IMG/VR virus record: IMGVR_UViG_3300017914_002582
Location: 3,526 to 67,525 of that record
Direction: 5' to 3' (one strand)
DNA: 64,000 nt
DNA from: a virus
Lineage: Duplodnaviria > Caudoviricetes
Shown: piece after piece, positions 1 through 64,000 of the stretch
Layout of the letters: each line of letters opens with the position of its first letter
How positions within the stretch are numbered: the stretch's first letter is position 1
Made by a program: the position numbers and the translations under genes
Notes under the pieces: generated by a model
The model's input: only the letters and a program-made list of their open reading frames with translations
The model's database searches: none
What the model was told of the DNA's origin: nothing

Positions 1-2
1 AG

Positions 3-308
3 TTTGAAGGTGACGGATGGGAAGTGATGAGTGTATCGCCTGTTAAAGTGCCTGGTGCAAATACAGTTTATATCTTTAACACTAAAACAAACAAACTACA
101 AAAATATGTAGCAATCAATCGAACTGGATTGTCTGTCAAGGGGACAACAATCAAAGACTTCGATGATACAAAAAGTTTTCAGTTTACCATCAGAAAGGGT
201 AAACATCAAGAGGTGCTCAATTCTGCGGACTTTGATAAGTATGCAACTCGCAAGACTGCAGTCAATGGTCGAGTAAATGAGCATTGTGTAATTCTATCAG
301 TTAAATAA
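3..308 (+). CDS. Conserved phage hypothetical protein, 5' end outside the window
   Basis: The frame of ORF 24..308 is open back to position 3 (FEGDGWEV-M...). It lies upstream of gp33 in a gene-dense block. Confidence 0.7.
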   Translation, partial: FEGDGWEVMSVSPVKVPGANTVYIFNTKTNKLQKYVAINRTGLSVKGTTIKDFDDTKSFQFTIRKGKHQEVLNSADFDKYATRKTAVNGRVNEHCVILSVK

Positions 309-316
309 GAGGTATT

Positions 317-469
317 ATGAAAAATGAACATTTCAGAGTATTAGGATTAAGTTGTATTATACTTAATATAATATGTGGGCAGCTTGGCATGATTGGCGGT
401 ATAGAACACTACAGTACGCATTTTCTTATTGCAATTGCGTTATCTATTCCGTTGATTGCGGAGTATTGA
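317..469 (+). CDS. Small hydrophobic protein, 50 aa, probably membrane-associated
   Basis: Not in the ORF track. ATG at 317 follows AAGAGG, stop TGA at 467-469. MKNEHFRVLGLSCIILNIICGQLGMIGGIEHYSTHFLIAIALSIPLIAEY has two hydrophobic stretches and fills the gap exactly. Confidence 0.6.
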   Translation: MKNEHFRVLGLSCIILNIICGQLGMIGGIEHYSTHFLIAIALSIPLIAEY

Positions 470-470
470 T

Positions 471-629
471 ATGGGAAAAGGTATGACGCCCAAGAAGGGC
501 TACAATGATAAACTTTATAAACAGGCCTACGATGAGATCGATTGGTCAGCTCACAGAAAAGGAAAAAAAGATAATGGCACAAGAGAAGCCGACGATACCA
601 GTAGCATTCACAAAGAAATCACTAGCTGA
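471..629 (+). CDS. Small basic hypothetical protein, 52 aa (MGKGMTPKKGYNDKLYKQAYDEIDWS...)
   Basis: Not in the ORF track. ATG is 1 nt after the previous stop. The N-terminus resembles small MGKG...Y...W/D-I ORFs I recall from aquatic phages (recall only). It overlaps the gp33 start in another frame. Confidence 0.5.
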   Translation: MGKGMTPKKGYNDKLYKQAYDEIDWSAHRKGKKDNGTREADDTSSIHKEITS

Positions 630-825
630 AAAGGTATGTCTATTGGTACACACGGACGGACTGAAATATAGCGAAGCGTTAGTCGAGATATGCGAAGAAT
701 ATGAAATCGACCCACACGATATTGCTAAATTAGTGAAAGGGCCATTGAGGGCTAAATTAGAAGCAGAGGCAATGAGATACAATGTTATACCCAACACTCA
801 AGGAAACACGCTTGACTTCGCGTAA
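574..825 (+). CDS. gp33: Late transcription co-activator gp33
   Basis: FTKKSLAEKV...YSEALVEICEEYEIDPHDIAKLVKGPLRAKLEAEAMRYN matches the gp33 pattern, and the gp33-gp59-gp32 order is T4-like. ATG 574 is preferred over 505. Confidence 0.88.
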   Translation: MAQEKPTIPVAFTKKSLAEKVCLLVHTDGLKYSEALVEICEEYEIDPHDIAKLVKGPLRAKLEAEAMRYNVIPNTQGNTLDFA

Positions 826-1411
826 CAAGATTGAACCAGCAGAAGTTTGGAAGATAGTAGTTAATATACGAAAGCATTTTGATGAGACAAACTTCAATGC
901 AGTAAAGTATAACTTCAATGGATTAAAAAACTTAGACCTATCTAAAGCTGTAGGAAGTAGAGCGATCTACCCATGTACTAAACTTGCAAGGAATTATCCA
1001 GATAGAAATGAAGTAATCAAGTACTGTGCTGCAAACAATGCCGTTGGTAATACATGGATTAATGACATGACAGATGAACCATATCAACAGCTTAATGCAA
1101 AACTTCAATCTATGGCATATATATTCAAGAATGATTTAAAACAGTTTAGTACATTTAACGAAATGTTTGAAATAGATCAGATGCCTAAGATTGTAAATAA
1201 GTTACTTGAAGGTTCAGTAACACTTGAAACAGTTGCTATACTTGATTACATCTTAGACTTTACTACTACGTTGGATAAAGATGTAACAGACGTTCTAGTT
1301 TGGCCGTCACAAAAATCTTTGATAAGAAACTATAGGGCTTTTATTCCGTTATGGATAAATATAAAGAAGATGAAAAAAGTTGCTCTTTCGGTATTTACAA
1401 AAGGCAACTGA
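782..1411 (+). CDS. gp59: Helicase loader gp59
   Basis: EVWKIVVNIRKHF...FNAVKYN at the N-terminus and TLETVAILDYILDF...VWP near the end; sits between gp33 and gp32. The start is uncertain: ATG 782 lies inside gp33, and the recognisable part begins near 830. Confidence 0.85.
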   Translation: MLYPTLKETRLTSRNKIEPAEVWKIVVNIRKHFDETNFNAVKYNFNGLKNLDLSKAVGSRAIYPCTKLARNYPDRNEVIKYCAANNAVGNTWINDMTDEPYQQLNAKLQSMAYIFKNDLKQFSTFNEMFEIDQMPKIVNKLLEGSVTLETVAILDYILDFTTTLDKDVTDVLVWPSQKSLIRNYRAFIPLWINIKKMKKVALSVFTKGN

Positions 1412-1422
1412 TTTGTTATAAT
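1394..1422 (+). promoter_or_regulatory. Sigma70-type promoter for gp32
   Basis: TTTACA (1394-1399), 17 nt spacer, TATAAT (1417-1422), with an extended -10 TG at 1414-1415. Confidence 0.8.
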
Positions 1423-1481
1423 ATACACATAATAAAAAAACATACATTGCATATACATTGTAAAATATAGGAGATACATAT

Positions 1482-2393
1482 ATGTCATTCAGTAACATGA
1501 AAGCAGCTAGAGACACCACAATCAATAAATTGTTAGCTGCGGCCGAACAGGCAGGTGGTGGAGAGAAAAAGTCTTATGTAGATGACCGTAAGTGGAAGCC
1601 TACAGTAGACAAAGCGGGTAACGGTTACGCTGTTATTCGTTTCTTACCAGCAGCAGAAGGTCAAGATGTTCCATGGGTTCGTTATTGGGATCACGGTTTC
1701 AAAGGGCCGACTGGTCGTTGGTATATCGAAAAGTCTTTGACTTCTATCGGTAAAGACGATCCTGTTTCAGAACTGAACTCACAGCTATGGAATTCAGGCC
1801 ATGAAGAAGATAAAAACATTGCACGGGCACGTAAGCGTCGATTACATTATGTATCGAATGTTTTCGTTGTAAGTGATCCTGCTAATCCAGAAAACGAAGG
1901 CAAGGTATTCTTGTTTGAGTATGGTAAGAAAATCTTTGACAAACTGATGGATGTTATGCAACCGCAGTTTGAAGATGAACAGCCAATCAACCCATTTGAT
2001 TTTTGGGGTGGTGCTGACTTCAAGTTGAAGATTCGTAATGTAGAGGGTTATCGTAACTATGATAAGTCAGAGTTTTCATCAGCATCAGAGTTTCTTGGTG
2101 GCGATGATGCTAAACTAGAAGCTGTATATAACAAGTTACATGACCTTGGTGAATTCACCGACCCAGCTAATTACAAGTCTTACTCGGAACTTCAAAAGAA
2201 GTTGTTTGAAGTAATTGGTGAACAAGCAGTACAATCTACTTTGTCTACTGCAGAATCGGTTTCACTTGATGAGAGTGACGACATTCCAATGAACTTCTCG
2301 TCTGACCCAAAACCTGCAGAAAGTACACCTGCAAGTAATAATGACGATGACGACGCAATGAGTTTCTTTGCTAAGTTAGCACAAGAAGACTAA
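1482..2393 (+). CDS. gp32: Single-stranded DNA-binding protein gp32
   Basis: DDRKWKPTVDKAGNGYAVIRFLPA, YWDHGFKG, NPFDFWGGADFKLKIR, acidic C-terminal tail; GGAG RBS upstream. Confidence 0.97.
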   Translation: MSFSNMKAARDTTINKLLAAAEQAGGGEKKSYVDDRKWKPTVDKAGNGYAVIRFLPAAEGQDVPWVRYWDHGFKGPTGRWYIEKSLTSIGKDDPVSELNSQLWNSGHEEDKNIARARKRRLHYVSNVFVVSDPANPENEGKVFLFEYGKKIFDKLMDVMQPQFEDEQPINPFDFWGGADFKLKIRNVEGYRNYDKSEFSSASEFLGGDDAKLEAVYNKLHDLGEFTDPANYKSYSELQKKLFEVIGEQAVQSTLSTAESVSLDESDDIPMNFSSDPKPAESTPASNNDDDDAMSFFAKLAQED

Positions 2394-2418
2394 TAAGACA
2401 AACATTAAAAAAGAGGAG

Positions 2419-2449
2419 CCATCTCACAAATGTGTGGGATGGTTTTTTT
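2419..2449 (+). terminator. Intrinsic terminator after gp32
   Basis: CCATCTCACA-AATG-TGTGGGATGG, a 10 bp stem with one G:U pair, followed by T7. Confidence 0.85.
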
Positions 2450-2785
2450 ATCTATAACGGCCGTTTGATGGATTCGCGGTGTGACAAATTGTCTCAGAAA
2501 AAAAATGCATTTTTAGCATATTTTCTCTTTACATTCTACGGTTCCTAGTGTATATTAAATATATGATAAAAAAGATTATAACATTAGAAGGCAAAACACG
2601 CCACGGAAAAAATCGGATTAGGGAGCATGGAGCTATCTGGTCTCTTGAGGAAATAAAGGTTAGTCCAGCACCGTCTGCTCTATTTGTAAAATCACTAAAA
2701 TCTGGAGTTAAACGATGGATTGTTCAACCGACCGATGAACATTTTGATGTTGTCGCAGAAGAGGAAGTTATCTGTAACGGCCGTT
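2448..2785. repeat. 18 bp imperfect direct repeat flanking a 320 bp cassette
   Basis: TTATCTATAACGGCCGTT (2448-2465) and TTATCTGTAACGGCCGTT (2768-2785), 17/18 identical. Confidence 0.8.
2528..2556 (+). promoter_or_regulatory. Sigma70-type early promoter of the cassette ORF
   Basis: TTTACA (2528-2533), 17 nt, TATATT (2551-2556), with A/T tracts upstream. The ATG at 2563 sits at the expected +1. Confidence 0.7.
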
Positions 2786-2787
2786 AG
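2563..2787 (+). CDS. Small hypothetical protein, 74 aa (MIKKIITLEGKTRHGKNRIREHG...)
   Basis: ORF track 2548..2787 (GTG start lies inside the promoter); ATG 2563 preferred. Has its own promoter and converges on the tape measure gene. Confidence 0.75.
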   Translation: MIKKIITLEGKTRHGKNRIREHGAIWSLEEIKVSPAPSALFVKSLKSGVKRWIVQPTDEHFDVVAEEEVICNGR

Positions 2788-4657
2788 TTACAGAAGATTT
2801 AGTCCGATTAATGTGAGACATATTGCCGATAATTGTTGTACTGTTATCGTTTGTAGTTGATGCCGATGACACTGGTGCACTTACAACAACTGGTACAGGA
2901 TTAGCCATCATCATTCCAGACATCATCATATTATCAGATTGAGTCTGTTCCATAATAGCACCAGTGGATACTTGTGGATTAATCACACCGATTGAATCTT
3001 GTAATGCTTTAAGTTTTACTTCATCAATCTTTTCAATACCCTTTGCAACTACTTCTATTGCTTCCTTTAGACCTTTTTTAATATTGCCTGTTGAGAATTT
3101 ATCTCCGACCTCTTTAAGTTTTTCCATTGCTGTAATTAATCTTTCAAGACCATCAGCAGCTTGTTGGAGTCCTGGGCCTGCTTTACCTAATTCCCCGATT
3201 TTCTCAAGAGGACTTTTGGCTTGTCCAAAAGTAAAGAGTTTAGTAAGACCTTCACCAACATTCGATAACAGATTCCCCACAGTAAGAGCAGTCAAACCAG
3301 CTGCAAGTGAAATTAATCCGCCGCCGATCGCAGCTAAGTTAAGTGCATCAATATCATTAAAGTTTTGTAACTCGACACCTAACTTACCTATGTTTTCAAC
3401 TGCAGAACCAATGAAGTCAGATACAGTATTTGCAATACTCTTAAAACTTTTAACTAAGTCTTCTAATAGACTACCAGCAAAATCTGCAAGTATAGGAAGA
3501 AGTCTTTCTATTGCTGGCCCTAGTTGTTCATTAATTGCTCTACCAAATATTTCAAATGCTTTAGCTGCAGGAATCATTGCTAAACCAAGAAGTCCTATTG
3601 CAGCTGCACCAATCAACATCGGAACAGACGCTGCACTTAGTGCTAGGGAAGCTACAACTAAACCAGCTAAGACGGTAATTCCTACGCCAACTGCTTTCCA
3701 TGATACCTCACCGAACATTTGAAAAGCCTTTGCAGCTGGGATTAATGATGCACCAATTGCAGCCATTGCTAAAGCACCTTTAATTACTTTTGCAAAGTTT
3801 TTACCAACTGCAGCAAATCCTTTACCGATACCCGATACAATACCTCCGATAAGACCACCAAAACCTTTTCCTAAAGCCCCTAATCCCTTAAGAGCAGAGG
3901 GTACTTTACCTCCACCACCAGTTGAAGCATCAGCAGTGTCGTCACCAGTGCTACCCATTGTCGTATCTCTAACCGGCTTGAATTGAAGCTTCTTGACATA
4001 ATCAGCAATAAGTGAGATGTCTCCTCCGATTCTATTCTGCCCAAAGACATCATCTACTAAGAAACGAAGATCGTTTACTTCTTCAGCTACTTGGGTTAAA
4101 CCAGCATCAGCAGTGTCATTCAATGTTTGGAGAAATGGCGTGATTGCATTGTCGTTTGTGGTCTCTATTTCAGCACCAGAGGTTTCTACCTTAAGAGTTT
4201 CAACAGGAGTTTCGATTTGTCTTGTAGGTGTAGTAAGTGCATCAAGATATGTATTTAACATCTCTTTTGCTACATCTTTAATTTCCATTGTCTCTTCTAT
4301 GAGAATGGTAAACAAATCTTCCAATGGTGCTAGACTATCGCGGAATGCAGAGCTAAGACCTTGGCCATCTATTCCTTTAGGTTGTTTAAGACCCTTTAAG
4401 AATTCAAATGGTTTCTTTATAAAGCTTGGGACTAAATCCGAAAGGCTGGACTTCAAAGAATCAATACCCATTGCAAGTTGTTTAGCAGGATTAAGAGCTT
4501 CTGCAACATTGGTAATAGCATCAGAGGCACTTTCTCCGACTTGTTTTATTGCAGATGCAACACCACTTGCAGAACCAGCGCGTTTGTTAGCGCTCTTAAG
4601 TTCTTTAACAACTTCAGATAATTCTTTTACTACTTCTGTTATCGGTTCTTCTGCCAT
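2768..4657 (-). CDS. gp29: Tape measure / baseplate hub protein, gp29-like
   Basis: 629 aa, helical and Ala/Gly/Leu-rich with a hydrophobic central segment. Lies directly downstream of gp26/gp51 and is close in size to T4 gp29. The call rests on position and composition. Confidence 0.7.
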   Translation of the reverse strand: MAEEPITEVVKELSEVVKELKSANKRAGSASGVASAIKQVGESASDAITNVAEALNPAKQLAMGIDSLKSSLSDLVPSFIKKPFEFLKGLKQPKGIDGQGLSSAFRDSLAPLEDLFTILIEETMEIKDVAKEMLNTYLDALTTPTRQIETPVETLKVETSGAEIETTNDNAITPFLQTLNDTADAGLTQVAEEVNDLRFLVDDVFGQNRIGGDISLIADYVKKLQFKPVRDTTMGSTGDDTADASTGGGGKVPSALKGLGALGKGFGGLIGGIVSGIGKGFAAVGKNFAKVIKGALAMAAIGASLIPAAKAFQMFGEVSWKAVGVGITVLAGLVVASLALSAASVPMLIGAAAIGLLGLAMIPAAKAFEIFGRAINEQLGPAIERLLPILADFAGSLLEDLVKSFKSIANTVSDFIGSAVENIGKLGVELQNFNDIDALNLAAIGGGLISLAAGLTALTVGNLLSNVGEGLTKLFTFGQAKSPLEKIGELGKAGPGLQQAADGLERLITAMEKLKEVGDKFSTGNIKKGLKEAIEVVAKGIEKIDEVKLKALQDSIGVINPQVSTGAIMEQTQSDNMMMSGMMMANPVPVVVSAPVSSASTTNDNSTTIIGNMSHINRTKSSVTNGRYR

Positions 4658-4848
4658 TACATTCCCTTAGATTGCTGTTTAATCCTTTCGTTTTCTTTTT
4701 CGATGTGGTTCATTAACATTGCCACATATATTTGCCTTTCCCATGGCAACATATTATCTAGTTCGGTCAGACTATACTGATGGTGTTGCATCATCGAAAA
4801 ATTAGTCTGATAATGATTCGCTAAAGTATCATGTGAAAGGCCTATCCG
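4657..4848 (-). CDS. gp51: gp51-like baseplate hub assembly segment, probably reached by -1 frameshift from gp26
   Basis: Not in the ORF track. Reads RIGLSHDTLANHYQTNFSMMQHHQYSLTELDNMLPWERQIYVAMLMNHIEKENERIKQQSKGM*, and MMQHHxYSLTELxNMxPWERxIY is the gp51-like signature. The first ATG is at 4794; the stop overlaps the gp29 ATG (TAATG). Confidence 0.8.
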   Translation of the reverse strand, partial: RIGLSHDTLANHYQTNFSMMQHHQYSLTELDNMLPWERQIYVAMLMNHIEKENERIKQQSKGM

Positions 4849-5540
4849 AAAAAATCTTGCAACCCCCTTAATGTTACTTCGTTTTTAGTTTTGCACTCTG
4901 GACACTGAAAAACAAGGTCGTGAGATAGCGTGGGTAAATTTTCAATATACGCTTGAATCTGACTAATCTGATCGTGGTTTAATGAATCGATAAACTCAAC
5001 AAGCTCAGCTGAAGACGTATCATCTGCAGGATATATTTTGTCATCATCAAAGATGGTATCAATTACTGAACACAACACCTTTGTAATGTCATCGGTATCA
5101 GCAGTTAAACCAGTTGCGTGTTTTAGGCCAACTGGACGTAAGGTAATGCCAATCCGATCTGTCAGTTGAATCTTACTATCAACTTCCTTATCTGAATTTC
5201 TAACTCTTACATCAGATAAAGATAGTTTCACCTTTGTCATGTGTTCGCACTCTTTACACTTTAACATAAACTCTACCAATTCTCCGACACTCTTAGAACG
5301 AAACTGAATAAACAGATATTCCGCGTCATATAGTGTTAGATCATTTGGGTTTACTTTGTTGTATGTACATGATTTAATAATACTTTTCATGGCATTAATG
5401 ATATTATCAGTATCATTTGTTTCTTGTGCCATCATAAGAATTTTTTCTTCCTTTACTAAGAAAGGGCGATACTCAATAACCTTACCCGATGAGGGGATAG
5501 TTATTTCGTATGTTGGTGTTTCTAGTTTTGGTAGTGCCAT
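4842..5540 (-). CDS. gp26: Baseplate hub assembly protein gp26
   Basis: MALPKLETPTYEITIPSSGKVIEYRPFLVKEEKILMMAQE, two CxxC pairs (CKEC, CPEC), C-terminal GLQDFFG. Confidence 0.93.
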   Translation of the reverse strand: MALPKLETPTYEITIPSSGKVIEYRPFLVKEEKILMMAQETNDTDNIINAMKSIIKSCTYNKVNPNDLTLYDAEYLFIQFRSKSVGELVEFMLKCKECEHMTKVKLSLSDVRVRNSDKEVDSKIQLTDRIGITLRPVGLKHATGLTADTDDITKVLCSVIDTIFDDDKIYPADDTSSAELVEFIDSLNHDQISQIQAYIENLPTLSHDLVFQCPECKTKNEVTLRGLQDFFG

Positions 5541-5560
5541 AATTTATTTCCTTTTATAAT

Positions 5561-6250
5561 TTAAAATAGGTTCCTAACATTATCTAGTAACCCTTTTCCG
5601 CCTGAAAGTAGAGAACTCAATCCACCTTCTTGTTTAAAGTCTCTGTATGTAAAATTGACAGTAACTTTTTGTACTGAATCTGTAGCTGTGTTATCTAACG
5701 TAATTGCACTAACACTAGTTGGATATGCATCTAGAAGTTTTACACCGTACGCAACACGATTGACACTATCTAATTGTTGGATAATTACGTCTGACACATA
5801 TTCTTTTCTATATTTTGAAGTATAATTATTTTGGTCAATAATACTGTTTATCCAATTTGTAAATGTTTTTACAATATAATAATCATTTGTAATAAGAAAA
5901 GTCATTTGCACGTCGTCGTTTTGATAACCTGTAGCGTATTTGATCGACTGTGCATATCCTCTATAGCTATGGTCAATAGTGACCAAAGACCTGCCGGGGA
6001 TAGAACAAGACTCACATAGTAGTGCTACGTCCCGCGGGTCGTTTATAAAGTCATTAAGACCTAAGTTACCAGTCAATGTTTGTTGTAGAAGACCCTGCCA
6101 GTCTTTATTAATAAATGTTCCTGATGGCGGGGTGATAATTACATTGAATCTGTTTTGCCGAGCAAGTCCTGTTCTTTTACCGATTACCGATTTAAGATCA
6201 TCGATTGAACTTGGGTTTACAAAATTTGAAATAGAATCTAAAAGTGACAT
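5561..6250 (-). CDS. Tail tube-like baseplate protein (gp54/gp19 family)
   Basis: LARQNRFNV, LLCESCSIPG, YGVKLLDAYPTSVSAITLD, VTVNFTYR are tail tube family motifs. Confidence 0.85.
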   Translation of the reverse strand: MSLLDSISNFVNPSSIDDLKSVIGKRTGLARQNRFNVIITPPSGTFINKDWQGLLQQTLTGNLGLNDFINDPRDVALLCESCSIPGRSLVTIDHSYRGYAQSIKYATGYQNDDVQMTFLITNDYYIVKTFTNWINSIIDQNNYTSKYRKEYVSDVIIQQLDSVNRVAYGVKLLDAYPTSVSAITLDNTATDSVQKVTVNFTYRDFKQEGGLSSLLSGGKGLLDNVRNLF

Positions 6251-6837
6251 TAAATCATCCTCCGACTATCTGAAAATACTTTAGACTTACTAGCCTTTTT
6301 AAACTGTTCGCTTGGGAAGAAACATGCAACTTCCCAGTATTCTGCTGGAATTTCTCTTAATGGACTTCTTATCTGGCTGGGTAAATAATGTTTAAAACAA
6401 GGTTTAAATGCTCTAAGTTTTCCACTACTTTTTAATAAACTATAACTAAGTCTTAATCTTGTAGACTCGTCAAATTTTTTATTTGTAGAATAGTCTAATA
6501 ATTTTTGAAGAAGGATTGCTCTTTTACGATAATCAAGATAATGTAGGTTTAATCCGTAAAACCCACTATTAGGCGCCTTCTCTACAATGAGTGTTAAAGG
6601 AAAACGGTCGTAGTAGGGTAAAGTATCTTTATATTTTGGGTCATAAAAATACATAAACATTCTGCCTGGAAGTAATCTACCACGTTTAATAGTTTCATCA
6701 TCTCTCAGCAAAGCTTTACGGTTTACAGTTAAATCACTTAACTGATCTAAATACCAACTACGAGCCTTACTGGTGTAAGACTGTATTTCATTAAAGGATA
6801 AACCACCTTCAAACTTTTTTAATAGAGAAACTGCCAT
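6250..6837 (-). CDS. gp2: DNA end protector protein gp2
   Basis: GRMFMYFYDPKYKDTLPYYDRFPL, FYGLNLHYL, FKPCFKHYL. Confidence 0.95.
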   Translation of the reverse strand: MAVSLLKKFEGGLSFNEIQSYTSKARSWYLDQLSDLTVNRKALLRDDETIKRGRLLPGRMFMYFYDPKYKDTLPYYDRFPLTLIVEKAPNSGFYGLNLHYLDYRKRAILLQKLLDYSTNKKFDESTRLRLSYSLLKSSGKLRAFKPCFKHYLPSQIRSPLREIPAEYWEVACFFPSEQFKKASKSKVFSDSRRMI

Positions 6838-6842
6838 GTCTC

Positions 6843-6850
6843 TATTTATG
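6843..6850 (-). promoter_or_regulatory. Late promoter variant CATAAATA upstream of gp2
   Basis: One mismatch to TATAAATA; ends 6 nt from the gp2 ATG, the same spacing as other late promoters here. Confidence 0.55.
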
Positions 6851-7292
6851 TATTTAATAGGCGAATACCTAGACTTTTAAGAGTGTTTTCAGTGAAGATT
6901 TGAAACTCCCAACCTCTATGTTTACAGTACTTTCTTGCAGCTTCCCATTTTGATATATTTTTTCCGTAAGTGAGAACCTCTTTAAGATATTTTTGAGTTT
7001 TTCGTTTACCTTTTTCTGGTGGCTTTGTTTGATGATCTGGTTTTATTTCAATAAGAACCACACGCCCGTCTTTAAATTTTACTTTCACATCTACAAAATA
7101 TCGATGCATACGATTATCAGTTTTACATCTATAAGGTATGACAACCGATTCAGAAGACCATCTTACTACTTCGTCTCTTTCTTCACACCACCGAAAAAAC
7201 TGTCTTTCCCACAAAGAGCGGTACACTACATTATTAAAGTCGCCGTCATACTTTTCTGGTTTCTTAACTTTATATTTACCACGATAAGCCAT
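6846..7292 (-). CDS. gp4: Head completion nuclease gp4
   Basis: MAYRGKYK...KY.GD..NVVYRSLWER, WSSE.VVIPY, HRYFVD, EIKP, NISKWEAA; adjacent to gp2. Confidence 0.95.
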   Translation of the reverse strand: MAYRGKYKVKKPEKYDGDFNNVVYRSLWERQFFRWCEERDEVVRWSSESVVIPYRCKTDNRMHRYFVDVKVKFKDGRVVLIEIKPDHQTKPPEKGKRKTQKYLKEVLTYGKNISKWEAARKYCKHRGWEFQIFTENTLKSLGIRLLNT

Positions 7293-7301
7293 ATTGTTTC
7301 C

Positions 7302-7327
7302 TATAAATAGAGTTACAACTATTTATA
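7302..7327. promoter_or_regulatory. Pair of T4-type late promoters in inverted orientation
   Basis: TATAAATA at 7302-7309 (+, toward gp48) and TATTTATA at 7320-7327 (-, toward gp4). Confidence 0.85.
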
Positions 7328-7339
7328 AGGGTAAAGACT

Positions 7340-8407
7340 ATGGCATTCAATCCACTATCTGGCGGTTTTCAAGCAGTTCAAAACTTTGCAGAACGTTCGC
7401 TTAGAAATAATAAGCCAGGGCCTAAATTTGATCCATTACAGAAGAATGGAACTATACTATACTTCCCGAACGATCTAGCATCCGCGGATGAAGCTCTTAG
7501 ACCTATTATTCGATTTACTTGTTTTGAAAGAACAGGCAAAACTGGTGGGCCGACAACACATCGAATACACTTACCCTGTCCACCAAATATTGCGTTTAGT
7601 GATAATGCTCAGTACTCAAGTATAGACTTAGGTCAAATGGGAGCAGTAACTGCTCAGGCAACAGAAAATATACAATCAGGGCAGGGAATCGGAGAAGCTA
7701 TTGGTCAGTCAGTAGATAATATCGATATAACTAAAATAGTAGCAACTAATGTTGGTCAAAAAATTGCACCAGCATCAACTGGTAATGCGCTATTTGCTAA
7801 TAAACTAATTAAAAACCCCAACACAAATACTTCATACACTGGTTCAGGCGTTAGGGCATATACATTTAATTTTAAAATGGTTGCAAATTCAGCTGAAGAA
7901 TCTATAATTATAAAACACATTCACCAACTTTTCCGAAAACAGATGTATGCTGCTAAAACATTTAATGGGGAAGAAGGACTATTGAGATACCCGCCGACTT
8001 GGGGAATCGACTTTATGAAAATAAAAGATAATAAACTTAGCCGTAATGATTATATTCCTGTCCCATACGCATGTTATCTTACGGCGTGTAATACTACTTT
8101 TAATGCTGCAGCAGATAGTTGGCACTCAGAAGGCCAGCCGTTTGAGGTAGATGTTTCTATTAACTTCCAAGAAACAAGAAATCTATTCAGAGAAGATATC
8201 GACAGACTTGAATCAATTGCAGGTGATCCAAATAACAAGCAAAATCAAATCCAACGCGGGGTTTCTGAAACTGGACTTGCTCTCACACAGACCCCCGATC
8301 AATATAATTATACTCCCGATCAAGATGCTACGGCAGCTGAAGCAAACAGAACACAAACCGTTTCAGTCACGGAGGGTAATATTCAGGCTGGAGGTAATTT
8401 AGAATGA
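7340..8407 (+). CDS. gp48: Baseplate tail tube cap gp48
   Basis: LYFPNDL, IHLPCPPNIAFSDNAQY, NPNTNTSYTGSGVRAYTFNFKM, LRYPPTWGI, CYLTACNTTF, INFQET. Confidence 0.85.
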   Translation: MAFNPLSGGFQAVQNFAERSLRNNKPGPKFDPLQKNGTILYFPNDLASADEALRPIIRFTCFERTGKTGGPTTHRIHLPCPPNIAFSDNAQYSSIDLGQMGAVTAQATENIQSGQGIGEAIGQSVDNIDITKIVATNVGQKIAPASTGNALFANKLIKNPNTNTSYTGSGVRAYTFNFKMVANSAEESIIIKHIHQLFRKQMYAAKTFNGEEGLLRYPPTWGIDFMKIKDNKLSRNDYIPVPYACYLTACNTTFNAAADSWHSEGQPFEVDVSINFQETRNLFREDIDRLESIAGDPNNKQNQIQRGVSETGLALTQTPDQYNYTPDQDATAAEANRTQTVSVTEGNIQAGGNLE

Positions 8408-10095
8408 GTTTTTTCAAACAGTTCCCAACAACAGCATATCAATTTGAACCAAACCAACCTACAAGTGTCACGGATATATTTCGCCATGTAGATGTTAATA
8501 ATGAATTAGTTTCTGACATTAACTCATATACATATTATGAAATTGAGGATGGTGAACGGCCTGATAATGTTTCACAAAAATTATATGGGACTCCTGATTT
8601 TTATTGGACATTTTTTATTGTAAACGAAACACTAAAAAATGGCATTGACGATTGGCCAAAATCATATTCTTCTATTGAGGCAGAACTAGAACTTGAATAT
8701 GATCCTCTTGGTTCTATGGTGTTTGTTCCAAGAACAGTTCCGGGCACAGAAGGAAATGGCTTTAGAAAACTTGGAGTAGGGGCAGGTGACCTACTTGGGC
8801 GGGAATATGAAACGAGTACACAGGAATCAGTAGATACCAATGACGTTGGTTCTCAATTTAATGCATCTACAATACAAAATAATTTTTCGGGTTTGGATTT
8901 ATCCTATGCTGACCTAAGAATAGTTCGGTGTCTTGAGTCAGCTAAAATTGTGAACTGGAATGAAAAAACATTGCAATTAGTAATGTCTGACTTTACAGAT
9001 AGAGATAATTTCTTTGCAACAGATGAAAGAGAGTTAGATAGAATTCGTGGTGCTAATCTTATTCCAATTCCTGATGGTGGAGGTATTACTAACGCTGCAC
9101 CAATTCAGCTGAATAGAACATGGTTACAGAGAATGTATCTATCATTTAATGATTGGCCAATAGTTGGTAAAGATGGTAATCCAGCTAATGACTATTTTCC
9201 AGACATCTTAGCTGGCCAACAGAATAATTTAAACGAAGCAGCCAAAGACAAATTTGGTCAAGATGCGCTTTTTTCTACCTTAACTGGCGAACAGGTACAA
9301 CAACTAGTTGACGCCGATGTTTTGAATCAATCATTCTATACAAGAAAACTATTAAACACTATGACCATCGAAAGAACAGAGTGGATGATTAGTGTGTTTA
9401 AATGGTTGGACACACAGTTTGTAGATGCATCCAAATCATGGCCACTACTTCCAAATGATAGAGGCCGGCCGTATATGCCCTATGAAGCATTTTTATATTA
9501 CTTTTCATTAGAAGATAATACTATAGAACAAGCTGCATTGACAGTATGGGTTCAGTATTTTCACCCCTACTATAGAACAGGACAATTAAAATTTAAAGGA
9601 TTTTATCTTCATCAAAAAGCAAATGGCGAAGACTGTAAATATACAAACTTTAGAAACGCACCGCTTTACTATTATAGAAATAACGATACAGAAGATGTAC
9701 TAAATGCTTATGATGTTCTTGGGCAATCTTTAATTCGTGCTGCAGGTAAACCTCAAGGTACAGCCGAAGAGATTGTACAAGGATGGAATCCTCCTGACAT
9801 TCCTGTTGAAGGCAGTGATCCAGATAGATTTGTTTCGCATTATGACCACTTGATACATGAAAAGGATGAAAAAAGTAAAATCAGAGTTATCAAACCAGAA
9901 CTAATTAGAGAATTTGCACAAGCCTATAAAGATTTGATTCAACAAGGTTCTACCGTAACTGGAGCTGTACTTGGTTCTTCTACCGCTGTAGCAGGTAGTG
10001 CACTAGGTGGAGGTGGAGGTGGGGCAGTATCCTCAGGCGGTGGTGGCGGTGGCGGTGGGTCATCTTCAGGCGGCGGCGGTGGTGGTGGATATTAA
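8404..10095 (+). CDS. gp53: Baseplate wedge gp53, enlarged, with Gly-rich tail
   Basis: MSFFKQFP, YEIEDGERPDNVSQKLYGTPDFYW at the N-terminus; EKDEKSKIRVIKPELI near the C-terminus; large central insertion. Confidence 0.85.
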   Translation: MSFFKQFPTTAYQFEPNQPTSVTDIFRHVDVNNELVSDINSYTYYEIEDGERPDNVSQKLYGTPDFYWTFFIVNETLKNGIDDWPKSYSSIEAELELEYDPLGSMVFVPRTVPGTEGNGFRKLGVGAGDLLGREYETSTQESVDTNDVGSQFNASTIQNNFSGLDLSYADLRIVRCLESAKIVNWNEKTLQLVMSDFTDRDNFFATDERELDRIRGANLIPIPDGGGITNAAPIQLNRTWLQRMYLSFNDWPIVGKDGNPANDYFPDILAGQQNNLNEAAKDKFGQDALFSTLTGEQVQQLVDADVLNQSFYTRKLLNTMTIERTEWMISVFKWLDTQFVDASKSWPLLPNDRGRPYMPYEAFLYYFSLEDNTIEQAALTVWVQYFHPYYRTGQLKFKGFYLHQKANGEDCKYTNFRNAPLYYYRNNDTEDVLNAYDVLGQSLIRAAGKPQGTAEEIVQGWNPPDIPVEGSDPDRFVSHYDHLIHEKDEKSKIRVIKPELIREFAQAYKDLIQQGSTVTGAVLGSSTAVAGSALGGGGGGAVSSGGGGGGGGSSSGGGGGGGY

Positions 10096-10097
10096 TT

Positions 10098-11453
10098 ATG
10101 AAAGGTAATTTTACTAGTGACTTAAGCAGTGTTACTCCAGATGCAGTAATACTTCAAAAAGTTGAATTGTTTAATCACAAAGGTTTAGTAAAAGATATTA
10201 AAGACCTTGTAAGTGATATTACAATTCAAGAGAGTTTGTATTTACCAGCACTTATTTGTGAAGTTACTATCAACGAATCCGTAAATTTATTTGAAGACTT
10301 AAAAATAATTGGACAAGAAAGAATAGTTATTGAGTTCCAAAAGAAACCACTAGGTGCGAATGACTTTCAAATATTTACATTCACTTTTATAGTGACAGAA
10401 TATCCCGCCTTTGTCAAGAGTTTAAATCAAACATCTCAGGCGTACTCTTTACGAGCTACAACACCCTTTGCTTATATGTCGAGATTTAAAAAGATATCAA
10501 GGGAATACCGAGAAGCAACATCACTCGAAATTGTCCGTCTTGTAAATACCGATCTAGAACATACAGATGGTTTCTTATCTATTGGAGAGGAATCTTCGGA
10601 ACATCGGGGCGTATTTACTTTACAACACCCTCTTCAGGCAATAGAGTTTCTACGGAAAAATACTTATGACGAAAATGGAGCTCCTTTTTTCTTCTTTCAG
10701 ACCTTTGATAAGGTTTCTCGATTTGTATCATTGAGCCATCTTATATCAGACAAAAACCCAGTATTTAATACTTATCGAGATGTTAAAGGGTTTGGTAGTG
10801 ATATAGGTACAGAAGAAGATTATAAACAAAGAGCTAAACGTATTGTAAAATTTAATTCTGAAATTAATATGTCTAAGTTATTTCAAGCAGAAGACGGTGC
10901 CTTTGCAAGTAGAAATTATTCTTTAGACTACACTACAAAAACCTATGACCAAAGAATATACGATTATAACCAAAGCGCAAATATATCAAACACTCTTGGA
11001 AAGAAACCAGTTTTGTCTAATACATTCGGCCTCGGCTCTCAAAACTCAACCTTGAATACACTTCCCGATTCTCATTGTGAATATATTTCTACGAACAGTG
11101 GGGCATATCCTGGCTTAAAAAATTATTCTAATAACTTGTACACAAATATTCACAGACTAAATGCATATAATACATTGCTGTCAAATATTTCTCATCAGAT
11201 AGAAGTGGCCGGAGACTTTTTTCTTAACCCCGGCAAAAAAATTAATTTAGAATTGCCAAAAGCAATCGATCAAGAAATATATAATAAATGGAAAAGTGGT
11301 GAAGTTGACGACGTAGCTCATATTGATAGGCATCTGTCGGGTGATTATCTAGTTGTTTCAACTATTCACACTTTTACAGTCGGAAGTAATGGTTCATGTT
11401 CTCACATGAGCTCAATGGAAATAAATAAGGATTCGTTTACGATAGATATTTGA
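10098..11453 (+). CDS. Baseplate hub protein, gp27-like
   Basis: DITIQESLYLPALICEV, IIGQERIVIEF, FFFFQTFD, IEVAGDFFLNPGKKINL, LSGDYLVVSTIHTF; directly precedes gp5. Confidence 0.75.
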   Translation: MKGNFTSDLSSVTPDAVILQKVELFNHKGLVKDIKDLVSDITIQESLYLPALICEVTINESVNLFEDLKIIGQERIVIEFQKKPLGANDFQIFTFTFIVTEYPAFVKSLNQTSQAYSLRATTPFAYMSRFKKISREYREATSLEIVRLVNTDLEHTDGFLSIGEESSEHRGVFTLQHPLQAIEFLRKNTYDENGAPFFFFQTFDKVSRFVSLSHLISDKNPVFNTYRDVKGFGSDIGTEEDYKQRAKRIVKFNSEINMSKLFQAEDGAFASRNYSLDYTTKTYDQRIYDYNQSANISNTLGKKPVLSNTFGLGSQNSTLNTLPDSHCEYISTNSGAYPGLKNYSNNLYTNIHRLNAYNTLLSNISHQIEVAGDFFLNPGKKINLELPKAIDQEIYNKWKSGEVDDVAHIDRHLSGDYLVVSTIHTFTVGSNGSCSHMSSMEINKDSFTIDI

Positions 11454-11454
11454 T

Positions 11455-12837
11455 ATGGAATTTTTAAATAATAATTTTACAGATACCGCATTTCGTTGGT
11501 TCACTGGTGTTATTGAAGATATCAACGACCCGTCAGAGATGGGAAGAGTTCGGGTTAGGTGTTTCGGCTATCATAGTAGTGATAGGGATGAGATTCCAAC
11601 CTCAGCTTTACCACTTGCTCATGTTATGATGCCTATTACTTCAGCTTCTTGTTCTGGTGTCGGCGAATCCGCCACGGGAATTTTAGCAGGTTCTTGGGTA
11701 GTTGGTTTCTTTCGTGATGGAGAAGCGTGTCAAGACCCGATTATCCTTGGAACGCTTCCTTCTCAAACTCCTAAAACACAAAACTATGTTCGCGTTGGTT
11801 TTTCTGATCCTACAGGTGCAATGCCGAGAACGCCTGGCGAGGTCGATAACCCCAGAGGCAGTCGAACTGATTATAGTTCAAGCTATGCATTTCTTAAAAA
11901 GGATGAAATGCAAAGAAAGTCAATGGTTGAAGTTGATGGCGAGCTTCTAGGTAACCCAACCGCCGTACCACCTAATGGGCAAGTAATTTCGGGAGACAAA
12001 CCTGAATCTTACTTTGAAAGAAAGAGATGGGAAATAAAAGACCCCTTTGACACAACCCAGCCTACCTATCCTAACAACCATGTAAAAGAATATCTTTCTG
12101 GCCATACAGTAGAATATGACGATACGGTTGGTAAAGAGAGAATTTTAAATCTTCATAAATCGGGAACGTATGAAGAAATCGATAACACAGGTGACCGTAC
12201 AGTTATTGTAAACGGCAATGATTATCAAGTTGTGATGAAAGACCAAAACGTATCAATAAAAGGCAATGTAAATCTTACGATTGACGAAGATGTAAAGACA
12301 TTGATAAAAGGTAATTATCACTTAGAAGTTGAAAAAGATTATACAATGAATATACATGGTAATATCTTTAAAAAGGTTGGCCTGTCAGAATTTAACGAAG
12401 TTGTAAAAGATGTATCAACAAATATCAAAGGAAAACTTGATACTAGAATCGGTAAAGGAGAAAACCGAACCGTTACACAAAACTCTACCCTAGAAATTGT
12501 ACAGAATCAAGATATTCAAGTCGGACAAAATCTGACTAGTATAATTAATGGAAATGAACAAAAAACTGTTATTGGAAAACTTGATACAGCTGTAAACGAA
12601 ACATTTACACTTACCTCGACAGGAAACTTCAAACTTGATGTAGCAGCTGATATTGATATTGACGCAGGGTCAGATGTCTTTATGGATGCACCTACAGGAA
12701 GTATTGACTTCCCTGCTGGAAATATTACATCTAATACTATAACACTTCATACTCATACACACAGTCAGCCGAGTGATCTAGAACCAGTGCATCCTGATCC
12801 ACAATCAGAAACTAATGCACCAACGAGTGGAACGTAG
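11455..12837 (+). CDS. gp5: Baseplate central spike gp5, no recognisable lysozyme domain
   Basis: FRWFTGVIEDINDPSEMGRVRVRCFGYH (OB fold), WVVGFFRDG, YPNNHVKEYLSGHTVEYDDT, beta-helix repeats, C-terminal HTHTH. Confidence 0.92.
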   Translation: MEFLNNNFTDTAFRWFTGVIEDINDPSEMGRVRVRCFGYHSSDRDEIPTSALPLAHVMMPITSASCSGVGESATGILAGSWVVGFFRDGEACQDPIILGTLPSQTPKTQNYVRVGFSDPTGAMPRTPGEVDNPRGSRTDYSSSYAFLKKDEMQRKSMVEVDGELLGNPTAVPPNGQVISGDKPESYFERKRWEIKDPFDTTQPTYPNNHVKEYLSGHTVEYDDTVGKERILNLHKSGTYEEIDNTGDRTVIVNGNDYQVVMKDQNVSIKGNVNLTIDEDVKTLIKGNYHLEVEKDYTMNIHGNIFKKVGLSEFNEVVKDVSTNIKGKLDTRIGKGENRTVTQNSTLEIVQNQDIQVGQNLTSIINGNEQKTVIGKLDTAVNETFTLTSTGNFKLDVAADIDIDAGSDVFMDAPTGSIDFPAGNITSNTITLHTHTHSQPSDLEPVHPDPQSETNAPTSGT

Positions 12838-12847
12838 GAGATAAGAT

Positions 12848-14284
12848 ATGGCATTAAATTGTGATTTATTAGATGGTAAACTCAAAGCTTTAGAAGATGC
12901 TAAAGCTGCTATGAAAGAGAAACTAGGGGAATTATCATCTCAAGGTTCAGCTGCATTAGCCGATATAAAATCAGCTGCAGATGCTCAGTTAGATGCTCTT
13001 AAATCTTCACTTCCAGAAGTTCCTGAAATACCTAATTTTCAATCAGCGTTTGACGAAGTAAAAACTAAAGTTTTAGGTAATGACCCAAACGCTGATAAAA
13101 TCATAGAAAAATTTCAAGGTGAGTGGGGTGGTGCTGTAGATGATATTGCATCTATTATTATAACTTTAAATAACCCTCTCACACTACTTAAATTTAATCC
13201 GTGTTCCCTACCAAAGATAGATGCTGAAAAACTAGCCGATGGAACATTTAAAGCATTACCAACGCCACCCGAATCGCCAAAGCTAAATAAAGACGTTGAA
13301 GATATGGTTGAGCCTAGTGAAGCTCCTACTGCAATAGATAAAAAAGTTTCAACATCAGATATTGCTGGGCATGATCTAACTTTATCTGAAGTGGATAGTG
13401 TAGGAATTTTATTAAACACAGTTTCCGAAAAAAATGAAAATAAAGTCCCGCCTGGCACAATAAATTCTCTCGTAAAAGAGGTATACGGAAAGCAACGCAA
13501 AAAAGTCGAACAAGACATACTAAATGTCATGCCGAAAGAAACACAAAAATATTATAAAACCAGAGGAATAAACGCAGTTAATTATTTTTTAGAGACCGAT
13601 GTACCTATACCAGAGAGCTATGATAATTACTATTCAAAACTCACTGAACTACGTTCTTTACAATATATTAAGTCGACCGAAGGATTCTTTATTCGTACTA
13701 TTAGTGATTTTATTACTAACGAAGAAGGTAAAACAGATGAAAATATAGAAAAACTTTATTCGGCTTATCAAACACAAATTAGATTAGAGCCTCTTGGGTT
13801 TCCTGCTATACCGCCTGAAAAATTAACTGAAGGGACTCAAAGATATAATAGAAACCTTTTTAATGTAAAACTTGGAGACTTTAGATCAATTTTTATTGGC
13901 CGTTCTTTTACATTATCTGATATCCGTACAGGCACGGAAGGAAGAGTTATAAATGCCTATCAAGATAATTTAATAGGTATAGCTCGTGCTATTTTCCGTG
14001 ATAAAGAAATTTATCAAAGCTATATTTGGGCAAAGGCACAAAGAAATCAGACACTAAAAAAAGAAACAACTATTAATTATAATTATCAAGACATACTGCC
14101 GGAAGATTTAGGTGGAAATTTGACACCACTAAATGCCCCACGACCGGCAGCAGCAGGGGTGTACACCAGAGCTACATTTGTTCCGCACGTTATGTATAGA
14201 GATAATGCTGATACAAAAGGTATATTAGCTTATGATTATGACAAGCATCTCCAACTAGCAAGAGACGGATATATTCACAAATAA
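12848..14284 (+). CDS. Hypothetical protein, possibly baseplate-associated
   Basis: 478 aa ORF with a GGAG RBS between gp5 and gp25; helical N-terminus followed by a Pro-rich linker. Confidence 0.6.
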   Translation: MALNCDLLDGKLKALEDAKAAMKEKLGELSSQGSAALADIKSAADAQLDALKSSLPEVPEIPNFQSAFDEVKTKVLGNDPNADKIIEKFQGEWGGAVDDIASIIITLNNPLTLLKFNPCSLPKIDAEKLADGTFKALPTPPESPKLNKDVEDMVEPSEAPTAIDKKVSTSDIAGHDLTLSEVDSVGILLNTVSEKNENKVPPGTINSLVKEVYGKQRKKVEQDILNVMPKETQKYYKTRGINAVNYFLETDVPIPESYDNYYSKLTELRSLQYIKSTEGFFIRTISDFITNEEGKTDENIEKLYSAYQTQIRLEPLGFPAIPPEKLTEGTQRYNRNLFNVKLGDFRSIFIGRSFTLSDIRTGTEGRVINAYQDNLIGIARAIFRDKEIYQSYIWAKAQRNQTLKKETTINYNYQDILPEDLGGNLTPLNAPRPAAAGVYTRATFVPHVMYRDNADTKGILAYDYDKHLQLARDGYIHK

Positions 14285-14291
14285 TATCTTT

Positions 14292-14320
14292 GTACTCATA
14301 TAAATAGTTGGTATGAGTAC
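14292..14320 (+). promoter_or_regulatory. Late promoter inside a 9 bp hairpin that covers the gp25 start codon
   Basis: TATAAATA at 14299-14306; GTACTCATA (14292-14300) pairs with TATGAGTAC (14312-14320), which contains the ATG at 14313. Confidence 0.75.
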
Positions 14321-14759
14321 TCAACTTTCAGATTTTAATTCTACGACAGCACCCATAAGTAAAGTTGCTCACGGGGCAAGTAAACTATCAGCTGATCTAG
14401 ATTTAAGATTTATATTACATCCGGCATACAATGATATAAGACCTATCACGGATATTGATGCAATCAAACAAGCGGTTAAGAATTTAATTCTAACTAACCA
14501 CGGAGAAAGACCGTTCCAACCTGAAATCGGTGGTAATATCACGCGTCTTTTATTTGAACCCGCGGATGTTTTTGTTATTGCAGAGATGGAAGAAGAGATT
14601 AAAGATGTTATAAACAGACATGAAAAAAGAGTAAACGATGTTGCGGTAAGAGTAGATTTTAGACCCGATATTAACTCACTCCATGTTGCAGTTCAATTCA
14701 ATGTTGTTGGAAAACAAGAAGCACAATCTATGGAATTTTATTTAGAGAGGTTGAGATAA
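14313..14759 (+). CDS. gp25: Baseplate wedge subunit gp25
   Basis: DLDLRFILHP, DAIKQAVKNLILTNHGERPFQPEIGGNI..LLFEP, FYLERLR. Confidence 0.95.
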   Translation: MSTQLSDFNSTTAPISKVAHGASKLSADLDLRFILHPAYNDIRPITDIDAIKQAVKNLILTNHGERPFQPEIGGNITRLLFEPADVFVIAEMEEEIKDVINRHEKRVNDVAVRVDFRPDINSLHVAVQFNVVGKQEAQSMEFYLERLR

Positions 14760-14760
14760 A

Positions 14761-16623
14761 ATGGCATCAACAAAAGTAAATGTAACAGAATTAGACTTCG
14801 ACCAGATCAAACGTAATTTAAAGGACTACTTCACACGAAGTGGTGGCCCGTTTAAGGATTACGATTTTGATGGATCGGGTTTAAATCACCTTCTTGACAT
14901 CTTAGCATATAACACTCACTATAACGCGGTCAATGCTCACATGGCAATGAATGAGTCTTTCCTTGATTCGGCTCAGGTTAGAGGTAATGTTGTATCTCGT
15001 GCTAAACTTTTGGGTTACACACCTAAGTCAGTTACTGCGCCCAGAGCTTTAATCAATGTCGTATTCCCAAGAAAGCCTGGTTCAGATTCAGAATCTTTAA
15101 CTATTCCTAGAGGCACTAAGTTTACAACTCTTATCGATGACGTAACGTATACCTTTGAAACCACTAGTACCGTTAAAACAGTAGTAAATGAAGGAGATTT
15201 TGTATTCTCTAATTTAGAAATTGCAGAAGGTTCTAGTAGAACAGAGTCTTACGTTATTGATAATAGCTATGACCAAAGATTTATTATTAATTCAAGAGAC
15301 GTAGATACAAGTACTTTGTTAGTAGATGTATTCCCAAACCTAAACTCGATGGAAAATAAAGAAACGTATGAGAAGTTTTCAAATTTTCCTGCAGTAGATG
15401 GTACATCTCAAATTTATTTTGTTGATGAAAACTCTGATGGTAACTTTGAAATTAGATTTGGCAATAATTTATTTGGAAAGAGACCACAGGCTTCTGGTAG
15501 AGTACAGATTAAATACCTTGTAACTAAAGGTGCACTAACAAACGGTGCGATTAATTTCAGATATAAAACAGGACAAGCAGTTATCGATGCAGAAGTTGCA
15601 ACTGAAAACATTCGTATTACTACAGCAAGTAGAGCTGCTGGTGGAGCTGGAGCTGAACCAATCGAAAGTATTAAATATAACGCACCTCTTTCTTTCATTG
15701 CGCAAGAAAGAGCAGTTACCTCGGACGACTATAAATCACTTATTAAAAGAAACTTTAGCGGGATTGACACTGTAGCAGCATGGGGTGGAGAGACACAAAA
15801 CATCCCTCAGTTTGGCAAAGTCTTTATCTCAATTAAACCTACAGCTGCTGAATTTTTAACTGCTGGGCAGAGGGCTGAAATAGAAAGATTCCTAAGAGGT
15901 AAAAGAATTGTGGGGATGACACCTGAAATTGTTGATCCAGAATATACATATATTTACTACCAGTTGTTTTTCAAGTATGATCCAACTGCCACTACTATTT
16001 CAAAGGGCGGTCTTGAATCTACTGTAAGACAAACTCTTTTAAACTATAATAACACACGACTGAATAACTTTGATGGTGTATACCGTCATTCAAATTTACT
16101 TTCTGCGGTGGATAATACGAACAATGCTATATTAAACTCGGTTGCACGTGTCCGGTGTTATAAAAAAGTAAATATCACTACTTCTACTGCTGATACTCAT
16201 ACTGCTGAGTTTGACTTTGCTCTTGCAGGGACAATCAATCAAGTATCAAGTTTTATTTCATCATCTGACTTTTTAGTAAAAGGAAAGCCGACAAGACTAC
16301 TTGATAGATATATTGATGGAGATAATACCCGGCGGGAACTATATGCAGTTCGAGCTGGTTCTGACACAGAAAAGGCTGTTGTATATCCGAATATAGGATT
16401 TGTAACTCCAGCAACTGGTAAAGTTGAGATTAGCAATTTACAACATGATAACAATGAAACAATCGAAATAAGAGTGCGTCCTGCATCAGATGATATTCTT
16501 TCTAAAGAGAAAAAGATTCTACAGATTGATGTAAACAAAACTACTATTATCGGCGATGTTGATAATATTTCTGTAGCAGGATCAGCTGGACTTTCAGATT
16601 ACGGAACATTTACTAGGGATTAA
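14761..16623 (+). CDS. gp6: Baseplate wedge subunit gp6
   Basis: VTELDFDQIKRNLK, DYDFDGSGL..LLDILAYNTHYNA, NESFLDSAQVR, ESIKYNAP, RAVTSDDYK. Confidence 0.96.
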   Translation: MASTKVNVTELDFDQIKRNLKDYFTRSGGPFKDYDFDGSGLNHLLDILAYNTHYNAVNAHMAMNESFLDSAQVRGNVVSRAKLLGYTPKSVTAPRALINVVFPRKPGSDSESLTIPRGTKFTTLIDDVTYTFETTSTVKTVVNEGDFVFSNLEIAEGSSRTESYVIDNSYDQRFIINSRDVDTSTLLVDVFPNLNSMENKETYEKFSNFPAVDGTSQIYFVDENSDGNFEIRFGNNLFGKRPQASGRVQIKYLVTKGALTNGAINFRYKTGQAVIDAEVATENIRITTASRAAGGAGAEPIESIKYNAPLSFIAQERAVTSDDYKSLIKRNFSGIDTVAAWGGETQNIPQFGKVFISIKPTAAEFLTAGQRAEIERFLRGKRIVGMTPEIVDPEYTYIYYQLFFKYDPTATTISKGGLESTVRQTLLNYNNTRLNNFDGVYRHSNLLSAVDNTNNAILNSVARVRCYKKVNITTSTADTHTAEFDFALAGTINQVSSFISSSDFLVKGKPTRLLDRYIDGDNTRRELYAVRAGSDTEKAVVYPNIGFVTPATGKVEISNLQHDNNETIEIRVRPASDDILSKEKKILQIDVNKTTIIGDVDNISVAGSAGLSDYGTFTRD

Positions 16624-16628
16624 AAAGT

Positions 16629-19600
16629 ATGTCACATAACGTCACTGAATCAGTAGCATTAGCACCTCATTCTGTTGAGGCGGCTAATCTTGAAAGCCTA
16701 ATTCCAGATCAGCTTAGGACAAATGCACAGAACTTCTTGGGATTAATAAAAGACTACTACGGCTTTTTGAATCAAGATGGACAAGTATCAGAAATGTCTA
16801 TTAAGGTTCCTACTATTGGTGACGGCGCCGGGCGGAATCTACCTTTTCGTGACTTAAATGTTTCTGACCAAAATATTGGTGTGACAGTAACAGACTTCAC
16901 ACCAAGTGGCTATAACCAGTTGTATAAGCGTGATGAAGCTAATCCTGACTTGTATGTTGGGGTCATTGATAGTTCATATATTATTACAAAGACTGTATCA
17001 TCTTTACCAAACGATCAACTTCGATCTACTTGGGTAATGGCTAATACTACACAAGGCACAACACAGTATGGTAAAATTGATTTTTATGACTCTACATACA
17101 ATGATGATATTACAAATGGTGTTGGTAGTAAAGAACTTTCAGTCGAAGACGTAACTTTTGTGGGTAATCCATCTGGAACCACAACTCCATCTGGAGCTAG
17201 TACTACCTCTTTTAGAGTTGGTAGAATGAATATGGTCGGGCTCACAAATGCTGCAGTACCAAGTGCAACAACGATTGTTACATTTAGTGACATGCCTGTA
17301 TACGGCGGGTCTGGTAGTGGCCTTACAGTTGATATCACTGTTGAAAATGCAAGAGTGGCAACTATTAAACCAAACCGGCCTGGTTTTGGTTATCGTGTTG
17401 GAGAAAACATTCGCTTGACAAATCGTATACTAGATAACACAGTATTCACAGTTGAAAATCTGCAATCATCTCCAAGTAATATAACACGAAGAATTTTAGG
17501 AGAACATGATATTGATAAAACATCTGCTGAGTTTTTAGATAGGATTCAGGCAGAAATTGCAACAGGTATTCCCAATGCTTCTCTACTCGACCGTAGAGCA
17601 TTATATAAAAAGATTGTAGAATACTATAATACCAGAGGCAGTGAAGATAGTATTGTTTCTTTCTTTAAAATCTTTTTTGACGAAGTTGTAGATATATCAT
17701 ATCCTAAAGATCGCTTGTTTATACCTTCTGATAATTCATATCAGGGAACTTCTACAGTAAGCCCGACAAAAGACAAATACATGTACAAGAAGGGCAGTGA
17801 TGACCGAAGACGTATTGCCTTTTACCGAAATAAACAATATTTAAATGAAAAGGCTGGGACATATTTTATTGACTTTGAAGTTGGAGAGAACTATGTATTA
17901 GCAGACTCGACTCCGGTTGGTAACGCAGAAAACTCACGGACATTTACACCCCTATTTGCAGCAGAAGGACAACGTAGAAAAAGTGTTAATGAATTTGCCT
18001 TCACACGCTTGGCTGATGCGGGTATGGGATTTAGCATTAGAGACAATGGTGAGTTAAAAATTTCCGGTAGATTCGGCCGTTACCAAAACGATATCAGTAA
18101 AACCTTTTCGAACTATTGGGACACTTTAATTCCTGAAAATAACCGCGATAAAAAAAGAATCAGATTAGCTATTACCGTTGATATAAGAGAAAACGATGAT
18201 AACAAATACGCAGCGGATTACGGTTCTAAATACGCAGCTTGGGATTCGCCTGAATATCACATCGGGGCAGCTAAATTATCAATAAGTACGATTATTAATA
18301 GTGATAGCCCTCCAGGCTCTATTGAGGGAGAAGATGACGGTAACGTATTTGAAATGGATGACTTTCATACAGTCGGTGGGCCAGTAGAAGATACAAACTT
18401 ATATCCGTCTGCATTAGGTCAGGCTATTAATAGTGGTAGTATAGGTTCCGGTGGTGGACAAGGTAAAGATTATTATGAAAACGCAAATGGAGAGGTTTAT
18501 TTTTACGGATTTGCGTTTATAAATCGTATATGTACAACTCAAGAGCTTCAGAATTACGCAAGGACAGGAGCAATCCCAAGCGATAATATTCTAGACCTAG
18601 ATTTAGATAACGAAGGCAATACATATTTTTATAATAGAAATACCACTAACATAATTGCAAGACAAGTAAAAGGTGATTTTAATAGTGAAGCAAGATATAA
18701 CACCCTTCAAGAAACTAACTTTGGTCTTTCAAGTACTGGCAGTGAATACCCAAGATTTATCTCATGGCTTAATAGCAAAGGATTCCCTTCTGACATAAAC
18801 AGACTACACGATGGTGATAAGTATCAAAATTTTTCATACGTTATTCGTACTGCTCTTTCAGCAAACTTGTGGAAGACTGAATTTAATAAGTTAATACACC
18901 CAGCAGGACTGAAGTTTTTCGTTGCGTTATATCTTGAAGCCGATTTCCGTGTTCAACGTAGATCATTTGAACCACCAAGATTTGAGTGGGTTGAAAAACA
19001 ATACTTAAAAGATATTGCAGCAAATAACCAATTTGAAAAACATAGTCCTCACTATCAGCCTGGTTGGCTTGAAGCACAATTCGTAATTCCGATTGAAATT
19101 GTTGTTTATCGTCTCTTGTCAGCATTCTATGTATTAGAGCAAGCTCAATATAACGCAATTTATGATAACTATTTTAATTCTGACAATGGATTAAGAATCC
19201 GTCAACAAAATGAATTGTCATTGCTTGGTGATACAAAACAATCAAGGTTTGATACTACCAACTTCTCAGACACTTTTATTGAGTTTGAGGGTGATGGCAC
19301 GGGAATGAAAACTGCTGGTAGAATTAATGAAAATTCAGCTTTTGAGGTTTCATTTAGACTTCTCAAAGATAACGCAGTTGGTAAATACGTAGCTGGTTCG
19401 TCATGGACGGGAACTGATGGCCATATTCGTGAAATGTCTATTCGACAAATTATGAATAATGCTGCTGGAGAACGACAAGTAGAAGTATCCATAACCGATA
19501 ATGCAGCTCAGTATTCTACTGCAGATGAAATACACTCGATCAAAGCAATCGCAGATCAATATACTAGGCAGCACGGACAAAAAGGTGTATATTTTAGTGA

Positions 19601-22600
19601 CGAAAATATCACATTTGATTCTGGCGTAAATAATAATTTAAGAGGCGGAACTAGAGGACACACCTTAGTTGTATTTAGAAGATCAGACAGAAAAGTATTA
19701 TTCAATACTACCTATGATACATACGGAGATATTAATAATGCTACCACACTTGCTAATAAAATTAATTCTTATGGCAGTGGCCATGTTATAATCTTATACT
19801 CCCATGATGCTACGGGATGTAATACTGATTTAAGAAATGCTCTTAAGAATTGTGGTGCAGGGGACTCAACAACAACTTGGACAGAACAAAGAGTTCCCCA
19901 TGTGTTTATTGGCATTCGTGGAGGAACCCGTGGAACAGCAATTGAAAGACTTCCAAATCCTTTACTATCGAGTAGTGCTACACAAGAGATACCTATTGCA
20001 ATATGTAACTATGAGGGTACTTCTACTTTTACAGGCGGAGATGAAATATTTAGACAACCTAAATTTAAAGCAATACCGTTAAAAGTAGTATGTCCTAGTA
20101 ATGACTTTATTAACTTAGAATTATTTTCAAATGGTAAAATTGTTGAACACAGAGGTGAAGACGATATTATCCTCCGAAGTGAGCTAGAAGCTTCTGATCC
20201 TAGATATTTTAAAGAAATTAACTATACTGGTTATAATTGGATACATCATCTTCGTGATATTACGCAGGGTATAAGTTCTGCAAATGGTTCGGGTACTATT
20301 TATTATGACGAAACCCTAGGTGGAGTTGTATCAACTGGCAACGAACGTCGGCTTTTCTTGGATAATTTAATTGAAATTGAAGAAGACGCTGAATATGAAA
20401 TTTTTATTACAATTAAGAATTTATTAAAAGATAAAAAAAATAAAATTTATGCTGGTGTAAATTCTACTGATTCATCTGGTTCAAGAGTAGGAACAGATGC
20501 CTTTCATAGTTATAACTATGCATTAGCTTCAGGGTATATCCTCGGCAAAAACGAAGAGAAAACATTTACAAAAGTGTTTAGTGGGTTTAACCCTCCTAAC
20601 GAATTACAATATAGTCAGGCCGGGAGATCAGCCAGAAAATTTGATCCAGGCGCTACTCATTTTGAATTGATGGTAATTTCAAATTATGACGCAGGTAATC
20701 TTGACGGATTTAGTGAGCCATACGTTCCAACTCTTCTTATTAAAGACATAATTATTAAAAGAAAAGATGGTAAAGTAATTTTTGATTCTTTAGCAGATAG
20801 ACGAGACCCCAACTATGGTGTTAAAAAGATTACTACTTCTGCTCTTCCTGTTCTAGATATTGGTGGTAAAAACGGAGTATTTAGAAATACAATGGCAATT
20901 GGCACACTTCAGAAGAATAGCATTCTTGAAGGCGTGACTTCTTTACCACAACCAAAACCAAATTACATAGCTAACCTATATGATTCTTTCTTACCGTTTA
21001 GAGAAGGACGTGGAAATTTCAATGGTTTTGAAAGAAATGGACAAATATCGGAAAACAGTAGAGAACTTAGAACTGACCCCTTCAATAACAAAGCAGTGGT
21101 ATGGGTTGGCAAAAATAGTGGTACTGATAATAATGGAGACGGCGGGTTCAACGGCCCCAAAGTAAGCATTTCTAATCCAGCAAGTGGTTCTTTATATAGG
21201 GTTTCCTTGTTCTTAAAAATTAATCAATCAAGCATTGACTCTGGACGTTACTATTTTGGGTTGAATTCATATAGCGCGGGAGGAAAAGAAACTCCTGTCT
21301 ATTATCGACCGAATTCAAGTAGGACTTTTAAAATCACCGCGGTGAATAACAGTACAGCAGGTACTATAACTATAGACCGTGAACAGACTAATCCGGCCGG
21401 AGCAGTAAGAATCGAAAATGTGGTTGGTACAACACAACTTAATACTGCTATAAACAATCCAATGGATGTTGTTTATTTTAGAAGAGATTCTAACGACAGA
21501 AAAATTCTTAGACTGTATAGCGATGCGGAATTCACAACACTCTTAGACACATCAGCCTATAGTGAATATATCAGCGGAGGTGATGTTAAAATAGTTGCTA
21601 TCACAAATCCATATTTTAGAAGCGGGCCAGCTGAAAGCTTTGAACCAAAGGAAAAGTGGGCTTTGTTTGTATCCTATGTATACACTTCAAACTATGGTAA
21701 CTATACTTTAGACCATGATTTATTTTCAGACGCTGGTATATACGATGTAGAAACTGGAAAACAGATTAACACAATTATTAACATATATGGTCTTGATCCT
21801 GCTGCAGATGAAATCAGAATGAGAGCGTATCAGTATTATAATACATCCTCAACTGAAAGTGAATATGAATGGGTATACCCAAGAATAGATTTAGTTGACG
21901 GGCGGGAACCAACAACTGAAGATATCTTAAGTGGAGAAGCTGTTAAAAATATCGATAACTACCCTTCAAATATTAGAGTAAATAAATCAGCAGTTTCAAA
22001 TGGGCAAGATGGCAATCATGTTTATCTATTTAACGAAGGCTCTTCAACTGTAGGCGAAGTCAGCTCAGCTATTACAACACACCCCGATCCTGATGACGCA
22101 ATTGTACCAGTTACCGATCCGCCCTTGCTAGAGAGAGCTAAGGTGTTGACACCCATAATTAAAGATGTGTCTGGCGATAATGACGGTGAACTTTTGAGTA
22201 GAAGCGGAATATCTAATGTTAGACGGATATCTGAATTTGATCGGCAACATATTACGACAGTAAACCCACGACCTGTTGGTATATATACAGTATTACCAGA
22301 AGACTATACTGTAACTAGAGCATCACATAACCCTGCAACTGATGAGCTCGGAAGTGGTGCTGAATTTAGAGTGCATATTAATGAAAGTTTTGCGTCAGTT
22401 GAAGTTGTAAAACAAGGTATAAACTTTGAAGTCAATGATATAATAACAATTCCAAATAGTGTTTTAGGTGATGAGGGCCCATACCCTGACCTTCAATTTA
22501 AAGTACGAAAGACTGCAGGCGGTAAAATAGAGTTTGAAGAAAAGATGGATGACGCCGTCGGGTATAAACCTGTTTACTTGTCAAGAGACACTAGAGATAC

Positions 22601-25600
22601 CGATAATCCTGCTGGAGTTAGATCAGATGGATTGAAAATTGACAATGAAATTATTAATCCTACAGATGACTTCAATTGGCAAACCGATGTAGAATATGAG
22701 ATTAATTTTAATGTAACAAAATACTTAGATAGAAATACTCCTGCTAATCTGTTTATTGGCGGAGGTGAAATCGGACATTACGAAAGTGAGCAAATCGACC
22801 GTGGGTTTCGTCCGTATAAAGTTGGTAGTGTTGGGGTTAGTACTGGTAATCCTAATGCAAGACAACGTGCCGTAACTAGTTCTCAAGGTGTCGGGCCACA
22901 CGAAGTTGAATTTAAAAGTGCTAGTGAAGGGCTATGTACTATCGAACTTATGATAGACGACGCTGAAGGAGGTATTCGTTTAGCTCTTAACGGTCACGAA
23001 CTTACTGTTAAAAATTCTGGCAACAAAAGGAATATGGATTATAGAAACCAAACCCATATTGAGGTAGACGACGGTGGGAGTAGTATTGATAACAATCCAG
23101 ATAACCTTCTCTATGTCAGAGCAGCTGGCGTGTACACCTTTGAAAGTGATAAACTTGTAAAAGGCAGTAACACAATTCAAATATATAGAAGAGGAAACGT
23201 ATCGGATGGATACGCAGTTAGATGGTTAAGAGTTCTACCGGCAGGTAGCAGTAACGGATTAATTCAGACAGGAACAAACTCACATAACTTAATTATCGAC
23301 CCATCTATCGAAAATAAAAATATCATAATCGAAAAAGACGCGTCTAAAAGAACTAAGTATAATAATAGAACATTTAATTACGATAACATTGATATAAAAG
23401 AGTTTCATTATAAACTTGATGATATTGTAGTTCGGTCTTTAAGAAAAAGAGTTTACTCTAGTAGATTTGAACCTATTGTTGCTGATCCTCCCGCGATTAG
23501 AAATAACATAGAAGGCGGAATTAAATTTATAAACGCTACTGATAGTGATGAGAGTTTTGGCACAGAGCTTTACCGTCCAATCGACCTTGATAGTCTTTCT
23601 GCAGTTGACGGATGCACTTCATTTGGCGCTAAAAGACTGTTTATCCCAGCCATAGAAGAATACGATTCAGCTTCTGGTATTGGGCAAGAGTATGTGGAAT
23701 TTGAAGGAGTAAGAACACCAATACTTGGCATTCCAAAAGGTAACTATAATGTATTAAAATTAAATGCTGATAAAGCTGATGGGCACGGTATTATTTTTGG
23801 AGGTAGTGACAGATCACTTCCGATTGGTACGTTTAAAGCAAACACATACTATGAATTAACTGCTAAGGTATTCATACCTTCTAGTAATACAAAACTTACA
23901 ACCATTTTTGTAATGGCTGGAAGAAATATTCCTTCGTTAGATAAACAAGGGAAAGAAATTAAACGGGCAACAACAGGAATATATGTGTTTGAACTTCCAG
24001 TTGGAAAACACCAAGAGGTGAAAGGTAAATACTACGGATGGGGTGTTTACGACTTGGAAGAAACAAAAGTAAATACACAGGGCGAGTGGGTTGATATTGT
24101 ACACTCATTTAAGACAGGTGCTTTAGACCTTGATGAACAGCCTAAGATTATGTTTGCTACTGGACTTAGAGACGATGCTATTAGAGGTGTTGCGGGTTAT
24201 GGTGGTGATGCTGAAAACGAATCCTTTATGATTCGTGATATTAGAATACTAGAAGGTGTAAACCCAAAAGCGTTTCCTTTTAAAGAAAAGACTGACAGTA
24301 AATACAATGCAATTATTAAACGTAAAAATAATAAAGATATTGTAATTGAAGATAACGTATTGTCAGACAAAACACAGCTAACTATTAATACATCCTACGA
24401 TGAAAGTCCAACAACGACAACATATTCTCTGCGGGATAGTCACCGTGAGTTTGGCAATTTTGAATTAGCTAACCTAGTAGAAACTGAACCGAACTTGATT
24501 GCAGATCATGTCCCCTTTGTACTTAGTGAAGGCCTTGATGTTTCAATTAAAAATCCTAAACTTTTCCCTCTTGGGAATCCTTATGCGACTGATGATGATG
24601 CATCGCCGTTTGGAACAACTTTTGAAAACAGAGTAATAACAGACTTTACTCCGTTCTACGGAAAAGAACCAATTTGGATTGCCGAAAATAGAGATGACGG
24701 CTCCTTCGATAGCTCACCCGCTGGAGCTAAATATGATGGAGGTTTTGAATCTAGTTTTGTAAAAGTAAACCCGAATAGAACATATCGTTGCTCTTGTTGG
24801 ATTCATCAAAGTGATACAACATTTGGTATCGATGATTCACCTTTAGCACCTGGCGGATTAAAGATTATGGGTATCACTGCAAAAAATGCTAGTGGGGATA
24901 CCATTCAGTTGTCTAATATAACAGACGGTGCGACATCTGCTGATTCTCCTTCATTCTTTAATAGCTATGATTTAGGTTTTAATACTACATCAGCTGATAG
25001 CCCAAGTATTGGTGTAAACGACGATAAGTGGTATCTAGTGGTAGGACACATTAGACCATTTGGCCATGTAGGCGAAACAGATCACGCGGATAGTGGTGTT
25101 TACCCACCTTCTAGAAGAGGCAAAAAAGAAAGAACACTAATCAATAGTGGGGATTGGAAGTTTAAGTCTAACGTAGATAAAATTAAACTGTACTGTACAC
25201 ACTTTGCAAACTCACAGCAATCGAAGAATCCAGTTAAGTTCTTTGCTCCAAGAATTGAAGAGATAAATGGTACAGAGCCGACAATATCAGAATTAACGAG
25301 TGGTAAGGTATTGGCTGAAAACTACAGACACGATAAAATATATCCTGTCACAGTTGCATCTTGGGAAGACTCAATGCATAACTCAAGAGACCTATTAATT
25401 AATGACGATGATTTCAGACACACAATTCTAGGCAATACTTTTAACGTTTCATTAAATGATCCATATAATTCACAAAATAGATCAGACTATTTAGAAGTGG
25501 TCATTACCGACAAAAAGGGAATTGAAGACACTATTATTACTATAACTACACCGTCTGATTCTAGAGATATTACTATTCCGATTCTTGATCCAGCTGGGGA

Positions 25601-26336
25601 AACTGCTCAGTGTAACATTGATTGGGGTGATGGAAGTGTCGATGCTATCTCAAGTGGGAGTGATTCTAATTTAACTCACACTTACGCGACAGCTGGAAAT
25701 TATACTATTACAATCAGTGGTGAATTTTATAAGGTATCCGCGGATGATAAAACCGGAGCAGGAGTTACTAACTTTAAATCAGATGTAAGAACTTTCTACT
25801 TAGGAAGCTCACCAGTAACCGAATTTAATAAAGCGTTAAAAGATTGTACCGGACTAACATCCTTTACAACTGCTGAAGGTATCACTAACACTACTGCAGT
25901 AACTGTATTTTCGGAAGTATTAAGAGGTTGTAGTTCGCTTACCTCGGCCGATGTTTCTGGTCTAAATACAAGTAACGCAACTAGAATGGACGGCATGTTC
26001 AGAGACTGCGGAACGTTTACGATTACAGGTCTATACAAATTAGACTTAGCTTCTTTAGAAACAGGAGCTTCAAAAGGTCTTGCAAACTTTTTGATTGGAA
26101 GTAAAATTAATACAGAATCACATGAAAGAGCACTTCTAACATGGGCAGGTGATGATTCTACTCCAGACGCTCTTCATTATCACATGGGGACATCAAACTT
26201 CCGAATCGGTAATGAATTTGATTCACCGAATGATGAAAATCCAACACCGCTTGTGAATAATGCATATACAAAACTTGATATTATAAAACGATGGAATATA
26301 ACTATATCATCCGGCGGCGGATTTATCGGAGATTAA
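16629..26336 (+). CDS. gp7: Giant gp7-like baseplate wedge protein with appended adhesin/lectin-like domains, 3235 aa
   Basis: gp7-like segments HDIDKTSAEFLD, LYKKIVEYYNTRGSEDSI..FFKIFF and DGDKYQNFSYVIRT...LIHPAGLKFF; located between gp6 and gp8. Confidence 0.75.
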   Translation: MSHNVTESVALAPHSVEAANLESLIPDQLRTNAQNFLGLIKDYYGFLNQDGQVSEMSIKVPTIGDGAGRNLPFRDLNVSDQNIGVTVTDFTPSGYNQLYKRDEANPDLYVGVIDSSYIITKTVSSLPNDQLRSTWVMANTTQGTTQYGKIDFYDSTYNDDITNGVGSKELSVEDVTFVGNPSGTTTPSGASTTSFRVGRMNMVGLTNAAVPSATTIVTFSDMPVYGGSGSGLTVDITVENARVATIKPNRPGFGYRVGENIRLTNRILDNTVFTVENLQSSPSNITRRILGEHDIDKTSAEFLDRIQAEIATGIPNASLLDRRALYKKIVEYYNTRGSEDSIVSFFKIFFDEVVDISYPKDRLFIPSDNSYQGTSTVSPTKDKYMYKKGSDDRRRIAFYRNKQYLNEKAGTYFIDFEVGENYVLADSTPVGNAENSRTFTPLFAAEGQRRKSVNEFAFTRLADAGMGFSIRDNGELKISGRFGRYQNDISKTFSNYWDTLIPENNRDKKRIRLAITVDIRENDDNKYAADYGSKYAAWDSPEYHIGAAKLSISTIINSDSPPGSIEGEDDGNVFEMDDFHTVGGPVEDTNLYPSALGQAINSGSIGSGGGQGKDYYENANGEVYFYGFAFINRICTTQELQNYARTGAIPSDNILDLDLDNEGNTYFYNRNTTNIIARQVKGDFNSEARYNTLQETNFGLSSTGSEYPRFISWLNSKGFPSDINRLHDGDKYQNFSYVIRTALSANLWKTEFNKLIHPAGLKFFVALYLEADFRVQRRSFEPPRFEWVEKQYLKDIAANNQFEKHSPHYQPGWLEAQFVIPIEIVVYRLLSAFYVLEQAQYNAIYDNYFNSDNGLRIRQQNELSLLGDTKQSRFDTTNFSDTFIEFEGDGTGMKTAGRINENSAFEVSFRLLKDNAVGKYVAGSSWTGTDGHIREMSIRQIMNNAAGERQVEVSITDNAAQYSTADEIHSIKAIADQYTRQHGQKGVYFSDENITFDSGVNNNLRGGTRGHTLVVFRRSDRKVLFNTTYDTYGDINNATTLANKINSYGSGHVIILYSHDATGCNTDLRNALKNCGAGDSTTTWTEQRVPHVFIGIRGGTRGTAIERLPNPLLSSSATQEIPIAICNYEGTSTFTGGDEIFRQPKFKAIPLKVVCPSNDFINLELFSNGKIVEHRGEDDIILRSELEASDPRYFKEINYTGYNWIHHLRDITQGISSANGSGTIYYDETLGGVVSTGNERRLFLDNLIEIEEDAEYEIFITIKNLLKDKKNKIYAGVNSTDSSGSRVGTDAFHSYNYALASGYILGKNEEKTFTKVFSGFNPPNELQYSQAGRSARKFDPGATHFELMVISNYDAGNLDGFSEPYVPTLLIKDIIIKRKDGKVIFDSLADRRDPNYGVKKITTSALPVLDIGGKNGVFRNTMAIGTLQKNSILEGVTSLPQPKPNYIANLYDSFLPFREGRGNFNGFERNGQISENSRELRTDPFNNKAVVWVGKNSGTDNNGDGGFNGPKVSISNPASGSLYRVSLFLKINQSSIDSGRYYFGLNSYSAGGKETPVYYRPNSSRTFKITAVNNSTAGTITIDREQTNPAGAVRIENVVGTTQLNTAINNPMDVVYFRRDSNDRKILRLYSDAEFTTLLDTSAYSEYISGGDVKIVAITNPYFRSGPAESFEPKEKWALFVSYVYTSNYGNYTLDHDLFSDAGIYDVETGKQINTIINIYGLDPAADEIRMRAYQYYNTSSTESEYEWVYPRIDLVDGREPTTEDILSGEAVKNIDNYPSNIRVNKSAVSNGQDGNHVYLFNEGSSTVGEVSSAITTHPDPDDAIVPVTDPPLLERAKVLTPIIKDVSGDNDGELLSRSGISNVRRISEFDRQHITTVNPRPVGIYTVLPEDYTVTRASHNPATDELGSGAEFRVHINESFASVEVVKQGINFEVNDIITIPNSVLGDEGPYPDLQFKVRKTAGGKIEFEEKMDDAVGYKPVYLSRDTRDTDNPAGVRSDGLKIDNEIINPTDDFNWQTDVEYEINFNVTKYLDRNTPANLFIGGGEIGHYESEQIDRGFRPYKVGSVGVSTGNPNARQRAVTSSQGVGPHEVEFKSASEGLCTIELMIDDAEGGIRLALNGHELTVKNSGNKRNMDYRNQTHIEVDDGGSSIDNNPDNLLYVRAAGVYTFESDKLVKGSNTIQIYRRGNVSDGYAVRWLRVLPAGSSNGLIQTGTNSHNLIIDPSIENKNIIIEKDASKRTKYNNRTFNYDNIDIKEFHYKLDDIVVRSLRKRVYSSRFEPIVADPPAIRNNIEGGIKFINATDSDESFGTELYRPIDLDSLSAVDGCTSFGAKRLFIPAIEEYDSASGIGQEYVEFEGVRTPILGIPKGNYNVLKLNADKADGHGIIFGGSDRSLPIGTFKANTYYELTAKVFIPSSNTKLTTIFVMAGRNIPSLDKQGKEIKRATTGIYVFELPVGKHQEVKGKYYGWGVYDLEETKVNTQGEWVDIVHSFKTGALDLDEQPKIMFATGLRDDAIRGVAGYGGDAENESFMIRDIRILEGVNPKAFPFKEKTDSKYNAIIKRKNNKDIVIEDNVLSDKTQLTINTSYDESPTTTTYSLRDSHREFGNFELANLVETEPNLIADHVPFVLSEGLDVSIKNPKLFPLGNPYATDDDASPFGTTFENRVITDFTPFYGKEPIWIAENRDDGSFDSSPAGAKYDGGFESSFVKVNPNRTYRCSCWIHQSDTTFGIDDSPLAPGGLKIMGITAKNASGDTIQLSNITDGATSADSPSFFNSYDLGFNTTSADSPSIGVNDDKWYLVVGHIRPFGHVGETDHADSGVYPPSRRGKKERTLINSGDWKFKSNVDKIKLYCTHFANSQQSKNPVKFFAPRIEEINGTEPTISELTSGKVLAENYRHDKIYPVTVASWEDSMHNSRDLLINDDDFRHTILGNTFNVSLNDPYNSQNRSDYLEVVITDKKGIEDTIITITTPSDSRDITIPILDPAGETAQCNIDWGDGSVDAISSGSDSNLTHTYATAGNYTITISGEFYKVSADDKTGAGVTNFKSDVRTFYLGSSPVTEFNKALKDCTGLTSFTTAEGITNTTAVTVFSEVLRGCSSLTSADVSGLNTSNATRMDGMFRDCGTFTITGLYKLDLASLETGASKGLANFLIGSKINTESHERALLTWAGDDSTPDALHYHMGTSNFRIGNEFDSPNDENPTPLVNNAYTKLDIIKRWNITISSGGGFIGD

Positions 26337-26350
26337 GTTCATCATTTTTA

Positions 26351-26358
26351 TATAAATA
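26351..26358 (+). promoter_or_regulatory. T4-type late promoter for gp8
   Basis: TATAAATA in the gp7-gp8 gap. Confidence 0.85.
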
Positions 26359-26391
26359 AACGTAACTAACTAATAAATACGAGTATTACTT

Positions 26392-28302
26392 ATGGCAGCT
26401 ATTATTACAGACGAATTCAGAAAAAACAACATCGAAACATTTGTAAAGGATGTTGAAGATTCACCAGCCTTAGATGGTCATAATTATTATCTTGGTATCG
26501 GTAAAACCGATCCATGGCCGGCACAAGGTGGAGTGACCGAAACTAGTAGTGATTTTGAAGTACGGTTCCCAAGCGGAAGTATTGATGAAAAAGATGATAT
26601 TAAAAATAACTTAATGACTCTTATTAAGATTGACTCGACTGATATTCATCGACTCGTGCCAAAAGTTGACTTTAGAATCGGAGAAATATATAAGATATTT
26701 GATCCAACTGATCCTACATGTTTTGACTATGATACTGTTCAAAACCATCTTCCCTGTTATGCTACATATACTGACACAGATGGTCATACAAAAATTTATA
26801 TGTGTTTGGGTAATAACGGTTTTAGTAGAACCGCTACTAACATTCCAGCAATGGATGATCCTGCTGATGCAACATCTAACTTTCCCTTTGGTGTAAAACA
26901 AAATACACTATCAGCTGGTGGTGATGGATACATCTGGGCTTATCTAGACTACTTAAATGACGATGATCCTAATAACCTGTTTGCAGATTCAAAAAGTTTT
27001 CAGTCACTTAGTAAGGATAGTGAAATTGACAGAAAAGTTTTCAATGAACTTGGTGGTCACGCCGGTGTTAGCGATGGCAGAACAAGAGCAACTAGAGCTA
27101 GTGCAGGACTATTGTATGGATTTAAAATTGTAAATGGCGGTTCTGGCTATCCAGTCCCCGCCGGCCAAACCAGCACTACACTCACTGCAAAAATTATTGG
27201 AGAAAGAATTAAAAACGACAGCGATGATTTTGCACAAGAAAGAATCGGCAACGCAATCACAGCAGCAGAAGATAACGATGTAACTGTTACTGTCGTACAG
27301 GGCCCTAATGGGGGTGTTGTACAAAGTGTAGAGTGGGATTTATCAAAAGCCAAACAGCTCGGTTTTGGTCGAACTGACTCGGTTGATTCTGAAGGAAACG
27401 CGGTTACAGGATTAACACGAAGTGATGTTAATGAACGAGGCGGTATTCTTAGAGCTTCTTTAGTAATTACTGACCCCTCAATATTTGAATCAAATGATGA
27501 ATTAAAGGCAGAAATTGTCGAAGCAGATATCCGACCTTTAATTGCACCACAATTTGGTTTTGGACATTCTGTTTTAACTGATCTGCCTTCTTACTACGCA
27601 GGAATTTCAGCTGACTTTGAAGGGACTATCGGTGAAAACAAAGCATCAGCACAGGATTCACCTCCAAGACACACAGCTGAAGCATTAGTTGATGTATCTT
27701 TTAGACAAGTGTCTCTATTAAGAGAAAAAACAGGAGAGCCGATTAGAACAGGAGAAGACGATTCTCCATGGCCAGATCCTCTAATTACTCCAGAAAAAGC
27801 AGTAAACTGTCTACCTTACTTTTTCGTACCATTTAAAGCTAACCAAGAACAACACACCCAAGTTCCAGCATCTTTAGCTGGAAAAGGCGGAGATGGTGTG
27901 TATGTTGAGCTCGCCGGAACAGTTTCTGGTGGTGGAGAAAAACCAAAGGCATGGGTAGATAAAATAAGCCCATTCTATAGCACTGATCCAGTTGATAATG
28001 TTCCTCAAACCCCAGAAACCGATACTGGTGGTGGTTTCAGAATATATTACCACCAAAACTCAGATAAGAGAATCAATAAAGCTCCGTTCCCTCGCGGGGA
28101 GAGTGAAGGTGTAGAAGTTAATATCTATGATTCGGCTGGGACTCTTTTGACTGATTCAATTAATGAAAAATGTTTCTATACTTTTATTGGTAATCCAGAA
28201 TATGAAAGAACAAGGGGCGAAGTTATCTTCGCAGAAAATAGAACACCGATTCGGCGAGATGCTCAACAAACAGAAGAAGTAAGACTAATTATTCAATTCT
28301 AA
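26392..28302 (+). CDS. gp8: Baseplate wedge subunit gp8
   Basis: MAAIITDEFRKNN, YYLGIGKTDPWP, YKIYMCLGN-like segment, DGYIWAYL, C-terminal GEVIFAENRTPIRRDAQQTEEVRLIIQF. Confidence 0.88.
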   Translation: MAAIITDEFRKNNIETFVKDVEDSPALDGHNYYLGIGKTDPWPAQGGVTETSSDFEVRFPSGSIDEKDDIKNNLMTLIKIDSTDIHRLVPKVDFRIGEIYKIFDPTDPTCFDYDTVQNHLPCYATYTDTDGHTKIYMCLGNNGFSRTATNIPAMDDPADATSNFPFGVKQNTLSAGGDGYIWAYLDYLNDDDPNNLFADSKSFQSLSKDSEIDRKVFNELGGHAGVSDGRTRATRASAGLLYGFKIVNGGSGYPVPAGQTSTTLTAKIIGERIKNDSDDFAQERIGNAITAAEDNDVTVTVVQGPNGGVVQSVEWDLSKAKQLGFGRTDSVDSEGNAVTGLTRSDVNERGGILRASLVITDPSIFESNDELKAEIVEADIRPLIAPQFGFGHSVLTDLPSYYAGISADFEGTIGENKASAQDSPPRHTAEALVDVSFRQVSLLREKTGEPIRTGEDDSPWPDPLITPEKAVNCLPYFFVPFKANQEQHTQVPASLAGKGGDGVYVELAGTVSGGGEKPKAWVDKISPFYSTDPVDNVPQTPETDTGGGFRIYYHQNSDKRINKAPFPRGESEGVEVNIYDSAGTLLTDSINEKCFYTFIGNPEYERTRGEVIFAENRTPIRRDAQQTEEVRLIIQF

Positions 28303-28309
28303 GGAAGTT

Positions 28310-31300
28310 ATGGCAATAGATACTACACTAACAGGAAGTGCCCCATATTACGATGACTGGACTGCATCCAAAAATGAGGATAAAAACTATCTTAAAATTC
28401 TGTTTCAGCCTGGAAGACCTGTTCAGGCAAGAGAGTTGACACAAATCCAAAGTGGTATTCAAGATCAGATTGATAAATTTGGACGGAATGTATTTGTTGA
28501 AGGCACGAGAGTACTTGATGGTGAAATCGATATTGATAATAAAGTTCGATGGATCGAGATCGAATTAAATAATGACGCGCTTAACGCAGCAGTAGATACT
28601 GATAGACCATTAATCGGAAAAACACTTTATGCTGATTCAGGGAGTGCTACACCAAGTTCTAATCCTGCTGACGTTGATGTATACGCATCTATTTTAGATT
28701 ATGAATTAGTTTCTGATTCTAAATATCGTTTTTATCTTCGGTACAACTCTGGTAATGAGGGAGCAGCGGATGCGCCAGACTTTAATAATTCGACTCGGAC
28801 ATTTGAAGATATCAAAATTGGAGAAGATGTTGAAACATACTTGAATGCTAATAATGTTGTCGGTGATGGAACTACTGTAGTTAGTACTGGATACGCTATA
28901 AAAATCCATAATAATAAAGGTGTATTTTTTACAAAGGGATATTTTGTTGTAGCTGAAGAACAAACAAAATACATAAAAACAGCAGCTGTAGATGGTTCAA
29001 GTAATCCAATTGCGGACGCAACTGTTGAAGGTTCAATCGGATTTACTATTACTGAAAGTACTGTAAGCGCGGTTGGAGATTCTACTCTGTATGACAATGC
29101 CCAAGGTACAAGTAACTTTAGTGCACCTGGTGCAGATCGTTATGTTATCACTTTAGACCTTACACTTATTTCTGATGATTTTACTTCAGGCACACCTAAC
29201 GTAGTTGCAACAACTGCATCAAATGTAGTAAACGTAACATCTCTTTTTTCAACCGAAGCGGTAGAACCTGTAAAAACAAAATATAATGTACTTGGCGAAA
29301 CTTTGGCTGAAAGAACATTTGAAGAAAGCGGTAACTATGCCCTTCAACCGTTTGAACTTGACTTGCGAGAACACTTAGATAATGGAGAAAACCGTGGTAG
29401 ATATACAACAGGAAATGGAGGCAACCCAGCAAAGTTTGTCGTTGGTTTAGAACCAAGTGTTGCGTACGTTAATGGAAAAAGAGTCGAGGTACTTACTAAA
29501 CAAGAAATTGTAGTTGACAAAGCTCGAGAAACAGAAATACATTCAGATTTAGAAATACAAGCACGTCAAGGGTCATATATTGAAGGGGATTCAATCAAGT
29601 ATCTCCCAACATTAAACACAGTAACTTATGAATTATATTCTAGTGATTCTCCCGGCAATCTTATTGGAACTTGTGCAGTAAGAGGTATTGAGTACACTGG
29701 CCGAGTGTATCGTCTTTACATAAAGGATTTAGCTTTAGAGTCTGGAAAACTTTTACGAGATGCTGTACATCTTGAAGATTCTGGCTCAGATGATTTTGAA
29801 TTTACAGCATCGGAAGAACTTGGAGGCTTCACTCTCAACGATGTAAGTGAATTTGATGATTTATTTGTTTTGCCTGGTCTTAATACTAAAACTCTAATTA
29901 AAGAAGCATCATCAATTAATTTACCAAAAAGAGCAACTTCACCTTCAACTTCCGTAAACAGCAGTCAATTAGTAATAAATTTAAGTGGTTCACAGAAGTT
30001 TTATTTAGACAGCGTAAATGATTATATCGTATACGATAATTCAACTGGTGATACCATCGTTGTGGATGCAGTTAGTCTTACACAGAACTCAACAAGGCTT
30101 ACTCTTACTTTAGACAATTTTACTTCAGGTTTCGCAAAAGTTACATATTCTTTTAGAGAAGAAGGAAGCCTTAGAAGTAAAACTAAACAAATTGTAAGTA
30201 GTGAAGTCATAAGCACAGCAACATATAGTGTGGGTGACACTGCGGCTTTAGCTAATGATGATGTTATAGAAATTATTAGTTTAGTTGATAGTAATGGAAC
30301 AAATGTTTTAAATAAATTTAATTTAGATAATGGTCAGACAACATCTTCATATAACAATGCTAAACTAATTTGTACTGAAGCTATTGAAACTTCTACTACT
30401 TTAACTGTTAGTTACTATCACTTTTCTCATGGCTCTGGAGACTATTTTTCAGTCGATTCTTACCCGATAGCAGATTCATCAGATGCTACTAATATACAAA
30501 GAGAAGAAACACCATTTGTCGGCGGCCTTAGTCTTTTAGACCAGCTGGATTTTAGAGGATCAAGTACTAGTTTAGACCCGAATGGTATTATAGAAATAGA
30601 TAAAAAAGAAGATTTTCTTCCACGGCACGATAGGATTGTTTTAAAAAGTAACGGCAAATTTGAATATCTTGTTGGAGATGCTGCTGGTAATAATCCACAA
30701 AAAATACCAGACGATGGTATGTTATTATACGATTTAGATGTCCCTGCATTTACAGCGTCTGTTGCTGACATTGAAATTGGGTATCACGATAATAAAAGAT
30801 ACACAATGCGTGACATTGGTAAAATTGAAAAACGAGTTAAAAACCTAGAATATTATACATCACTTTCTCTTCTAGAAAGACAAACAAGAGATAAAACTAT
30901 TGCCGACTCGTCTGGAGATAGATTTAAAAATGGTATTCTCGTCGATGAATTTAAAGGACACTCTGTTGGAGATCCAGCCGATCCGGGCTATTTGGCTGCA
31001 GTAGACCCAGAAAGAGGTGAACTCAGACCTTCCTTTGCTCCTACTAATATTGGCATATATAATACTGATAACACAGCAAGCGATGTAACGGTAAGTGGTT
31101 CAGCTCAAATTGGCGCTGAAGATATGATTCGTTTACCATCATCAGGTGTTAAAGAACTTATCAATCAACCACATGCTGCCGTAGCAATTAGTGTTAATCC
31201 ATTCGATGTTGCATCTTGGGTTGGTGAAATTAGACTATCCCCTTCAAGTGATGAGTGGAAAGATACAAATCGTAGGCCGGATGTTATTATCAAACAAGAT

Positions 31301-33343
31301 AATAATGCAGAAGCAATATTGTTAGCCACTAACGCAGCATTAGCAGCTTCTGGAACAAGATGGAACGATTGGAATACAACATGGTCTGGTGTAACAGCTA
31401 CTACAAGTTTGGGATGGCAAAGCTTTGGTGCAACTCAAAGACATTTTGGAGATAGGGCTCAACACACACGAAATTGTAATTGCGGGCACCGAAACACTTT
31501 AACAGTTCCAACATTTAATGGTGGGACACTTACAGGTAGACAAGGTGGCAACGGTCTTACAAGAGGACAATTCCTCCTAGAACAAAGAACTACTCGTACC
31601 GAGCAAATTAGAGAGGGTATACAACAATTTGCAGAATTGCAAACCATAACTCAATCTGTAGGAGACAGAGTTGTTGATACTTCTTTTGTTCCATTCATAC
31701 GTTCAAGAAAAGTTTATTTTGAAGCTACTGGGCTAAAACCAAACACGCGAGTGTACCCGTTCTTTGATAATATAGATTTAAGCGATTATTCAAGTGAAGC
31801 TGCATTTGTAGAGTTTAGAGACGACCAAACTAGAACAGATCATACTGATGATTCTCCTGGCGAAATCACTAGTGGAAATCTTGTGACTGATTCAAATGGT
31901 GACGTATCTGGTTATTTCGTTATTCCTAATAATGAAGGATTAAGATTTAGAACTGGTGAAAGACAGTTTAGATTGGTAGATAGAAGTGATAATGATTTGT
32001 CAATAGCTAATACTTATGCAACTGCAACTTATACCGCTAGAGGTATAGTACAAACTGTGCAAGAGCAAATTATTTCTACTCAACAAGTAGTAATTGATGA
32101 AAGACGAGTCACAGAAACTAGAACAGTTACTAGCACAGAAACTGCTGCAACTGCAGTAAGACACGTTGACCCATTAGCTCAAACATTTGTCGTTGACCCA
32201 GATAGATTCCCTGATGGAGTGTTTGTTAAAGATATTGATTTGTTCTTTAGACAAGTTCATAGCACATTACCAGTTAGAATTCAACTTGTAACAACTGAAA
32301 ACGGCATACCAACCCAAAAGGTTGTACCCTTTTCTAGAGTTAGAAAGACTGCAGCACAAATGGCTGATAGAGCAAGTGAGGACGCGAGTGTAGCAACTAA
32401 CTTTACATTTAAGTCTCCTATCCATCTTAAGGCCGGAGTTGAATATGCGGTTGTCGTGTTGTCAAACTCGCCGGATTATTTATTGTGGCATTCGGAAGTA
32501 GGCGGAACGGACGTATTAACTGGCAAAAGAATTATTAAAAACCCATATACTGGAGTTGCTCTTAAATCAGCCAATGCTTCTACTTGGACTCCAGATCAAA
32601 ATAAAGATTTTAAATTTATTATAAGGTATATGGAATTTGATGTTGGAACAAAAACAGTCGGTGGAGGAGCTGGTCAAACTGGCCATGGAAACTTCATACC
32701 TGTTTTACCAGCCGGAGTAGATGATAGTCCTAATCAACTCTTTGTTGATGCTGTTAATTTGATTGCGGATTCGGTTATACTTCCACAAACTAGTGCTAAA
32801 TTTACTATTAACATTGGTGGTTCTACATATAACATTGAACCAAATAGAGTAATTGAATTGCCTTCTAGAGTAGAAGTAACTGAAGCAGGTGATATTACAG
32901 TAAACTGCTCATTAACAACAAACAATTCATTATTAACTCCAATGATTGATATGGGTAGAATGTCATTATTAACATTTAAGAATGGTATTAATAATGATAA
33001 TACTTCAGAGGATAGTCCTACACATGGAGCTGCAGAGGCTCGTTATATAACTCGTATGACAAGTTTAGAAAATGCTTCAACTAGAATGGATGTTTATGTT
33101 GACATATCAAGACCTTCATCTATTACAAATGTAGAAGCTTATATTCGATATACTGATGGCGGAACATTTACTAAAATGCAATCAAATGCTATTCCTATTG
33201 GCGGAGGGTTTAATGAAGTACACTTTAGAACAAGTGAAGATGAACCTTCTTACGATAAGTTCCAGATCAAGTTTGTATTGTTGAGTTCTGATGGTGCACA
33301 AATACCAAAACTGAAAAACTTTAGAGCTATAGCTACTTCGTAA
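28310..33343 (+). CDS. VrlC-like / DUF4815 baseplate structural protein
   Basis: PYYDD...YLKILFQPGRPVQARELTQIQS, LAERTFEESGNY, RYTMRDIGKIEKRVKNLEYYTSLSLLE, DPLAQTF, FVKDIDLFF. Confidence 0.88.
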   Translation: MAIDTTLTGSAPYYDDWTASKNEDKNYLKILFQPGRPVQARELTQIQSGIQDQIDKFGRNVFVEGTRVLDGEIDIDNKVRWIEIELNNDALNAAVDTDRPLIGKTLYADSGSATPSSNPADVDVYASILDYELVSDSKYRFYLRYNSGNEGAADAPDFNNSTRTFEDIKIGEDVETYLNANNVVGDGTTVVSTGYAIKIHNNKGVFFTKGYFVVAEEQTKYIKTAAVDGSSNPIADATVEGSIGFTITESTVSAVGDSTLYDNAQGTSNFSAPGADRYVITLDLTLISDDFTSGTPNVVATTASNVVNVTSLFSTEAVEPVKTKYNVLGETLAERTFEESGNYALQPFELDLREHLDNGENRGRYTTGNGGNPAKFVVGLEPSVAYVNGKRVEVLTKQEIVVDKARETEIHSDLEIQARQGSYIEGDSIKYLPTLNTVTYELYSSDSPGNLIGTCAVRGIEYTGRVYRLYIKDLALESGKLLRDAVHLEDSGSDDFEFTASEELGGFTLNDVSEFDDLFVLPGLNTKTLIKEASSINLPKRATSPSTSVNSSQLVINLSGSQKFYLDSVNDYIVYDNSTGDTIVVDAVSLTQNSTRLTLTLDNFTSGFAKVTYSFREEGSLRSKTKQIVSSEVISTATYSVGDTAALANDDVIEIISLVDSNGTNVLNKFNLDNGQTTSSYNNAKLICTEAIETSTTLTVSYYHFSHGSGDYFSVDSYPIADSSDATNIQREETPFVGGLSLLDQLDFRGSSTSLDPNGIIEIDKKEDFLPRHDRIVLKSNGKFEYLVGDAAGNNPQKIPDDGMLLYDLDVPAFTASVADIEIGYHDNKRYTMRDIGKIEKRVKNLEYYTSLSLLERQTRDKTIADSSGDRFKNGILVDEFKGHSVGDPADPGYLAAVDPERGELRPSFAPTNIGIYNTDNTASDVTVSGSAQIGAEDMIRLPSSGVKELINQPHAAVAISVNPFDVASWVGEIRLSPSSDEWKDTNRRPDVIIKQDNNAEAILLATNAALAASGTRWNDWNTTWSGVTATTSLGWQSFGATQRHFGDRAQHTRNCNCGHRNTLTVPTFNGGTLTGRQGGNGLTRGQFLLEQRTTRTEQIREGIQQFAELQTITQSVGDRVVDTSFVPFIRSRKVYFEATGLKPNTRVYPFFDNIDLSDYSSEAAFVEFRDDQTRTDHTDDSPGEITSGNLVTDSNGDVSGYFVIPNNEGLRFRTGERQFRLVDRSDNDLSIANTYATATYTARGIVQTVQEQIISTQQVVIDERRVTETRTVTSTETAATAVRHVDPLAQTFVVDPDRFPDGVFVKDIDLFFRQVHSTLPVRIQLVTTENGIPTQKVVPFSRVRKTAAQMADRASEDASVATNFTFKSPIHLKAGVEYAVVVLSNSPDYLLWHSEVGGTDVLTGKRIIKNPYTGVALKSANASTWTPDQNKDFKFIIRYMEFDVGTKTVGGGAGQTGHGNFIPVLPAGVDDSPNQLFVDAVNLIADSVILPQTSAKFTINIGGSTYNIEPNRVIELPSRVEVTEAGDITVNCSLTTNNSLLTPMIDMGRMSLLTFKNGINNDNTSEDSPTHGAAEARYITRMTSLENASTRMDVYVDISRPSSITNVEAYIRYTDGGTFTKMQSNAIPIGGGFNEVHFRTSEDEPSYDKFQIKFVLLSSDGAQIPKLKNFRAIATS

Positions 33344-33552
33344 TGGATGATTACAGCCCAGTTGAAGATAATCCTAAATTGGTTAGAGATAACTATAGTA
33401 AAGCGATTATAAATACTGACAGTGAGGCTTATGATGCGTATATGAAACGTAAGAAGAAAGCTATAGAAAAAGAAAATGAATTACAAAATTTAAAAAAGGA
33501 AGTAAGTGAAATAAAAGACTTACTTATACAAATTGCAAAAAAGGTAGGATAA
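33343..33552 (+). CDS. Conserved small coiled-coil protein, 69 aa
   Basis: VEDNPKLVRD..SKAIINTD..AY pattern, which typically follows VrlC-like genes in marine T4-like phages; stop/start overlap with the upstream gene. Confidence 0.8.
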   Translation: MDDYSPVEDNPKLVRDNYSKAIINTDSEAYDAYMKRKKKAIEKENELQNLKKEVSEIKDLLIQIAKKVG

Positions 33553-33555
33553 AAA

Positions 33556-36500
33556 ATGCCACAGCAGACAGATACATTTACTTCGTTATCAGCTCAGTTG
33601 ACAGCTAGAAATTTAGGAACAGTTGGAGATACATTTACTCTTCCAGCTAACTATAGTAGCTCGATACTGGAATCTGAAAAGCTCGCATTTCCGTCTGGAG
33701 GTATTTCCACCACACAATCACTCAATGAATTTCGTAAAGTTGTAAACCAAATTGCAGTTGACTTAAAGGATGAGTCGGAGAATCTACAAGCACAGATTAC
33801 AGACAAAGGTGTTGACATCAGCGAGATCGATACTAACCTTATCGAAATCGGAAGTGATTTACAAGATATTGCTACTGATTTAATTCGTAAGGCTTGGGAC
33901 TCGATTCAAATTAATGCTGGAACTGGCTTATCAGGCGGGGGTGATCTTACTGCTGACAGAACAGTAAATCTAAAAGTAGCCACTACTACTGAAATCGGTG
34001 GCACTCGTTCCTTTGCTGGTTCTATTGCAGAAGGTGCAACAGAATCTAGTATCACTGGTCACATTATAGTAGACGACGATGGTTACATGAAAGTTCTAGA
34101 TAACGCAATAGAACTTGGTGTTAAGACCCGCGGTAATTATGTCAAAGCAGTTTCTTCTACGGTTGGGGATGGTGTTACGATTACTAATTCTTCTGGTGAA
34201 GGGGTAACTCCTGACTTTAAATTAACAGAAAGAATTGTTGCTGGGACGATTGGTTCTTCTAGTACTTCTTCTAATATCAAGACTGTTAATGTTCCAAAGA
34301 TCACATATAATAAATTCGGACAAATTACTGCAGTCACTACAGAATCTACAGTCTCTGCAAACAATTCAACCGTTAATTTATTAATAGCTAGTGCGGATAC
34401 AGGTCTTAGATTTGATACCACAGGTAATTCAAAATCTAAAAGTTTTACATTGAATAAAGGTTCTGCCCAATCAATTACTATTAGGCATAATGAAACTCGT
34501 AGTAATGCAGTTGACGAACAGGTTGTTACAACTAGAATAGGGGCGTTTCTTCAAGAAGGAACAGAAATAACTCAAGCGGACGCAGGCGTAAGAATACCTT
34601 CTACTATAAAAATTGATAAATATGGCCACGTTACTAATATTGCAACTAGAGCATTATCGTACGGTATGACACAAGCTAACCGACTTGTATTATCTGCCGC
34701 TGCAAATTATTCAGGTACAATGATTGGTGGTAAAGAAGTCTTCGATTTACATGTCCCAAGAGAGGCTGATTTTAAAGCGCTAAAAGCTGTTGTTGACACT
34801 AACCGTCAGCTAGCACTAGCTGACTTGGACGCGGATGATAATACTGACCTAGCCGAAATCCTTGGTGGAATCGTTTTTGACGGCACTAAAACAACTAAGT
34901 TTTTCCGTAACGCAGTTTTTGCGGGTGATCTTACCATTGGTAAAAATTTCCAGATCGGGGATTTTGGTTTTCCCGCATTATCGATTGATACTGTCCGCGA
35001 TACTATAGGAATCGGTGCACCTAATGCAGGTGGAACAGCCACCATTGCCCAGGTAGATATTTCACTCGATCCAAGGCCGACTGAAGTCGGCGGAGGTGGC
35101 CACCCCGAATCAATAGTCGGCGATGGATCAACAGATGTTGTGGTAAACCTCCACCGTCCAGTAGATGGAGAATCTAAAGGAGGTAGGTTTGGTATTCGTA
35201 TGTCTACATACAGAGGCGGCAGTTACAATGGAAGGCCGCTTCTAGGAAGATCAGGTGGCATTTACGCTACTGTTGACGAAAGTCATGGTAATCAAGTAGG
35301 ACTAGCTTTCCATACTGGTTCATCTTCTGCAACTACGGAGTTCGGTGTTGAAAGAATGAAACTCACACACGATGGCCGACTTGGTATTGGTATTTCTGCA
35401 CCAACCCAAAAATTAGAAGTAATTGGCACCTCAAGGTTTCAAGGTGCAATGCAAATTGATACAGCTGGAGATGCATTAAAAATTACAGGTGACGCAACGT
35501 TAGACAATAGTGATGCATCAATACTCCTTGGTAACAACGGAGTTGACTATCGACTTAAATATGTCGGCAGTGGGTCTGAAACCGAAAACCGTTTTCAAAT
35601 TTTGAGTAATCTTAACGGTACACAAACAAAAATTTTAAATACTACAACTGACGGTAATATTGCTTTCAGTGATGATAGATTAGTTATTAAAACAAGTGGC
35701 AATGTAGGTATCGGTGTTACAAATCCCACGAAAAAACTTCATGTTGCAGGAACCGCACGGTTTACTGGCAATGTTGATTTTGACCAAGACCTTGAAGTTC
35801 AAGGTTCGGTTGGTATCACTGCAGGAGCGTTAAAAACAGAAGAGTGGTTGTACCACGCTGGTGATACAGGATCAGGAGATAGAACTAGTTTTCGTGAAGC
35901 AAAACTTAAAATCTATGGAGGTAGTACATCTGAAGCTGCTAAACACCACTTTAAGTTACTTGAATTTCCTGCTGCTATGACTAACAAATACGCGTTTATT
36001 GAAGTTCATCGAGCGCATGATTACGGAAGTACTAATAACGGCTGTATTCATAAAGTTTTAATTAACGGCAGAATAAATTCTGGCACCGACACTCTTAAGT
36101 ACTATCACAAACACGAAGGTAAAATTTTAATTGACAGTAACAATGTAGCATATATTGAATTTTTCAAAAACACAGCTGGAAACGTTCAAGTATATCTAGT
36201 AGCTGAAGATTATTACGAAGGTACGGTCGATATTCGATATATGGATAAAAGTAGAGAGAGTAGTCAAAGAGCTACTTTATTCGCTAACCCAACATCACAG
36301 GCCACCGCCGACTCTGGGTATTCTTCACAGTACTCTACAAAGGTTGATGGAGACGATAAACCTAATTGGGAAGAAGCATTAGGTGAGCTGACTGTAAATG
36401 GATTACTTAAAACTACAGATAGGTTCACTGCAGATAACTTCTGGCTGGATGTCAACAGAGACGAAACACGAGCATCAATAGGTGGATTTAGCACATCGGG

Positions 36501-39500
36501 TGCTGATAATAGAAGATCAAAAACTGCAGATAATGGAAATATCTTTGATCTATACGGAGATAATAATAGGTTTGCTGAATTTAGAGCTTTAGGTAGTAAT
36601 GTAGGTACACAGAGTTCTGGTAGATTTTTCGCAGGTCAAGCTAGTAATTATGGTGGAGGTTTGCAATATATTGGAAACGCTACTAATGGTGCTGGCGTTA
36701 TTAAAGCAACAGGTGGTAGTAGTGCTAATGATCTAATACAATTCTTTAGAAGAGAAGCCAACTCTGATATTTGTGTATTTGAATATCCGGTTGGTAGTAG
36801 TAATGTAAGTTTTCGTGGGGGTATATCAGTCAAAGATAATGCTACTATCACCCAAAACCTGACTGTAAACGGTACTTCAAGTCTAAAAAATGTTACGGTT
36901 ACTGGCGACCTCACCGTTAGTGGTAAACTTGTTTCTGATGCTCAAGCAGATTCTTTAACATCTAATTTTATTCGTGGACATATTAGTGTAAAGAATCCGA
37001 CTGAAACTGGTACACCGCCAAGTGGCACTGATTCATTTTCAATTAGTAATAGAGATTACAAAAGAGGTAAATCATCATTCTTTGCGGGTACTAATATAGA
37101 TTATTTAGTATTTGAAAAAACTGACCAAAATGGTGCTATACCAGATGGTGGTATGATATTCTCATTTACGGGTAATGATAGTATTGAAAGAGAAAAGGTT
37201 AGAATAACCTCTGCTTCAACTACATTTTTACATCCCGTGCTGTTTGATAGTAATCTATCCATTAGAAAATCCACTAGTACTAATAGAGAGATTACCATTA
37301 ATAGTAGATCAAGTAATAATGACAGGCTAAGAATTGTTTCTCAAGGAACCGGCGGAGCATGGAATACCAACAACAATGGTTTTCAGATAGAAAGAAAAGT
37401 AGATAGCAGCGTTAGAGGATTCGTCAAATTCCCCACTTCCGCTGATTTAGCACTACAGTTCGGTAATGATAGTGGCATTACCATGACAATAAACAATAAT
37501 AAAAATGTTGGTATCGGAACTACTACTCCGCAGAGAAAACTTGATGTTGTAGGACGAGGCAGATTTGCCTATCAAGGCGCAACACTTCAACTTAGTGGTG
37601 ATGATGCAAATAGCCATACATACATAGAATTTCGTAAACAGGCTTCATCTCCTAGAGCAGCTTATATCGGAATTCCGAATAACGGCAGTAATAATATTGA
37701 CATTGCAGCTCAATTGAGTGGTGCTGATATTGAACTTAAGCCAAACAGATTTACTCGGACTAACAAACCTGTAGTAGTTGGGGGAACTACTAGACTAAAC
37801 GATGAAAAATTAAGAGTTGTCGGTAGAGTAAGAATTAACTCTGGCCAAACTATTGCTTCAACTTCGGATTCAAGAGACATAGACAATGCAGCTATAACCA
37901 TTACGCCGGGTAACGATCTTTCCGGACAAGCTCTAGGTCTTGACGCTAATGAAATAATATTCCAATCAGACGGTAATCTAGGTACTATTGGTGACTTCGG
38001 TTTGAACGTTATCATAAATGGACAAGCAAAGCATAAGTTTGCAAATAACGGTCGGGTTGGTATTAATACTTTGACGCGAAACCCAACGGACACGTTAGAG
38101 GTTAATGGAACATTCAGGGCAACCGGCAACTCTGTCGTTGAAGGGACTCTAACTTCAGAAGGAAACATAAAAACTAAAAATAATTTAACAGTTGATAAAG
38201 ACATTATAATGTCTGGCCATGATTTTCGGATGTATAATCGTACTAGAGCTGGTGGAAACAGTCACGACGGCCGTGCATTAGTACACGGAGGTGGAGACGT
38301 ATTAGAAATAAATCATGCTGATGATTTTACCGGCGGTGTTAAGATAGGGAATGTCAATGCTAAACTAAGCATTGGTAGTGCTCGCTTTCTGGGCAGCAGC
38401 GGTGGTGTAATGGATGGAACTAATACAGCCGCGGCTGCATTAACAATTCCTTCCGTTGATGTACTAGGAAGCTTGTTCCTAGACAATACCGAAATTGTAG
38501 CTAGTCAAACATTAAAACTAAACTCTATTAGTAATAAAATATTTATTAGAGGAAATAATAAAGTTGGTATTGGCCGAGAAAACCCACAATACCCTCTTGA
38601 TGTAAATGGTATCATTTCTGCTAGAGGAATAACAGTTGGTAATACATCAGCTGGAGGTTCATCTCAACACAACTTATTATATAATGCAAACAATCGTTAC
38701 ACTGTTACACAATCTGGTACAGCAGCTAGTGGAAGCAATCCAATCAATATTGCTGTATTATTTGATGGAACTCTAAACCCAACTATAGCTACCGGGCTAA
38801 ACTTTAGTGATCCCTATGTCCTTGAGATTGCGGGATTGCCAAATCAAGCTATTCAACGGTACGGAATGGTAGGATGGACTTCTAGATTCTTTGGGCCAAA
38901 GAAATTCAAGATAGAACTATTTGATTCGACGACACAAGTGAACAAATATATCACAGTAGCAGATTTCCAAAATACCGCGAACGAAGAAGCATATAATAGA
39001 GGCTTATATGCTAAAGAAATTGGTAGCGAAGTAGGCATTAGTGGTAATTTCACAAAAATGAAGTTGACTGTATATGAAGCGGGGGCTGGAGGCCAATTAG
39101 CTTTATCTGAAGTATTCTTCATTCACCCCGAAGCAACTAGACCTTTTTCCGGCCTTGTACCAGCTAGTTTACATGAAGGTGGAAGTTTAGACTCTAATCA
39201 AGTCGTTACTGCTGCTGGATTCGGTGCAACTAATCCCACAAACCGTTTAGAAATTAGTACACCGGATTACGATAGCTCCGGCCATGCAACTGATGAAACA
39301 CGGTCTAAAAATATTCCGGTTCGTGTATCGTCAGAAAGTAGTTATAATAACCAAGTTACAGGTATTGAGTTTAAGAATGGTAGTGATAAAACAGCACCTA
39401 CTTCCCGTATTGTTTCTAAAAGAGATGGCAATGCATCAGGTGGTGAAAAACTTGAGTTTCAAACTCAGCCGAAAGTTAATTCTGGAACAAACAATAATCA

Positions 39501-40398
39501 ACCTACAACTAAACTAATTCTAGGTTCCGATGGTGAAAACCAATTAAACGGATATTTAAATATTAACGGAGGGAACGCATATACAACCGCCGTATCACAC
39601 ACACTGACGAGTAATAAAACTTTCAACTTATTATCTTCTAACGTGTTTGTTATTACTGTACCTAGTAGTGAAGACACAGAATCTCATACTATATCAGCAA
39701 AAGCATCTTCTTATCCTGCAGGTGCTACATATACATTTGTAATTAGAAACCAATCAGAGGCAACCGTATTATTTAATTCTGGCCATTTTGTGTGGGTAGG
39801 GGAAACTCCTGAAATATCTAAAAACGGAACTGATATTGTATCAGCAGTTTCGGATGGAAGTAACTTGTATCTTGCTGCTGTCCATGATGATAGTAAACTT
39901 GTGTCGTACGCTAATGTAAGAAATATAAAGACAATTAGTACAAACGCTGTCAGCACCTTTAGTGGCACTCACTCTGGACGAATATACACTCCCTTTTCTG
40001 GAAATATGACAGTTAAAAGACCCAATTCAGATATGATCTTTAACCTTGCTCTACACATTGGTAACAATGATCCAACCCAATATGCAGCTGTCAATATAGA
40101 ATATCAGTGGAATGGAACTGATGGGACTTGGATCGGTGTACCACTTGACGCAGCCGGAGGCGCATCCGCGTTCGGTGGAATTTCAATATTTGGGCACCAT
40201 CTGCAGCGGACAGATCAAATTGGCCCTGTAGTAATACCGACATTAGTTCAAGATGTAGGTAGTTCTAATGAAGGTGATGTATTTTACTGGAGAGTTAGAC
40301 TTCGTAATTCCGATGGAGCTATATTTATAAACCGAAGCGAAAATAATGCGTTTCGTGCTACTAGTTGGATTACCGTAGAAGAACATTATAAGGAGTAA
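33556..40398 (+). CDS. Long tail fibre-like protein, 2280 aa
   Basis: Gly/Thr/Ser-rich with five (G/K/N)xVGI(G/N)...P...L(D/E/H)VxG repeats near 35375, 35698, 37501, 38050 and 38557; distinct C-terminal domains. Confidence 0.8.
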   Translation: MPQQTDTFTSLSAQLTARNLGTVGDTFTLPANYSSSILESEKLAFPSGGISTTQSLNEFRKVVNQIAVDLKDESENLQAQITDKGVDISEIDTNLIEIGSDLQDIATDLIRKAWDSIQINAGTGLSGGGDLTADRTVNLKVATTTEIGGTRSFAGSIAEGATESSITGHIIVDDDGYMKVLDNAIELGVKTRGNYVKAVSSTVGDGVTITNSSGEGVTPDFKLTERIVAGTIGSSSTSSNIKTVNVPKITYNKFGQITAVTTESTVSANNSTVNLLIASADTGLRFDTTGNSKSKSFTLNKGSAQSITIRHNETRSNAVDEQVVTTRIGAFLQEGTEITQADAGVRIPSTIKIDKYGHVTNIATRALSYGMTQANRLVLSAAANYSGTMIGGKEVFDLHVPREADFKALKAVVDTNRQLALADLDADDNTDLAEILGGIVFDGTKTTKFFRNAVFAGDLTIGKNFQIGDFGFPALSIDTVRDTIGIGAPNAGGTATIAQVDISLDPRPTEVGGGGHPESIVGDGSTDVVVNLHRPVDGESKGGRFGIRMSTYRGGSYNGRPLLGRSGGIYATVDESHGNQVGLAFHTGSSSATTEFGVERMKLTHDGRLGIGISAPTQKLEVIGTSRFQGAMQIDTAGDALKITGDATLDNSDASILLGNNGVDYRLKYVGSGSETENRFQILSNLNGTQTKILNTTTDGNIAFSDDRLVIKTSGNVGIGVTNPTKKLHVAGTARFTGNVDFDQDLEVQGSVGITAGALKTEEWLYHAGDTGSGDRTSFREAKLKIYGGSTSEAAKHHFKLLEFPAAMTNKYAFIEVHRAHDYGSTNNGCIHKVLINGRINSGTDTLKYYHKHEGKILIDSNNVAYIEFFKNTAGNVQVYLVAEDYYEGTVDIRYMDKSRESSQRATLFANPTSQATADSGYSSQYSTKVDGDDKPNWEEALGELTVNGLLKTTDRFTADNFWLDVNRDETRASIGGFSTSGADNRRSKTADNGNIFDLYGDNNRFAEFRALGSNVGTQSSGRFFAGQASNYGGGLQYIGNATNGAGVIKATGGSSANDLIQFFRREANSDICVFEYPVGSSNVSFRGGISVKDNATITQNLTVNGTSSLKNVTVTGDLTVSGKLVSDAQADSLTSNFIRGHISVKNPTETGTPPSGTDSFSISNRDYKRGKSSFFAGTNIDYLVFEKTDQNGAIPDGGMIFSFTGNDSIEREKVRITSASTTFLHPVLFDSNLSIRKSTSTNREITINSRSSNNDRLRIVSQGTGGAWNTNNNGFQIERKVDSSVRGFVKFPTSADLALQFGNDSGITMTINNNKNVGIGTTTPQRKLDVVGRGRFAYQGATLQLSGDDANSHTYIEFRKQASSPRAAYIGIPNNGSNNIDIAAQLSGADIELKPNRFTRTNKPVVVGGTTRLNDEKLRVVGRVRINSGQTIASTSDSRDIDNAAITITPGNDLSGQALGLDANEIIFQSDGNLGTIGDFGLNVIINGQAKHKFANNGRVGINTLTRNPTDTLEVNGTFRATGNSVVEGTLTSEGNIKTKNNLTVDKDIIMSGHDFRMYNRTRAGGNSHDGRALVHGGGDVLEINHADDFTGGVKIGNVNAKLSIGSARFLGSSGGVMDGTNTAAAALTIPSVDVLGSLFLDNTEIVASQTLKLNSISNKIFIRGNNKVGIGRENPQYPLDVNGIISARGITVGNTSAGGSSQHNLLYNANNRYTVTQSGTAASGSNPINIAVLFDGTLNPTIATGLNFSDPYVLEIAGLPNQAIQRYGMVGWTSRFFGPKKFKIELFDSTTQVNKYITVADFQNTANEEAYNRGLYAKEIGSEVGISGNFTKMKLTVYEAGAGGQLALSEVFFIHPEATRPFSGLVPASLHEGGSLDSNQVVTAAGFGATNPTNRLEISTPDYDSSGHATDETRSKNIPVRVSSESSYNNQVTGIEFKNGSDKTAPTSRIVSKRDGNASGGEKLEFQTQPKVNSGTNNNQPTTKLILGSDGENQLNGYLNINGGNAYTTAVSHTLTSNKTFNLLSSNVFVITVPSSEDTESHTISAKASSYPAGATYTFVIRNQSEATVLFNSGHFVWVGETPEISKNGTDIVSAVSDGSNLYLAAVHDDSKLVSYANVRNIKTISTNAVSTFSGTHSGRIYTPFSGNMTVKRPNSDMIFNLALHIGNNDPTQYAAVNIEYQWNGTDGTWIGVPLDAAGGASAFGGISIFGHHLQRTDQIGPVVIPTLVQDVGSSNEGDVFYWRVRLRNSDGAIFINRSENNAFRATSWITVEEHYKE

Positions 40399-40400
40399 AA

Positions 40401-41303
40401 ATGGCATTTGCTAGTACAATAGTGCGTGGGCCGAACACAAACCAACCTCCTAGATTTTTGGACAACCAAGATGGGACTGTTACTGACACGGTATCTAATT
40501 TGATGTGGCCGAAAACACTACCTAGTGCTATTACAAGTGCAAGACCACAATCAACAGTAGACGCCGGGATAAATTTGTTAAATTCAAGTAGATTCTTAGG
40601 TTATAATGATTGGAGATTACCTGAATATCAAGATGAAGCATGGCAATCAGTTCCAAGGGTTGCAATTGGTAGCAATGAAATCGATACACTATTTAGCGGT
40701 ATTCCGATAGACCGAAATTATTGGGTTCAACAGACAGAAAATCAAAATAATCCATATTATCTAGCTTCGCCAAACGATCTAAATCCATCTTGGATGTTAC
40801 ATAGATCACACAGAAGTGATGTACGAGCTTGGGTATGGCCCGTCAGAACTGTTACAGGTAAGACACCAGACTACTATAACGGCGGACTTAGATGGAACCG
40901 AGCTTTTCTTAGTAATCTTGTTCCGCGGGCGGATGTATATTCTAGAGCAGAAATACGAGAAGGTTTCTATAACAGGGCCGACAATGGCTATTTTCAGATT
41001 AATCTTCTTCAGTTAGGTGATCGCTTTATGAAAACCGCAGGTGAATTTAGAATACAAATAACTTTTGGTAGAGAGAAGCGACAATGGGATGGTTATGAAG
41101 ATGCAATGCCAACAACACATAACATACAAACCGCTAATAATTCTATAACTGTAACAAACATGAATTTAGGAAGCGCATTATTTACATTATACTTCAAAGA
41201 TGTAAATGCTGAGCATGCTGGATTTCCTCGCAATGTTTATAGAAAAAAAATATGGATTGGAATGGAATACTCCAATAAAGTGTCTAAGTACACTATTAGT
41301 TAA
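40401..41303 (+). CDS. DUF1566 (Lcl C-terminal-like) domain protein, probably fibre-associated
   Basis: RFLDNQDGTVTDTVSNLMW, LGYNDWRLP and NYW match the DUF1566 pattern; GGAG RBS. Confidence 0.72.
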   Translation: MAFASTIVRGPNTNQPPRFLDNQDGTVTDTVSNLMWPKTLPSAITSARPQSTVDAGINLLNSSRFLGYNDWRLPEYQDEAWQSVPRVAIGSNEIDTLFSGIPIDRNYWVQQTENQNNPYYLASPNDLNPSWMLHRSHRSDVRAWVWPVRTVTGKTPDYYNGGLRWNRAFLSNLVPRADVYSRAEIREGFYNRADNGYFQINLLQLGDRFMKTAGEFRIQITFGREKRQWDGYEDAMPTTHNIQTANNSITVTNMNLGSALFTLYFKDVNAEHAGFPRNVYRKKIWIGMEYSNKVSKYTIS

Positions 41304-41308
41304 TATTT

Positions 41309-41890
41309 ATGAGTGAAAAATATTGCATAGTATATAATGAAAAAGTTTTATGCCGAGGCCTGTTAAAAGATCATGGCGAAAACATTCGTATAGAAGAGTA
41401 TCATACTAAAGAGATAAAGTTGTATGATCCAAGTGAAGTAATTCTTTGCACTTCTAACAAAACATGGTTTCACAAGTGCTACGATTTTATTGAAAACGCA
41501 CGGTCGAATAAAATATTTCTAGAGAAAGATATAGAAAAAATATATTCTTCTTTTACTCCTGCTACTACATATTATAGACTTTCTGGTTTAAGAAGTCTAG
41601 GTATAACAGATTTAGACGATATAAATGATCTATCGTTTGAACAGCTTAAAGATATCATATTGAGAATGATTGATAAAAAACTTTTGCAACAACACAAGTA
41701 TATCGAAAAGGATAGAGACTTAGAGAGGCCTGAAAAGGATATGCTTAAGAAAATCGTAGTTGATGCAAAGGATACATATCTTACGTTCGTTGAAAAAACT
41801 AATTCTAGGAGAGAACTGTTAGAACACTTGCCAAGTTGTTTCCATGATGAAATATACTACATAGATAAGATTATAGGTGCATTTGATTAA
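41309..41890 (+). CDS. Hypothetical protein, 193 aa
   Basis: ORF only; tightly packed with both neighbours; no motif recognised. Confidence 0.6.
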   Translation: MSEKYCIVYNEKVLCRGLLKDHGENIRIEEYHTKEIKLYDPSEVILCTSNKTWFHKCYDFIENARSNKIFLEKDIEKIYSSFTPATTYYRLSGLRSLGITDLDDINDLSFEQLKDIILRMIDKKLLQQHKYIEKDRDLERPEKDMLKKIVVDAKDTYLTFVEKTNSRRELLEHLPSCFHDEIYYIDKIIGAFD

Positions 41891-42495
41891 TGAAGATATG
41901 CCTTGTAACATTTTCCGATGTTTACTATAAAACAATCTTAAAACCTCTTACACGTTCAAAAGAAAAGTATTGTGAGATGCATGGCTATGATTTCTTTCAC
42001 GAATCTATTGAATTAAACTTAACAAAATCGTACAAAGAATATGACTTAGGTTGGGAAAAGCTTAGGCTTGTTGACAAATATTTTGCTACTTATGACTTGG
42101 TTTATATAACAGATATAGATACCGCAATACTAGATTTTTCCGTTAAGCTAGAAGACCTCATAGAAAGTAAAGATATGGTAGTATCTGAACTACAAGATGG
42201 GTTTATTACTTTGGGCGGTGCGCTTTGGAGAAAGACAGATAACACAAAAGATATATTAAATACTTTATTGTCTTTTAAAAATCAAAAGGGGTGGCTAACT
42301 GAAGAAACGGAGTTTAATAATTTGCCTCTAAAAAAATATGATATATGTATTGACAATCGTATAAATTATTTGTATAATATACATAGAGACCTAAACCCAA
42401 TACTTATTCATTATGCAGGGGTGGTAAATCCGTATATAATAAAACAGAAATATGAAAAGACACTTAGTACAACCAGAAAACAAATACGATCTTAG
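41890..42495 (+). CDS. Glycosyltransferase, GT-A fold, GT34 (GMA12/MNN10)-like
   Basis: KEKYCEMHGYDF, WEKLRLV, YDLVYITDID (DxD motif), ILIHYAG. Confidence 0.78.
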   Translation: MKICLVTFSDVYYKTILKPLTRSKEKYCEMHGYDFFHESIELNLTKSYKEYDLGWEKLRLVDKYFATYDLVYITDIDTAILDFSVKLEDLIESKDMVVSELQDGFITLGGALWRKTDNTKDILNTLLSFKNQKGWLTEETEFNNLPLKKYDICIDNRINYLYNIHRDLNPILIHYAGVVNPYIIKQKYEKTLSTTRKQIRS

Positions 42496-43321
42496 GTATT
42501 CGCGAAACGAGTGTGTATTCCCATCCTTTGCAGATAAAGTTCTTAAAGAGATTAAATTTAATCCGTCTGACTTGTGTCAGTATGATTCATCTTATCAAGT
42601 CTTAAATAATATTGCAACCAAACTTAATTGTGATATTAACACTATTTCTGCTCATAATGGTTCCGAATGTGTAATACGATCAATTGCAGAAGAACTATCA
42701 GCTGAAAAATGGGTATTTACAAACCCAACCTTTGAGCTTGCTAAATATTACATTTCGAGGTATTCTCAATACGAAGTAGTTGACTATATATACAATGACG
42801 GATTTTCATTGTCTTTCGATTCTATTAAAGATAAAAAAGATAAAACTTTATACATCGTGTCGCCACACAATCCCACTGGCTGTGTCCATAACATTGAAGC
42901 TTTGTGCAATGAATTTAAGTATGTGATTCTTGATGAAGCTTATGTAAATCCCCTGTCTCCTTTACCTGTATTTGATAACCTAATAACTATCAGAACATTT
43001 AGCAAGATGGGGTTACTTAGTGGTGTTCGGTTTGGTTTTTGTCATGGCCCAGTTGATCTTATTGAAAGAATAAACAGCATTAGACCAATGTATATGTCTT
43101 CAATGACAAACAAACTTGTTAATCATATTATTGACAATGACATAACTGACAAATTAGAGCTTTATATAAAAAACGACATCCTGCCAAAATATTCTAAATA
43201 CAATCCGATATTACATTGCGGTAATTTTATTCTACTAAAGAATGATCCGATTGGCAACCTAAAGAAATATGTATTTGGAAATCATGTATTTTGGAGAATG
43301 ACACTGAATGAATTTAATTAG
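42452..43321 (+). CDS. PLP-dependent class I/II enzyme (HisC aminotransferase / CobD decarboxylase-like)
   Basis: NGSECVI, SPHNPTG, ILDEAY, and IRTFSKMGLLSGVRFGF containing the PLP lysine motif. Confidence 0.88.
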   Translation: MKRHLVQPENKYDLRYSRNECVFPSFADKVLKEIKFNPSDLCQYDSSYQVLNNIATKLNCDINTISAHNGSECVIRSIAEELSAEKWVFTNPTFELAKYYISRYSQYEVVDYIYNDGFSLSFDSIKDKKDKTLYIVSPHNPTGCVHNIEALCNEFKYVILDEAYVNPLSPLPVFDNLITIRTFSKMGLLSGVRFGFCHGPVDLIERINSIRPMYMSSMTNKLVNHIIDNDITDKLELYIKNDILPKYSKYNPILHCGNFILLKNDPIGNLKKYVFGNHVFWRMTLNEFN

Positions 43322-44000
43322 CACTTACTTTACATCTGACAGTGAAGAGTTAAACGATCACTATACTAATGTATTGCTACCGTTGTGGTATAAAACAAAT
43401 TCTAAGTATTTTGATGAAATAACAATTTTTACTAATGCTCCAGATAGAATACCGTTCTCCTGTACCATTCTTGAAAGAACTAAGGAACATGCTTTGTTAG
43501 GGGTTTCAAGCCAAAATGTAAACATAATGTCAACACAGATAGGTTGTTGGCAAGAGTATCTTTATTCATATTTAAAAGATAACGAAGTGGCAATATATCT
43601 TGACCCAGATGCCTTTATGCTAAATGATAAGTTGATCGGTTGTGCACAGAATACTAAACACTACAAAATGACAAAGAAGAAAACACCGTATTTTGAAGCA
43701 GACGCTGGGATTAGTATTTTTCGTAGAACTCCAGAAACATTAAAATATATTGACACCATTGTAGAAGCATATAAAGAGAATCCATTTGAAAAGTCAATTG
43801 CCGAGATAACACATTATAAAATGCACAAAGGCCAAAGTGAATACTATATACCTTGGAAAGATGTTACAATATCTTTGAGGGGTGAAGCAAGTGGTGATAA
43901 CATAGATTGTATTCACGGTTGCACTGAATCAACCCGAATCGATCAATCAATAAAATCTGCAATTCTTAAAAAAGAGTTACTTCGCAATCTTGTTTATTAA
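43308..44000 (+). CDS. Putative nucleotide-diphospho-sugar transferase (GT-A-like)
   Basis: AIYLDPDAF (DxD after a hydrophobic strand), ADAGISIFR, CIHG near the end; flanked by glycosyltransferases. Confidence 0.6.
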   Translation: MNLISTYFTSDSEELNDHYTNVLLPLWYKTNSKYFDEITIFTNAPDRIPFSCTILERTKEHALLGVSSQNVNIMSTQIGCWQEYLYSYLKDNEVAIYLDPDAFMLNDKLIGCAQNTKHYKMTKKKTPYFEADAGISIFRRTPETLKYIDTIVEAYKENPFEKSIAEITHYKMHKGQSEYYIPWKDVTISLRGEASGDNIDCIHGCTESTRIDQSIKSAILKKELLRNLVY

Positions 44001-44636
44001 TTTATCGACATGCGTTACTAGTTTCTTTTTACGGAGGAGCCCTAATTCAAAATACTGGTCTGGCTCTTGTATTACAGGTTTTTTATACGGAACAAAGGTG
44101 TCTTCCAAGTTATGATAATAGTGTGTACCTTTGTATCCGCTATCGAATCCCATATAGTAAACTTTATAGTTATGCTCTAATGCCTGATAGATAGCTGTCA
44201 TGCCAACTGTAGAGGACTTTGTGTATTTTATTGGCTTTACTTTTACTACTTTGTGGTGTAAATTTCTAACTTGTTTAAAGTCATAGAACATAGAGCGTTC
44301 ATAGTCATTTGCATTTCTCCAGATTTCTCTTATTGAAGAGTGTTTGATACAGTCATATATACGTTGTCTTTTATTTTTTAATTCTGTTTCATCATACCAC
44401 TTGTCCCACGCAAGTTTTTCTTCTTCTGAATTTAAACATTCTCTATACGAATACTTTTTAAATTCTAGTCCAGGCGCAACAAGCATATTTGGATTGCCGA
44501 TATACTCTTTGAACTCATCAAGGAAATATAGTTGATACTTAATTATCATTATATTATCAAAGAGCTGATTGATTTGTTCGCCTCTCTTCTTATCAAGTAC
44601 GTCCATACCTGACCCAATAATTAAAATGTTTTTCAT
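43977..44636 (-). CDS. GT29 (sialyltransferase)-like glycosyltransferase
   Basis: ILIIGSGMDVLDKKRGEQINQLFDNIMII (L-motif-like), STVGMTAIYQAL...VYYMGFD (S-motif-like), THYYH. Confidence 0.68.
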   Translation of the reverse strand: MKNILIIGSGMDVLDKKRGEQINQLFDNIMIIKYQLYFLDEFKEYIGNPNMLVAPGLEFKKYSYRECLNSEEEKLAWDKWYDETELKNKRQRIYDCIKHSSIREIWRNANDYERSMFYDFKQVRNLHHKVVKVKPIKYTKSSTVGMTAIYQALEHNYKVYYMGFDSGYKGTHYYHNLEDTFVPYKKPVIQEPDQYFELGLLRKKKLVTHVDKLINKIAK

Positions 44637-45586
44637 ACCAGTCTTACTTTCGGGTTTGTGTTTGTTCTAACTACGATGTCTTCGTTAGTCATATCTTTAT
44701 GTGCTGGGTTGTCACTATATACAATGCTAGTTTCGTGTTTATTGCATAATAACTGATCGCAGTTGTCACAATATGAGTATTTGCTATAATCATTATCTAT
44801 ATGTGCTTGTCTAAGTTTATTATAAGCATCACCGTTTAAAATGTCTATGATTGTATCTTTTGACGCATCACCTAATACTATGTTTTCATTATAGTCATAA
44901 CAACATGGAACTACAATTCCTGACCAGTTTATTTGAAGAGGGCCAGACTGCGGTCTACCACACGTTGTTTTATTAGTATTGAGCTCTCGAAAGTTTCTAC
45001 CATTACCAAAATTATGAGGTTTCCAAATCTCATAGTAATCAACTACGTCTTTAAAGATTTTGGGATAAGATTCTACTGTCTCATTTCCATCGAAGTCAAG
45101 TAAGTAATGGCTTACTTCACACGCACCTTTATGTTTTTTAAGAAGTTCTATGTTTGAAAGGACATTTTTAAAGTTCCCACCTACCATAGTGTTTGAGTAT
45201 TTAGTTTCTGTATTCCCATAGAAACTTAAACGTAGCTCATCAAGTCCGTTCTCTATTGCACATTGAATTTTTGTTTTAGATGTATCATATCTTGAGGGTT
45301 GGTGAAACAGAGAAGCATTACTTATAACATAGGTTAGTAAGCCGTGGGATTTTGCAATCTTAATTTTAAGTTCTAGAGTCGGATCGGCAAAAGGTTCTCC
45401 ATAACCAGTCAATACTACTTTTTTAGCACCGAGCTCAGTAATTTGTTGGATTATAGAAATATATAAATCCATATTCATAATACTTTGAGGGCGGGTGTGT
45501 TTATCTCTAGGGCACATTACACAGCTGTAGTTGCACAGATTAGTTGGTTCTATTCTAACCTCTTCGTTTACTAAGCGTGTGACCAT
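44633..45586 (-). CDS. Radical SAM protein with SPASM/Twitch domain
   Basis: EPTNLCNYSCVMCP (CxxxCxxC), GYGEPFAD, CGRP...INWSGIVVPCCYD, YCDNCD. Start taken at MVTRL (45586). Confidence 0.92.
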   Translation of the reverse strand: MVTRLVNEEVRIEPTNLCNYSCVMCPRDKHTRPQSIMNMDLYISIIQQITELGAKKVVLTGYGEPFADPTLELKIKIAKSHGLLTYVISNASLFHQPSRYDTSKTKIQCAIENGLDELRLSFYGNTETKYSNTMVGGNFKNVLSNIELLKKHKGACEVSHYLLDFDGNETVESYPKIFKDVVDYYEIWKPHNFGNGRNFRELNTNKTTCGRPQSGPLQINWSGIVVPCCYDYNENIVLGDASKDTIIDILNGDAYNKLRQAHIDNDYSKYSYCDNCDQLLCNKHETSIVYSDNPAHKDMTNEDIVVRTNTNPKVRLV

Positions 45587-46401
45587 AATTCTCCACACTC
45601 CATGCCATTTATATCACACTTATTGCAAGGTGTTAAATCATTTCTTTTTGTACTAGTCATACTTTTAACAAAGTCTTTAAACCTATCACTTTGTAGATAC
45701 TCTTCTACGTTCATATCTTTTACGTTATATGTTTTATCTTTGCTTATATCTGCTTCACGATGCCAATCAGACATACAGAGTAAGTACTGCCCATTCCAAT
45801 CTATCTTTATTTTGTAGAATGGTACATAACATGGACGATCTAAAGTATTACCTTTATGCCCTTGTATTTCAGCTGAACCGGCCCTGTTATAGTAATTAAG
45901 ACTTTCTATAGTTTTAGCATATACTTTGTTTAAGATTACTTCTTTTTTATCTAGGTTAGTAGATTCACTAAAGGTATCTACGATTGTGTATTGACTGTGC
46001 TTAAACATTTCCATCATAAACTCATATTGGTGTGGGCCGTCATAAAGATCGACTTTAAACTCTTGAACATTTAATTTTTCAAACTTGTTTATTAGTTCAA
46101 GATTCAGTCTGTCACCATTTGTTATTATTTTAATTGGATATTTTTTAGATAAAATCTTAATGCCTTCTAGTAACTGTTTAGCATAAAGAGGGTCACCAAA
46201 TCCAGCATTTGATATAATTCCGTTAAAGATGGTAGATTCTAATGATCTTAAAATATCATAGTATGTGTTAGGCGTCATGTATTGATCGAAACGGTTTGGA
46301 TAAACTTCTGGATCATGTCTAGGGCAGAACCAACACCGGCGGTTACAGATTTCGGTTACATTCAGCTCTACTATTTTAATATTTTCAGCGTATGTCATCA
46401 A
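45571..46401 (-). CDS. Radical SAM protein with SPASM/Twitch domain
   Basis: ELNVTEICNRRCWFCP (CxxxCxxC), GFGDPL, ITNGD, YYNRAG, PCYVPF...IDWNGQYLLCMSDW, PCNKCD. Confidence 0.92.
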   Translation of the reverse strand: MMTYAENIKIVELNVTEICNRRCWFCPRHDPEVYPNRFDQYMTPNTYYDILRSLESTIFNGIISNAGFGDPLYAKQLLEGIKILSKKYPIKIITNGDRLNLELINKFEKLNVQEFKVDLYDGPHQYEFMMEMFKHSQYTIVDTFSESTNLDKKEVILNKVYAKTIESLNYYNRAGSAEIQGHKGNTLDRPCYVPFYKIKIDWNGQYLLCMSDWHREADISKDKTYNVKDMNVEEYLQSDRFKDFVKSMTSTKRNDLTPCNKCDINGMECGELWSHA

Positions 46402-47026
46402 TATGTTTTATCTTATTTTCATTTACTAATTTTTTTATTAACATACTTTCGGTGAGGTAATCACCTTGTGCATGTATCATTGTCATCACATTCTCTGGCA
46501 TACTTTCATCGTAGTAGTGATGGCCTTTTCGATACGAATCTATCCCCATGTAGTACACTTCTGAATACATTTTCATAGCCCGAACCAAACTTTGTAAACC
46601 AAGAGAGTGATGTTGTTTGCCTGGCAAAATCGGATTAACTATATTATGAAACTCGATGTTTTCTGGTATTTCAAAGTCTAATTCGTTTCTGTTTTCATTG
46701 CTGTTACACCAAACCTCGCGAATGTTACTATGTTTAAGTATGTCATGCACTAGTAACTTATGTTCATCTATTGGGTCAAACAACTTGCTATGTCTAGCAC
46801 CCCATGCGGGTAAATCTTCTAAGAGAGTTTCATTATCTTTTATATCTTTTGGAGAAGACCACCCGCAAGTTCCCCAAATGTTTGGATTGCCGATATATTT
46901 TCGATGAGAAGACAGATTAAATAGTGTTTTATTGCATATTAGCACGTCATCAAACGTAGCTTCTATAAATTCACCACGTTCACACTTAGTCACATCAACG
47001 CCATTACCTATTATAAGTATTTTCAT
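46385..47026 (-). CDS. GT29 (sialyltransferase)-like glycosyltransferase, second copy
   Basis: MKILIIGNGVDV...RGEFIE..FDDVLICN, HSLGLQSLVRAM..YSEVYYMGID, HHYYD. Paralogous to 43977-44636, sharing YIGNPN. Start taken at 47026. Confidence 0.68.
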   Translation of the reverse strand: MKILIIGNGVDVTKCERGEFIEATFDDVLICNKTLFNLSSHRKYIGNPNIWGTCGWSSPKDIKDNETLLEDLPAWGARHSKLFDPIDEHKLLVHDILKHSNIREVWCNSNENRNELDFEIPENIEFHNIVNPILPGKQHHSLGLQSLVRAMKMYSEVYYMGIDSYRKGHHYYDESMPENVMTMIHAQGDYLTESMLIKKLVNENKIKHIDDIR

Positions 47027-47039
47027 GCTATCTTGTAAC

Positions 47040-47057
47040 TTATTTATATATAAATAA
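47040..47057. promoter_or_regulatory. Back-to-back late promoters forming an 18 bp palindrome
   Basis: TTATTTATATATAAATAA contains TATAAATA on the minus strand (47041-47048, toward the GT/rSAM genes) and on the plus strand (47049-47056, toward gp13). Confidence 0.85.
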
Positions 47058-47061
47058 AGGT

Positions 47062-47874
47062 ATGTCACAGCCAAATTCTAGACAAACATTAGTTGATTAT
47101 TGTTTACGTGCTCTCGGGGCACCAGTAATTGAGATTAACGTAGACGATGACCAGTTAGGTGATCGCCTAGATGAAGCCTTACAGTTTTATCAAGAGTATC
47201 ATTCAGATGCCACTATTCGCAGATTTAGAAAATACACTCTTACGGCAGATGATATAACAAACCAATACATCACAATACCAGATACATATCTGACAATAAC
47301 GCGGGTGTTACCATTTGATTCTAACGGTGCAGGAACTGGTGATTTCAATATCGAGTATCAGATGATGCTAAACGATATCTATGATCTTCGGGCACCCCAA
47401 CATTCGATGCTTAACTATACTATGACACACCAGCATCTAGCGCTTATTGACCAAGTATTTGATGGTAAAGACCAGACGGTTCGTTACAATAGACATATCA
47501 ATAAATTATTTATTGAAACACGGTGGGGGACTGATATCAAAGAGGGTTCTATTATTGTGTTTGAAGGTTATGAAGCAATCGTACCAAGAACTTCACACAC
47601 AGCAACTACATACGGCTCTGGTTATGACGCAGACGCACCGACTGAAGCAACGTCAACACAAATTTATAACGACATGTTTTTGAAAAAATATCTAACTGCT
47701 CTTATTAAAAAACAATGGGGTATTAATCTTAAAAAGTTTGAGGGTATACAGCTTCCAGGCGGAGTAACACTTAATGGCCAACAAATCTTTGATGAAGCAG
47801 TTGAAGAGATAAATAGGCTGGAAGAAGAAGTACAACTTAAACATGAGATGCCTCCAGCATTTTATGTAGGATAA
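47062..47874 (+). CDS. gp13: Neck protein gp13
   Basis: SRQTLVDYCLRALGAPVIEINVDDDQ, WGINLKKFEGIQLPGGVTLNGQQIFDEA. Confidence 0.96.
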   Translation: MSQPNSRQTLVDYCLRALGAPVIEINVDDDQLGDRLDEALQFYQEYHSDATIRRFRKYTLTADDITNQYITIPDTYLTITRVLPFDSNGAGTGDFNIEYQMMLNDIYDLRAPQHSMLNYTMTHQHLALIDQVFDGKDQTVRYNRHINKLFIETRWGTDIKEGSIIVFEGYEAIVPRTSHTATTYGSGYDADAPTEATSTQIYNDMFLKKYLTALIKKQWGINLKKFEGIQLPGGVTLNGQQIFDEAVEEINRLEEEVQLKHEMPPAFYVG

Positions 47875-47883
47875 TGATTTACA

Positions 47884-48783
47884 ATGCCAAAGAATACTTA
47901 CTTTACACAAGGTTCTGTTTCAGAACAGAATTTCTATGAAGAGCTTGTAATAGAAGCTATGGGTATTTATGGCACGGACGTATACTATATGCCGCGTCAC
48001 ATTGTGTCGATTGATACTGCAACTAACGAAGTGATAGAATCTAGATTTGATGAATCTCACCTTATTGAAATGTATCTTGAATCTACTGAAGGTTTTGAAG
48101 GTGACGGTACTTTATTAAGCAAGTTTGGTTTAGAAATACGAGACCAAGTAAACTTAGTTGTGGCTAGAAGAACTTTTCTTAACACAATGCAAGAAAGTCA
48201 AGAAGACCGAATCAGACCGACGGAAGGTGACCTAATCTATCTTCCTATGTCAAAATCGTTGTTTGAGATAAAATTCGTTGAACACGAACAGCCTTTTTAT
48301 CAGTTAAAGAATTTACCAGTCTTTAAATTGCAATGTGAAATGTATGAATACAGCGGGGAAGATATCGACACAGGTATCGGACAAGTTGATTCGGTTCAAT
48401 CAATACACGCTGAAAGTACAAGTCTTGAGGTTGAACTTCAAACTGGATCGTTCTTACTTGGTGAAGATTTAACATTTACATTCTCCGATGGAACAACGGC
48501 GGATGGAGAGTTGTTGAGTTGGTTCACTGATGTTTCTCCGTATGTATTTAATGTGGGAACTTTGACCTACACTACTGCTACTGGTGACATTCCCAAGCTT
48601 GGGAAGGATGTTACTTTTGTAGGAAAGACTTCCGGAGCAACTGGTAAGATTGTAGAGGACGAAGATTTAACTTCTAATAAATATGACAATGATAAGTTTG
48701 ATGATGCATCAGACTTTGAAGCACTTAATGATAACTACTTAGACTTTAGTGAGTTTAATCCATTCGGAGAGCCAAATGCTTAG
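47884..48783 (+). CDS. gp14: Neck protein gp14
   Basis: SEQNFYEELVIEAMGIYGTDVYYMPR, LSKFGLEIRD, RPTEGDLIYLP, FEIKFVEHEQPFYQL, LDFSEFNPFGE. Confidence 0.96.
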   Translation: MPKNTYFTQGSVSEQNFYEELVIEAMGIYGTDVYYMPRHIVSIDTATNEVIESRFDESHLIEMYLESTEGFEGDGTLLSKFGLEIRDQVNLVVARRTFLNTMQESQEDRIRPTEGDLIYLPMSKSLFEIKFVEHEQPFYQLKNLPVFKLQCEMYEYSGEDIDTGIGQVDSVQSIHAESTSLEVELQTGSFLLGEDLTFTFSDGTTADGELLSWFTDVSPYVFNVGTLTYTTATGDIPKLGKDVTFVGKTSGATGKIVEDEDLTSNKYDNDKFDDASDFEALNDNYLDFSEFNPFGEPNA

Positions 48784-49513
48784 TGGTATACATTTCTATC
48801 ATGCAACCATAAAAAGGATTGTGTCGGTGTTCGGTACATGTTTTAATAACATTATTATCGGACGCTATGACGGTATAAAAATGACTAACACCCAACGTGT
48901 TCCAATATCGTATGGGCCAAGAGAAAAGTTTACTGGTAGAATGAATCAAGACCTCAATGAACAGAGAGTAGCGATCAAGCTCCCTAGGATGTCATTTGAG
49001 ATTACAAGTATTGCATACGATCAAAGTACGAAGTTAAATCGTCTTAATAGAAAATTGACAGACGGCTCAGACACTACGAAAAAGACTACGACATACCAAA
49101 GTGTTCCGTATACACTAGGAATGCAGTTAAATATTCTAGCAAGAAACCAAGAAGATGCACTACAGATTGTCGAACAGATACTTCCAACATTTTCTCCTGA
49201 ATATACGGTTAGTGTAAAAGATATTGATGGGCCGGGTTCTATTACAGACGTGCCAATTATCTTAGACGGCGTAACATTTACTGATGATTACGAAGGAGAC
49301 TTTACTGGAAGAAGAACATTAATATACACACTTGATTTTACAATAAAGGTTAAGTTCTCGCCTGATAGCTCTGAAAATGCTATCATTAGAAAAGTCACAG
49401 CAAATATCTTAGATAACAGTAACGTAACAAGTCTTACGGATTCTAAGATACTAAATACAATTATTGTTAGACCGACGCAGCAAGACTTAGAAGATTTTGG
49501 GTTTTCAGAATAA
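48776..49513 (+). CDS. gp15: Tail sheath stabiliser / terminator gp15
   Basis: HFYHATIKRIVSVFGTCFNNI, VPISYGPREKF, LPRMSFEI, QIVEQILPTFSPEY, RTLIYTLDF. Start at ATG 48776. Confidence 0.96.
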   Translation: MLSGIHFYHATIKRIVSVFGTCFNNIIIGRYDGIKMTNTQRVPISYGPREKFTGRMNQDLNEQRVAIKLPRMSFEITSIAYDQSTKLNRLNRKLTDGSDTTKKTTTYQSVPYTLGMQLNILARNQEDALQIVEQILPTFSPEYTVSVKDIDGPGSITDVPIILDGVTFTDDYEGDFTGRRTLIYTLDFTIKVKFSPDSSENAIIRKVTANILDNSNVTSLTDSKILNTIIVRPTQQDLEDFGFSE

Positions 49514-51177
49514 TGAGTATTAGAATATATACAACCACTATAAATGTCGATAAAAAGTTTGATGTAGAATTTACACCACAGAATTTTACTATGTCAGGCT
49601 TTCCGAGACAAAATGCAATTAGTTCGTTAAGTGTATTAAGTGGAACAGAATCTAACATTGATAGAATAAAGCATAACACTTTCGTATTTAATAGTGTGTC
49701 GGCAAGTGGAGGTACTGGTTCTGATGCTCGGTTTGATGTAACAGTAAATACTTTTACTGGTGCTGTTACTTCCGTTTCAATAAGAAATAATGGTTTAAAT
49801 TATACACTTGACGATGAGTTGACTATTGACGGCACAAAAATTGGTGAAGACTCACCAGATACACCATTAAGAAACCTTGTGTTGACTGTTGCGGGTGTTT
49901 CAAGCAATGGAGAAATTACAGCAGCTACAATTACAAGTGGTGACTCTCCTGAATCTGATCGCGTTGATAATTTTTCTCCTTCTATTATTCAACGAAGTGT
50001 TCCAGTAATTCCTGATTCACCAAATTCTAGTAGTGGCAATTTAGGATCAGTAGACATTACACTTGATAGAGTAACTGGAGAAATTACCGCTGTTGAATTA
50101 AATGACGGGGGTGGAAATTATAATATAAACGATGTATTGAAAGTTTCTAATGCAGATATAAGCATTCCAGCTGAACCAGATTCACCTGTTAATATAGAAA
50201 CTCTTCTATTTAATTTTAACAATTCACCTGTCTTTAATAGTCCTAATAGTCCTGCTTCTGGTAATCCACCAGACAATATTCCTGTTTTTCAAATAGATGA
50301 CACACCATTACCTGATAGCCCATTCCTCTTTCTAAGAGTAGATTCTATAACTAATACAGAGTATAATGGCAAATATAAATTAAATGGATTTGTTAATGAT
50401 AGACCAAACTATACACTAGATAGCCCTAACAGTCCGAACTCACCGTCTATAGCAGTAAACATTCGGTTTGAGGATAATTTCTGGAAAATAAACGATCCAG
50501 ATAGAACTATATGTATAAACTCACAAAATTTAGCGGTACCGCCGAGAGATGGTTGGGTTATTGCTATTGGAAGTGTATTATCAGTAGCCGATCAACCGTT
50601 TGTCCCAATATATAACAGTCCTAACAGTCCAGCTTCTGGTAATCCACCAGATAATGAACCACCGGCCGATCCGAATCTTGATGTGGTTCGTCTTACTACA
50701 AAAGAAGATAGTCCCTATTTAAAAAATGAGTTAGTGACTACAAAAGGTTCATTCAAATCAGCTAATGTTGACAGCCCAAATACATTAGTGAATGCTAAGA
50801 TTATTGTTAATGATCTTGGTGAACTATTTACCAAAGGGGAAATCCTTCAAGGGTTGGATTCAAAAGTGACAAAAACTATTCTTTCTATAAAAGACCACGT
50901 TCCGCCAGAATTAGTAATTGAAGAACCTGTTGAAGAAATAGTTATTCCGTTAGGTGGAGATGAAGTTTTTGTTGATAGTTCACCTTTCGATACACCTGCA
51001 AATATCCAAGGGGATACTCCCACTGGAATTGTTTTAGAAGGTCTAATATTAAACTCGCCAGGTGGTATCCTTGTTGCTAGTGATTCTCCCTTATCGGGAA
51101 TAAGCACCTTTGGATTTGATTTACCAGATGGTGGAACTAATAGCCCAGGAGTAGCGGATGACTCAAGTCCGTCATAA
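49513..51177 (+). CDS. DSP/NSP-rich putative virion protein, 554 aa
   Basis: Translationally coupled to gp15 (TAATG). Contains 9 DSP and 9 NSP tripeptides and two GxNY beta-repeat units of the kind seen in phage structural proteins. Confidence 0.7.
   Translation: MSIRIYTTTINVDKKFDVEFTPQNFTMSGFPRQNAISSLSVLSGTESNIDRIKHNTFVFNSVSASGGTGSDARFDVTVNTFTGAVTSVSIRNNGLNYTLDDELTIDGTKIGEDSPDTPLRNLVLTVAGVSSNGEITAATITSGDSPESDRVDNFSPSIIQRSVPVIPDSPNSSSGNLGSVDITLDRVTGEITAVELNDGGGNYNINDVLKVSNADISIPAEPDSPVNIETLLFNFNNSPVFNSPNSPASGNPPDNIPVFQIDDTPLPDSPFLFLRVDSITNTEYNGKYKLNGFVNDRPNYTLDSPNSPNSPSIAVNIRFEDNFWKINDPDRTICINSQNLAVPPRDGWVIAIGSVLSVADQPFVPIYNSPNSPASGNPPDNEPPADPNLDVVRLTTKEDSPYLKNELVTTKGSFKSANVDSPNTLVNAKIIVNDLGELFTKGEILQGLDSKVTKTILSIKDHVPPELVIEEPVEEIVIPLGGDEVFVDSSPFDTPANIQGDTPTGIVLEGLILNSPGGILVASDSPLSGISTFGFDLPDGGTNSPGVADDSSPS
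50236..50655 (+). repeat. Duplicated 42 bp unit encoding NSPNSPASGNPPDN
   Basis: 50236-50277 and 50614-50655 differ at 4 positions, all synonymous third positions. Confidence 0.85.
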
Positions 51178-51180
51178 ATT

Positions 51181-51600
51181 ATGAGTGATAAACTAGACAA
51201 AATAACAAAGGCCCTTTCATCACAGGCAGTATCAACTGTTCCTGTACCTACTGACGATCTTAATCTTACAATCGATGCAGAAGAAGATTATAAGGCGGCA
51301 CGGGAGCACCTCAAAAGTTTGCTTGACAAGTCAGACGAAGCAATGGATCACATGATGCAAGTAGCGGCTGAGGCAGAACACCCAAGAGCATTTGAAGTAT
51401 TAGCTACTATGTTTAAAACATCAGCTGATATGACTTCACAATTAATTGATCTTCAAAAGAAAAGACACGAACTAGATAAATTAAATAATGAACCTACTGG
51501 CCCTAACAATGTAACTCAAAATAATCTGTTTGTTGGTTCAACTGCAGAGTTACAAAAAATGTTAGCAAAGGGGAATGGCAATGGATCCGCGGGGGTATAA
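51181..51600 (+). CDS. gp16: Terminase small subunit gp16
   Basis: DYKAAREHL, AEHPRAFEVLA, NNVTQNNLFVGSTAELQKML. Confidence 0.95.
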   Translation: MSDKLDKITKALSSQAVSTVPVPTDDLNLTIDAEEDYKAAREHLKSLLDKSDEAMDHMMQVAAEAEHPRAFEVLATMFKTSADMTSQLIDLQKKRHELDKLNNEPTGPNNVTQNNLFVGSTAELQKMLAKGNGNGSAGV

Positions 51601-53155
51601 CGGTAATTCTCAAGTTAAGAGAGATGGAGTAACTCATAACTTTACAAAGGATGAAATTACTGAGTACCAAAAGTGCATGCAAGACCCAGTGTACTTTGCA
51701 AAGACTTATGCGAAGATAATTAACCTAGATAAAGGTTTAGTACCCTTTGACTTGTATCCGTATCAAGAAGAAATGTTTCAACATTTTAATGACAATAGAT
51801 TCTCTATTGTGCTTGCTTGTCGTCAGTCTGGTAAATCGATTTCATCTGTTATATATCTTTTATGGTATGCTATATTTCATCCAGAAAAGACTGTAGCTAT
51901 TCTTGCAAACAAAGGTGCTACAGCCCGTGAGATGCTTGCTCGTATCACACTTGCTCTAGAAAACCTTCCATTCTTTTTACAGCCTGGTACAAGAGTCCTT
52001 AATAAAGGATCAATCGAGTTTTCAAACAACTCAAAAATCATTGCAGCTGCTACATCAGCATCATCTATTCGTGGTCAGTCTGTCAACCTTCTGTTCTTGG
52101 ATGAGTTTGCCTTTGTTGAGAATGCAGCAACATTCTATACGTCAACATATCCGGTTATTTCGTCTGGTAAAGAAACAAAAGTAATTATAACATCTACTCC
52201 AAATGGCATCGGTAATATGTTCTATAAGATTTGGGAAGGTGCTATACAAAAAATAAATGAGTTTGTCTCGTTTAGAGTTGATTGGTGGGATGTACCTGGC
52301 AGAGATGAAGAATGGAAGAAACAAACTATTTCAAATACAAGTGAAGCACAGTTTGCTCAAGAGTTTGGCAATCAGTTTGTTGGTAGCTCATCGACACTTA
52401 TATCTGCAGATTGTTTACTTAGTTTAAAGGCACGTGAACCGATGAAAACCACTAGAGGAATTCGGGTATACGAAGAGCCGAAGGAAGATCATGTCTATAT
52501 TATGACTGTTGATGTATCAAAGGGAAGAGGACAAGACTACTCTACGTTTTCTGTATTTGATGTTACGGCTAAACCATTTAAACAGGTGTGTACATTTAGA
52601 GATAATCTAATTTCTCCTTTGCTATTCCCAGATATAATCGTGTGGTCGGCTAAACACTATAACGAAGCAATTGTTGTAATTGAAAACAATGATGCTGGAC
52701 AAGTTGTGTGTAACGGTGTTTACTACGACTTAGAGTATGAAAATACATTTGTAGAGTCAGCTATTAAATCTGGTGGTATTGGTGCAACAATGACTCGTAA
52801 GATTAAAAGAATCGGGTGTTCAAACATGAAAGACTTGCTTGAGCAAAACGGTGTCGAAATTGTAGACTCTGATACGATTGTAGAATTATCAACATTTATT
52901 CCAAAGGGTAGTAGTTACGAAGCAGATAAGGGCTGTCACGATGACATGGTAATGAACTTAGTCATGTTTTCTTGGTTTGTTTCTACTGAAGCATTCGGCA
53001 ACATTGATGATATTACACTTAAAGAATTATTATATAAGGACAGAGAAGAACTGTTGGATAGAGAAATGCTAGACTTTGGGTTTATACATAACGATGGCCT
53101 ATCTGATGAGTATGGGGAGATGTTAGAACAACAGAGGGCTTGGAAAGAACTCTAG
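51575..53155 (+). CDS. gp17: Terminase large subunit gp17
   Basis: LYPYQEEM, ACRQSGKS (Walker A), LFLDEFAF (Walker B), STPNG, DVSKGRGQDYS, HDDMVM; no intein seen. Confidence 0.98.
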   Translation: MAMDPRGYNGNSQVKRDGVTHNFTKDEITEYQKCMQDPVYFAKTYAKIINLDKGLVPFDLYPYQEEMFQHFNDNRFSIVLACRQSGKSISSVIYLLWYAIFHPEKTVAILANKGATAREMLARITLALENLPFFLQPGTRVLNKGSIEFSNNSKIIAAATSASSIRGQSVNLLFLDEFAFVENAATFYTSTYPVISSGKETKVIITSTPNGIGNMFYKIWEGAIQKINEFVSFRVDWWDVPGRDEEWKKQTISNTSEAQFAQEFGNQFVGSSSTLISADCLLSLKAREPMKTTRGIRVYEEPKEDHVYIMTVDVSKGRGQDYSTFSVFDVTAKPFKQVCTFRDNLISPLLFPDIIVWSAKHYNEAIVVIENNDAGQVVCNGVYYDLEYENTFVESAIKSGGIGATMTRKIKRIGCSNMKDLLEQNGVEIVDSDTIVELSTFIPKGSSYEADKGCHDDMVMNLVMFSWFVSTEAFGNIDDITLKELLYKDREELLDREMLDFGFIHNDGLSDEYGEMLEQQRAWKEL

Positions 53156-53164
53156 AACTATCTC

Positions 53165-53176
53165 TATTTATAAATA
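53165..53176 (+). promoter_or_regulatory. Late promoter for gp18
   Basis: TATAAATA at 53169-53176 within palindrome TATTTATAAATA, followed by the leader hairpin TACAAGA...TCTTGTA. Confidence 0.85.
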
Positions 53177-53244
53177 CAAGAGTGAATAAATTCTTGTAAT
53201 GTCGCACATATTAATTATTAACTGAAAAGAAAGAGGTAAACAAT

Positions 53245-55041
53245 ATGGGATTCCTAGTCTCTCCAGGCGTCGAAGTCAAAGAAATTGACTTGACGAATGT
53301 AATACCTGCAGTATCCACCTCGATTGGTGGTTATACTGGCAGATTCAAGTGGGGGCCTGTTGGAGAACTTATTACGGTAAGTTCAGAAAACGACCTTGCA
53401 CTATTGTTTGGTAAACCAGACGAAACACACGCTCAATCCTTTTTACAGGCAGCGAGCTTTTTAAAGTACGGTAATACTCTAAAGGTATCACGTGCGGTTT
53501 CTGATGGTGATACAATTACACGCAGTGCAGCGGTTGGAATTGCTGCTGATGCAACAGCGTACGCAGTGAATAACCGTGATGACTACGACACTACAACTGT
53601 TGCAGCATCAAACGTAGCAATTGCACGTTGTAGAGGTGCAAGAGGTAATAGCTTGGAAGTCATTGTTGCTAGAAACACTGACCTCGACGCGCAAGCTGGT
53701 GAAGATTCTCCTAGCGTTTCAGGCGCTCGGACATTGCTGAAAAGTAATTTCGATGCTGATCCCGGCAGTGTAAATACTGATGACGGCGGAGACGAAATTC
53801 ATGTTCTAGTCATTGACAAAGAAGGTGAATTTACTGGCACAAAGAATGAAGTATTGGAAAAATACCAAGGGTTGTCTTTGTGTAAAGACGCTTTAAATAG
53901 TGACGGTTCTTCTAACTATTATTACGATGTAATCAATAATGCTTCACAGTTTATTTTTATTAATAAACTTGGAGATGATACTTCTGGACTGTATCCAGGC
54001 GCTGATGACACAGTAGCAAATATAAATGGTGATGAAGAAATTACAACCGCAGATGACGTTGACGGCAAGTTGGATAATAACGTATTTGTTGCTACTTTGG
54101 AAAGCGGCGCCGATGGTACTCTAGTTGCAGGTTCTTATACTGCAGACGATACCGGACTTGGTTTGTTTTCTGATTCTGAAACAGTGGATGTAAATCTAAT
54201 GTTTGTAGATGCTGGACAACTTGACGATACCGCTCAGGTTACAGTAGATAAGAAGTTGATGGAAATAGCTACTAAGCGTAAAGACGTTGTTGCGTTTGTA
54301 TCAGCTCCAGTAGAAGCAACTACAGGTGTTCAGTTTGACACTTCTGAAGCTGATAAACTAGCCACAGTAACAACTAGAAAAACTGCACTTGGCACAATGG
54401 ACAGCTACCATTTCATGGACAGCACTCCGTTATATGTATATAACAAGTATGCTGATAACTATGTATACATTGCTGCTTCTGGTCACATGGCTGGTCTATG
54501 TGCAAATACAGATGATGTAGCAGATGCTTGGTTCTCACCTGCAGGTTATAACCGTGGTGGTCTAAGAAGTGTTACTAAGTTAGCGTTCAACCCGAACCAA
54601 TCAGCTAGAGACACACTGTACAAAGCAAATATTAACCCGATTGTTTCATTCCCGGGCCAAGGTATTCTCTTGTTCGGTGATAAAACTGGTCAGTCTAAAG
54701 CTTCAGCATTCGACAGAATTAATGTTCGTAGATTGTTCATTACTCTTGAGAAAGCTATTGCTACCGCTTCTAAATTCCAACTGTTCGAGTTAAACGATGA
54801 GTTTACAAGAGCACAATTCCGTAACTTGGTTGAACCATTTTTGCGGGATGTTAAAGGTCGGCGTGGAATTACTGACTTCTTGGTTGTTTGTGACGAAACA
54901 AACAATACAGGACAAGTAATCGACACGAATCGTTTCGTTGCAGATATCTATATCAAACCTGCACGTTCAATTAACTTCATCACACTCAACTTCGTAGCAA
55001 CCCGTACTGGTGTTGACTTCTCTGAAGTTGTTAGTGGCTAA
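53245..55041 (+). CDS. gp18: Tail sheath protein gp18
   Basis: MGFLVSPGVEVKEIDLT, FKWGPV, WFSPAGYNRG, FDRINVRRLF, IKPARSINFITLNFVATRTGVDF. Confidence 0.98.
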   Translation: MGFLVSPGVEVKEIDLTNVIPAVSTSIGGYTGRFKWGPVGELITVSSENDLALLFGKPDETHAQSFLQAASFLKYGNTLKVSRAVSDGDTITRSAAVGIAADATAYAVNNRDDYDTTTVAASNVAIARCRGARGNSLEVIVARNTDLDAQAGEDSPSVSGARTLLKSNFDADPGSVNTDDGGDEIHVLVIDKEGEFTGTKNEVLEKYQGLSLCKDALNSDGSSNYYYDVINNASQFIFINKLGDDTSGLYPGADDTVANINGDEEITTADDVDGKLDNNVFVATLESGADGTLVAGSYTADDTGLGLFSDSETVDVNLMFVDAGQLDDTAQVTVDKKLMEIATKRKDVVAFVSAPVEATTGVQFDTSEADKLATVTTRKTALGTMDSYHFMDSTPLYVYNKYADNYVYIAASGHMAGLCANTDDVADAWFSPAGYNRGGLRSVTKLAFNPNQSARDTLYKANINPIVSFPGQGILLFGDKTGQSKASAFDRINVRRLFITLEKAIATASKFQLFELNDEFTRAQFRNLVEPFLRDVKGRRGITDFLVVCDETNNTGQVIDTNRFVADIYIKPARSINFITLNFVATRTGVDFSEVVSG

Positions 55042-55059
55042 ATCTAGGAGGAAATTAAA

Positions 55060-55587
55060 ATGGCTGTATTAGGTGTAGATGACTTCAAAGCAAAATTGAC
55101 AGGTGGTGGGGCTCGCCCTAACTTGTTCAAAGCTACAATTAACTTCCCTGCTTATGCTGGGGGAGACACGGAATTCACTTCTTTCATGGTAAAAGGAGCT
55201 GGACTTCCCGCATCAACAATCACTAACATTGACGTACCATTCCGTGGTCGTCAGTTAAAGATTGCAGGTGACCGTACATTTGAACCTTGGACAATCACTG
55301 TTATCAATGATGCTGAAATGAAAGTACGCAATTCATTTGAAACATGGATGAACGGTATTAACGAACATGTTAATAATACCGGCCTTAGCAACCCAACCGA
55401 TTATCAAGCGGATATGATTGTTGAACAGCTCGACAAAGAAGGTAATGTTACTAAAACATATACACTTCGTGGAGCATTCCCAACAAACGTATCGCAGATT
55501 GATCTTTCATACGATCAGGCGGATGCTATCGAGGAATTCACAGTTGAAATTAACTATCAATATTGGGAATCAAATACTACTTCTTAA
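55060..55587 (+). CDS. gp19: Tail tube protein gp19
   Basis: GGGARPNLF, FRGRQLKIAGDRTFEPWTITVIND, IEEFTVEINYQYW. Confidence 0.98.
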   Translation: MAVLGVDDFKAKLTGGGARPNLFKATINFPAYAGGDTEFTSFMVKGAGLPASTITNIDVPFRGRQLKIAGDRTFEPWTITVINDAEMKVRNSFETWMNGINEHVNNTGLSNPTDYQADMIVEQLDKEGNVTKTYTLRGAFPTNVSQIDLSYDQADAIEEFTVEINYQYWESNTTS

Positions 55588-55610
55588 TTAAGTTAATAGT
55601 AAATTAAAGG

Positions 55611-55640
55611 AAACTCCCCAATGAAAGTTGGGGAGTTTTT
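55611..55640 (+). terminator. Intrinsic terminator after gp19
   Basis: AAACTCCCCAA-TGAAAG-TTGGGGAGTTT followed by TT. Confidence 0.85.
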
Positions 55641-55641
55641 A

Positions 55642-55649
55642 TATAAATA
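55642..55649 (+). promoter_or_regulatory. Late promoter for gp20
   Basis: TATAAATA; the ATG at 55655 is 6 nt after its end. Confidence 0.85.
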
Positions 55650-55654
55650 GTATT

Positions 55655-57316
55655 ATGGAAATTTTTGGCTACGAAATAACGAAAAGGTTCAAGAAGAACC
55701 AACAGAATGAAAAAGATACTGTAAAATCATTTGTACCTCCAACCGAGGAAGACGGTGTAACTACAGTAAGCGCTGGAGGCTATTTTGGTCAATACTATGA
55801 CTTAGATGGCACCCAAGGTAGCAGCGACAAAGATATGATTATAAAGTATCGTGATGCTGCTGAACAACCTGAAACTGATAATGCAATCGATGATATTATT
55901 AATGAAGCAATTGTTACTAACGATGTCGGCTCTCCTGTATCACTGAATGTTGATGACTTAGAGTATACTGATGAAGTTAAAAAGAAAGTTGTTAATGAAT
56001 TTCAAGAAATTGTTAAACTTTTGCAGTTTAATCAGTTTGGTTCAGACTTATTTAGAAAGTGGTATGTTGATGGCCGAATATATTTCCATATTGTAATTGA
56101 TACCGAAAATCCTAAAGCAGGTATCCAAGAATTAAGATACATCGACCCGATTTTTATGAAGAAGGTTCGGGAAGTCAAAAAAGAAGTTGACAGACGAACC
56201 GGCATAACAATGTCAGAAACAACAGACGAATTTTTTGTCTATAGTGATTACCAAACTACTACACCCGATAGTGGTCAAACATCAGACGGTGCCATTCAAG
56301 GGATAAAAGTAGCAAAAGAAGCTATTGTTTATGTGACTAGTGGAATCATGGATGCTAGTCGGCAGAAAGTTCTATCAAACTTACATAAATCAATAAAGTT
56401 GATTAACCAGTTAAGAATGCTAGAAGACGCATTGGTTATCTATCGTATCTCTAGAGCACCGGAAAGACGTATTTTCTATATTGATGTCGGTAACCTACCA
56501 AAAGGTAAAGCCGAAGAATATGTCAGAAATATGATGTCTCAATATCGTAACAAAATTGTGTACGATTCATCATCTGGTGAAGTGAGAGATGACCGTAGAC
56601 ACAAATCAATGTTAGAAGACTTCTTCCTTCCTAGAAGAGAAGGCGGTCGTGGAACTGAAATTACTACACTACCCGGCGGAGAAAACCTTGGTCAGATCGA
56701 GGATATTCTGTTTTTCCAAAAGAAGCTATACAAGTCTCTTAATGTACCTTTGAGCAGATTAGAATCTGAATCTGGCTTCCAAGTTGGTCGTGCAACTGAA
56801 ATCAATCGGGAAGAAGTAAAATTTCAGAAGTTTGTCGATAGACTTCGTAAAAGATTTTCTTATGTATTTTTAGACGCACTTAAGACACAACTCGTACTTA
56901 AAGGTATTATTGTAGAAGATGACTGGCCAAGTATTGAAGAGAATATCTATGTAGATTATCAGAAAGATAATTATTTCTCTGAACTAAAAGAGTTTGAAAT
57001 ATTGCGAGACAGGTTTGAAATTGTTGGTCAGATGGACGAGTATGTTGGGAAATACTATTCAAAAGAATGGGTACGAAAGAATGTTCTTGGCCAAGACGAT
57101 GTAGAGATCGAGCAGATTAACCAACAAATTGCAGACGAGCAAGAAGATGAAGGTGGAGAAGATGGAGAGGGTGGAGATGACATGTTTGCATCCTACGAAC
57201 CAACGCAACCTCAAGTTGGCGGTAACTTAGAAAAAGAGATGGACACTTCGAGCGGAGAGCTAGAAGCTGACGTGTCTAACCAAAATAATTCATTAGAATC
57301 AGAATTTAAAAATTAG
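55655..57316 (+). CDS. gp20: Portal vertex protein gp20
   Basis: MEIFGYEI, WYVDGRIYF, LRMLEDALVIYRISRAPERRIFYIDVGNLPKGKAEEY, EDFFLPRREGGRGTEITTLPGG. Confidence 0.98.
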   Translation: MEIFGYEITKRFKKNQQNEKDTVKSFVPPTEEDGVTTVSAGGYFGQYYDLDGTQGSSDKDMIIKYRDAAEQPETDNAIDDIINEAIVTNDVGSPVSLNVDDLEYTDEVKKKVVNEFQEIVKLLQFNQFGSDLFRKWYVDGRIYFHIVIDTENPKAGIQELRYIDPIFMKKVREVKKEVDRRTGITMSETTDEFFVYSDYQTTTPDSGQTSDGAIQGIKVAKEAIVYVTSGIMDASRQKVLSNLHKSIKLINQLRMLEDALVIYRISRAPERRIFYIDVGNLPKGKAEEYVRNMMSQYRNKIVYDSSSGEVRDDRRHKSMLEDFFLPRREGGRGTEITTLPGGENLGQIEDILFFQKKLYKSLNVPLSRLESESGFQVGRATEINREEVKFQKFVDRLRKRFSYVFLDALKTQLVLKGIIVEDDWPSIEENIYVDYQKDNYFSELKEFEILRDRFEIVGQMDEYVGKYYSKEWVRKNVLGQDDVEIEQINQQIADEQEDEGGEDGEGGDDMFASYEPTQPQVGGNLEKEMDTSSGELEADVSNQNNSLESEFKN

Positions 57317-57353
57317 TAACATCCTCTAGAAGGGCTTTTAAGCTTTGACAATA

Positions 57354-57361
57354 TATAAATA
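57354..57361 (+). promoter_or_regulatory. Late promoter for the prohead core genes
   Basis: TATAAATA between gp20 and the small core gene. Confidence 0.8.
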
Positions 57362-57386
57362 TAGGTATAAAAAAGGAATATAGGTT

Positions 57387-57551
57387 ATGGATAGTGTAAA
57401 AAATTTGTTAGGAGCTCTTTATAGTGGAGATAAAAAGGGTGCTGAAGAGAATTTTAATGCAGCATTAAGTGATAAGATTTCCCAAGCGGTAGATGTAAAA
57501 AAGGTATCCGTAGCAGCAGACATTTTCAACGTTAGAAACGTAAAAGGATAA
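57387..57551 (+). CDS. Small prohead core protein, gp67-like, 54 aa
   Basis: Not in the ORF track. MDSVKNLLGALYSGDKKGAEENFNAALSDKISQAVDVKKVSVAADIF, located between gp20 and gp21. Confidence 0.75.
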   Translation: MDSVKNLLGALYSGDKKGAEENFNAALSDKISQAVDVKKVSVAADIFNVRNVKG

Positions 57552-57583
57552 AAATGTATGCCTAACAGTTTAAGGAGAGTAAT

Positions 57584-58225
57584 ATGAGACTTATTACAGA
57601 ACATTTTGAAGATTTGAATTATATAACCGAGGATAAAGACGGTAAAAAACACACATATATCGAAGGTGTGTTTATGCAGGCCGAAAGAAAGAATCGTAAT
57701 GGCCGTGTATATCCAAAAGAAACACTTTATAAAGCCGTTGAAAAATACGTTGCAGAACAAGTTACACAGGGAAGAGCTGTCGGGGAACTCGATCATCCTG
57801 CTGGCCCCCAGATTAACTTAGACAAAGTTTCACACAAAATCACCGAGTTAAAGTTTGACGGTGATGATGTTGTTGGAAAGGCACAAGTTCTAAACACCCC
57901 AATGGGTAAGATCGTTGAAGGTCTTATTGAGGGTGGAGTAAAACTTGGTGTCTCTAGCCGTGGTATGGGAACCGTTGAGAATAAGAAGGGAGTAACTTAT
58001 GTCAATGATGACTATTTACTCGCTACTGTAGATATCGTTCAAGACCCTTCAGCCCAAGGTGCATTTGTAAATGGCATCATGGAAGGTGTAGAGTGGGTTT
58101 GGGATAATGGTATTCTAAAAGCTCAGCAACTTGAAAAATATGAGACTGAAATTCAAGAAGCTTCTTCCAAAGAACTGGCGTCAGTACAGGAGAAGGTATT
58201 CGCGGATTTCCTCTCCAAACTCTAA
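57584..58225 (+). CDS. gp21: Prohead core protease gp21
   Basis: YIEGVFMQAE.KNRNGRVYP, GELDHP, INLDKVSH, LGVSSRGMG, DIVQDPSA. Confidence 0.98.
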   Translation: MRLITEHFEDLNYITEDKDGKKHTYIEGVFMQAERKNRNGRVYPKETLYKAVEKYVAEQVTQGRAVGELDHPAGPQINLDKVSHKITELKFDGDDVVGKAQVLNTPMGKIVEGLIEGGVKLGVSSRGMGTVENKKGVTYVNDDYLLATVDIVQDPSAQGAFVNGIMEGVEWVWDNGILKAQQLEKYETEIQEASSKELASVQEKVFADFLSKL

Positions 58226-58241
58226 ACATTAGGAAACTATT

Positions 58242-59618
58242 ATGCTTAACGAAGAAAATAAAAATCTGCTGGAAACAGCACTTTCAGCTCTTAAGCCTGA
58301 AGCCCTAGAGGATGTAGAGGTAGAAGAAACAACAGAAGAGGTTGTTGAATCGACAGAAGATACAACTAAAGAAACTGTTGAAGAATCTGCAGTCTATACA
58401 GTATGGGAAGAAGATGAAGAAGATCAAGATGCTGAAGACATGGATGAAGAAGAGGATGACGGAATCGAAGGTTCTAAAGACCCCGATGAAGACCCATCTG
58501 ACGCTGAAGTCATGGAAATGGAAGACGAAGACGACGCTGAAGAGTCATACAACATGAACGCTGATGCGGACGAAGAAGACGAAGACGAAGACGAAGTTGA
58601 TGTCGATGATGTTGACGTTTCTGCTGATGATGCAGAAGACGACATGGAAGATGAAATCGAAGATGAAGAAGAGATGGATTCTGACGACATGGACATGGAC
58701 AATGAAGATGACGAAGAAGAAATCGAAGAGATGGACGATGAAGATGACGGTATCGAAGGTTCTGAGCAACCTCATTCAGATGTCGATCATGCAATTGACC
58801 AAATCTCTAAGACTATCACTGCTGCAGCAACAGCTAAAGCAATTGAAAAGATTGAAGCTAGTTATTCAATGAAAGAAGATATCGACGCACTATGTGCTTC
58901 GGATGATTCTTTGACTGAAGAGTTTAAGACTAAAGCTGCTACTATCTTTGAAGCTGCTGTATCTGCAAAAGTTCGTGAGCAGGTTGAAGAAATCAAAGAA
59001 TCATATACTGATTATGTTGATGAAGAAATCAGCGCACTTCACGAAGGGTTGATGGATAAGATTGATGTTTATCTTACTTACGTAGCTGAACAGTGGATTG
59101 ATAAGAATGATGTTGCAGTATCGAACATCCTTCGGACAGAAATCGCTGAGTCATTTATGACTTCACTGAAAGATACGTTTGTAAACCACTACATTGAAAT
59201 GCCAGAAGGTAAGACAGACATGTTTGACGAAATTAGTCAGCAGAATTGTGAACTAGCTGAAGATGTAGATGCTAAACAAGCTAAGATCGATGAATTGTCA
59301 GAACAAATCGTCTCACTGGAAAAAGCTCAGATTGTGTCTGAACTCTCTGAAGGACTTGCAACTACACAGGTTGCTAAGTTTAAAGAGTTGACTGAAGATA
59401 TTGCTTGGGAATCTCCAGAAGCTTTCACTAAGAAAGCTAAAGTTATTCGTGAGTCTTATTTCGCTCAGAAGAAAGTTGAAGAGTCTGAAGTGAAAAAAGC
59501 AAACACAGAAACAACTACACAAGTGGTCGTTGAAGAAGTCGAAGAACAAACTGATGAAAATTCTTTAATGTCCAGATATATCAAAGCTTCTACTAAATTA
59601 CAAAAAGAAGCATTTTAA
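58242..59618 (+). CDS. gp22: Prohead core scaffold gp22 with a long acidic insertion
   Basis: LTEEFKTKAATIFEAAV, KIDVYLTYVAEQW, IAESFMTSLKDTF, IRESYF, MSRYI; located between gp21 and gp23. Confidence 0.93.
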   Translation: MLNEENKNLLETALSALKPEALEDVEVEETTEEVVESTEDTTKETVEESAVYTVWEEDEEDQDAEDMDEEEDDGIEGSKDPDEDPSDAEVMEMEDEDDAEESYNMNADADEEDEDEDEVDVDDVDVSADDAEDDMEDEIEDEEEMDSDDMDMDNEDDEEEIEEMDDEDDGIEGSEQPHSDVDHAIDQISKTITAAATAKAIEKIEASYSMKEDIDALCASDDSLTEEFKTKAATIFEAAVSAKVREQVEEIKESYTDYVDEEISALHEGLMDKIDVYLTYVAEQWIDKNDVAVSNILRTEIAESFMTSLKDTFVNHYIEMPEGKTDMFDEISQQNCELAEDVDAKQAKIDELSEQIVSLEKAQIVSELSEGLATTQVAKFKELTEDIAWESPEAFTKKAKVIRESYFAQKKVEESEVKKANTETTTQVVVEEVEEQTDENSLMSRYIKASTKLQKEAF

Positions 59619-59657
59619 CCATATCACTTAATAACTAACAACAGAAGGAAAACAATT

Positions 59658-60926
59658 ATGTTTAATTCAGAAAACGCACAGAAAAAGTGGGCGCCTCTGT
59701 TGGATCACACAGACTGTGCTCCAATTCAGGACTCATATCGTAGAGCAGTAACAGCTGTTCTCTTGGAAAACCAAGAAAAGGCAATGGTAGAAGAACGGGC
59801 TCATCAGTCTTTCCAGATTAATGAGACTAACGAAACAGTTGCAGGTAGCATTGAAAAGTTCGATCCAGTACTGATTGCTATGATTAGACGGGCAATGCCT
59901 TCACTCATCGCTTATGATGTGTGCGGTGTACAACCTATGGCTGGCCCGACTGGTTTGATCTTCGCGATGAAGCCGCAATACAAGAACGCGTCTAAAGAGG
60001 GTGTTGCTGACGAGGTTGAAGCATTCACTGATTCTCCGATCTTGACTGGCTTCTCTGGTGTAGGCTCAGAACGTGCATCTTCACTTGACGGATCAGCTGG
60101 TGATGCATTGTTGACATCAGAAGGTGAAGCACTGTCTGACGCAGCATCATCTAATTCAGATGCTGAAATCGGTAAGATGGGTTTTGAAATCACGAAAGCG
60201 ACTGTAACAGCTCGTACTCGTGCTTTGAAAGCTGGCTACACAATGGAATTGGCACAAGACTTGAAAGCAATTCATGGTCTTGACGCTGAAGCTGAGTTGG
60301 CTAACATCTTGTCAACAGAAGTATTGGCTGAAATCAACCGTGAAATCATCGGTAAGATTCGGTCTAATGCTAAATCTCACACTGTTGGTTCAGATTCTAT
60401 CTTCACAATGACAGATACTACTGACAACTTGGGTGCACGTTGGGGTCAAGAAAAGTTCCAAGCACTTGTTTATCGTATTGAACAGGCTGCTAACAAGATC
60501 GGTCAAGAAACTCGTCGCGGAAAAGGTAACTACGTTATCGTTTCTCCGAACGTAGGTTCAGCATTGGCTGCATCTGGTAACTTGAACTACAGCGACGCGT
60601 TGACATCTACTGGTCTGAACATCGACACAGTTGGTAACACATTCGCGGGTACATTGAACGGTGCTGTTAAGGTATATATTGACCCTTACCAGACTACCGA
60701 TCAGGTAATCGTTGGTTATCGTGGTGCTAACCCCTACGATGCTGGTATGTTCTACTGTCCTTATGTTCCGTTGACAATGGTCAAAGCTGTTGGTGAAGAT
60801 GACTTCCAGCCCCGTATCGCGTTCAAGACTCGTTACGGTCTGCAGGATAACCCGCTTCACAGCACAGCTGCAGGAGTGGCAGCTAACAACCCCTACTTCC
60901 GTAAGTTTACTGTTGCAGCACTGTAA
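59658..60926 (+). CDS. gp23: Major capsid protein gp23
   Basis: KWAPLLDH, AVTAVLLENQE, VCGVQPMAGPTGLIFAM, RALKAGYTMELAQDLKAIHGLDAEAEL, YCPYVPL, FQPRIAFKTRYG. Confidence 0.99.
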   Translation: MFNSENAQKKWAPLLDHTDCAPIQDSYRRAVTAVLLENQEKAMVEERAHQSFQINETNETVAGSIEKFDPVLIAMIRRAMPSLIAYDVCGVQPMAGPTGLIFAMKPQYKNASKEGVADEVEAFTDSPILTGFSGVGSERASSLDGSAGDALLTSEGEALSDAASSNSDAEIGKMGFEITKATVTARTRALKAGYTMELAQDLKAIHGLDAEAELANILSTEVLAEINREIIGKIRSNAKSHTVGSDSIFTMTDTTDNLGARWGQEKFQALVYRIEQAANKIGQETRRGKGNYVIVSPNVGSALAASGNLNYSDALTSTGLNIDTVGNTFAGTLNGAVKVYIDPYQTTDQVIVGYRGANPYDAGMFYCPYVPLTMVKAVGEDDFQPRIAFKTRYGLQDNPLHSTAAGVAANNPYFRKFTVAAL

Positions 60927-60945
60927 CCTTATTGAAAATTGGTAC

Positions 60946-60975
60946 AAAGAGAGTCCTTCGGGGCTCTCTTTTTTT
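60946..60975 (+). terminator. Terminator with a cUUCGg tetraloop after gp23
   Basis: AAAGAGAGTCC-TTCG-GGGCTCTCTTT followed by a T run. Confidence 0.92.
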
Positions 60976-60976
60976 G

Positions 60977-60984
60977 TATAAATA
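60977..60984 (+). promoter_or_regulatory. Late promoter for gp3
   Basis: TATAAATA; the ATG at 60990 is 6 nt after its end. Confidence 0.85.
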
Positions 60985-60989
60985 AGAGT

Positions 60990-61457
60990 ATGAGTAGTAA
61001 TCTTTCAGATAATCTAAACATGTTATCACCCAATGGGTTTAAGGTAACAATCGATTCACAAGAATACGCTAACCTACAATTCTTTTGTACGGCAGCTAAT
61101 GTACCATCTATAAACCAGAATTCAGTATTACAACCGTTTAGGAACGACAACGCATACTTCCCCGGCGATAAGATAGAGTACTCTACATTTGACGTTACAT
61201 TTATCGTTGATGAAGAGTTAAAGAACTATGAAGAAATTTTAGACTGGTTATTGACTAACCGTGGCGAAAAACCTAAGTTTAAAGATATCACGCTTTCTAT
61301 TTTAACTAATAAAAATACTACTAACCGACAAGTAAGATTTCTTGATTGTTTTCCTATTAACTTAGGTGTTTTGCCATTTACCACACAGGACACAGCACTT
61401 GAGTATATTACTTGTGACGTTAGTTTTCAATATAATAAGTTTGAATTTATTCGATAA
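60990..61457 (+). CDS. gp3: Tail completion / sheath stabiliser gp3 (tail tube family)
   Basis: NLNMLSPNGFK, FFCTAANVP, GDKIEY..FDVTFIVDEELKNYEEI, FLDCFPINL; follows gp23. Start at ATG 60990. Confidence 0.88.
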   Translation: MSSNLSDNLNMLSPNGFKVTIDSQEYANLQFFCTAANVPSINQNSVLQPFRNDNAYFPGDKIEYSTFDVTFIVDEELKNYEEILDWLLTNRGEKPKFKDITLSILTNKNTTNRQVRFLDCFPINLGVLPFTTQDTALEYITCDVSFQYNKFEFIR

Positions 61458-61462
61458 TTTAC

Positions 61463-61491
61463 TTTACAAATAGTAACGATAGTGTTACTAT
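61463..61491 (+). promoter_or_regulatory. Sigma70-type promoter for uvsY with an overlapping 8 bp inverted repeat
   Basis: TTTACA (61463-61468), 17 nt, TACTAT (61486-61491) with TG extension; ATAGTAAC-N6-GTTACTAT at 61470-61491. Confidence 0.78.
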
Positions 61492-61497
61492 ATTAGT

Positions 61498-61947
61498 ATG
61501 ATGAATGTAGAACAAATACTTGAAATGTGGAAAGATGATTCCACTATAAACGAGATTGACCTAGATGTTAGCTCTTTAGAGATGCCTAAACTCCACTCAA
61601 AATACCTTGAGCTTCACACCGTTGCTAAACTGCAATTAAAGAGATTGCGACTTAAGATTGCCTCATTGAAAAAAGACAAGTGGCTATATTACACCGGCAA
61701 AATGACTAAAGAAGATATGGATACTCGCGGGTGGGACTACGATCCATACAAAGGTGGGACTAAACCACTTAAAGGTGATATGGATTACTACTATGATGCT
61801 GATCCAGAAATACAAGAACTTGTTGCTAAAATAGAATACCAAGAGACTTTAGTAGAAACCCTTGATGAAATTATGACTAATATACGCTGGAGACACTCTA
61901 CGATTAAAAACATAATCGACTGGCGTAGATTCACATCTGGAGGATAA
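61498..61947 (+). CDS. uvsY: Recombination mediator UvsY
   Basis: ILEMWKDDS.I, SLEMPKLHSKYL, KWLYYTGK, LKGDMDYYYDADPEI, WRHSTIKNIIDWRRFTSG. Confidence 0.95.
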   Translation: MMNVEQILEMWKDDSTINEIDLDVSSLEMPKLHSKYLELHTVAKLQLKRLRLKIASLKKDKWLYYTGKMTKEDMDTRGWDYDPYKGGTKPLKGDMDYYYDADPEIQELVAKIEYQETLVETLDEIMTNIRWRHSTIKNIIDWRRFTSGG

Positions 61948-61951
61948 TTTA

Positions 61952-62067
61952 GCCCTAGTAGTTTAATGACAGAACCCCACACAGTTGAGTAAAGAGATAC
62001 TGCAGATTTCTACACATAAGTGAACTTGAAGTGAGGAAGTGCCGGTTAAAGTCTGGCCTAGGGCGCC
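61952..62067 (+). ncRNA. tRNA-like RNA with an enlarged anticodon domain, about 115 nt
   Basis: Acceptor GCCCTAG/CTAGGGC (61952-58 / 62058-64), U8-A9, D-stem GTTT/GAAC, T-stem GCCGG/CTGGC with 7 nt loop TTAAAGT, then G-C-C. About 65 nt lie between the D and T arms. Confidence 0.75.
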
Positions 62068-62073
62068 TTTTGA

Positions 62074-62081
62074 TATAAATA
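62074..62081 (+). promoter_or_regulatory. Late promoter upstream of the small ORF and uvsW
   Basis: TATAAATA; the ATG at 62087 is 6 nt after its end. Confidence 0.8.
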
Positions 62082-62086
62082 ATTCT

Positions 62087-62278
62087 ATGAGTGTAATAAT
62101 CAGACGTAAAATTACACGGAATAAAAGTTATACAGTTATTTTCTTCGATAAATATAACTATCATGTATGGCCAACAAATGACTATGAGCACGGTGAGATA
62201 CTTAAAATATTCAAACAAGATAAACCATACGATGGAATTATAAACGACTTTTCAAGATGGAAAAAATTAAGTGAGTGA
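62087..62278 (+). CDS. Small hypothetical protein, 63 aa
   Basis: MSVIIRRKITRNKSYTVIFF...; start chosen after the late promoter; overlaps the uvsW start. Confidence 0.6.
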   Translation: MSVIIRRKITRNKSYTVIFFDKYNYHVWPTNDYEHGEILKIFKQDKPYDGIINDFSRWKKLSE

Positions 62279-63767
62279 TATTGTTATTAGTAAACGCGAT
62301 GAAGTAGACATCATTGTGCATCCAAGTGATTCTGGTATTGTAATGGAGCTAAGTGAGTTCTTCACGTTTTATGTTCCGGGCTATAAGTTTGTACCTTCTT
62401 ATCGCAATAAGATGTGGGACGGTAAGATTCGTTTGTACAATACGAGAGATTATTCATTACCTAGTGGTCTATTATACCATGTAGAACAGTTTGCAGAAAG
62501 TAGAGGATATAAAGTTGAAAATAAAATTACCAAACGATCCACCGCTGTGGATAGCACTTACTTTGACGATTTTGACCTATGCAGCGGTGGGACTTCTATC
62601 AAGCCTTATGATTACCAATTACGGGCAGTCACCCACGCCATAAACAATCATAACACATTATTATTATCTCCAACTGGCTCAGGTAAGTCGCTTATGATCT
62701 ATCTGGCTTTACGTTGGTTTTTAAATACTTCTGATAAGAAAGCTCTCATCGTAGTACCCACTACATCCCTTGTAGAGCAGATGTGGAAAGACTTTGCTGA
62801 CTATTCTAGTAATGATGATTCATTTGATCCAGAGTGTGTACATCGAATTTATTCTGGTAAAGAAAAAGAAAACTTGACATCACGGATTGTGATAACAACT
62901 TGGCAATCCGTGTTTAAAATGCCGAGGTCTTGGTTTCAGAACTATGAGATGGTTGTCGGTGACGAAGCACATTTATTTAAAGCTAAATCATTGACTACTA
63001 TTATGGGACACTTAAAAAATGCTTGGCTTCGGATAGGTACTACAGGAACACTTGACGGTTCAAAGGTACATAAGTTAGTGCTCGAAGGTGCGTTCGGCCC
63101 TGTATACAATGTTACTGCTACTCATAAACTAATTGATGAGGGTAAGCTGTCTGATGTATCGATTGATGTATTAGCACTTACTTATTCAGATGAAGAACGA
63201 AAAGCATTTAAAAAGAAAACGTATCAGGAAGAAATATCGTATCTAGTCAGCCATGAGCAGAGGAATAAGTTTATACGAAACTTAGCGTTATCTCAAAAAG
63301 GTAATACACTTGTATTATTCAATCTTGTCGAAACGCATGGTAAGCCGCTGTATAAATCTATATCTGATAAAGCAGAAGATGGAAGAAAGGTATTCTATGT
63401 ATCTGGAGAAATTAAAGCGAATGATCGTGAAGCTATACGAGAAGCTACAGAAAAAGAAAACAACGCCATTATTGTAGCATCGATGGGTACATTCTCTACT
63501 GGAATTAATATTAAGAACTTACATAATCTTGTATTTGCCGCACCGACTAAAAGTCAAATAAGAGTTTTACAATCACTTGGTAGATCATTGCGTAAAGCAG
63601 AAAACGGTCAGCCTGCAAAGGTATACGATATATGTGATGATCTAAGTTGGAAGAGTCGTAAAAATTATACGCTACTACACGGAGTAGAACGCGTTAAGAT
63701 ATATGCAAAGGAAAAGCTGAAGTTTAAGACCCATCAGGTTCCAATGCCTCAGGATAAAACTTCCTGA
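62271..63767 (+). CDS. uvsW: SF2 DNA helicase UvsW
   Basis: KMWDGKIRL, PYDYQ, SPTGSGKS, VVGDEAH, GTTGT, GTFSTGINI, LQSLGRSLR; GTG start. Confidence 0.97.
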   Translation: MSDIVISKRDEVDIIVHPSDSGIVMELSEFFTFYVPGYKFVPSYRNKMWDGKIRLYNTRDYSLPSGLLYHVEQFAESRGYKVENKITKRSTAVDSTYFDDFDLCSGGTSIKPYDYQLRAVTHAINNHNTLLLSPTGSGKSLMIYLALRWFLNTSDKKALIVVPTTSLVEQMWKDFADYSSNDDSFDPECVHRIYSGKEKENLTSRIVITTWQSVFKMPRSWFQNYEMVVGDEAHLFKAKSLTTIMGHLKNAWLRIGTTGTLDGSKVHKLVLEGAFGPVYNVTATHKLIDEGKLSDVSIDVLALTYSDEERKAFKKKTYQEEISYLVSHEQRNKFIRNLALSQKGNTLVLFNLVETHGKPLYKSISDKAEDGRKVFYVSGEIKANDREAIREATEKENNAIIVASMGTFSTGINIKNLHNLVFAAPTKSQIRVLQSLGRSLRKAENGQPAKVYDICDDLSWKSRKNYTLLHGVERVKIYAKEKLKFKTHQVPMPQDKTS

Positions 63768-63999
63768 AGAACCATTCGTGACCGCCAATAATCTTTTTCC
63801 CAACCGCCGTTCCGATAATTTCTTCGTAGTCTGATACGGATGGCTTAAGTTCTTTCTTAACATCATGGTTTCCAAAGATGCCGTGCCATTGATGATCTTC
63901 TTCAACTTCTTTTACAATGTTATTAAAGTCGTGCTGGAAATAAGGCAGTTCGAGATACTCATACAACTTCTGCATACACTCATCTGGAAAGCGGGTTAA
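63724..63999 (-). CDS. Sulfotransferase-family protein, C-terminal part; gene continues beyond the window
   Basis: MQKLYEYLELPYFQHDFNNI...EDHQWHGIFGNHDVKKELKP...WFF resembles the C-terminus of Sulfotransfer_3-type proteins; the frame is open to the edge. No PAPS-binding motif is visible in this fragment. Confidence 0.62.
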   Translation of the reverse strand, partial: LTRFPDECMQKLYEYLELPYFQHDFNNIVKEVEEDHQWHGIFGNHDVKKELKPSVSDYEEIIGTAVGKKIIGGHEWFFRKFYPEALEPDGS

Positions 64000-64000
64000 A

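Follow-up and report, generated by a model that had tools for sequence, protein, structure and literature searches.

A gp26-like gene and a start-less gp51 reading frame of a marine T4-like phage as one probable frameshifted tail assembly chaperone gene

In an uncultured marine T4-like phage, the gp26-like gene and the small ORF known as gp51 very likely constitute one recoded gene for a tail (tape-measure) assembly chaperone, in which a -1 ribosomal frameshift joins the two reading frames. The locus lies on the minus strand of the window, by which we mean the whole 64,000-nucleotide stretch of DNA that was analysed, and its features are collected in Table 1. An earlier note, made from the sequence of the window, had proposed a -1 shift at T_TTT_TTC as the link between gp26 and a start-less gp51 ORF, with the short gp51 as the T part of a pair resembling lambda G/GT. 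This reading is supported by the conservation of the slip site, the coding periodicity of the start-less stretch, the colinearity of the fusion with T4 gp51, the number of PF12322 genes per genome, and the TAC-like fold modelled for gp26.

Table 1 Features of the gp26/gp51 locus in the window
Feature	Position	Strand	Remarks
Tail-tube-family gene directly upstream of gp26	5561..6250	-	phrog_45 tail tube E 2e-40; Pfam Phage_TTP_2; T4 gp19
Short chaperone form (TAC-N; gp26-like), zero frame	4842..5540	-	232 aa; PF12322, phrog_150
SD-like AGGGGG	4863..4868	-	8 nt 5' of heptamer
Slippery heptamer T_TTT_TTC	4848..4854	-	zero-frame reading GA[T TTT TTC]; X_XXY_YYZ phase
Zero-frame stop TAG	4842..4844	-	one codon 3' of heptamer
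-1-frame extension, C-terminal part of predicted 294-aa long form (TAC-NC)	4657..4848	-	63 codons + stop
5' arm, candidate long-range stem	4831..4841	-	alignment A1 columns 14-24; -1-frame codons G-L-S-H; starts 6 nt after heptamer
3' arm, candidate long-range stem	4734..4744	-	alignment A1 columns 111-121; codons P-W-E-R-Q
629-aa tape-measure candidate, T4 gp29 position	2768..4657	-	ATG overlaps extension stop (ATGTAATGG)

The gp26-like ORF ends in AGG GGG TTG CAA GAT TTT TTC GGA TAG, with the heptamer and the SD-like element where the earlier note had placed them. The -1 frame is open for 75 codons from stop to stop (4884 to 4657) and reads ..FFRIGLSHDTLANHYQTNFSMMQHH..PWERQIY...; as had also been claimed, it holds no ATG, GTG or TTG 5' of the ATG at 4794, where the usual 45-aa 'gp51' annotation begins, this annotated protein being a piece within the -1-frame extension. 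The predicted products are 232 aa for the short form and 231 + 63 = 294 aa for the long form, in agreement with the 232 and roughly 294 aa expected earlier. The expected gene order of tube-like gene, gp26, gp51-like ORF and tape measure is seen in the window as well, and the order of tube-like gene, gp26, extension and tape-measure candidate is kept in phi-ST2, phiM12, HTVC008M and Mosig. The 629-aa gene is a candidate tape measure mainly by its position, the genes at the same position in HTVC008M and phiM12 being annotated as tape measure. Its sequence gave weak matches only (phrog_4372, E 0.0097; T4 gp29, E 0.048), with BLASTP comparisons to the HTVC008M tape measure and T4 gp29 not significant or marginal and zero matches in NCBIfam.

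Conservation of the slip site far exceeds chance expectation. The earlier note had suggested aligning gp26/gp51 junctions across T4-like phages for a conserved TTTTTT(C/T), and an in-frame T_TTT_TTY was present in all 87 evaluable related loci, which represent 36 clusters below 85% nucleotide identity, and in all 80 further loci of the cyanophage clade. It occurs in Vibrio phi-ST2 (Schizotequatrovirus), Sinorhizobium phiM12, Pelagibacter HTVC008M and Mosig, P-SSM2, and S-N03. Across the 36 non-redundant clusters the preceding codon without exception has T as its last base (background 0.39-0.69), and TTT is the only first Phe codon used (background 0.67). The T run is 6, 7 or 8 long, six being the commonest. 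The zero-frame stop lies 0-1 codon 3' of the heptamer in nearly all relatives; stop codons that adjoin slip sites are known to promote -1 shifting. Of six phages in which genes 26 and 51 are separate, none has the T run in gp26, and T4 gp26 codes the same ..EFF.. as TTC TTT. The FF motif itself is partly an amino-acid constraint, as is the R-G-L motif that underlies the SD-like element. Homopolymer runs are error-prone, and the broken frame might be put down to an assembly or sequencing error or to a decaying gene; however, independent metagenomes supply 167 loci with the same frame relation and finished isolate genomes from four virus groups show it too, and these comparative data refute that explanation, leaving it a negligible probability.

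The start-less stretch evolves as -1-frame coding sequence. Over the 57 nt from the slip site to the first -1-frame ATG, the information content of the three codon positions is 1.19/1.41/0.69 bits, which is the periodicity of coding in the -1 frame and bears out the coding conservation upstream of ATG 4794 for which the earlier note had proposed to look. In about eight lineages a -1-frame TAA or TGA stands immediately 5' of TTTTTT, and the frame can therefore be entered at the run only. The extension matches phrog_634 ('baseplate hub assembly catalyst') with E 1.7e-29 as well as positions 224-277 of phrog_150, and a tblastn search with it returned 549 phage records in which the alignments begin at residue 1, inside the annotated 3' end of gp26. 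These results bear on the view that there is no recoding at all, gp51 being an independent 45-aa protein made from ATG 4794 and the conservation upstream of it a regulatory or RNA element. A separate small gp51 is indeed annotated in most GenBank records and the ATG of P-SSM2 directly follows the gp26 stop, but the annotated starts vary arbitrarily between records, no SD precedes ATG 4794 whereas the starts of gp26 (AAGGA) and of the tape-measure candidate (AAGGGA) each have one, and both the codon periodicity and the amino-acid conservation extend upstream of the ATG. Together with the comparison to T4 given below, this makes an independent gp51 very improbable.

The recoded gene, as we prefer to read it, finds its counterpart in two genes of T4. 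The gp26 of the window matches Pfam PF12322 (T4_baseplate) with 208.6 bits and E 1.2e-61 over profile positions 2-218 of 219, the curated cut-off being 24.5 bits, and the same profile matches T4 gp26 (208 aa) and T4 gp51 (249 aa) alike. Residues 1-201 of T4 gp51 form a full PF12322 domain (E 4e-52), and by BLASTP the window extension aligns with residues 200-249 of T4 gp51 (E 1e-5), starting from the slip-site Phe. T4 gp51 and the predicted 294-aa fusion are colinear across the junction, each made up of a PF12322 domain and a tail of about 50-60 aa with ..NF..(Y)SL....P.ER motifs, and this colinearity speaks against an independent gp51. T4 and its close relatives use one gene for each form, the pair being divergent in T4 and tandem in RB16, and lack the T run, whereas in the window both forms must come from one gene and a -1 shift. 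Complete genomes carry one PF12322 gene in Mosig, P-SSM2, HTVC008M and phi-ST2 and two in T4, and without recoding the phages with one such gene would lack any long form. The window record is a 37%-complete fragment, and the gene count rests on the complete genomes of relatives; a second PF12322 gene may therefore lie elsewhere in the genome of this phage. Among the best 120 of 7939 gp26 relatives, lengths stay within 222-243 aa, which rules out a natural in-frame fusion among those 120. A tree of the PF12322 domain gave three well-supported groups with unsupported branches joining them, so that the direction of change, from frameshift to two genes or the reverse, does not emerge from it.

An AF2 model of the window gp26 (pLDDT 87) suggests that its N-terminal domain resembles a tail assembly chaperone in fold. 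Residues 1-90, compared with solved structures by VIA-align, matched 3fgx (Z 7.7), 2ob9, which is the tail assembly chaperone of HK97 (Z 7.0 over 83 residues), and YqbN 3klu (Z 6.3), all at Z below 8, a level short of decisive, and with the next match at 4.6. Neither Foldseek against the PDB nor a search of PDB sequences with a profile from the gp26 alignment gave a usable match, and the TAC families of Pfam gave no sequence-level match. [quoted passage not shown] The likeness of the window locus to lambda gpG/gpGT lies in two overlapping ORFs between the tail tube and tape measure genes, a slippery heptamer at the end of the first ORF with a second ORF that has no start, and the TAC-like fold that the model suggests for the gp26 N-terminal domain (2ob9); it differs in that gp26 is about twice as long and has two CxxC knuckles, and in its heptamer, U_UUU_UUC as against G_GGA_AAG in lambda. 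Phage P2 reportedly (Christie et al., 2002) makes its E/E' tail chaperones via a -1 shift on T_TTT_TTG. It shares with the window phage a contractile tail and a poly-T heptamer that lies close to where the short ORF ends, with the tape measure gene downstream, but the protein families are unrelated by sequence. We know of no comparable downstream structure in P2 E/E'.

Two points of the earlier note concerned elements that could stimulate the shift. The SD-like AGGGGG, suggested to act as in dnaX, is present upstream of the heptamer, and among aligned relatives the GG at -11/-10 from the heptamer is invariant. This GG belongs to the Gly codon of an R/K-G-L motif, which T4 gp26, a protein made without frameshifting, retains as AGA GGC CTC, and the third codon position carries only 0.09 bits. 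The element is at most a possible stimulator and cannot be credited as one.

The second point, that no strong downstream hairpin was seen, held for local structure and not for long-range pairing. No local hairpin was found after the slip site of the window, either by RNAalifold over +7..+100 or in the single fold (z -0.07); instead, a candidate long-range stem begins 6 nt after the heptamer and closes an 86-nt loop. Pairing across this stem amounts to 85.8% of cells, compared with 81.2 ± 0.9 in shuffles (0/500) and 40-57% with the partner slid, and codon choice in the stem gives 9.26 of 11 pairs, compared with 7.09 ± 0.20 under synonymous resampling. The rare Arg codon AGG stands in the 3' arm of 24 of 33 sequences (background 0.04). 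Folds of 140 nt from Mosig, L019, L025 and L033 reached z -3.4 to -4.1 with the stem included. The window's own fold has z -0.43, with the stem present in the MFE structure and absent from the centroid, and an A.G mismatch interrupts its stem at columns 21-114. In phages whose long-range stem is broken, a local hairpin starts 5-8 nt after the heptamer, as in S-N03 (z -4.2), P-SSM2 (z -3.6) and phi-ST2 (z -3.4); folds of HTVC008M and ACG-2014e gave no convincing structure. A phylogeny-aware independent-pairs test of the stem found 2-4 independent compensatory pairs, which is not significant. Covariation at pair 14-121 (Gly/Ser or Ala against Gln or Glu) looked good in 32 sequences and was discarded, being lost on addition of the 80 cyanophage-clade loci, with 51 C-C mismatches.

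A tentative reading, to which we would give slightly less than even weight, is that interchangeable RNA structures 5-8 nt after the heptamer drive the shift: an 11-bp stem in the clade of the window, kept through codon choice (rare AGG, CTY for Leu), and local hairpins in P-SSM2, S-N03, phi-ST2 and phiM12. These structures, both the long-range stem and the local hairpins, are what is new here; a literature search found no description of these RNA stimulators.

By the proposed mechanism, most ribosomes would stop at the TAG and yield the short form. The efficiency of the shift would be such that a minority slip back one base on U_UUU_UUC, where two tRNA-Phe would re-pair from UUU-UUC to UUU-UUU, and these would continue in the -1 frame to 4657 and yield the long form colinear with T4 gp51. 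The slip is probably aided by the zero-frame stop one codon downstream, and probably also by the RNA structure 6 nt after the heptamer, here the long-range stem. By analogy with lambda G/GT and T4 gp26/gp51, the target of both forms would be the tape measure protein, whose gene lies just downstream, and neither form would remain in the virion; T4 genetics and lambda further suggest a chaperone pair that may bind the tape measure protein, with the long form binding the tube protein.

The same two proteins could also arise by transcriptional slippage, the RNA polymerase adding one U on the T6-T8 run and a fraction of mRNAs thereby carrying both parts in one frame. The signal consists of 6, 7 or 8 T's in a row, U_UUU_UUC allows the polymerase to slip too, and the protein would be identical to that from a ribosomal shift. 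However, known cases of productive slippage use runs of about 8-9, beside which the commonest form here, with six T's, is short, and the T run always stands in the X_XXY_YYZ phase. The stop within 0-1 codon and the RNA structures 5-8 nt downstream in several lineages are features irrelevant to the polymerase in known cases; the RNA structures, if they are indeed stimulators, would make the mechanism ribosomal and not transcriptional. A point in favour of the polymerase is the title of Vladimirov et al., which PRFect paraphrases as two separate genes. On balance transcriptional slippage appears unlikely, and a ribosomal shift remains the preferred reading.

The principle of a slip between gp26 and gp51 in T4-like phages was apparently already published in 2022. 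Vladimirov, Gautam and Davidson (Virology 2022;566:9; doi 10.1016/j.virol.2021.11.003) are reported in citing papers to have recognised gp26 and gp51 as TAC-N and TAC-NC, the tail assembly chaperones of T4, and one later paper refers to them for poly-T slip signals of T4-like phages; in the open full-text literature on a gp26/gp51 frameshift, no paper describing the slip was found. Because the principle appears to have been published, the window is an additional well-supported example and not a discovery. Both gp26 and gp51 have been counted among the hub assembly chaperones (PMC3004832). A predicted TAC frameshift at an invariant GTTTTT, with T4-like phages cited as precedent, has been reported for Vandenendeviridae and Andersonviridae (PMC12846349). 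There too the case is made from a poly-T conserved at the 3' end of TAC-N and a -1 frame that stays open across an ORF annotated as 'hypothetical', but these are other phage families with another chaperone family.

What these phages really make is most probably gp26 fused to gp51, a protein of about 290-300 aa. This corrects the annotation of more than 500 GenBank phage records, in which a 'baseplate hub assembly catalyst gp51' of 45-60 aa begins at an arbitrarily chosen start codon. Such a fusion explains the old puzzle of the short gp51 in cyanophages and marine vibriophages, where the protein reaches only about 20% of its T4 length (Sullivan et al. 2010) and the cyanophage protein is without about 200 N-terminal residues (PMC3037559). 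One gene and a slip in the window phage very probably do the job of T4 genes 26 and 51, and T4-like phages would thereby fall under the general rule for long-tailed phages, by which one locus yields both a short and a long tail chaperone. If the RNA stimulators are real, the ratio of short to long chaperone would be tunable across T4-like phages.

The protein encoded by the gp26-like ORF in the window matched PF12322 (T4_baseplate) over its full length (E 1.2e-61) and is also a full-length phrog_150 member. The 3′ end of this ORF, AGG GGG TTG CAA GAT TTT TTC GGA TAG on the minus strand, carries a T run from which the -1 frame reads FFRIGLSHDTLANHYQTNFSMMQHH..PWERQIY. The -1-frame ORF matched phrog_634 ('baseplate hub assembly catalyst', gp51; E 1.7e-29) as well as the final 55 positions of phrog_150, and its stop overlaps the ATG of the 629-aa ORF (ATGTAATGG). 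A -1 ribosomal shift on U_UUU_UUC would yield chaperones of 232 aa and 294 aa, sizes that the earlier note had given and that, like its coordinates, were all right in a sequence check; recoding of this kind is the best reading of the locus and a likely one. Within the open -1 frame, no ATG, GTG or TTG lies upstream of the ATG at 4794, which has no Shine-Dalgarno sequence, whereas the gp26 and tape-measure starts do. One or two small ORFs separate the gp51 stop from the tape-measure gene in Mosig (L003:3421-3823), phiM12 (L086:2702-3121) and HTVC008M (L087:2708-3040); the window has none.

Features of the gp26/gp51 locus in the window
Feature	Position	Strand	Basis or remark
gp4-like head completion protein	6846-7292	minus	phrog_218; second match to Pfam Tn7_TnsA-like_N endonuclease, E 1.7e-20
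Tail-tube-family gene, gp2 and gp4 homologues	upstream of gp26-like ORF		
gp26-like ORF, 232 aa	5540-4842	minus	PF12322, phrog_150
Open -1 frame, 75 codons	4884-4657	minus	
Heptamer T_TTT_TTC	4854-4848	minus	X_XXY_YYZ phase
Candidate stem, 5′ arm	4841-4831	minus	codons G-L-S-H
Candidate stem, 3′ arm	4744-4734	minus	codons P-W-E-R-Q
Tape-measure candidate, 629 aa	4657-2768	minus	position, size, composition; sequence matches weak

Conservation was examined in 80 IMG/VR loci (39-55% gp26 identity), eight isolate genomes and 80 cyanophage-clade loci. T_TTT_TTC or T_TTT_TTT in X_XXY_YYZ phase was present in 87/87 evaluable loci and 80/80 cyanophage-clade loci, matching the conserved TTTTTT(C/T) that the earlier note had proposed looking for at T4-like gp26/gp51 junctions; beyond the run, every one of these loci also has an open -1 frame. 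The zero-frame stop lies 0-1 codon past the run across evaluable loci (7 codons in Mosig), and isolates with the run cover Kyanoviridae, Schizotequatrovirus (Vibrio phi-ST2), Emdodecavirus (Sinorhizobium phiM12) and pelagiphages. When codon choice was counted in 36 clusters (<85% nt identity), the codon preceding the run ended in T in all (background 0.39-0.69) and the first Phe codon was always TTT (background 0.67). About eight lineages have a TAA or TGA in the -1 frame immediately 5′ of TTTTTT, so that the frame can be entered there only at the run. A blastn search of phage genomes with a 2-kb query placed the conservation peak right at the junction (about 4690-4866), and tblastn with the 64-aa extension matched 549 phage records, with matches starting at residue 1, within the annotated gp26 3′ end. 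Over the 57 nt from the run to the first -1-frame ATG, information at codon positions 1, 2 and 3 was 1.19, 1.41 and 0.69 bits, a periodicity indicating that this stretch is coding, as had been suggested for the region ahead of the internal ATG. These comparative data are at odds with independent initiation alone, which we consider highly improbable, and with a sequencing error, for which the chance is negligible.

The earlier note had seen no strong downstream hairpin, which holds for local hairpins 3′ of the slip site in the window, but a candidate long-range stem can pair from 6 nt past the heptamer. Over 32 sequences, 85.8% of the alignment cells in the stem were paired, compared to 81.2 ± 0.9% when shuffled (0/500) and 40-57% with a slid partner. 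Leu in the stem uses a CTY codon in 30/30 sequences (against a background of 0.29), and Arg uses AGG in 24/33 (background 0.04), the observed codons giving 9.26 of 11 pairs versus 7.09 ± 0.20 by synonymous resampling. The 140-nt folds of Mosig and loci L019, L025 and L033 include the stem (z -3.4 to -4.1); the fold of the window itself reaches z -0.43, and its centroid lacks the stem. Tree-aware tests of the stem pairs had low power, and one apparent covariation failed on a larger sequence set. Where the stem is broken, local hairpins occur 5-8 nt past the heptamer in S-N03 (z -4.2), P-SSM2 (z -3.6), phi-ST2 (z -3.4) and phiM12 (z -2.8). The clearest candidate for a canonical -1 frameshift stimulator in the set is that of Synechococcus phage S-N03 (L088:2512-2540), a perfect 10-bp hairpin with a AUGAUGCAC..GUGCAUCAU core 7 nt past TTTTTTC. 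Prochlorococcus phage P-SSM2 (L002:2513-2587) keeps the heptamer; its gp51 is annotated from an ATG that immediately follows the gp26 stop, and a strong local hairpin ~6 nt past the heptamer takes the place of the long-range stem. The upstream SD-like AGGGGG, previously offered as a stimulator, cannot be credited as one since its GG belongs to an R/K-G-L motif conserved also in T4. Overall, the odds that a stimulatory RNA structure is present are about even. Transcriptional slippage at the run would make the long form with an identical protein product, but the phase of the run, the adjoining stop and the downstream structures favor the ribosome, and we regard slippage of the polymerase as unlikely.

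In T4, residues 1-201 of gp51 (249 aa) constitute a full PF12322 domain (E 4e-52), and its tail (residues 200-249) aligns with the window extension from the slip-site Phe on, indicating that T4 gp26 and gp51 are a short/long paralogue pair, with gp51 colinear with the predicted gp26-extension fusion. Complete genomes with the slip site (Mosig, P-SSM2, HTVC008M and phi-ST2) each have one PF12322 gene and T4 has two; one was found in the window's own record, which is 37% complete. T4 gp26 ends ..RGLKEFFELL, with FF encoded by TTC TTT (L004:3803-3850). The T run was absent from gp26 of all six phages examined that encode 26 and 51 as separate genes (0/6): T4 and five others (loci L169-L173), which have another residue for the second Phe or an interrupted run; the run is thus a nucleotide-level feature specific to the one-gene, frameshifting state. 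A PF12322 domain tree gave three supported groups joined by branches that lack support. The one-gene reading also explains the report that about 200 N-terminal residues are missing from gp51 of cyanophages and marine vibriophages (Sullivan et al. 2010, PMC3037559). In Escherichia phage RB16 (L171:1201-2494), gene 51 is followed in tandem by gene 26 on one strand, with an 8-nt overlap (order 48-54-51-26-25), whereas the two are divergent in T4, another resolution of the short/long pair.

The AF2 model of gp26 (pLDDT 87) had no Foldseek match in the PDB. In an exhaustive VIA-align search, the top three matches, all to residues 1-90, were 3fgx (uncharacterised protein, Z 7.7), 2ob9 (HK97 tail assembly chaperone, Z 7.0) and 3klu (YqbN, Z 6.3), with the fourth dropping to Z 4.6, which is suggestive of a chaperone-like N-terminal domain. 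The model has two similar-looking halves, each of helices then a beta-hairpin, with one CxxC knuckle apiece (C95/C98; C213/C216), and the likeness to tail assembly chaperones is limited to the first. The four nearly invariant cysteines probably form one zinc site in this model. In BFVD, the fold is present in many large myophages.

Both gp26 and gp51 have been placed among the hub assembly chaperones (Leiman et al. 2010, PMC3004832), and in the Acinetobacter phage Octan record in GenBank each is named 'tape measure protein assembly chaperone'. [quoted passage not shown] Of two papers citing that work, PRFect summarises it as showing that some T4-like phages, rather than frameshifting, encode the short form and a fused long form in separate genes, and the phage Adele paper credits it with poly-T -1 slip signals in the TAC-N (short-form) genes of T4-like phages; from these accounts, the principle appears to be already published. 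Any novelty may be limited to lineage-specific downstream RNA structures. Among eight GenBank phage records inspected, none has a gp26/gp51 CDS annotated as joined or as made by ribosomal slippage, and the small gp51 is annotated from right after the gp26 stop, from an internal Met or not at all. The frameshift feature is well supported as real, although public records annotate it wrongly.

Follow-up and report, generated by a model that had tools for sequence, protein, structure and literature searches.

The window, the whole analysed stretch of 64,000 nucleotides from a virus of the Caudoviricetes, encodes baseplate, fibre, neck, tail sheath and capsid proteins as well as an island of enzymes. 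The tripeptide Asp-Ser-Pro (DSP) and its variant Asn-Ser-Pro (NSP), together [DN]SP, were located by translation. The features concerned are:

16629..26336, plus strand: gp7-like giant baseplate protein, 3235 aa, with 6 DSP (nt 18243, 18303, 24834, 24942, 24996 and 26220)

26392..28302, plus strand: gp8 baseplate wedge protein, 636 aa, Pfam Phage-Gp8, with 3 DSP (nt 26458, 27655 and 27760)

28310..33343, plus strand: VrlC/DUF4815 protein, 1677 aa, Pfam DUF4815, with 4 DSP (nt 29645, 31850, 32723 and 33011) and one NSP at residue 1386

33556..40398, plus strand: fibre protein, 2280 aa, with a single SP and no [DN]SP

41309..47074, both strands: enzyme island of eight genes, assigned with Pfam and NCBIfam

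49513..51177, plus strand: 554-aa protein between gp15 and gp16, with 9 DSP and 9 NSP

53245..55041, plus strand: tail sheath protein gp18, 598 aa, Pfam sheath domains, with 1 DSP (nt 53704, residues 154–156)

59658..60926, plus strand: major capsid protein gp23, 422 aa, Pfam Gp23, with 1 DSP (nt 60030, residues 125–127)

Translation of 45 gene-sized open reading frames yielded 24 in-frame DSP, against 4.5 expected from the composition of each protein and 5.4 under a first-order Markov model. Among all 8000 tripeptides, none is more over-represented in the window than DSP (Poisson p = 1e-10); the smallest p reached by any tripeptide in 300 shuffles was 2e-6. Shuffling within proteins (n = 2000) gave a mean of 4.5 DSP and a maximum of 12. 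All 24 are located in six outer virion proteins; none is present in the remaining 39 proteins, among them the 2280-aa fibre and the products of the enzyme island. Pooled, the six carrier proteins contain 34 [DN]SP (4.2 expected) and the non-carrier proteins 0 (4.8 expected). The zero is significant only for the pool and not for any single non-structural protein. The fibre is an outer protein without the motif; its absence there is not significant alone because only 0.8 [DN]SP are expected.

The pattern is a property of the proteins. On the sense strand, all 24 occurrences of the DNA pattern for DSP are in frame 0 and none in frames 1 and 2, and the serines are encoded by 16 TCN and 8 AGY codons. 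The signal therefore acts at the protein level. The original prediction, which had counted about 24 DSP by eye, placed them in outer virion proteins and attributed them to protein-level selection rather than to a DNA repeat, is confirmed in these points, and the signal is stronger than claimed. The number is exactly 24, the coordinates agree with the sole exception of 29644, which is 29645, and the enrichment test it proposed puts DSP at the top of the list. Its description of the motif as DSP was correct in the enrichment and too narrow in the first residue, since NSP behaves likewise. The 554-aa protein holds as many NSP as DSP, and unique sites across the clade described below (n = 162) have D in 96 and N in 66 cases. 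The motif is thus [D/N]-S-P.

The second residue is not exchangeable. Window tripeptide counts and the clade pool revealed no enrichment of DTP, ESP or other neighbouring tripeptides: DTP occurs 4 times in the window (4.5 expected), and the clade pool has 121 DSP and 36 DTP. Thr is no substitute for Ser; the motif is Ser-specific. DS followed by A, I, L, V, M or T stays at or under expectation in the window. An extended context around [DN]SP was not seen in the clade sites, and Arg is not enriched at positions +2 to +6 downstream of the motif Ser. Many DSP sites are followed by a hydrophobic, strand-like sequence.

The location of the sites was examined in structure models and alignments. In an AlphaFold model of the sheath protein (mean pLDDT 76), D154 and S155 lie in a loop and P156 is the start of a helix. 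Residues 4–88 and 295–596 align to residues 3–87 and 345–654 of T4-type sheaths, and residues 89–300 correspond to domains I and II of T4 gp18, which are the exposed part of that protein (PMC3004832). Among clade relatives, every sheath site falls at reference positions 100–272, within the insertion between the conserved N-terminal (~1–88) and C-terminal (~300–598) parts. By model and alignment, the sheath sites are confined to loops within these two exposed domains. In gp23, the DSP is part of segment 124–150, which has no aligned counterpart in T4 gp23 and varies among relatives; the structure model is poor (pLDDT 52), and the placement in the capsid comes from the alignment. Sites in exposed, variable loops of both proteins had been expected; the sheath sites agree with this, and the gp23 site lies in a variable segment.

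More than half of the [DN]SP in the window (18 of 34) belong to the 554-aa protein, which has an internal duplication and only 21 SP in total. Its sites are mostly located between repeated beta-rich units and include runs such as NSPNSPNSP. The protein has no Pfam family and only weak PHROG matches to ‘virion structural protein’, and its Atlas model is poor (pLDDT 0.53). Relatives encode the homologous region as a C-terminal fusion to the tail terminator gp15; the protein is probably a neck appendage. A 42%-identical homologue keeps 11 of the 18 sites, 4 of them as D/N swaps; about 1.3 intact tripeptides would be expected to survive at this identity.

Other carriers present a similar mixture of retention and turnover. 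DSP accounts for 3 of the 4 SP in gp8; the orthologue on the related contig G001, 45% identical, retains sites 422 and 457 as NSP. In the gp7-like protein, DSP accounts for 6 of 13 SP; the G001 orthologue has 4 sites, of which 1 is common to both and the rest are lineage-specific. Many sites in sheath, capsid, VrlC and gp7 are lineage-specific. Some sites are conserved with D/N interchange; others arise or disappear from one lineage to the next.

The enrichment is a trait of one clade of uncultured marine T4-like phages (myoviruses), whose genomes are without exception incomplete metagenomic contigs. Unique proteins of relatives with a large terminase at least 80% identical contain 116 [DN]SP (18.3 expected), and D or N precedes 43% of all SP. 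In marine T4-like relatives with a terminase 64–72% identical, the count is 26 (36.7 expected) and D or N precedes 7% of SP. On an independent contig of the clade (G002), DSP and NSP rank first and second among all tripeptides. The structural module of G001 (105 kb) has 22 [DN]SP against 6.7 expected. Two controls, contig G004 (119 kb) and the complete genome of phage C48C1, were not enriched.

Exposure, Ser-specificity, conservation through D/N swaps, turnover of sites and the lack of context together match the pattern known from surface-protein sequons. The preferred reading is that [DN]SP may be a new surface sequon for covalent modification with a writer outside the island. It is put forward tentatively, and its chances are judged somewhat short of even. 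In this one clade, both positive and purifying selection would act on [Asp/Asn]-Ser-Pro where the virion is exposed to solvent: in proteins of the baseplate periphery, in the neck appendage, in the outer domains of the sheath and in loops of the capsid. The tripeptide could serve as a minimal recognition site, with the modification centred on Ser or on the adjoining Asx or Pro. Modification would occur in the cytoplasm of the infected cell, before or during assembly, and such marking would leave many copies of the mark on the particle surface. The enrichment and its distribution are observed; the existence of a modification, its chemistry and its writer are what we infer from this pattern. In its more specific form, [DN]SP would be the sequon of an undescribed cytoplasmic system that decorates capsid, neck, sheath and baseplate, using a phage gene or a host enzyme as writer; this version is held with more doubt.

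The main rival to a sequon is an unmodified structural motif of loops and linkers, in which Asx-Ser-Pro starts a strand or helix or stiffens a linker in exposed loops and between neck units. Drift could have spread it in the clade, or selection could have favoured rigid loops or resistance to proteases. Conformation alone could preserve a three-residue motif, and conservation by itself cannot tell structure from modification. P156 is the first helix residue in the sheath model, and a Ser-Pro at a predicted helix start would fit an ordinary capping role, which speaks against a sequon. The strand-like sequence after many sites and the position of the neck protein sites between repeated units also agree with a structural role. 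However, same-fold orthologues in the distant relatives manage without the motif (7% vs. 43% of SP), and loop sites come and go between close lineages. Thr, Glu and Gln do not substitute, though they would be adequate for most capping and turn roles. A classical Asx-turn is excluded at Asx-Ser-Pro, as the Pro two residues past the Asx lacks the amide hydrogen. A purely structural motif is considered rather unlikely.

Less probable is the mechanism of the original prediction, in which the Ser of DSP is O-glycosylated by the island at 41890–47074 and a glycan coat covers capsid, sheath and baseplate. The genes of the island, first to last in the gene list, are:

within 41309..47074: 193-aa protein, first in the list

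41890–42495, plus strand: GT34-like protein (Pfam/NCBIfam)

42452–43321, plus strand: HisC-like PLP aminotransferase (Pfam/NCBIfam)

within 41309..47074: 230-aa protein, listed after the PLP aminotransferase

43977–44636, minus strand: 219-aa protein

44633–45598, minus strand: radical-SAM/SPASM enzyme (PF04055, 47.6 bits; PF13186, 51.5 bits)

45571–46401, minus strand: radical-SAM/SPASM enzyme (PF04055, 44.8 bits; PF13186, 28.9 bits)

46385–47074, minus strand: GT29-like gene, a weak match (Pfam/NCBIfam)

Both radical-SAM enzymes have a Radical_SAM and a C-terminal SPASM domain, each over the Pfam cut-off. All three bacterial homologues examined of one of them are encoded in surface-polysaccharide loci, beside genes for sugar epimerases, DegT aminotransferases, GT2, Wzy and ABC exporters. 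The island looks glycan-related because of these neighbourhoods, and the GT34-like and aminotransferase genes agree with the prediction in this respect. A function as RiPP peptide maturase, which calls for an adjacent precursor peptide and kinship with such maturases, was rejected for the radical-SAM enzymes: all NCBIfam maturase models scored far short of their cut-offs, and the homologues lie in polysaccharide loci.

The gene content is consistent with O-glycosylation by the island, and so are its constant position beside fibre or baseplate genes and its presence in two motif-rich lineages, represented by the window and by the L004/L114 type. The cassette is also present in L004, L109 and L111–L114. 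The predicted co-occurrence of island and motif dissolves in both directions. L109 (a locus on a 185-kb contig), L111, L112 and L113 have the complete island adjoining VrlC, gp8, gp7-like and fibre genes, but only 3 [DN]SP against 8.8 expected. In VrlC orthologues, [DN]SP makes up 14 of 25 SP in the clade vs. 1 of 12 in island-bearing phages outside it (Fisher p = 0.011). Because the relatives share phylogeny, all pooled p-values overstate independence. Conversely, G002, in which the whole structural module from gp32 to gp23 is sequenced, is motif-rich with zero island genes, and motif-rich G001 has neither island genes nor a radical-SAM domain on its 105 kb. At the syntenic site of L002 and L014, the island is absent; for L002, a locus on a 129.6-kb contig, its absence from the lineage rests on the close relative G001. 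The island is neither necessary nor sufficient for the motif and is not supported as the writer of the mark; it is a separately mobile cassette that looks glycan-related.

This leaves, as candidate writers of the sequon, a further phage gene beyond the sequenced structural module or an enzyme of the host. No writer gene co-occurs with the motif in the available sequence, which counts against a sequon. Pfam scans of the 30 unassigned G001 proteins and the unassigned proteins of the present contig returned loose candidates in G001 only: an APH-like phosphotransferase, an AGT-like glycosyltransferase, a weak 2OG oxygenase and a methyltransferase. A prolyl hydroxylase was not found within the window; the weak 2OG-oxygenase match is confined to G001.

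A docking motif that is read by a protein is a more distant alternative and is regarded as quite improbable. The reader could be the stowed, motif-free long fibre, a decoration protein or an environmental ligand. The carriers gp7, gp8, VrlC, sheath domains I/II, neck appendage and capsid together outline the particle's outer surface, the 2280-aa fibre has zero motifs, and sheath domain I of T4 binds the retracted fibres (PMC3004832). However, three residues offer little binding specificity, a candidate reader domain was not found, and the zero of the fibre is not significant, which leaves this reading pure inference.

An artefact, be it chance, composition, a DNA-level repeat or a repeated domain copied into several proteins, is hardly credible even though 18 of 34 [DN]SP come from one internally duplicated protein: composition or dipeptide bias is ruled out by the Markov model and the shuffles, a DNA-level cause by the restriction to frame 0 with mixed Ser codons, and a copied domain by differing flanks without extended context, and the signal persists in five other proteins and in independent relatives.

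The clade that carries the motif belongs to the abundant marine T4-like phages. If [DN]SP is a modification site, chemically masked surfaces of uncultured marine phages would be predictable from sequence alone, with a bearing on adsorption, aggregation, decay and grazing of marine viruses. The negative result has a meaning of its own: a sugar-enzyme island beside fibre genes cannot be presumed to act on the virion, and this one moves between phages independently of the motif. Full-text literature searches, directed at a DSP/NSP sequon and at virion glycosylation in marine phages, returned nothing relevant.

Four known systems share features with the phage motif. Bacteroidetes O-glycosylate many unrelated surface proteins at the sequon D-(S/T)-(A/I/L/V/M/T), and only exported proteins are substrates, as export to the periplasm is required (PMC8550257). 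Both motifs comprise three residues, can have an acidic residue (Asp) directly before the hydroxyl residue and occur in many surface proteins. Unlike the Bacteroidetes sequon, the phage motif takes Asn as well as Asp in position 1 (96 D, 66 N), is enriched for Ser only and not Thr in position 2, and has in position 3 a Pro, which is missing from the Bacteroidetes list. The analogy drawn in the original prediction thus fails at each defining position. Tailed-phage virions assemble in the cytoplasm, and in this respect their proteins are unlike the exported substrates of Bacteroidetes.

Anaerobic sulfatase-maturating enzymes (anSME) are radical-SAM/SPASM proteins that convert Ser or Cys to formylglycine in the context (C/S)-x-(P/A)-x-R. 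A Ser target with a nearby Pro and the presence of this enzyme class in the island are common features. In contrast, the phage motif has S-P rather than S-x-P spacing without enrichment of a downstream Arg, homologues of the island enzyme are located in polysaccharide loci and not beside sulfatases, and the island is decoupled from the motif. Formylglycine generation by anSME was rejected as the motif Ser does not stand in the required context. Hydroxyproline-rich glycoproteins of plants and algae contain Ser-Pro glycomodules in extended linkers as sites of Pro hydroxylation and O-glycosylation. The runs in the 554-aa protein, such as NSPNSPNSP, are similar; unlike the phage motif, the glycomodules depend on chemistry of the eukaryotic secretory pathway and require no Asx before Ser.

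Mycobacteriophages are the comparison from phages. Work by Freeman et al. in 2023 reportedly found phage-encoded glycosyltransferases beside structural genes, glycans of capsid and tail proteins made in the cytoplasm, and sugars on C-terminal extensions of capsid and tail-tube subunits. The present phage also has glycosyltransferase-like genes beside structural genes. Unlike the mycobacteriophage type, [DN]SP is spread over six proteins, where it occupies internal loops, and its distribution does not follow that of the glycosyltransferase genes. To our knowledge, no defined tripeptide sequon has been reported for the virion glycosylation of mycobacteriophages; [DN]SP, if it is a sequon, would be the first one defined for the decoration of a phage virion.

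The 64-kb window comes from a metagenomic contig of 67.5 kb and contains the late structural genes of a T4-like myovirus. The genes identified are:

First part: gp33-like coactivator, gp59, gp32, baseplate gp48/54-like, gp53, gp5, gp25 and gp6
Second part: 3235-aa gp7-like protein, gp8, DUF4815/VrlC protein and 2280-aa fibre
Third part, after the fibre: enzyme island (41309-47074), gp13, gp14, gp15, 554-aa protein (49513-51177) and both terminase subunits
Last part: sheath, tube, portal, prohead protease, scaffold, major capsid protein, UvsY and UvsW

Capsid proteins of cyanomyoviruses, Pelagibacter phage HTVC008M and Phage C48C1 share about 50% identity with that of the window.

The original prediction had counted about 24 DSP tripeptides by eye as a candidate O-glycosylation sequon. 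Translation of the 45 gene-sized ORFs recovered exactly 24 at the predicted coordinates, one of them shifted by 1 base. The expectation was 4.5 from composition or 5.4 from a Markov model, and DSP ranked first of 8000 tripeptides for over-representation (p = 1e-10), confirming the enrichment. Within-protein shuffles reached a maximum of 12, and in 300 shuffled proteomes the lowest p-value of any tripeptide was not below 2e-6. The DNA pattern occurred 24, 0 and 0 times in the sense frames and the serine codons were 16 TCN and 8 AGY; the signal therefore lies at the protein level and is, as claimed, not a DNA repeat. The second most over-represented tripeptide was GGG (34 versus 10.2 expected, p = 3e-9), presumably originating from glycine-rich fibre and baseplate proteins.

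Before SP, Asp (24) was followed by Asn (10 versus 4.2 expected); D-X-P and D-S-X variants showed no other enrichment in the window. In the 554-aa protein, D or N precedes 18 of 21 SP. Together with the NSP enrichment, this defines the motif as [D/N]-S-P: DSP stands, within a wider definition than predicted. Profiling of 162 unique sites in the window phage and its relatives revealed no extra preferred position besides Ser/Asn/Pro-rich surroundings from tandem copies, and Thr did not substitute for Ser. Six window proteins (gp7-like, gp8, VrlC, 554-aa protein, sheath and capsid) contain 34 [DN]SP (4.2 expected), all remaining window proteins none (4.8 expected). The predicted restriction to outer structural proteins thus holds.

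For relatives, 80 loci around large-terminase homologues were fetched, plus loci of 554-aa protein homologues. Where the large terminase was at least 80% identical (the clade), unique proteins without the window's own duplicates contained 116 [DN]SP (18.3 expected) and 43% of SP had D/N before; at 64%–72% identity, these values were 26 (36.7 expected) and 7%. Pooled p-values overstate independence because the sequences are related; the contrast between the orthologous proteins of the two groups is plain despite this kinship. Clade carriers are the neck protein or gp15 extension, sheath (14 versus 2.6 expected), capsid (7 versus 0.9), VrlC, gp7-like proteins and portal. Clade terminase, gp13, gp14, gp16, tube, protease and scaffold had no [DN]SP. 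In G002, an independent 37-kb clade contig, DSP and NSP ranked first and second of the tripeptides. In the 105-kb clade contig G001, 22 of 24 sites lie inside the structural module (6.7 expected there). The motif was at or below expectation in two controls, a 119-kb distant-group contig and the complete genome of Phage C48C1. The [DN]SP enrichment is a clade trait, beyond one phage.

The proteome of Phage C48C1 (OQ984149.1, L151-L158) has its own extreme tripeptides, GNY (89 versus 9) and YSR (67 versus 9), indicative of a very large repeat protein. This phage without [DN]SP enrichment also encodes a radical-SAM homologue (37% identity), with a carbamoyltransferase and a glycosyltransferase nearby.

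Between the 554-aa protein and a 42%-identical homologue, 11 of 18 sites are retained as [DN]SP, 4 with D/N exchange; about 1.3 intact tripeptides are expected at this identity. A 45%-identical gp8 orthologue retains two sites, both as NSP. The majority of sites in sheath, capsid, VrlC and gp7 are lineage-variable. A sequon would be expected to behave in this way, its local sequence being fixed while its positions float in exposed loops.

Window sheath residues 4-88 and 295-596 align to T4-type sheaths; the stretch between is the counterpart of T4 gp18 domains I and II. These are protease-resistant and solvent-exposed, and domain I protrudes from the tail (PMC3004832). All clade sheath sites fall at reference positions 100-272, and the AlphaFold model (mean pLDDT 76) places each of them in a loop. 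In the window sheath, D154 and S155 belong to a loop, and a helix starts at P156. The model and the exposed domains support the predicted variable exposed loop for the sheath DSP. Capsid sites lie close to the C-terminus and in a variable segment without alignment to T4 gp23; the DSP of the window capsid is in this variable segment, as predicted. The capsid model was of too low quality for use.

The tail terminator gp15 carries a homologue of the 554-aa protein as a C-terminal fusion in several relatives (L002:10001-12115; gp15 homologues of 698-977 aa in L013, L016 and L021). The fusion indicates a neck or collar appendage. The protein is a separate gene in the window (48749-51177 region) and in the L004 lineage. 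The sequence NSPNSPASGNPPDN is present twice in it (residues 242-255 and 368-381), an internal duplication that supplies four NSP sites.

The enzyme island has eight genes: a GT34-like protein, a HisC-like PLP aminotransferase, two radical-SAM/SPASM enzymes, two unknowns and a GT29-like protein, weakly assigned, with its paralogue. The first radical-SAM enzyme has many homologues. Three bacterial ones (46%–47% identity) all have sugar-gene neighbourhoods, with sugar epimerases/dehydratases, DegT aminotransferases, GT2 transferases, methyl-/acetyltransferases, a Wzy polymerase and ABC exporters. These neighbourhoods make it very probable that the island is glycan-related and not a peptide-maturase system. 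Gene order is conserved in at least five phage lineages (window 41309-47074; L109:8095-14394; L111, L112 and L113), with insertion in every lineage beside fibre, VrlC or baseplate genes, characterising a mobile module of the structural region whose target may be the virion, the host envelope or DNA.

Recognition of [DN]SP for covalent modification of the virion surface, by a putative writer elsewhere, is our tentative reading. A modification site would best account for a motif that has three residues, is Ser-specific, exposed and restricted to the clade, and partly floats; a sequon is plausible from these sequence features. The window contig has no enzyme besides the island, and G001 offers only loose writer candidates. 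An unmodified loop or linker motif, the main rival, would suit the helix start of the modelled sheath site and the strand-like sequence that follows many sites, but leaves unexplained the exclusion of Thr, Glu and Gln and the absence of the motif from orthologous proteins of more distant relatives; we consider it less likely. A docking motif, which we only infer, is possible.

Glycosylation by the island, the original prediction, is improbable, since island and motif dissociate in both directions. The complete cassette adjoins VrlC, gp8, gp7-like and fibre genes in the same order in L109, L111, L112 and L113, and [DN]SP is not enriched in those proteins (3 versus 8.8 expected). D/N precedes 1 of 12 SP in VrlC of these phages, whereas clade VrlC proteins have it before 14 of 25 (p = 0.011). 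Conversely, G001, G002, L002 and L014 are motif-rich. G002, with the gp32-to-gp23 module fully sequenced, has no island gene, and L002 and L014 have no island at the syntenic site. Neither a radical-SAM domain nor a homologue of an island protein occurs in the 105 kb of G001; this contig is estimated 59% complete and the island could be in unsequenced DNA, but it is embedded in the structural module in every observed case, and this module is complete in G001 and G002. Motif and island coincide only in the window and the L004/L114 lineage.

G001 (IMGVR_UViG_3300025137_000020) also has a cluster (L098:8585-19289 and L099:268-1688) of SHMT, a tryptophan-halogenase-like protein (E = 5e-112), a C5 DNA methylase, an APH-like phosphotransferase, an AGT-like glycosyltransferase, a thymidylate-synthase-like protein and a weak 2OG oxygenase, which may be a DNA hypermodification pathway. 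Its baseplate block encodes a 527-aa protein (L097:7829-9409, minus strand) with a glycoside hydrolase family 10 domain (E = 5e-49), which may be a virion-borne polysaccharide depolymerase and has no counterpart in the window.

Full-text literature searches yielded neither a DSP/NSP sequon nor glycosylated marine phage particles. In the formylglycine motif of sulfatases the spacing differs and Arg is required. The idea of a glycan coat made by the phage is common to mycobacteriophage virion glycosylation; we know of no tripeptide sequon there, and here the occurrence of the glycosyltransferase genes does not follow that of the motif. The Bacteroidetes sequon D-(S/T)-(A/I/L/V/M/T) likewise has an acidic residue before a hydroxyl residue, but [D/N]-S-P mismatches it at all three positions. 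The analogy drawn in the original prediction fails here, and Bacteroidetes O-glycosylation requires export to the periplasm (PMC8550257).

Follow-up and report, generated by a model that had tools for sequence, protein, structure and literature searches.

The 64,000-nt window analyzed here (positions 3,526 to 67,525 of IMG/VR virus record IMGVR_UViG_3300017914_002582, Caudoviricetes) carries an eight-gene island that most likely builds and tailors a glycan. The eight-gene set is rare, and comparison with related phages indicates that it is a horizontally mobile accessory insertion within the morphogenesis/fiber region of an uncultured marine, pelagimyophage-like T4-type phage. Our preferred target for the glycan is the virion, chiefly its fibers. 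We hold this preference tentatively, with a probability of roughly 0.4, and draw it from the position of the island and a late-promoter motif.

Layout, transcription, and recurrence of the island

We confirmed eight open reading frames in the island at 41309-47057, four on the plus strand followed by four on the minus strand. The island genes (g1 to g8) and the features around them are as follows.

33408..33415 (+): TATAAATA late-promoter-like box before the fiber gene; nearest upstream box for the plus half
33556..40398 (+): tail-fiber-like gene, 2280 aa, leading into the island region
40401..41303 (+): 300-aa protein; Lcl_C/DUF1566-like domain by Pfam PF07603 (34.4 bits, slightly short of the cut-off of 34.9)
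41309..41890 (+): g1, 193 aa, orphan with few invariant residues; homologues in all five lineages
41890..42495 (+): g2, 201 aa, GT34-like GT-A glycosyltransferase (PF05637, E 1.1e-7)
42452..43321 (+): g3, 289 aa, PLP-dependent class I/II aminotransferase of the HisC/CobD branch (PF00155, Aminotran_1_2)
43308..44000 (+): g4, 230 aa, GT-A glycosyltransferase with a GT8-like fold and invariant D99-P-D101
43977..44636 (-): g5, 219 aa, sialyltransferase-fold paralogue of g8 (~30% identity), aligned with the g8 family
44633..45598 (-): g6, 321 aa, radical SAM protein with a SPASM/twitch C-terminal domain (PF04055 and PF13186)
45571..46398 (-): g7, ~275 aa, BtrN-like twitch radical SAM enzyme (PF04055 and PF13186)
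46385..47026 (-): g8, 213 aa, sialyltransferase-fold protein, GT29/GT42-like (PF00777, E 0.007, below the cut-off)
47041-47048 (-) and 47049-47056 (+): back-to-back TATAAATA boxes, for g8 to g5 and for gp13, respectively

The plus-strand open reading frames are listed as called. On the minus strand, the called limits were 43977-44636, 44633-45598, 45571-46401, and 46385-47074; judged by homologues, the true start of g8 is the ATG at 47026 rather than 47074, and homologue P0027 indicates that g7 probably starts at 46398 rather than 46401. As originally predicted, the two halves converge and share 24 nt (43977-44000); adjacent genes either overlap or are separated by no more than 5 nt. G+C content is lower in the island (0.32 to 0.34) than in its flanks (0.36 to 0.39). 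We found no hydrophobic segment in any of the eight proteins (maximum KD19 of approximately 1.0); all are soluble. Upstream, the N-terminal ~480 aa of the 2280-aa fiber gene are 34 to 36% identical to fiber genes of sister phages L018 and L019. The 300-aa protein, whose gene is part of the DNA missing from L018, is probably a fiber-tip protein or adhesin.

Six of the 14 TATAAATA boxes in the window start at most 60 nt upstream of a gene start, compared to 2% expected (P ~2e-7). The box for the minus half lies 14 nt before g8 and, as had been claimed, back to back with the gp13 promoter. This arrangement also occurs in clade-mate L006, and the gp13 box is kept in L018 and L019. On the plus strand, no terminator-like site was found from the end of the fiber gene (40398) to 44000, in agreement with the claim that the plus half follows the fiber genes without a terminator. 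The late timing proposed for the island stands only in part: a late-promoter motif does precede the minus half, but this box is confined to the window's own clade and is absent from L004, L005, L014, and L016. In L004, the minus half of the cassette comes after a DNA helicase gene.

Five diverged lineages of uncultured phages carry the cassette, in every case immediately after tail-fiber genes; the genes ahead of it have tail-fiber PHROG matches in all five. The recurring core consists of g1, g3, g4, at least one BtrN-like radical SAM gene, and at least one sialyltransferase-like gene. The other flank differs (gp13, helicase/PhoH, a third radical SAM gene, or fiber genes), and in L016 a Mtd_N receptor-binding-type protein also flanks the cassette on that side. 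Four sister phages, with gp13 74 to 83% identical, have no cassette gene beside gp13, and in the two with enough upstream sequence (L018 and L019) the fiber block leads directly into gp13. Given this absence and the recurrence behind fibers, we regard the island as a mobile accessory element. The catalytic motifs are invariant across lineages of only 25 to 67% identity, and the genes are therefore under selection as enzymes.

The island lies between VrlC, which was found by homology, and gp13/gp14. The predicted position inside the morphogenesis region, between fiber and neck genes, is borne out by this insertion and by the fiber linkage in five lineages; however, this known hypervariable region gathers unrelated accessory genes, so the position and the fiber linkage may reflect no more than a site that tolerates insertions (PMC7029224). 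A connection to DSP-type motifs, for which phylogenetic profiling had been proposed, did not hold: the motif is found across the clade irrespective of the cassette, whose distribution the DSP-motif proteins do not track.

Families and folds of the eight proteins

The family assignments of the original prediction were upheld by sequence and fold. The first plus-strand gene, described as hypothetical, still has no match in Pfam, PHROG, PDB, or Atlas, and its family comprises 22 representatives among 1.84 billion proteins; its distribution over the five lineages nevertheless marks g1 as a conserved cassette member. The match of g2 to its GT34 family scores 32.3 bits (cut-off 23) and covers the N-terminal part only; its D-x-D (D75/D77) is invariant, and g2 is present in four of the five lineages. 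For g3, the Aminotran_1_2 match supports the earlier PLP call. This protein matches TIGR01141 (hisC) with E 4.7e-23, yet far under the equivalog cut-off, its PDB matches are HisC enzymes, and its invariant motifs are NPTG, D-x-A-Y, S-K, G-x-R, and a C-terminal R-x-T-L. The gene previously called a DxD transferase, g4, has a predicted structure (pLDDT 91) that matches glycogenin with a Z of 15.1 and an rmsd of 3.7 (200 aligned). Its other structural neighbors are AgtA, GlyE, LgtC, and PBCV-1 A64R, and several of the nearest (glycogenin, Skp1 AgtA, GlyE, and PBCV-1 A64R) glycosylate proteins.

Both genes read as radical SAM/SPASM match the Radical_SAM and SPASM Pfam families. BtrN is the sole PDB sequence match of g6 (E 3.8e-10) and is matched by g7 over its full length (E 2.8e-12). 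Conserved downstream cysteines follow CxxxCxxC in g6, and in g7 four invariant cysteines form the twitch pattern rather than the full seven-cysteine SPASM. The two genes called GT29-like are indeed paralogues with a sialyltransferase fold, with a weak Pfam match to GT29; g5 occurs in some lineages only, including a g5-type copy in L014. All top Foldseek matches of the predicted g8 structure (pLDDT 77) are sialyltransferases. Structural matches include ST3Gal-I (Z 11.9, rmsd 3.0, 155 aligned), ST6GalNAc2, ST8SiaIII, Cst-I (Z 9.7), and Maf, a flagellin nonulosonic-acid transferase (Z 8.8), and g8 has stretches resembling sialylmotifs L, S, and III (H-H-Y-Y) as well as an invariant C-terminal His. 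The families of g4 and g8 comprise 10 and 13 clusters, respectively, in 5.8 billion, and neither has relatives in one genome per species from ~185,000 prokaryote species (a search cited for g8).

The proposed glycan and its acceptor

The glycan-building and tailoring role in the original prediction is supported by four glycosyltransferase-type genes, two BtrN-like radical SAM genes, and the PLP aminotransferase gene; the virion-protein substrate it named is suggested by position and late motif and stays tentative. In the scheme proposed here, the donors, the reactions, and the acceptor are all inferred. The enzymes, soluble and cytoplasmic, would act as a self-contained set to build and edit a short glycan, with g2 and g4, as retaining-type GT-A enzymes, adding hexoses from UDP-sugars. 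CMP-activated ulosonic acids from the host (Kdo or nonulosonic acid) could then be attached by g8 and/or g5; no CMP-sugar synthetase or NeuB was found in the available 7 to 39% of the five phage records. The twitch enzymes g7 and g6 may oxidize a carbon of a sugar or cyclitol or activate it in another way, and g3 may convert the resulting carbonyl to an amine or make an amino-alcohol phosphate substituent. The normal substrates of HisC-type aminotransferases are small phosphorylated or amino-acid compounds, not sugars, which weakens the in situ amination step; the usual sugar aminotransferases are DegT-type enzymes. The non-enzymatic-looking g1 may be a helper. The likeliest acceptor would be a virion protein that is produced alongside these enzymes in both time and location, with the tail fiber or tip protein encoded just upstream as the chief candidate. 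Mycobacteriophages offer a precedent for phage-encoded virion glycosylation (Freeman et al. 2023, as cited in PMC12801897). Fibers decorated in this way would be carried by the phage on leaving the cell.

Counting against a virion acceptor, LPS/LOS core synthesis is the classic role of GT8 and Cst-type sialyltransferases, which are likewise soluble. Bacterial relatives of the g4 and g8 folds act on lipooligosaccharide (LgtC, GT8; Cst-I/II, GT42). It is possible, if doubtful, that the soluble transferases work on the inner side of the host membrane and modify LPS/LOS core or capsule precursors, such that the altered cell surface blocks superinfection or keeps progeny off debris. Slow-growing marine hosts have long latent periods, which would favor such remodeling, but the late-promoter motif and co-transcription with the fiber genes leave little time for renewing an outer surface. 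The island encodes no flippase, polymerase, or lipid-carrier transferase, and no membrane protein of any kind. Given the rarity of the g4 and g8 families and their lack of relatives in one genome for each of the ~185,000 prokaryote species, host LPS loci were not simply their source. The island does lie within the published host recognition cluster (VrlC to gp14), whose GT8-type transferases and radical SAM cassettes are read as modifiers of the host O-chain (PMC7029224), and HisC/CobD-type enzymes provide serinol/ethanolamine phosphate for Campylobacter capsule decoration (PMC12096443). We consider it unlikely that the product is a free small molecule, a glycosylated aminocyclitol- or aminoglycoside-like pseudo-oligosaccharide acting on the host or competitors, made by radical SAM dehydrogenase and aminotransferase chemistry as in butirosin and glycosylated afterwards. 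Both g6 and g7 have the 2-deoxy-scyllo-inosamine dehydrogenase BtrN as their only relative of solved structure, though at low identity. The radical SAM-aminotransferase sub-module occurs without glycosyltransferase neighbors in cyanophage S-SCSM2R and, in Campylobacter phages, next to an amidinotransferase. A similar cluster was interpreted as "antibiotic synthesis" (PMC12801897). However, a cyclitol synthase, kinase, nucleotidyltransferase, exporter, and resistance gene are all absent from the island, four transferases in 5.7 kb are many for one compound, and the constant fiber linkage is left unexplained.

Decoration of a modified phage base against restriction seems very improbable. Radical SAM and PLP enzymes are part of known thymidine hypermodification pathways, and T-even DNA glucosylation uses glycosyltransferases, but those of T4 are GT-B, unlike the GT-A and sialyltransferase folds of the island. 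The late motif and structural-module position ill suit replication-time enzymes, a hydroxymethylase-type gene was not found in the available parts (7 to 39% complete) of the five records, and close sister phages without the cassette would require different DNA chemistry. SPASM-domain radical SAM enzymes are mostly peptide maturases, and the island proteins weakly match several maturases in NCBIfam; even so, there is hardly any likelihood that g6 and g7 cross-link or oxidize residues of a virion protein or RiPP-like peptide before the transferases act. All maturase matches fall far under their cut-offs, BtrN is the sole PDB match, g7 has the four-cysteine pattern, and the overlapping genes leave no space for a precursor-peptide gene.

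Comparison with known systems

In butirosin biosynthesis, the twitch radical SAM dehydrogenase BtrN works with the aminotransferase BtrS. Aligned with BtrN over its whole length, g7 keeps CxxxCxxC and four auxiliary-cluster cysteines, and a PLP aminotransferase is encoded alongside; however, the similarity is distant (phmmer E ~1e-10 to 1e-12), the aminotransferase is HisC-type rather than DegT-type, and the other aminoglycoside genes are absent from the island. Like GT29, GT42, and Maf proteins, g8 has the GT-A variant 2 fold, but it scores below the Pfam gathering cut-off, is much shorter, lacks a membrane anchor, and belongs to a tiny family found only on phage contigs.

Campylobacter phages CP220 and CPt10 carry g7 homologues annotated "BtrN protein" beside an amidinotransferase and a class I/II aminotransferase, and cyanophage S-SCSM2R carries a g3 homologue beside a twitch radical SAM gene, near a long tail fiber gene. 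These modules have been described as exchangeable and non-essential (PMC2853527), and we found no glycosyltransferases of the window's four types at them. Mycobacteriophage capsid/tail glycosylation and chlorovirus PBCV-1 A64R (Z 12.3 against the g4 model) share with the window soluble GT-A transferases that the virus encodes and expresses together with structural genes, but are without radical SAM, PLP, or sialyltransferase-type enzymes.

In layout, the window corresponds to the host recognition cluster of pelagimyophages and cyanomyophages (Zaragoza-Solas et al. 2020, PMC7029224), which forms a non-syntenic island of the structural module, bounded by VrlC on one side and the neck genes on the other. 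This cluster contains tail-fiber genes and glycosyltransferases, of which GT8 is commonest, and radical SAM cassettes that are gained or lost between close relatives (PMC7029224); with such cassettes already published at this site, the island is less new than first supposed. That study describes no conserved cassette and does not name sialyltransferase-, BtrN-, or HisC-like genes, and its functional readings are interpretations. Neither g4 nor g8 has a homologue in the cultured pelagimyophages, and the cluster measures ~13.7 kb in the window compared to a mean of 44.6 kb. The window nevertheless shows exactly the published layout, with the cassette as an indel relative to its sister phages.

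Gene layout and distribution of the cassette

The window belongs to a 67.5-kb IMG/VR virus record that is approximately 37% complete and represents a divergent T4-like myovirus with a gp13 approximately 40% identical to the gp13 of Pelagibacter phages HTVC008M and Mosig and of Caulobacter phage Cr30. Eight genes in two converging halves had been predicted between the fibre and neck genes, and we found the open reading frames as described, with the halves overlapping by 24 nt:

41309-41890, plus strand: g1, open reading frame
41890-42495, plus strand: g2, open reading frame
42452-43321, plus strand: g3, open reading frame
43308-44000, plus strand: g4, open reading frame
43977-44636, minus strand: g5, open reading frame
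44633-45598, minus strand: g6, open reading frame
45571-46398/46401, minus strand: g7, open reading frame
46385-47026, minus strand: g8, open reading frame, with its start placed by homologues at the ATG at 47026 rather than at an upstream TTG
28310-33343: VrlC homologue, assigned by homology
47062/47884: gp13/gp14

Neighboring genes in the cassette overlap or are no more than 5 nt apart. The G+C content of the island is 0.32 to 0.34, compared to 0.36 to 0.39 around it, and none of the eight proteins contains a hydrophobic segment. Positions 40401-41303, between the fibre gene and g1, encode a protein of 300 aa whose domain resembles Lcl_C/DUF1566; the other cassette lineages lack a homologue and have, in its place, a weakly related family of proteins of 186 to 368 aa.

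The cassette was found in five diverged lineages of uncultured phages: the window's own clade (with L003 and L006), L004, L005, L014, and L016. Its core consists of g1, g3, g4, and one or more genes each of the BtrN-like radical SAM and sialyltransferase-like types. Four lineages also contain g2, and the extra genes differ, with a third radical SAM gene in L014 and, in L016, a GT8-like gene that matches PF01501 weakly, below the cut-off. In four sister phages whose gp13 is 74 to 83% identical to that of the window, no cassette gene adjoins gp13, and gp13 directly follows the fibre block in two of them, L018 and L019; all of these related records are fragments. Because the cassette recurs in five lineages and is missing beside gp13 in the sister phages, we conclude that the island is a real unit that moves horizontally and is under selection.

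The g8, g4, and g7 families comprise 13, 10, and 11 clusters, respectively (among 5.8 billion), and 22 representatives of the g1 family were found (among 1.84 billion). Among the metagenomic homologues, P0006 and P0019 are located on contigs of 83 kb and 185 kb. We found no relatives of g8 in bacteria or archaea when one genome was searched for each of 185,579 prokaryote species, and no relatives of g4 or g8 among 50,697 phage records, cultured phages included. g1 is an orphan with no match in the PDB, Pfam, PHROG, or the Atlas. g1, g4, and g8 are new, phage-restricted protein families.

Predicted activities of the encoded proteins

Two genes of the plus half had been called as glycosyltransferases, and both calls held. 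The GT34-like assignment of g2 is supported by a PF05637 score of 32.3 bits (gathering cut-off 23), for a match that covers only profile positions 23-112 of 238 and falls in the N-terminal half of the protein, together with a D75-x-D77 motif that is invariant in four lineages. For g4, predicted to be a DxD transferase, Pfam returned no match at E 0.1, PF01501 (GT8) included, and the evidence is structural: the model (pLDDT 91) has a GT-A fold nearest to GT8 structures, with glycogenin (Z 15.1, rmsd 3.7, 200 aligned), AgtA (13.9), GlyE (12.9), and LgtC (12.7) as neighbors, and D99-P-D101 is invariant.

The call of g8 and its paralogue g5 (about 30% identity) as GT29-like stood for the fold but not for the sequence score. 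g8 reached 16.3 bits against PF00777 (GT29), below the cut-off of 23, and only the C-terminal 70 profile positions were matched; a profile search of the PDB retrieved ST3Gal-I at E 0.7. Both proteins have the GT-A variant 2 sialyltransferase fold (model pLDDT 77), and Foldseek ranks 1 to 26 for the g8 fold are all GT29 or GT42 sialyltransferase chains. In a VIA structure comparison with g8, ST3Gal-I scored Z 11.9 (rmsd 3.0, 155 aligned), Cst-I 9.7, and Maf 8.8, with an MptE-type kinase and SteA close behind ST3Gal-I (Z 10.0 to 10.3). Candidate stretches for the sialylmotifs (L, S, III, and VS), such as I-I-G-N-G...F-D-D-V-L-I-C-N, H-S-L-G, G-I-D-S, and K-G-H-H-Y-Y, were tentatively assigned by eye and from one weak HMM alignment, and a C-terminal His is invariant. 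Because the Pfam score is under the cut-off, we refer to g8 and g5 as sialyltransferase-like rather than as members of GT29. No CMP-sugar synthetase or NeuB gene was detected in five partial phage records, which at 7 to 39% complete are uninformative on this point.

The identification of g6 and g7 as radical SAM/SPASM proteins was confirmed, with PF04055 and PF13186 both above their cut-offs and with a CxxxCxxC motif (C19/C23/C26) and four further cysteines that are all invariant. BtrN is the only solved sequence relative of g6 (E 3.8e-10) and g7 (E 2.8e-12, aligned over the full length of g7), and neither protein reached any NCBIfam equivalog cut-off. Both are BtrN-like in sequence, and by this likeness they may dehydrogenate an alcohol group on an aminocyclitol or a sugar.

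g3 is a PLP enzyme, as called (PF00155, 42.5 bits against 19.7): a compact class I/II aminotransferase of the HisC/CobD branch, 289 aa long compared to about 350, in which the PLP-binding motifs N-P-T-G, D-x-A-Y, S-K, G-x-R, and C-terminal R-x-T-L are all invariant. It is an equivalog neither of histidinol-phosphate aminotransferase (TIGR01141, 81.6 bits against 276.55) nor of threonine-phosphate decarboxylase, CobD (TIGR01140, 59.3 bits against 290.55).

Promoters, flanking genes, and the DSP motif

Six of the 14 TATAAATA boxes in the window start no more than 60 nt upstream of a gene start, compared to 2% expected, and these boxes are predicted to serve as late promoters in this phage. One is located 14 nt ahead of g8, in a back-to-back pair with the gp13 promoter as originally described, and L006, of the window's own clade, has the same arrangement; in the other four lineages (L004, L005, L014, and L016), the minus half has no late box in front of it. 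The plus half follows the fibre genes with no terminator, again as described, and it has no box of its own; the fibre gene's box is at 33408. In three members of the clade (window 47049-47062, L018 at ~9985-10001, and L019 at ~9772-9787), the layout at gp13 is TATAAATA, then 5 to 6 nt, then ATG, so a late transcript from this box would be almost leaderless. A perfect TTGACA-17-TATAAT match (12/12), the sole one in 64 kb, occurs on the plus strand at 42350-42378, inside g2 and 74 nt before g3. Because it is reduced to 11/12 in the 98%-identical L003 and is missing from the other lineages, we discounted it as a sigma-70 promoter and read it as probably due to chance.

In all five lineages, genes with tail-fibre PHROG matches immediately precede the g1-g4 half, and the other flank of the cassette differs among them, being gp13, helicase/PhoH, or a third radical SAM gene. 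In L016, the gene immediately beside the cassette (13010-14116) encodes a protein that contains Mtd_N, the N-terminal domain of the major tropism determinant; there, the cassette is therefore bounded by receptor-binding genes on both sides. In L004, the minus half follows a helicase gene. This sialyltransferase-like/radical SAM half (4940-7206) overlaps the stop of the DNA helicase gene, itself located after phoH, and it may therefore be expressed with replication-class rather than late genes.

Profiling against DSP-type motifs had been proposed as a check on virion proteins as the substrate. The 554-aa neck protein (window 49513-51177) contains 18 [DN]SP motifs compared to 1.1 expected, and enrichment is also seen in several baseplate and fibre giants and at window 16629-26336, 26392-28302, and 28310-33343. 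In this neck-region protein and its homologues in L006, L017, L019, and L020, [DN]SP (in L019 also [DN]TP) occurs at 10 to 17 times expectation, and nearly every SP is preceded by D or N. The enrichment is common to the whole clade with gp13 at least 74% identical, cassette or no cassette, and is equally strong in sister phages that have no cassette beside gp13 (L017, L019, and L020), whereas the motif is absent from the available structural proteins, on partial contigs, of cassette lineages L004, L005, L014, and L016. Since the motif is enriched without the cassette and missing in other cassette lineages, it gives the virion-substrate idea no support; all the contigs are partial, and this pattern is not proof of independence. 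We rejected DSP/NSP as the sequon of the cassette, whose presence the motif does not follow. [DN]SP/[DN]TP could instead serve a host enzyme as a sequon, or it could form a structural turn.

Possible acceptor of the proposed glycan, and related phage islands

The enzymology of the cassette suggests that a short glycan is built and edited, and this part of the original interpretation is supported, whereas the choice of virion proteins as substrate gains nothing from the DSP analysis. In the pathway that we envisage, g2 and g4 would add hexoses, g8 and g5 would add ulosonic-acid caps from host CMP-sugars, g7 and g6 would carry out radical oxidation, and g3 would provide either amination or an amino-alcohol phosphate. 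HisC/CobD-type enzymes supply amino-alcohol phosphate for the Campylobacter capsule (PMC12096443).

We tentatively favor virion proteins as the acceptor (probability approximately 0.4), with the fibre or its tip as the main candidate, because of the constant linkage to fibre genes, the late motif, the soluble cytoplasmic nature of the enzymes, and earlier cases in which phages glycosylate their own virions. Modification of the host envelope, which is the published reading, is somewhat unlikely by our estimate but stays serious, since accessory genes in general accumulate at this site and GT8 and Cst-type enzymes act on LPS/LOS. The BtrN-like proteins might instead contribute to a free aminocyclitol-type metabolite, which we consider improbable. 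DNA modification is more doubtful still; no hydroxymethylase or thymidylate-synthase-type gene was detected in the five partial phage records, although at 7 to 39% complete they are uninformative. Maturation of a peptide by the radical SAM proteins is the least credible alternative: there is no separate precursor peptide gene next to the radical SAM genes within 41309-47026, and the tight packing of all eight genes leaves no room for a small one.

A more specific form of the virion reading is sialylation-like machinery, in which two sialyltransferase-fold enzymes, previously undescribed in phages, would cap a tail-fibre glycan with host CMP-ulosonic acids, while a radical SAM dehydrogenase and a HisC-type transaminase would turn a sugar hydroxyl into an amine without NAD. 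We regard this scheme as rather unlikely; if true, the virion would be coated with edited, host-like sugars, with effects on adsorption, grazing, or recognition by defences.

Marine T4-like phages of abundant bacteria give over large variable regions beside their fibre genes to sugar enzymes. The island is a compact version of such a region, 5.7 kb with eight genes, and the question of its target is tractable because it is compact, its conserved core is defined, and sister phages without it are available. If the glycan is on the fibres, phage-encoded virion glycosylation would reach from mycobacteriophages to marine myoviruses, and three enzyme types (sialyltransferase fold, twitch radical SAM, and HisC-type PLP) would be added to it; if it is on the host envelope, the published guess would be confirmed. 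The novelty and phage restriction of the g1, g4, and g8 families hold whichever target is correct.

The closest known system is the hypervariable "host recognition cluster" that Zaragoza-Solas et al. (2020) described between VrlC and gp14 in pelagimyophages and cyanomyophages (PMC7029224). It contains many glycosyltransferases, GT8 above all, and radical SAM cassettes that vary between close relatives, and its genes were interpreted by the authors as modifiers of the host O-chain (PMC7029224). Because 28310-33343 encodes a VrlC homologue, the cassette can be placed exactly in this cluster: the fibre gene and the cassette lie together between the VrlC homologue and gp13/gp14, and the cassette is missing beside gp13 in the sister phages.

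Cyanophage S-SCSM2R shares a sub-module with the window, a g3 homologue adjoining a twitch radical SAM gene near the long tail fibre. In this Synechococcus phage (PQ898602, 6944-8558), the HisC-like aminotransferase (g3 profile E 1.7e-21) adjoins a twitch/SPASM radical SAM gene (E 1.4e-24) whose open frame is longer than the annotated CDS, and the pair lies ~2 kb upstream of the gene for the long tail fibre distal subunit. In Campylobacter Eucampyvirinae, the neighbors of g7 homologues ("BtrN protein") are genes for an amidinotransferase and for a class I/II aminotransferase, and the radical SAM module of Campylobacter phages has been described as exchangeable and non-essential (PMC2853527). 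The block in Campylobacter phage vB_CjeM_WX1 (OP654737, 2255-9261) combines multiple radical SAM genes and an amidinotransferase with a "BtrN protein" that shares 27.8% identity with g7 and a short class I/II aminotransferase in convergent orientation; it looks like an aminocyclitol-type pathway. Relative to these systems, the island is a new, compact variant of the published island type, with three new phage-restricted protein families.

Follow-up and report, generated by a model that had tools for sequence, protein, structure and literature searches.

What is the RNA that a T4-like phage encodes directly after its uvsY gene, in the shape of a tRNA and with a branched domain in the place of the anticodon loop? 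The window, by which we mean the whole stretch of DNA that was analysed, comprises 64 kb of a 67.5-kb viral contig from IMG/VR, which represents about 37% of a genome. Its source is an uncultured marine T4-like myovirus, and the nearest isolate for its UvsY protein is the Kyanoviridae phage C48C1, with 47% identity. The element proved to be a tRNA-derived, non-decoding, tRNA-like phage RNA gene. Its genomic setting, structure, distribution and mode of evolution bear on what such a gene may do, and are reported here together with the explanations that compete for it.

Genomic context

The gene order in this region is tail tube, uvsY, tRNA-shaped element, late-promoter motif, a 63-aa ORF and uvsW, and the features located below lie on the + strand unless stated otherwise. 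The recombination mediator gene uvsY (61498..61947; Pfam UvsY PF11056, 94.5 bits) ends with a TAA stop codon at 61945-47, and the element begins 4 nt downstream, with G1 at 61952, as had been noticed in the first-pass annotation of this DNA. From G1 to the discriminator G, the whole tRNA-shaped RNA gene occupies 114 nt (61952..62065). It is followed by a 3′ trailer, CCUUUUGA (62066..62073), delimited by alignment with the other lineage in which the element is found. In this alignment, seven trailer bases, CCUUUUG, are absent from the other lineage, which has a single U instead, so that a 7-nt indel is located just outside the element; since the trailer differs in this way between lineages, no CCA is encoded. 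The T4-type late-promoter motif TATAAATA (62074..62081) then serves the next genes, and in relatives devoid of the element this motif directly abuts the uvsY stop codon. Neither a promoter of its own nor an intrinsic terminator preceding it was found for the element, the nearest late-promoter motif on its 5′ side being at 60977, which suggests that it would form the end of the tail-tube/uvsY transcript, as a 3′ extension of uvsY.

The uvsY/uvsW junction is an insertion hotspot, as it has also taken up a small ORF. This 63-aa ORF (62087..62278) constitutes a second insertion, present in the window lineage only and absent from two other contigs that carry the element, L004 and L013. It was inserted exactly at the ancestral uvsW start (ATGAGTG|ATATTG in L004 and L013) and took over that ATG. 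Because the ancestral ATGAGTG start was split in this way, the helicase gene uvsW (62271..63767; Pfam UvsW_N, ResIII, DEAD and Helicase_C) now starts at an overlapping GTG. The small ORF is a member of an unannotated family of small proteins (797 hits, no Pfam or PHROG). Two phages (L119 and L120) have a member within a tRNA array, flanked by tRNA-Gln and tRNA-Ile, and in L121 a member follows a pair of genes, one phosphatase-like and the other kinase-like, while four other contexts showed no nearby tRNA, so that the family has no firm link to tRNAs. The 200-nt gap between tRNA-Gln and the small-ORF homologue in L120 (1297-1500, +) adopts, on folding, a tRNA-like outline with a closing stem, a D-like hairpin, a large central domain and a T-like hairpin; this is a weak observation, as the fold is no more stable than those of shuffled sequence (z -0.37) and Rfam has no hit in the gap. 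In the 67.5-kb contig itself, with its share of about 37% of the genome, no other tRNA was found.

Three further observations concern the surrounding DNA. When the segment 60990-63767 was compared with the relative L083, protein identity reached 67% for the tail tube and 89% for uvsY upstream of the element and 96% for uvsW downstream, with DNA identity of about 74% upstream and 90% downstream. This sharp divergence step around the element suggests a recombination boundary near the uvsY/uvsW junction. In L013, otherwise a close relative, the uvsY frame followed from the aligned start (2501-2889) closes after 27 codons, which points to a frameshift or an assembly error. Finally, several 6-bp palindromes (TCATGA, GTTAAC, GCGCGC, GACGTC, CGCGCG, CATATG, AGATCT and ACCGGT) are absent from the whole 64-kb window, which suggests restriction-site avoidance.

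Detection and structure of the tRNA body

Searched on the region alone, the Rfam tRNA family (RF00005, gathering cut-off 29 bits) matched the element with 34.1 bits (E 1.3e-5). The match spans model positions 1-71 and has 50 nt inserted at the anticodon loop, and a search of the whole contig with this family returned the same 34.1-bit match (E 5.9e-7). Both the tRNA shape of the RNA and the excess of about 50 nt in its anticodon domain, as proposed at first pass, are thus confirmed. The accompanying prediction, that standard scans would miss the element, was also borne out: ARAGORN at default settings made no call, and the Rfam gathering scan of the whole window did not report it. Rfam does not report the copies in L004 and L013 as tRNA, even when as little as 351 nt is searched. 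We built a covariance model of the element, hereafter R1, which scores 134-140 bits in all copies. A tmRNA, with its tag reading frame and a tRNA-Ala-like domain that has G3-U70, was not recognised, since ARAGORN in its tmRNA mode found nothing and pair 3:70 is C-G.

The acceptor stem pairs GCCCUAG (61952..61958) with CUAGGGC (62058-62064) and forms 7 bp that are perfect in the window. Within this stem, the U-A of pair 5:68 in the window has a compensatory C-G counterpart in the other lineage, and pair 7:66, at the base of the stem, is G-C in the window and a G-G mismatch in the other lineage. Direct reading of the sequence places both U8 and A9, followed by a D-arm (61961..61975; GUUU / AAUGACA / GAAC) with a 4-bp stem that includes one G-U pair, and this arm is invariant in all four distinct sequences. 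A variable loop of 4 nt, AAGU (62037..62040), corresponds to a class I tRNA frame without a long variable arm. It leads into the T-arm (62041..62057; GCCGG / UUAAAGU / CUGGC), which has 5 bp and a 7-nt loop, the one G-U pair of its stem being G-C in the other lineage. [quoted passage not shown] The first-pass description of this body stands in full, from the 7-bp acceptor, U8/A9, the 4-bp D-stem and the 5-bp T-stem with its 7-nt loop to the deviant D and T loops (A at positions 19 and 56, T-loop UUAAAGU) and the non-CCA 3′ end.

Most of the nucleotides that make tertiary contacts in tRNA are kept, namely U8-A14, A15-U48, G18, A21, G46, U54-A58, U55 and G53-C61, the G19-C56 contact being lost by the presence of an A on both sides. 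Features that allow synthetases to recognise a tRNA independently of its anticodon include G3-U70, a long variable arm and G-1/C73. Pair 3:70 being C-G, the first of these is missing, and the other two are absent as well; under established identity rules, charging by anticodon-independent synthetases is therefore not predicted from the sequence. The D-arm sequence also occurs in ordinary phage tRNAs, for example in L091 and L104, and the body of the element is thus of the phage-tRNA type.

Anticodon arm and branched insert

In the anticodon stem, CCACAC (61977..61982) pairs with GUGAGG (62031-62036) to form 6 bp with an internal A-A mismatch. A stem had indeed been proposed here as CCCAC/GTGAG; the stem is retained, but is better read in the different register just given. 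It is the fastest-changing part of the element, with 5 of its 12 positions differing between lineages, one compensatory pair (31:39, A-U to G-C) and an A-A mismatch that is shifted by one position in the other lineage.

The anticodon loop is replaced by an insert of 48 nt (61983..62030), made up of a 2x1 internal loop, a helix and two hairpins. According to the predicted fold, helix P2 has 6 bp (61985-90 / 62024-29), hairpin P3 has 6 bp and a 7-nt loop, ACUGCAG, closed by a U-A pair (61993-62011), hairpin P4 has 3 bp and a tetraloop (62013-22), and the three meet in a small three-way junction. For the isolated domain, this branched fold has the lowest energy in every variant; in the context of the whole RNA this holds for two of three variants, the window copy lying 1.2 kcal/mol above its minimum. 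With -8 to -9 kcal/mol, the domain folds no more stably than shuffled sequence (z +0.25 to -0.7), so that thermodynamics alone does not establish the fold of the insert, and the exact form predicted by modelling is best called plausible. The TTGAGT/ACTTGA helix of the earlier description, with its inner and small hairpins, reappears as the minimum-energy fold of the domain, at an energy that shuffled sequences equal. The insert matches no Rfam family, the search for introns and ribozymes being negative at E values up to 10, and its junction with the stem is a 2x1 internal loop, not a bulge-helix-bulge.

The register of the apical loop, with its closing pair, is kept in relatives by a G-to-A change that converts G-U into A-U. 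In this loop, ACUGCAG, a C stands at the position of U33, and a canonical 7-nt anticodon loop with U33 is not found. The element has no decoding loop and, as it stands, cannot decode. An earlier reading of the inner loop as a Cys-type anticodon loop, CT-GCA-GA, had to be abandoned: the loop is ACUGCAG with U33 out of place, the CU-GCA-GA reading fails because the closing U-A pair would have to open, and bacterial tRNA-Cys has U73 where the discriminator here is G.

Several other candidates were tried on this segment and rejected. The sequence CTGCAG is present 37 times in the window for 9 expected, a four-fold excess that reflects codon phase, 33 of 35 coding sites being read as xCT GCA Gxx, so that the apical loop is not part of a genome-wide motif. 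An 8-codon mini-ORF starting with the ATG at 61966 was dismissed, as all differences between lineages are non-synonymous in it and it has no ribosome-binding site, and so was a minus-strand ORF (61955-62218), which crosses DNA absent from the other lineage. When antisense targets of the insert were sought within the window, the best duplex was no better than those formed by shuffled inserts.

Distribution and origin

Among 80 uvsY neighbourhoods taken from IMG/VR, the element was found only in the closest ones, with 89-100% UvsY identity. In the next clade (78-84% UvsY identity), the uvsY stop codon abuts TATAAATA and the uvsW start, the element being absent, and the same arrangement was observed in all the more distant relatives that were inspected. 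This distribution indicates a lineage-specific gain, and the sequences are best explained by a single gain of about 120 nt in one small clade, a clean loss in all others being less likely. The element is present in at least 10 metagenomic contigs from different samples, and its four distinct sequences fall into two deep lineages, one of the window type and one of the commoner L004 type. Scanning IMG/VR and metagenome contigs for its pattern yielded a single additional carrier, a Tara contig, the matches in L086, L108, L109 and L128 being due to chance, and look-ups of near-identical UvsY proteins added four more carrier contigs.

Searches for an origin of the tRNA body were negative within their scope. 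A blastn search of the element against 50,697 phage isolate records returned nothing similar; with its two halves, the same records gave no hit, or only chance and D-arm hits from which no isotype could be assigned. Model R1, applied to 97 loci, detected no diverged copy in the more distant uvsY neighbourhoods. The tRNA-Arg and tRNA-Glu of a 105-kb relative were considered as the source of the body and rejected on comparison, so that neither blastn nor comparison with the tRNAs of this relative identified a donor or an isotype.

Selection on the body and the insert

The mode of evolution of the element was assessed by comparing the window phage with an L004-type phage and by confronting, in Fisher tests, the divergence of the element with that of four-fold degenerate sites. 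Over the whole element, 14 of 114 positions differ (12%), without any indel, whereas 504 of 1080 four-fold sites differ in the 11 shared genes (47%, range 31-59%; p 1e-13). The difference holds against uvsW, the best-conserved neighbour, where 57-58 of 183-190 four-fold sites differ (31%; p 2.6e-4). Taken alone, the insert differs at only 4 of its 48 positions (8%; p 0.0015 against the uvsW four-fold sites), and all four differences are located in loops or are swaps between G-U and A-U. The tRNA body, excluding the anticodon stem, differs at 5 of 54 positions (9%; p 0.0013 against the same sites). Judged on these sequences, both the tRNA body and the insert are under purifying selection. Such a divergence of 12% without indels, compared with 47% at four-fold sites, argues against a neutral remnant or a decaying pseudogene. 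A recent transfer of a piece of about 120 nt between lineages would also lower divergence; we consider it unlikely, because the element occupies the identical site in both lineages.

The nature of the substitutions is in line with a conserved structure. Among the first three sequences, 15 substitutions were counted, 12 of which are structure-neutral, compensatory or pair-forming: four are unpaired, four form two compensatory pairs (5:68, U-A to C-G, and 31:39, A-U to G-C, in tRNA numbering), three swap a G-U for a G-C or A-U pair or the reverse, and one creates a pair. The remaining three break pairs, at the acceptor-base G-G and at the A-A mismatch moved by one step. The fourth sequence, L129, adds one change from G-U to A-U. 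Standard pairs fill 95% of the pair cells, and shifting the partners by one to three columns lowers this proportion to 24-50%. As it includes several G-U pairs, the fold is specific to the + strand. Covariation is weak in these two deep lineages with four distinct sequences, the observed score being reached in 27 of 500 shuffles. Homologues with compensatory changes, the lack of which was to count against the element according to the first-pass annotation, do exist, with two such pairs among the four sequences. The pattern expected of a pseudogene, with neutral-rate divergence, indels and stem-breaking changes, was not observed.

Discussion

On balance, the sequences incline us towards a processed, stable, non-decoding tRNA look-alike in which the conserved insert is the working part. 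We infer its transcription, processing, stability and action in trans, relying for the maturation steps on established tRNA-maturation pathways. Bacterial RNase P recognises the stack of acceptor and T-arm together with the elbow formed by the D and T loops. These substrate features are present in the element, with a 12-bp acceptor/T stack and a D/T elbow, through which the host RNase P would cut at G61952. An AU-rich trailer is a typical entry site for endonucleases, and the one that follows the element, which doubles as late promoter, may be cut in this way, before exonucleases would trim the 3′ end to G62065 and a host enzyme would add CCA. Some T4 tRNAs are likewise without an encoded CCA. 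These steps would yield a stable RNA of about 117 nt, in which the tRNA body may serve as a scaffold for processing and stability, and the insert as the working part, probably by binding a protein or by competing for a tRNA-binding factor. Such a decoy or protein-binding role is speculative. A more specific proposal, which we judge unlikely, is that host maturation enzymes excise and stabilise a 48-nt payload, and that the uncharged look-alike acts in trans on a tRNA-binding factor, for example by soaking up a host defence enzyme that attacks the acceptor ends or the bodies of tRNAs. If true, a payload acting in trans would represent a new kind of phage-encoded RNA effector.

Several observations nevertheless speak against the reading as a processed look-alike. 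The element is represented by only two deep lineages and four sequences, with a covariation score that 27 of 500 shuffles match, and the energy of the insert is no better than shuffled. The commoner lineage, with its G-G mismatch at the base of the acceptor, is not reported as tRNA by Rfam, and A and A have replaced G19-C56. No antisense target stands out in the window. The element is also narrowly distributed and is missing from the next-closest relatives.

The location of the element invites explanations in which its RNA would have no task once released. Its tRNA shape may only be a signal for processing by RNase P or RNase E, or for blocking exonucleases, and it would then act in cis as mRNA punctuation, setting the 3′ end of the uvsY message and uncoupling uvsW, which has its own late promoter. 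A position 4 nt past the uvsY stop and just before the uvsW late promoter, with neither promoter nor terminator of its own, suits such a role, for which tRNA-like structures are used in plant mitochondria (t-elements, PMC1920247), and bacterial operon mRNAs are also cut by RNase P (PMC11143913). Yet this signal would need the acceptor/T-arm half only, whereas the D-arm does not vary and the insert, with 4 of 48 positions differing, equals the body in conservation, and the nearest relatives keep uvsY and uvsW abutting without any such element. For these reasons, we regard punctuation in cis as fairly unlikely. The same location, directly 5′ of TATAAATA and at a point where identity shifts sharply (74% upstream, 90% downstream), would also fit an element acting at the DNA level, as a protein-binding or upstream element of the uvsW late promoter or as a recombination site, the tRNA shape being incidental. 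A full-length match to a tRNA covariance model, compensatory changes and a pairing that relies on G-U pairs present only in the + strand RNA make this hardly credible, and the same promoter operates in relatives that do not have the element.

Two other explanations start from the anomalies of the tRNA itself. A decaying tRNA pseudogene, or a neutral insertion or recombination remnant without function, would account for the missing anticodon loop, for the loss of G19 and C56, for the acceptor G-G mismatch of one lineage with its failure in Rfam detection, and for a narrow distribution at a hotspot that also took a small ORF. It is, however, difficult to reconcile with 12% divergence and no indels, when four-fold sites of every neighbouring gene differ at 31-59%, or with two compensatory pairs among changes that are otherwise mostly structure-neutral, and we hold it to be improbable. 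A decoding tRNA interrupted by a short intron had been offered as an option in the first-pass annotation, and it could take the form of a tRNA(UGA) after removal of 43-50 nt or of an apical GCA used as Cys anticodon. With a lowered threshold and intron search, ARAGORN did indeed return a tRNA-Ser(UGA) with a 43-nt intron at 32/33 and the loop CUUGAAG, a loop that can be built in the other lineage too. Position 32/33 is nevertheless not a known intron site. The insert of 43-50 nt is far below the size of group I and II introns, with no group I core, no bulge-helix-bulge and no Rfam ribozyme or intron hit, and no splicing mechanism is known for it. Moreover, bacterial tRNA-Ser needs a long variable arm, here of 4 nt, and tRNA-Cys needs U73, here G; an apical loop carried by an arm of some 18 bp lies out of reach of the decoding site; and the sequence of the insert is conserved, which is unexpected of a spacer. 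This option was thus not upheld, and a decoding role through an intron appears very improbable.

Comparison with known systems helps to situate the processed look-alike that we favour. With class I tRNAs (RF00005), it shares the 7-bp acceptor, U8, the 4-bp D-stem, the 5-bp T-stem with its 7-nt loop, the 4-nt variable loop and most tertiary-contact bases, the window copy scoring above the family cut-off. It departs from them by the 48-nt branched RNA that stands for the U33 anticodon loop, by A19/A56 and by the lack of an encoded CCA. Its architecture is identical to that of the engineered tRNA scaffold, which retains the acceptor stem and the T- and D-arms of a tRNA and carries a foreign RNA where the anticodon loop would be; chimeras of this kind are processed and accumulate in E. 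coli (PMC3753655). Unlike this man-made construct, the element is natural, phage-encoded and conserved, and its own processing is predicted. In the open-access papers searched, we found no account of a natural tRNA frame whose anticodon loop had given way to a branched domain.

Phages are known to encode tRNAs, and in a few of them unexplained tRNA-like stable RNAs occur as well. Classical stable RNAs of phages offer other points of comparison, beginning with RNAs C and D of T4, whose function has been unexplained since the 1970s. The resemblance drawn at first pass holds for size: T4 rnaC (species 1) and rnaD (species 2) are annotated with 139 and 119 nt, and they are, like the element, phage-encoded stable RNAs, with the reservation that the stability of the element is our deduction. 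RnaC, moreover, ends in a canonical T-arm and an acceptor-like stem. Homology was not supported, either by blastn or by model R1, which in the T4 locus (L111) matched only tRNA-Ile, with 21 bits, leaving rnaC and rnaD unmatched. Neither of the two has a significant Rfam family: the best match, of rnaC to tRNA-Sec, has 17.5 bits where the cut-off is 47, and the tRNA family does not appear among the matches of either RNA. Both belong to the T4 tRNA cluster; the element follows uvsY, outside any tRNA cluster, and keeps the full tRNA body including the D-arm. T4 rnaC and rnaD are thus an analogy to the element, not its relatives.

RNase P also matures phage RNAs that are not tRNAs, such as the C4 antisense RNA of P1 and P7 and the phage RNA M3 (PMC11143913), which are cut from longer transcripts by means of a tRNA-like acceptor feature and in which the loops do the work. 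The element differs from them in having no Rfam C4 match, no complementary target in the window and a far fuller resemblance to tRNA. The t-elements of plant mitochondria, tRNA-like elements for mRNA end formation (PMC1920247), are likewise tRNA-shaped and located directly 3′ of a coding region, and the element could direct endonucleolytic end formation in the same way. T-elements are, however, organellar or eukaryotic and usually degenerate, whereas the whole body and the insert are conserved here.

The element thus constitutes a clean natural case of a tRNA frame left intact while the decoding loop has been swapped for another conserved RNA module, with selection measurable on both parts. 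If it is processed as predicted, the laboratory trick of the tRNA scaffold would also exist in nature, and the element would provide a small, tractable model for the roles of non-decoding phage tRNA look-alikes. From a practical point of view, it is a reminder that such genes escape default tRNA and Rfam scans.

Other tRNA-like genes with the same D-arm

The D-arm of the element was also encountered in other unusual tRNA-like genes, all of them missed by ARAGORN. In L098 (11306-11376, +), a gene of 71 nt combines this D-arm with the same unusual T-loop, UUAAAGU, and has a 7-nt anticodon loop, GCUUGCG, without U33; model R1 scores it at 37.9 bits. Genes of 65 nt in L090 (3529-3593, -), L092 (5103-5167, +) and L107 (874-938, +) have an anticodon arm reduced to a 5-bp hairpin with a 3-nt loop (GCUCC AAA UGGAG). 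In jumbo-phage contigs of 200-420 kb, a gene of 78 nt (L097:3546-3623, L100:6442-6519 and L101:11529-11606) associates the D-arm with an over-long anticodon arm, and is located amid other hits of the tRNA model.
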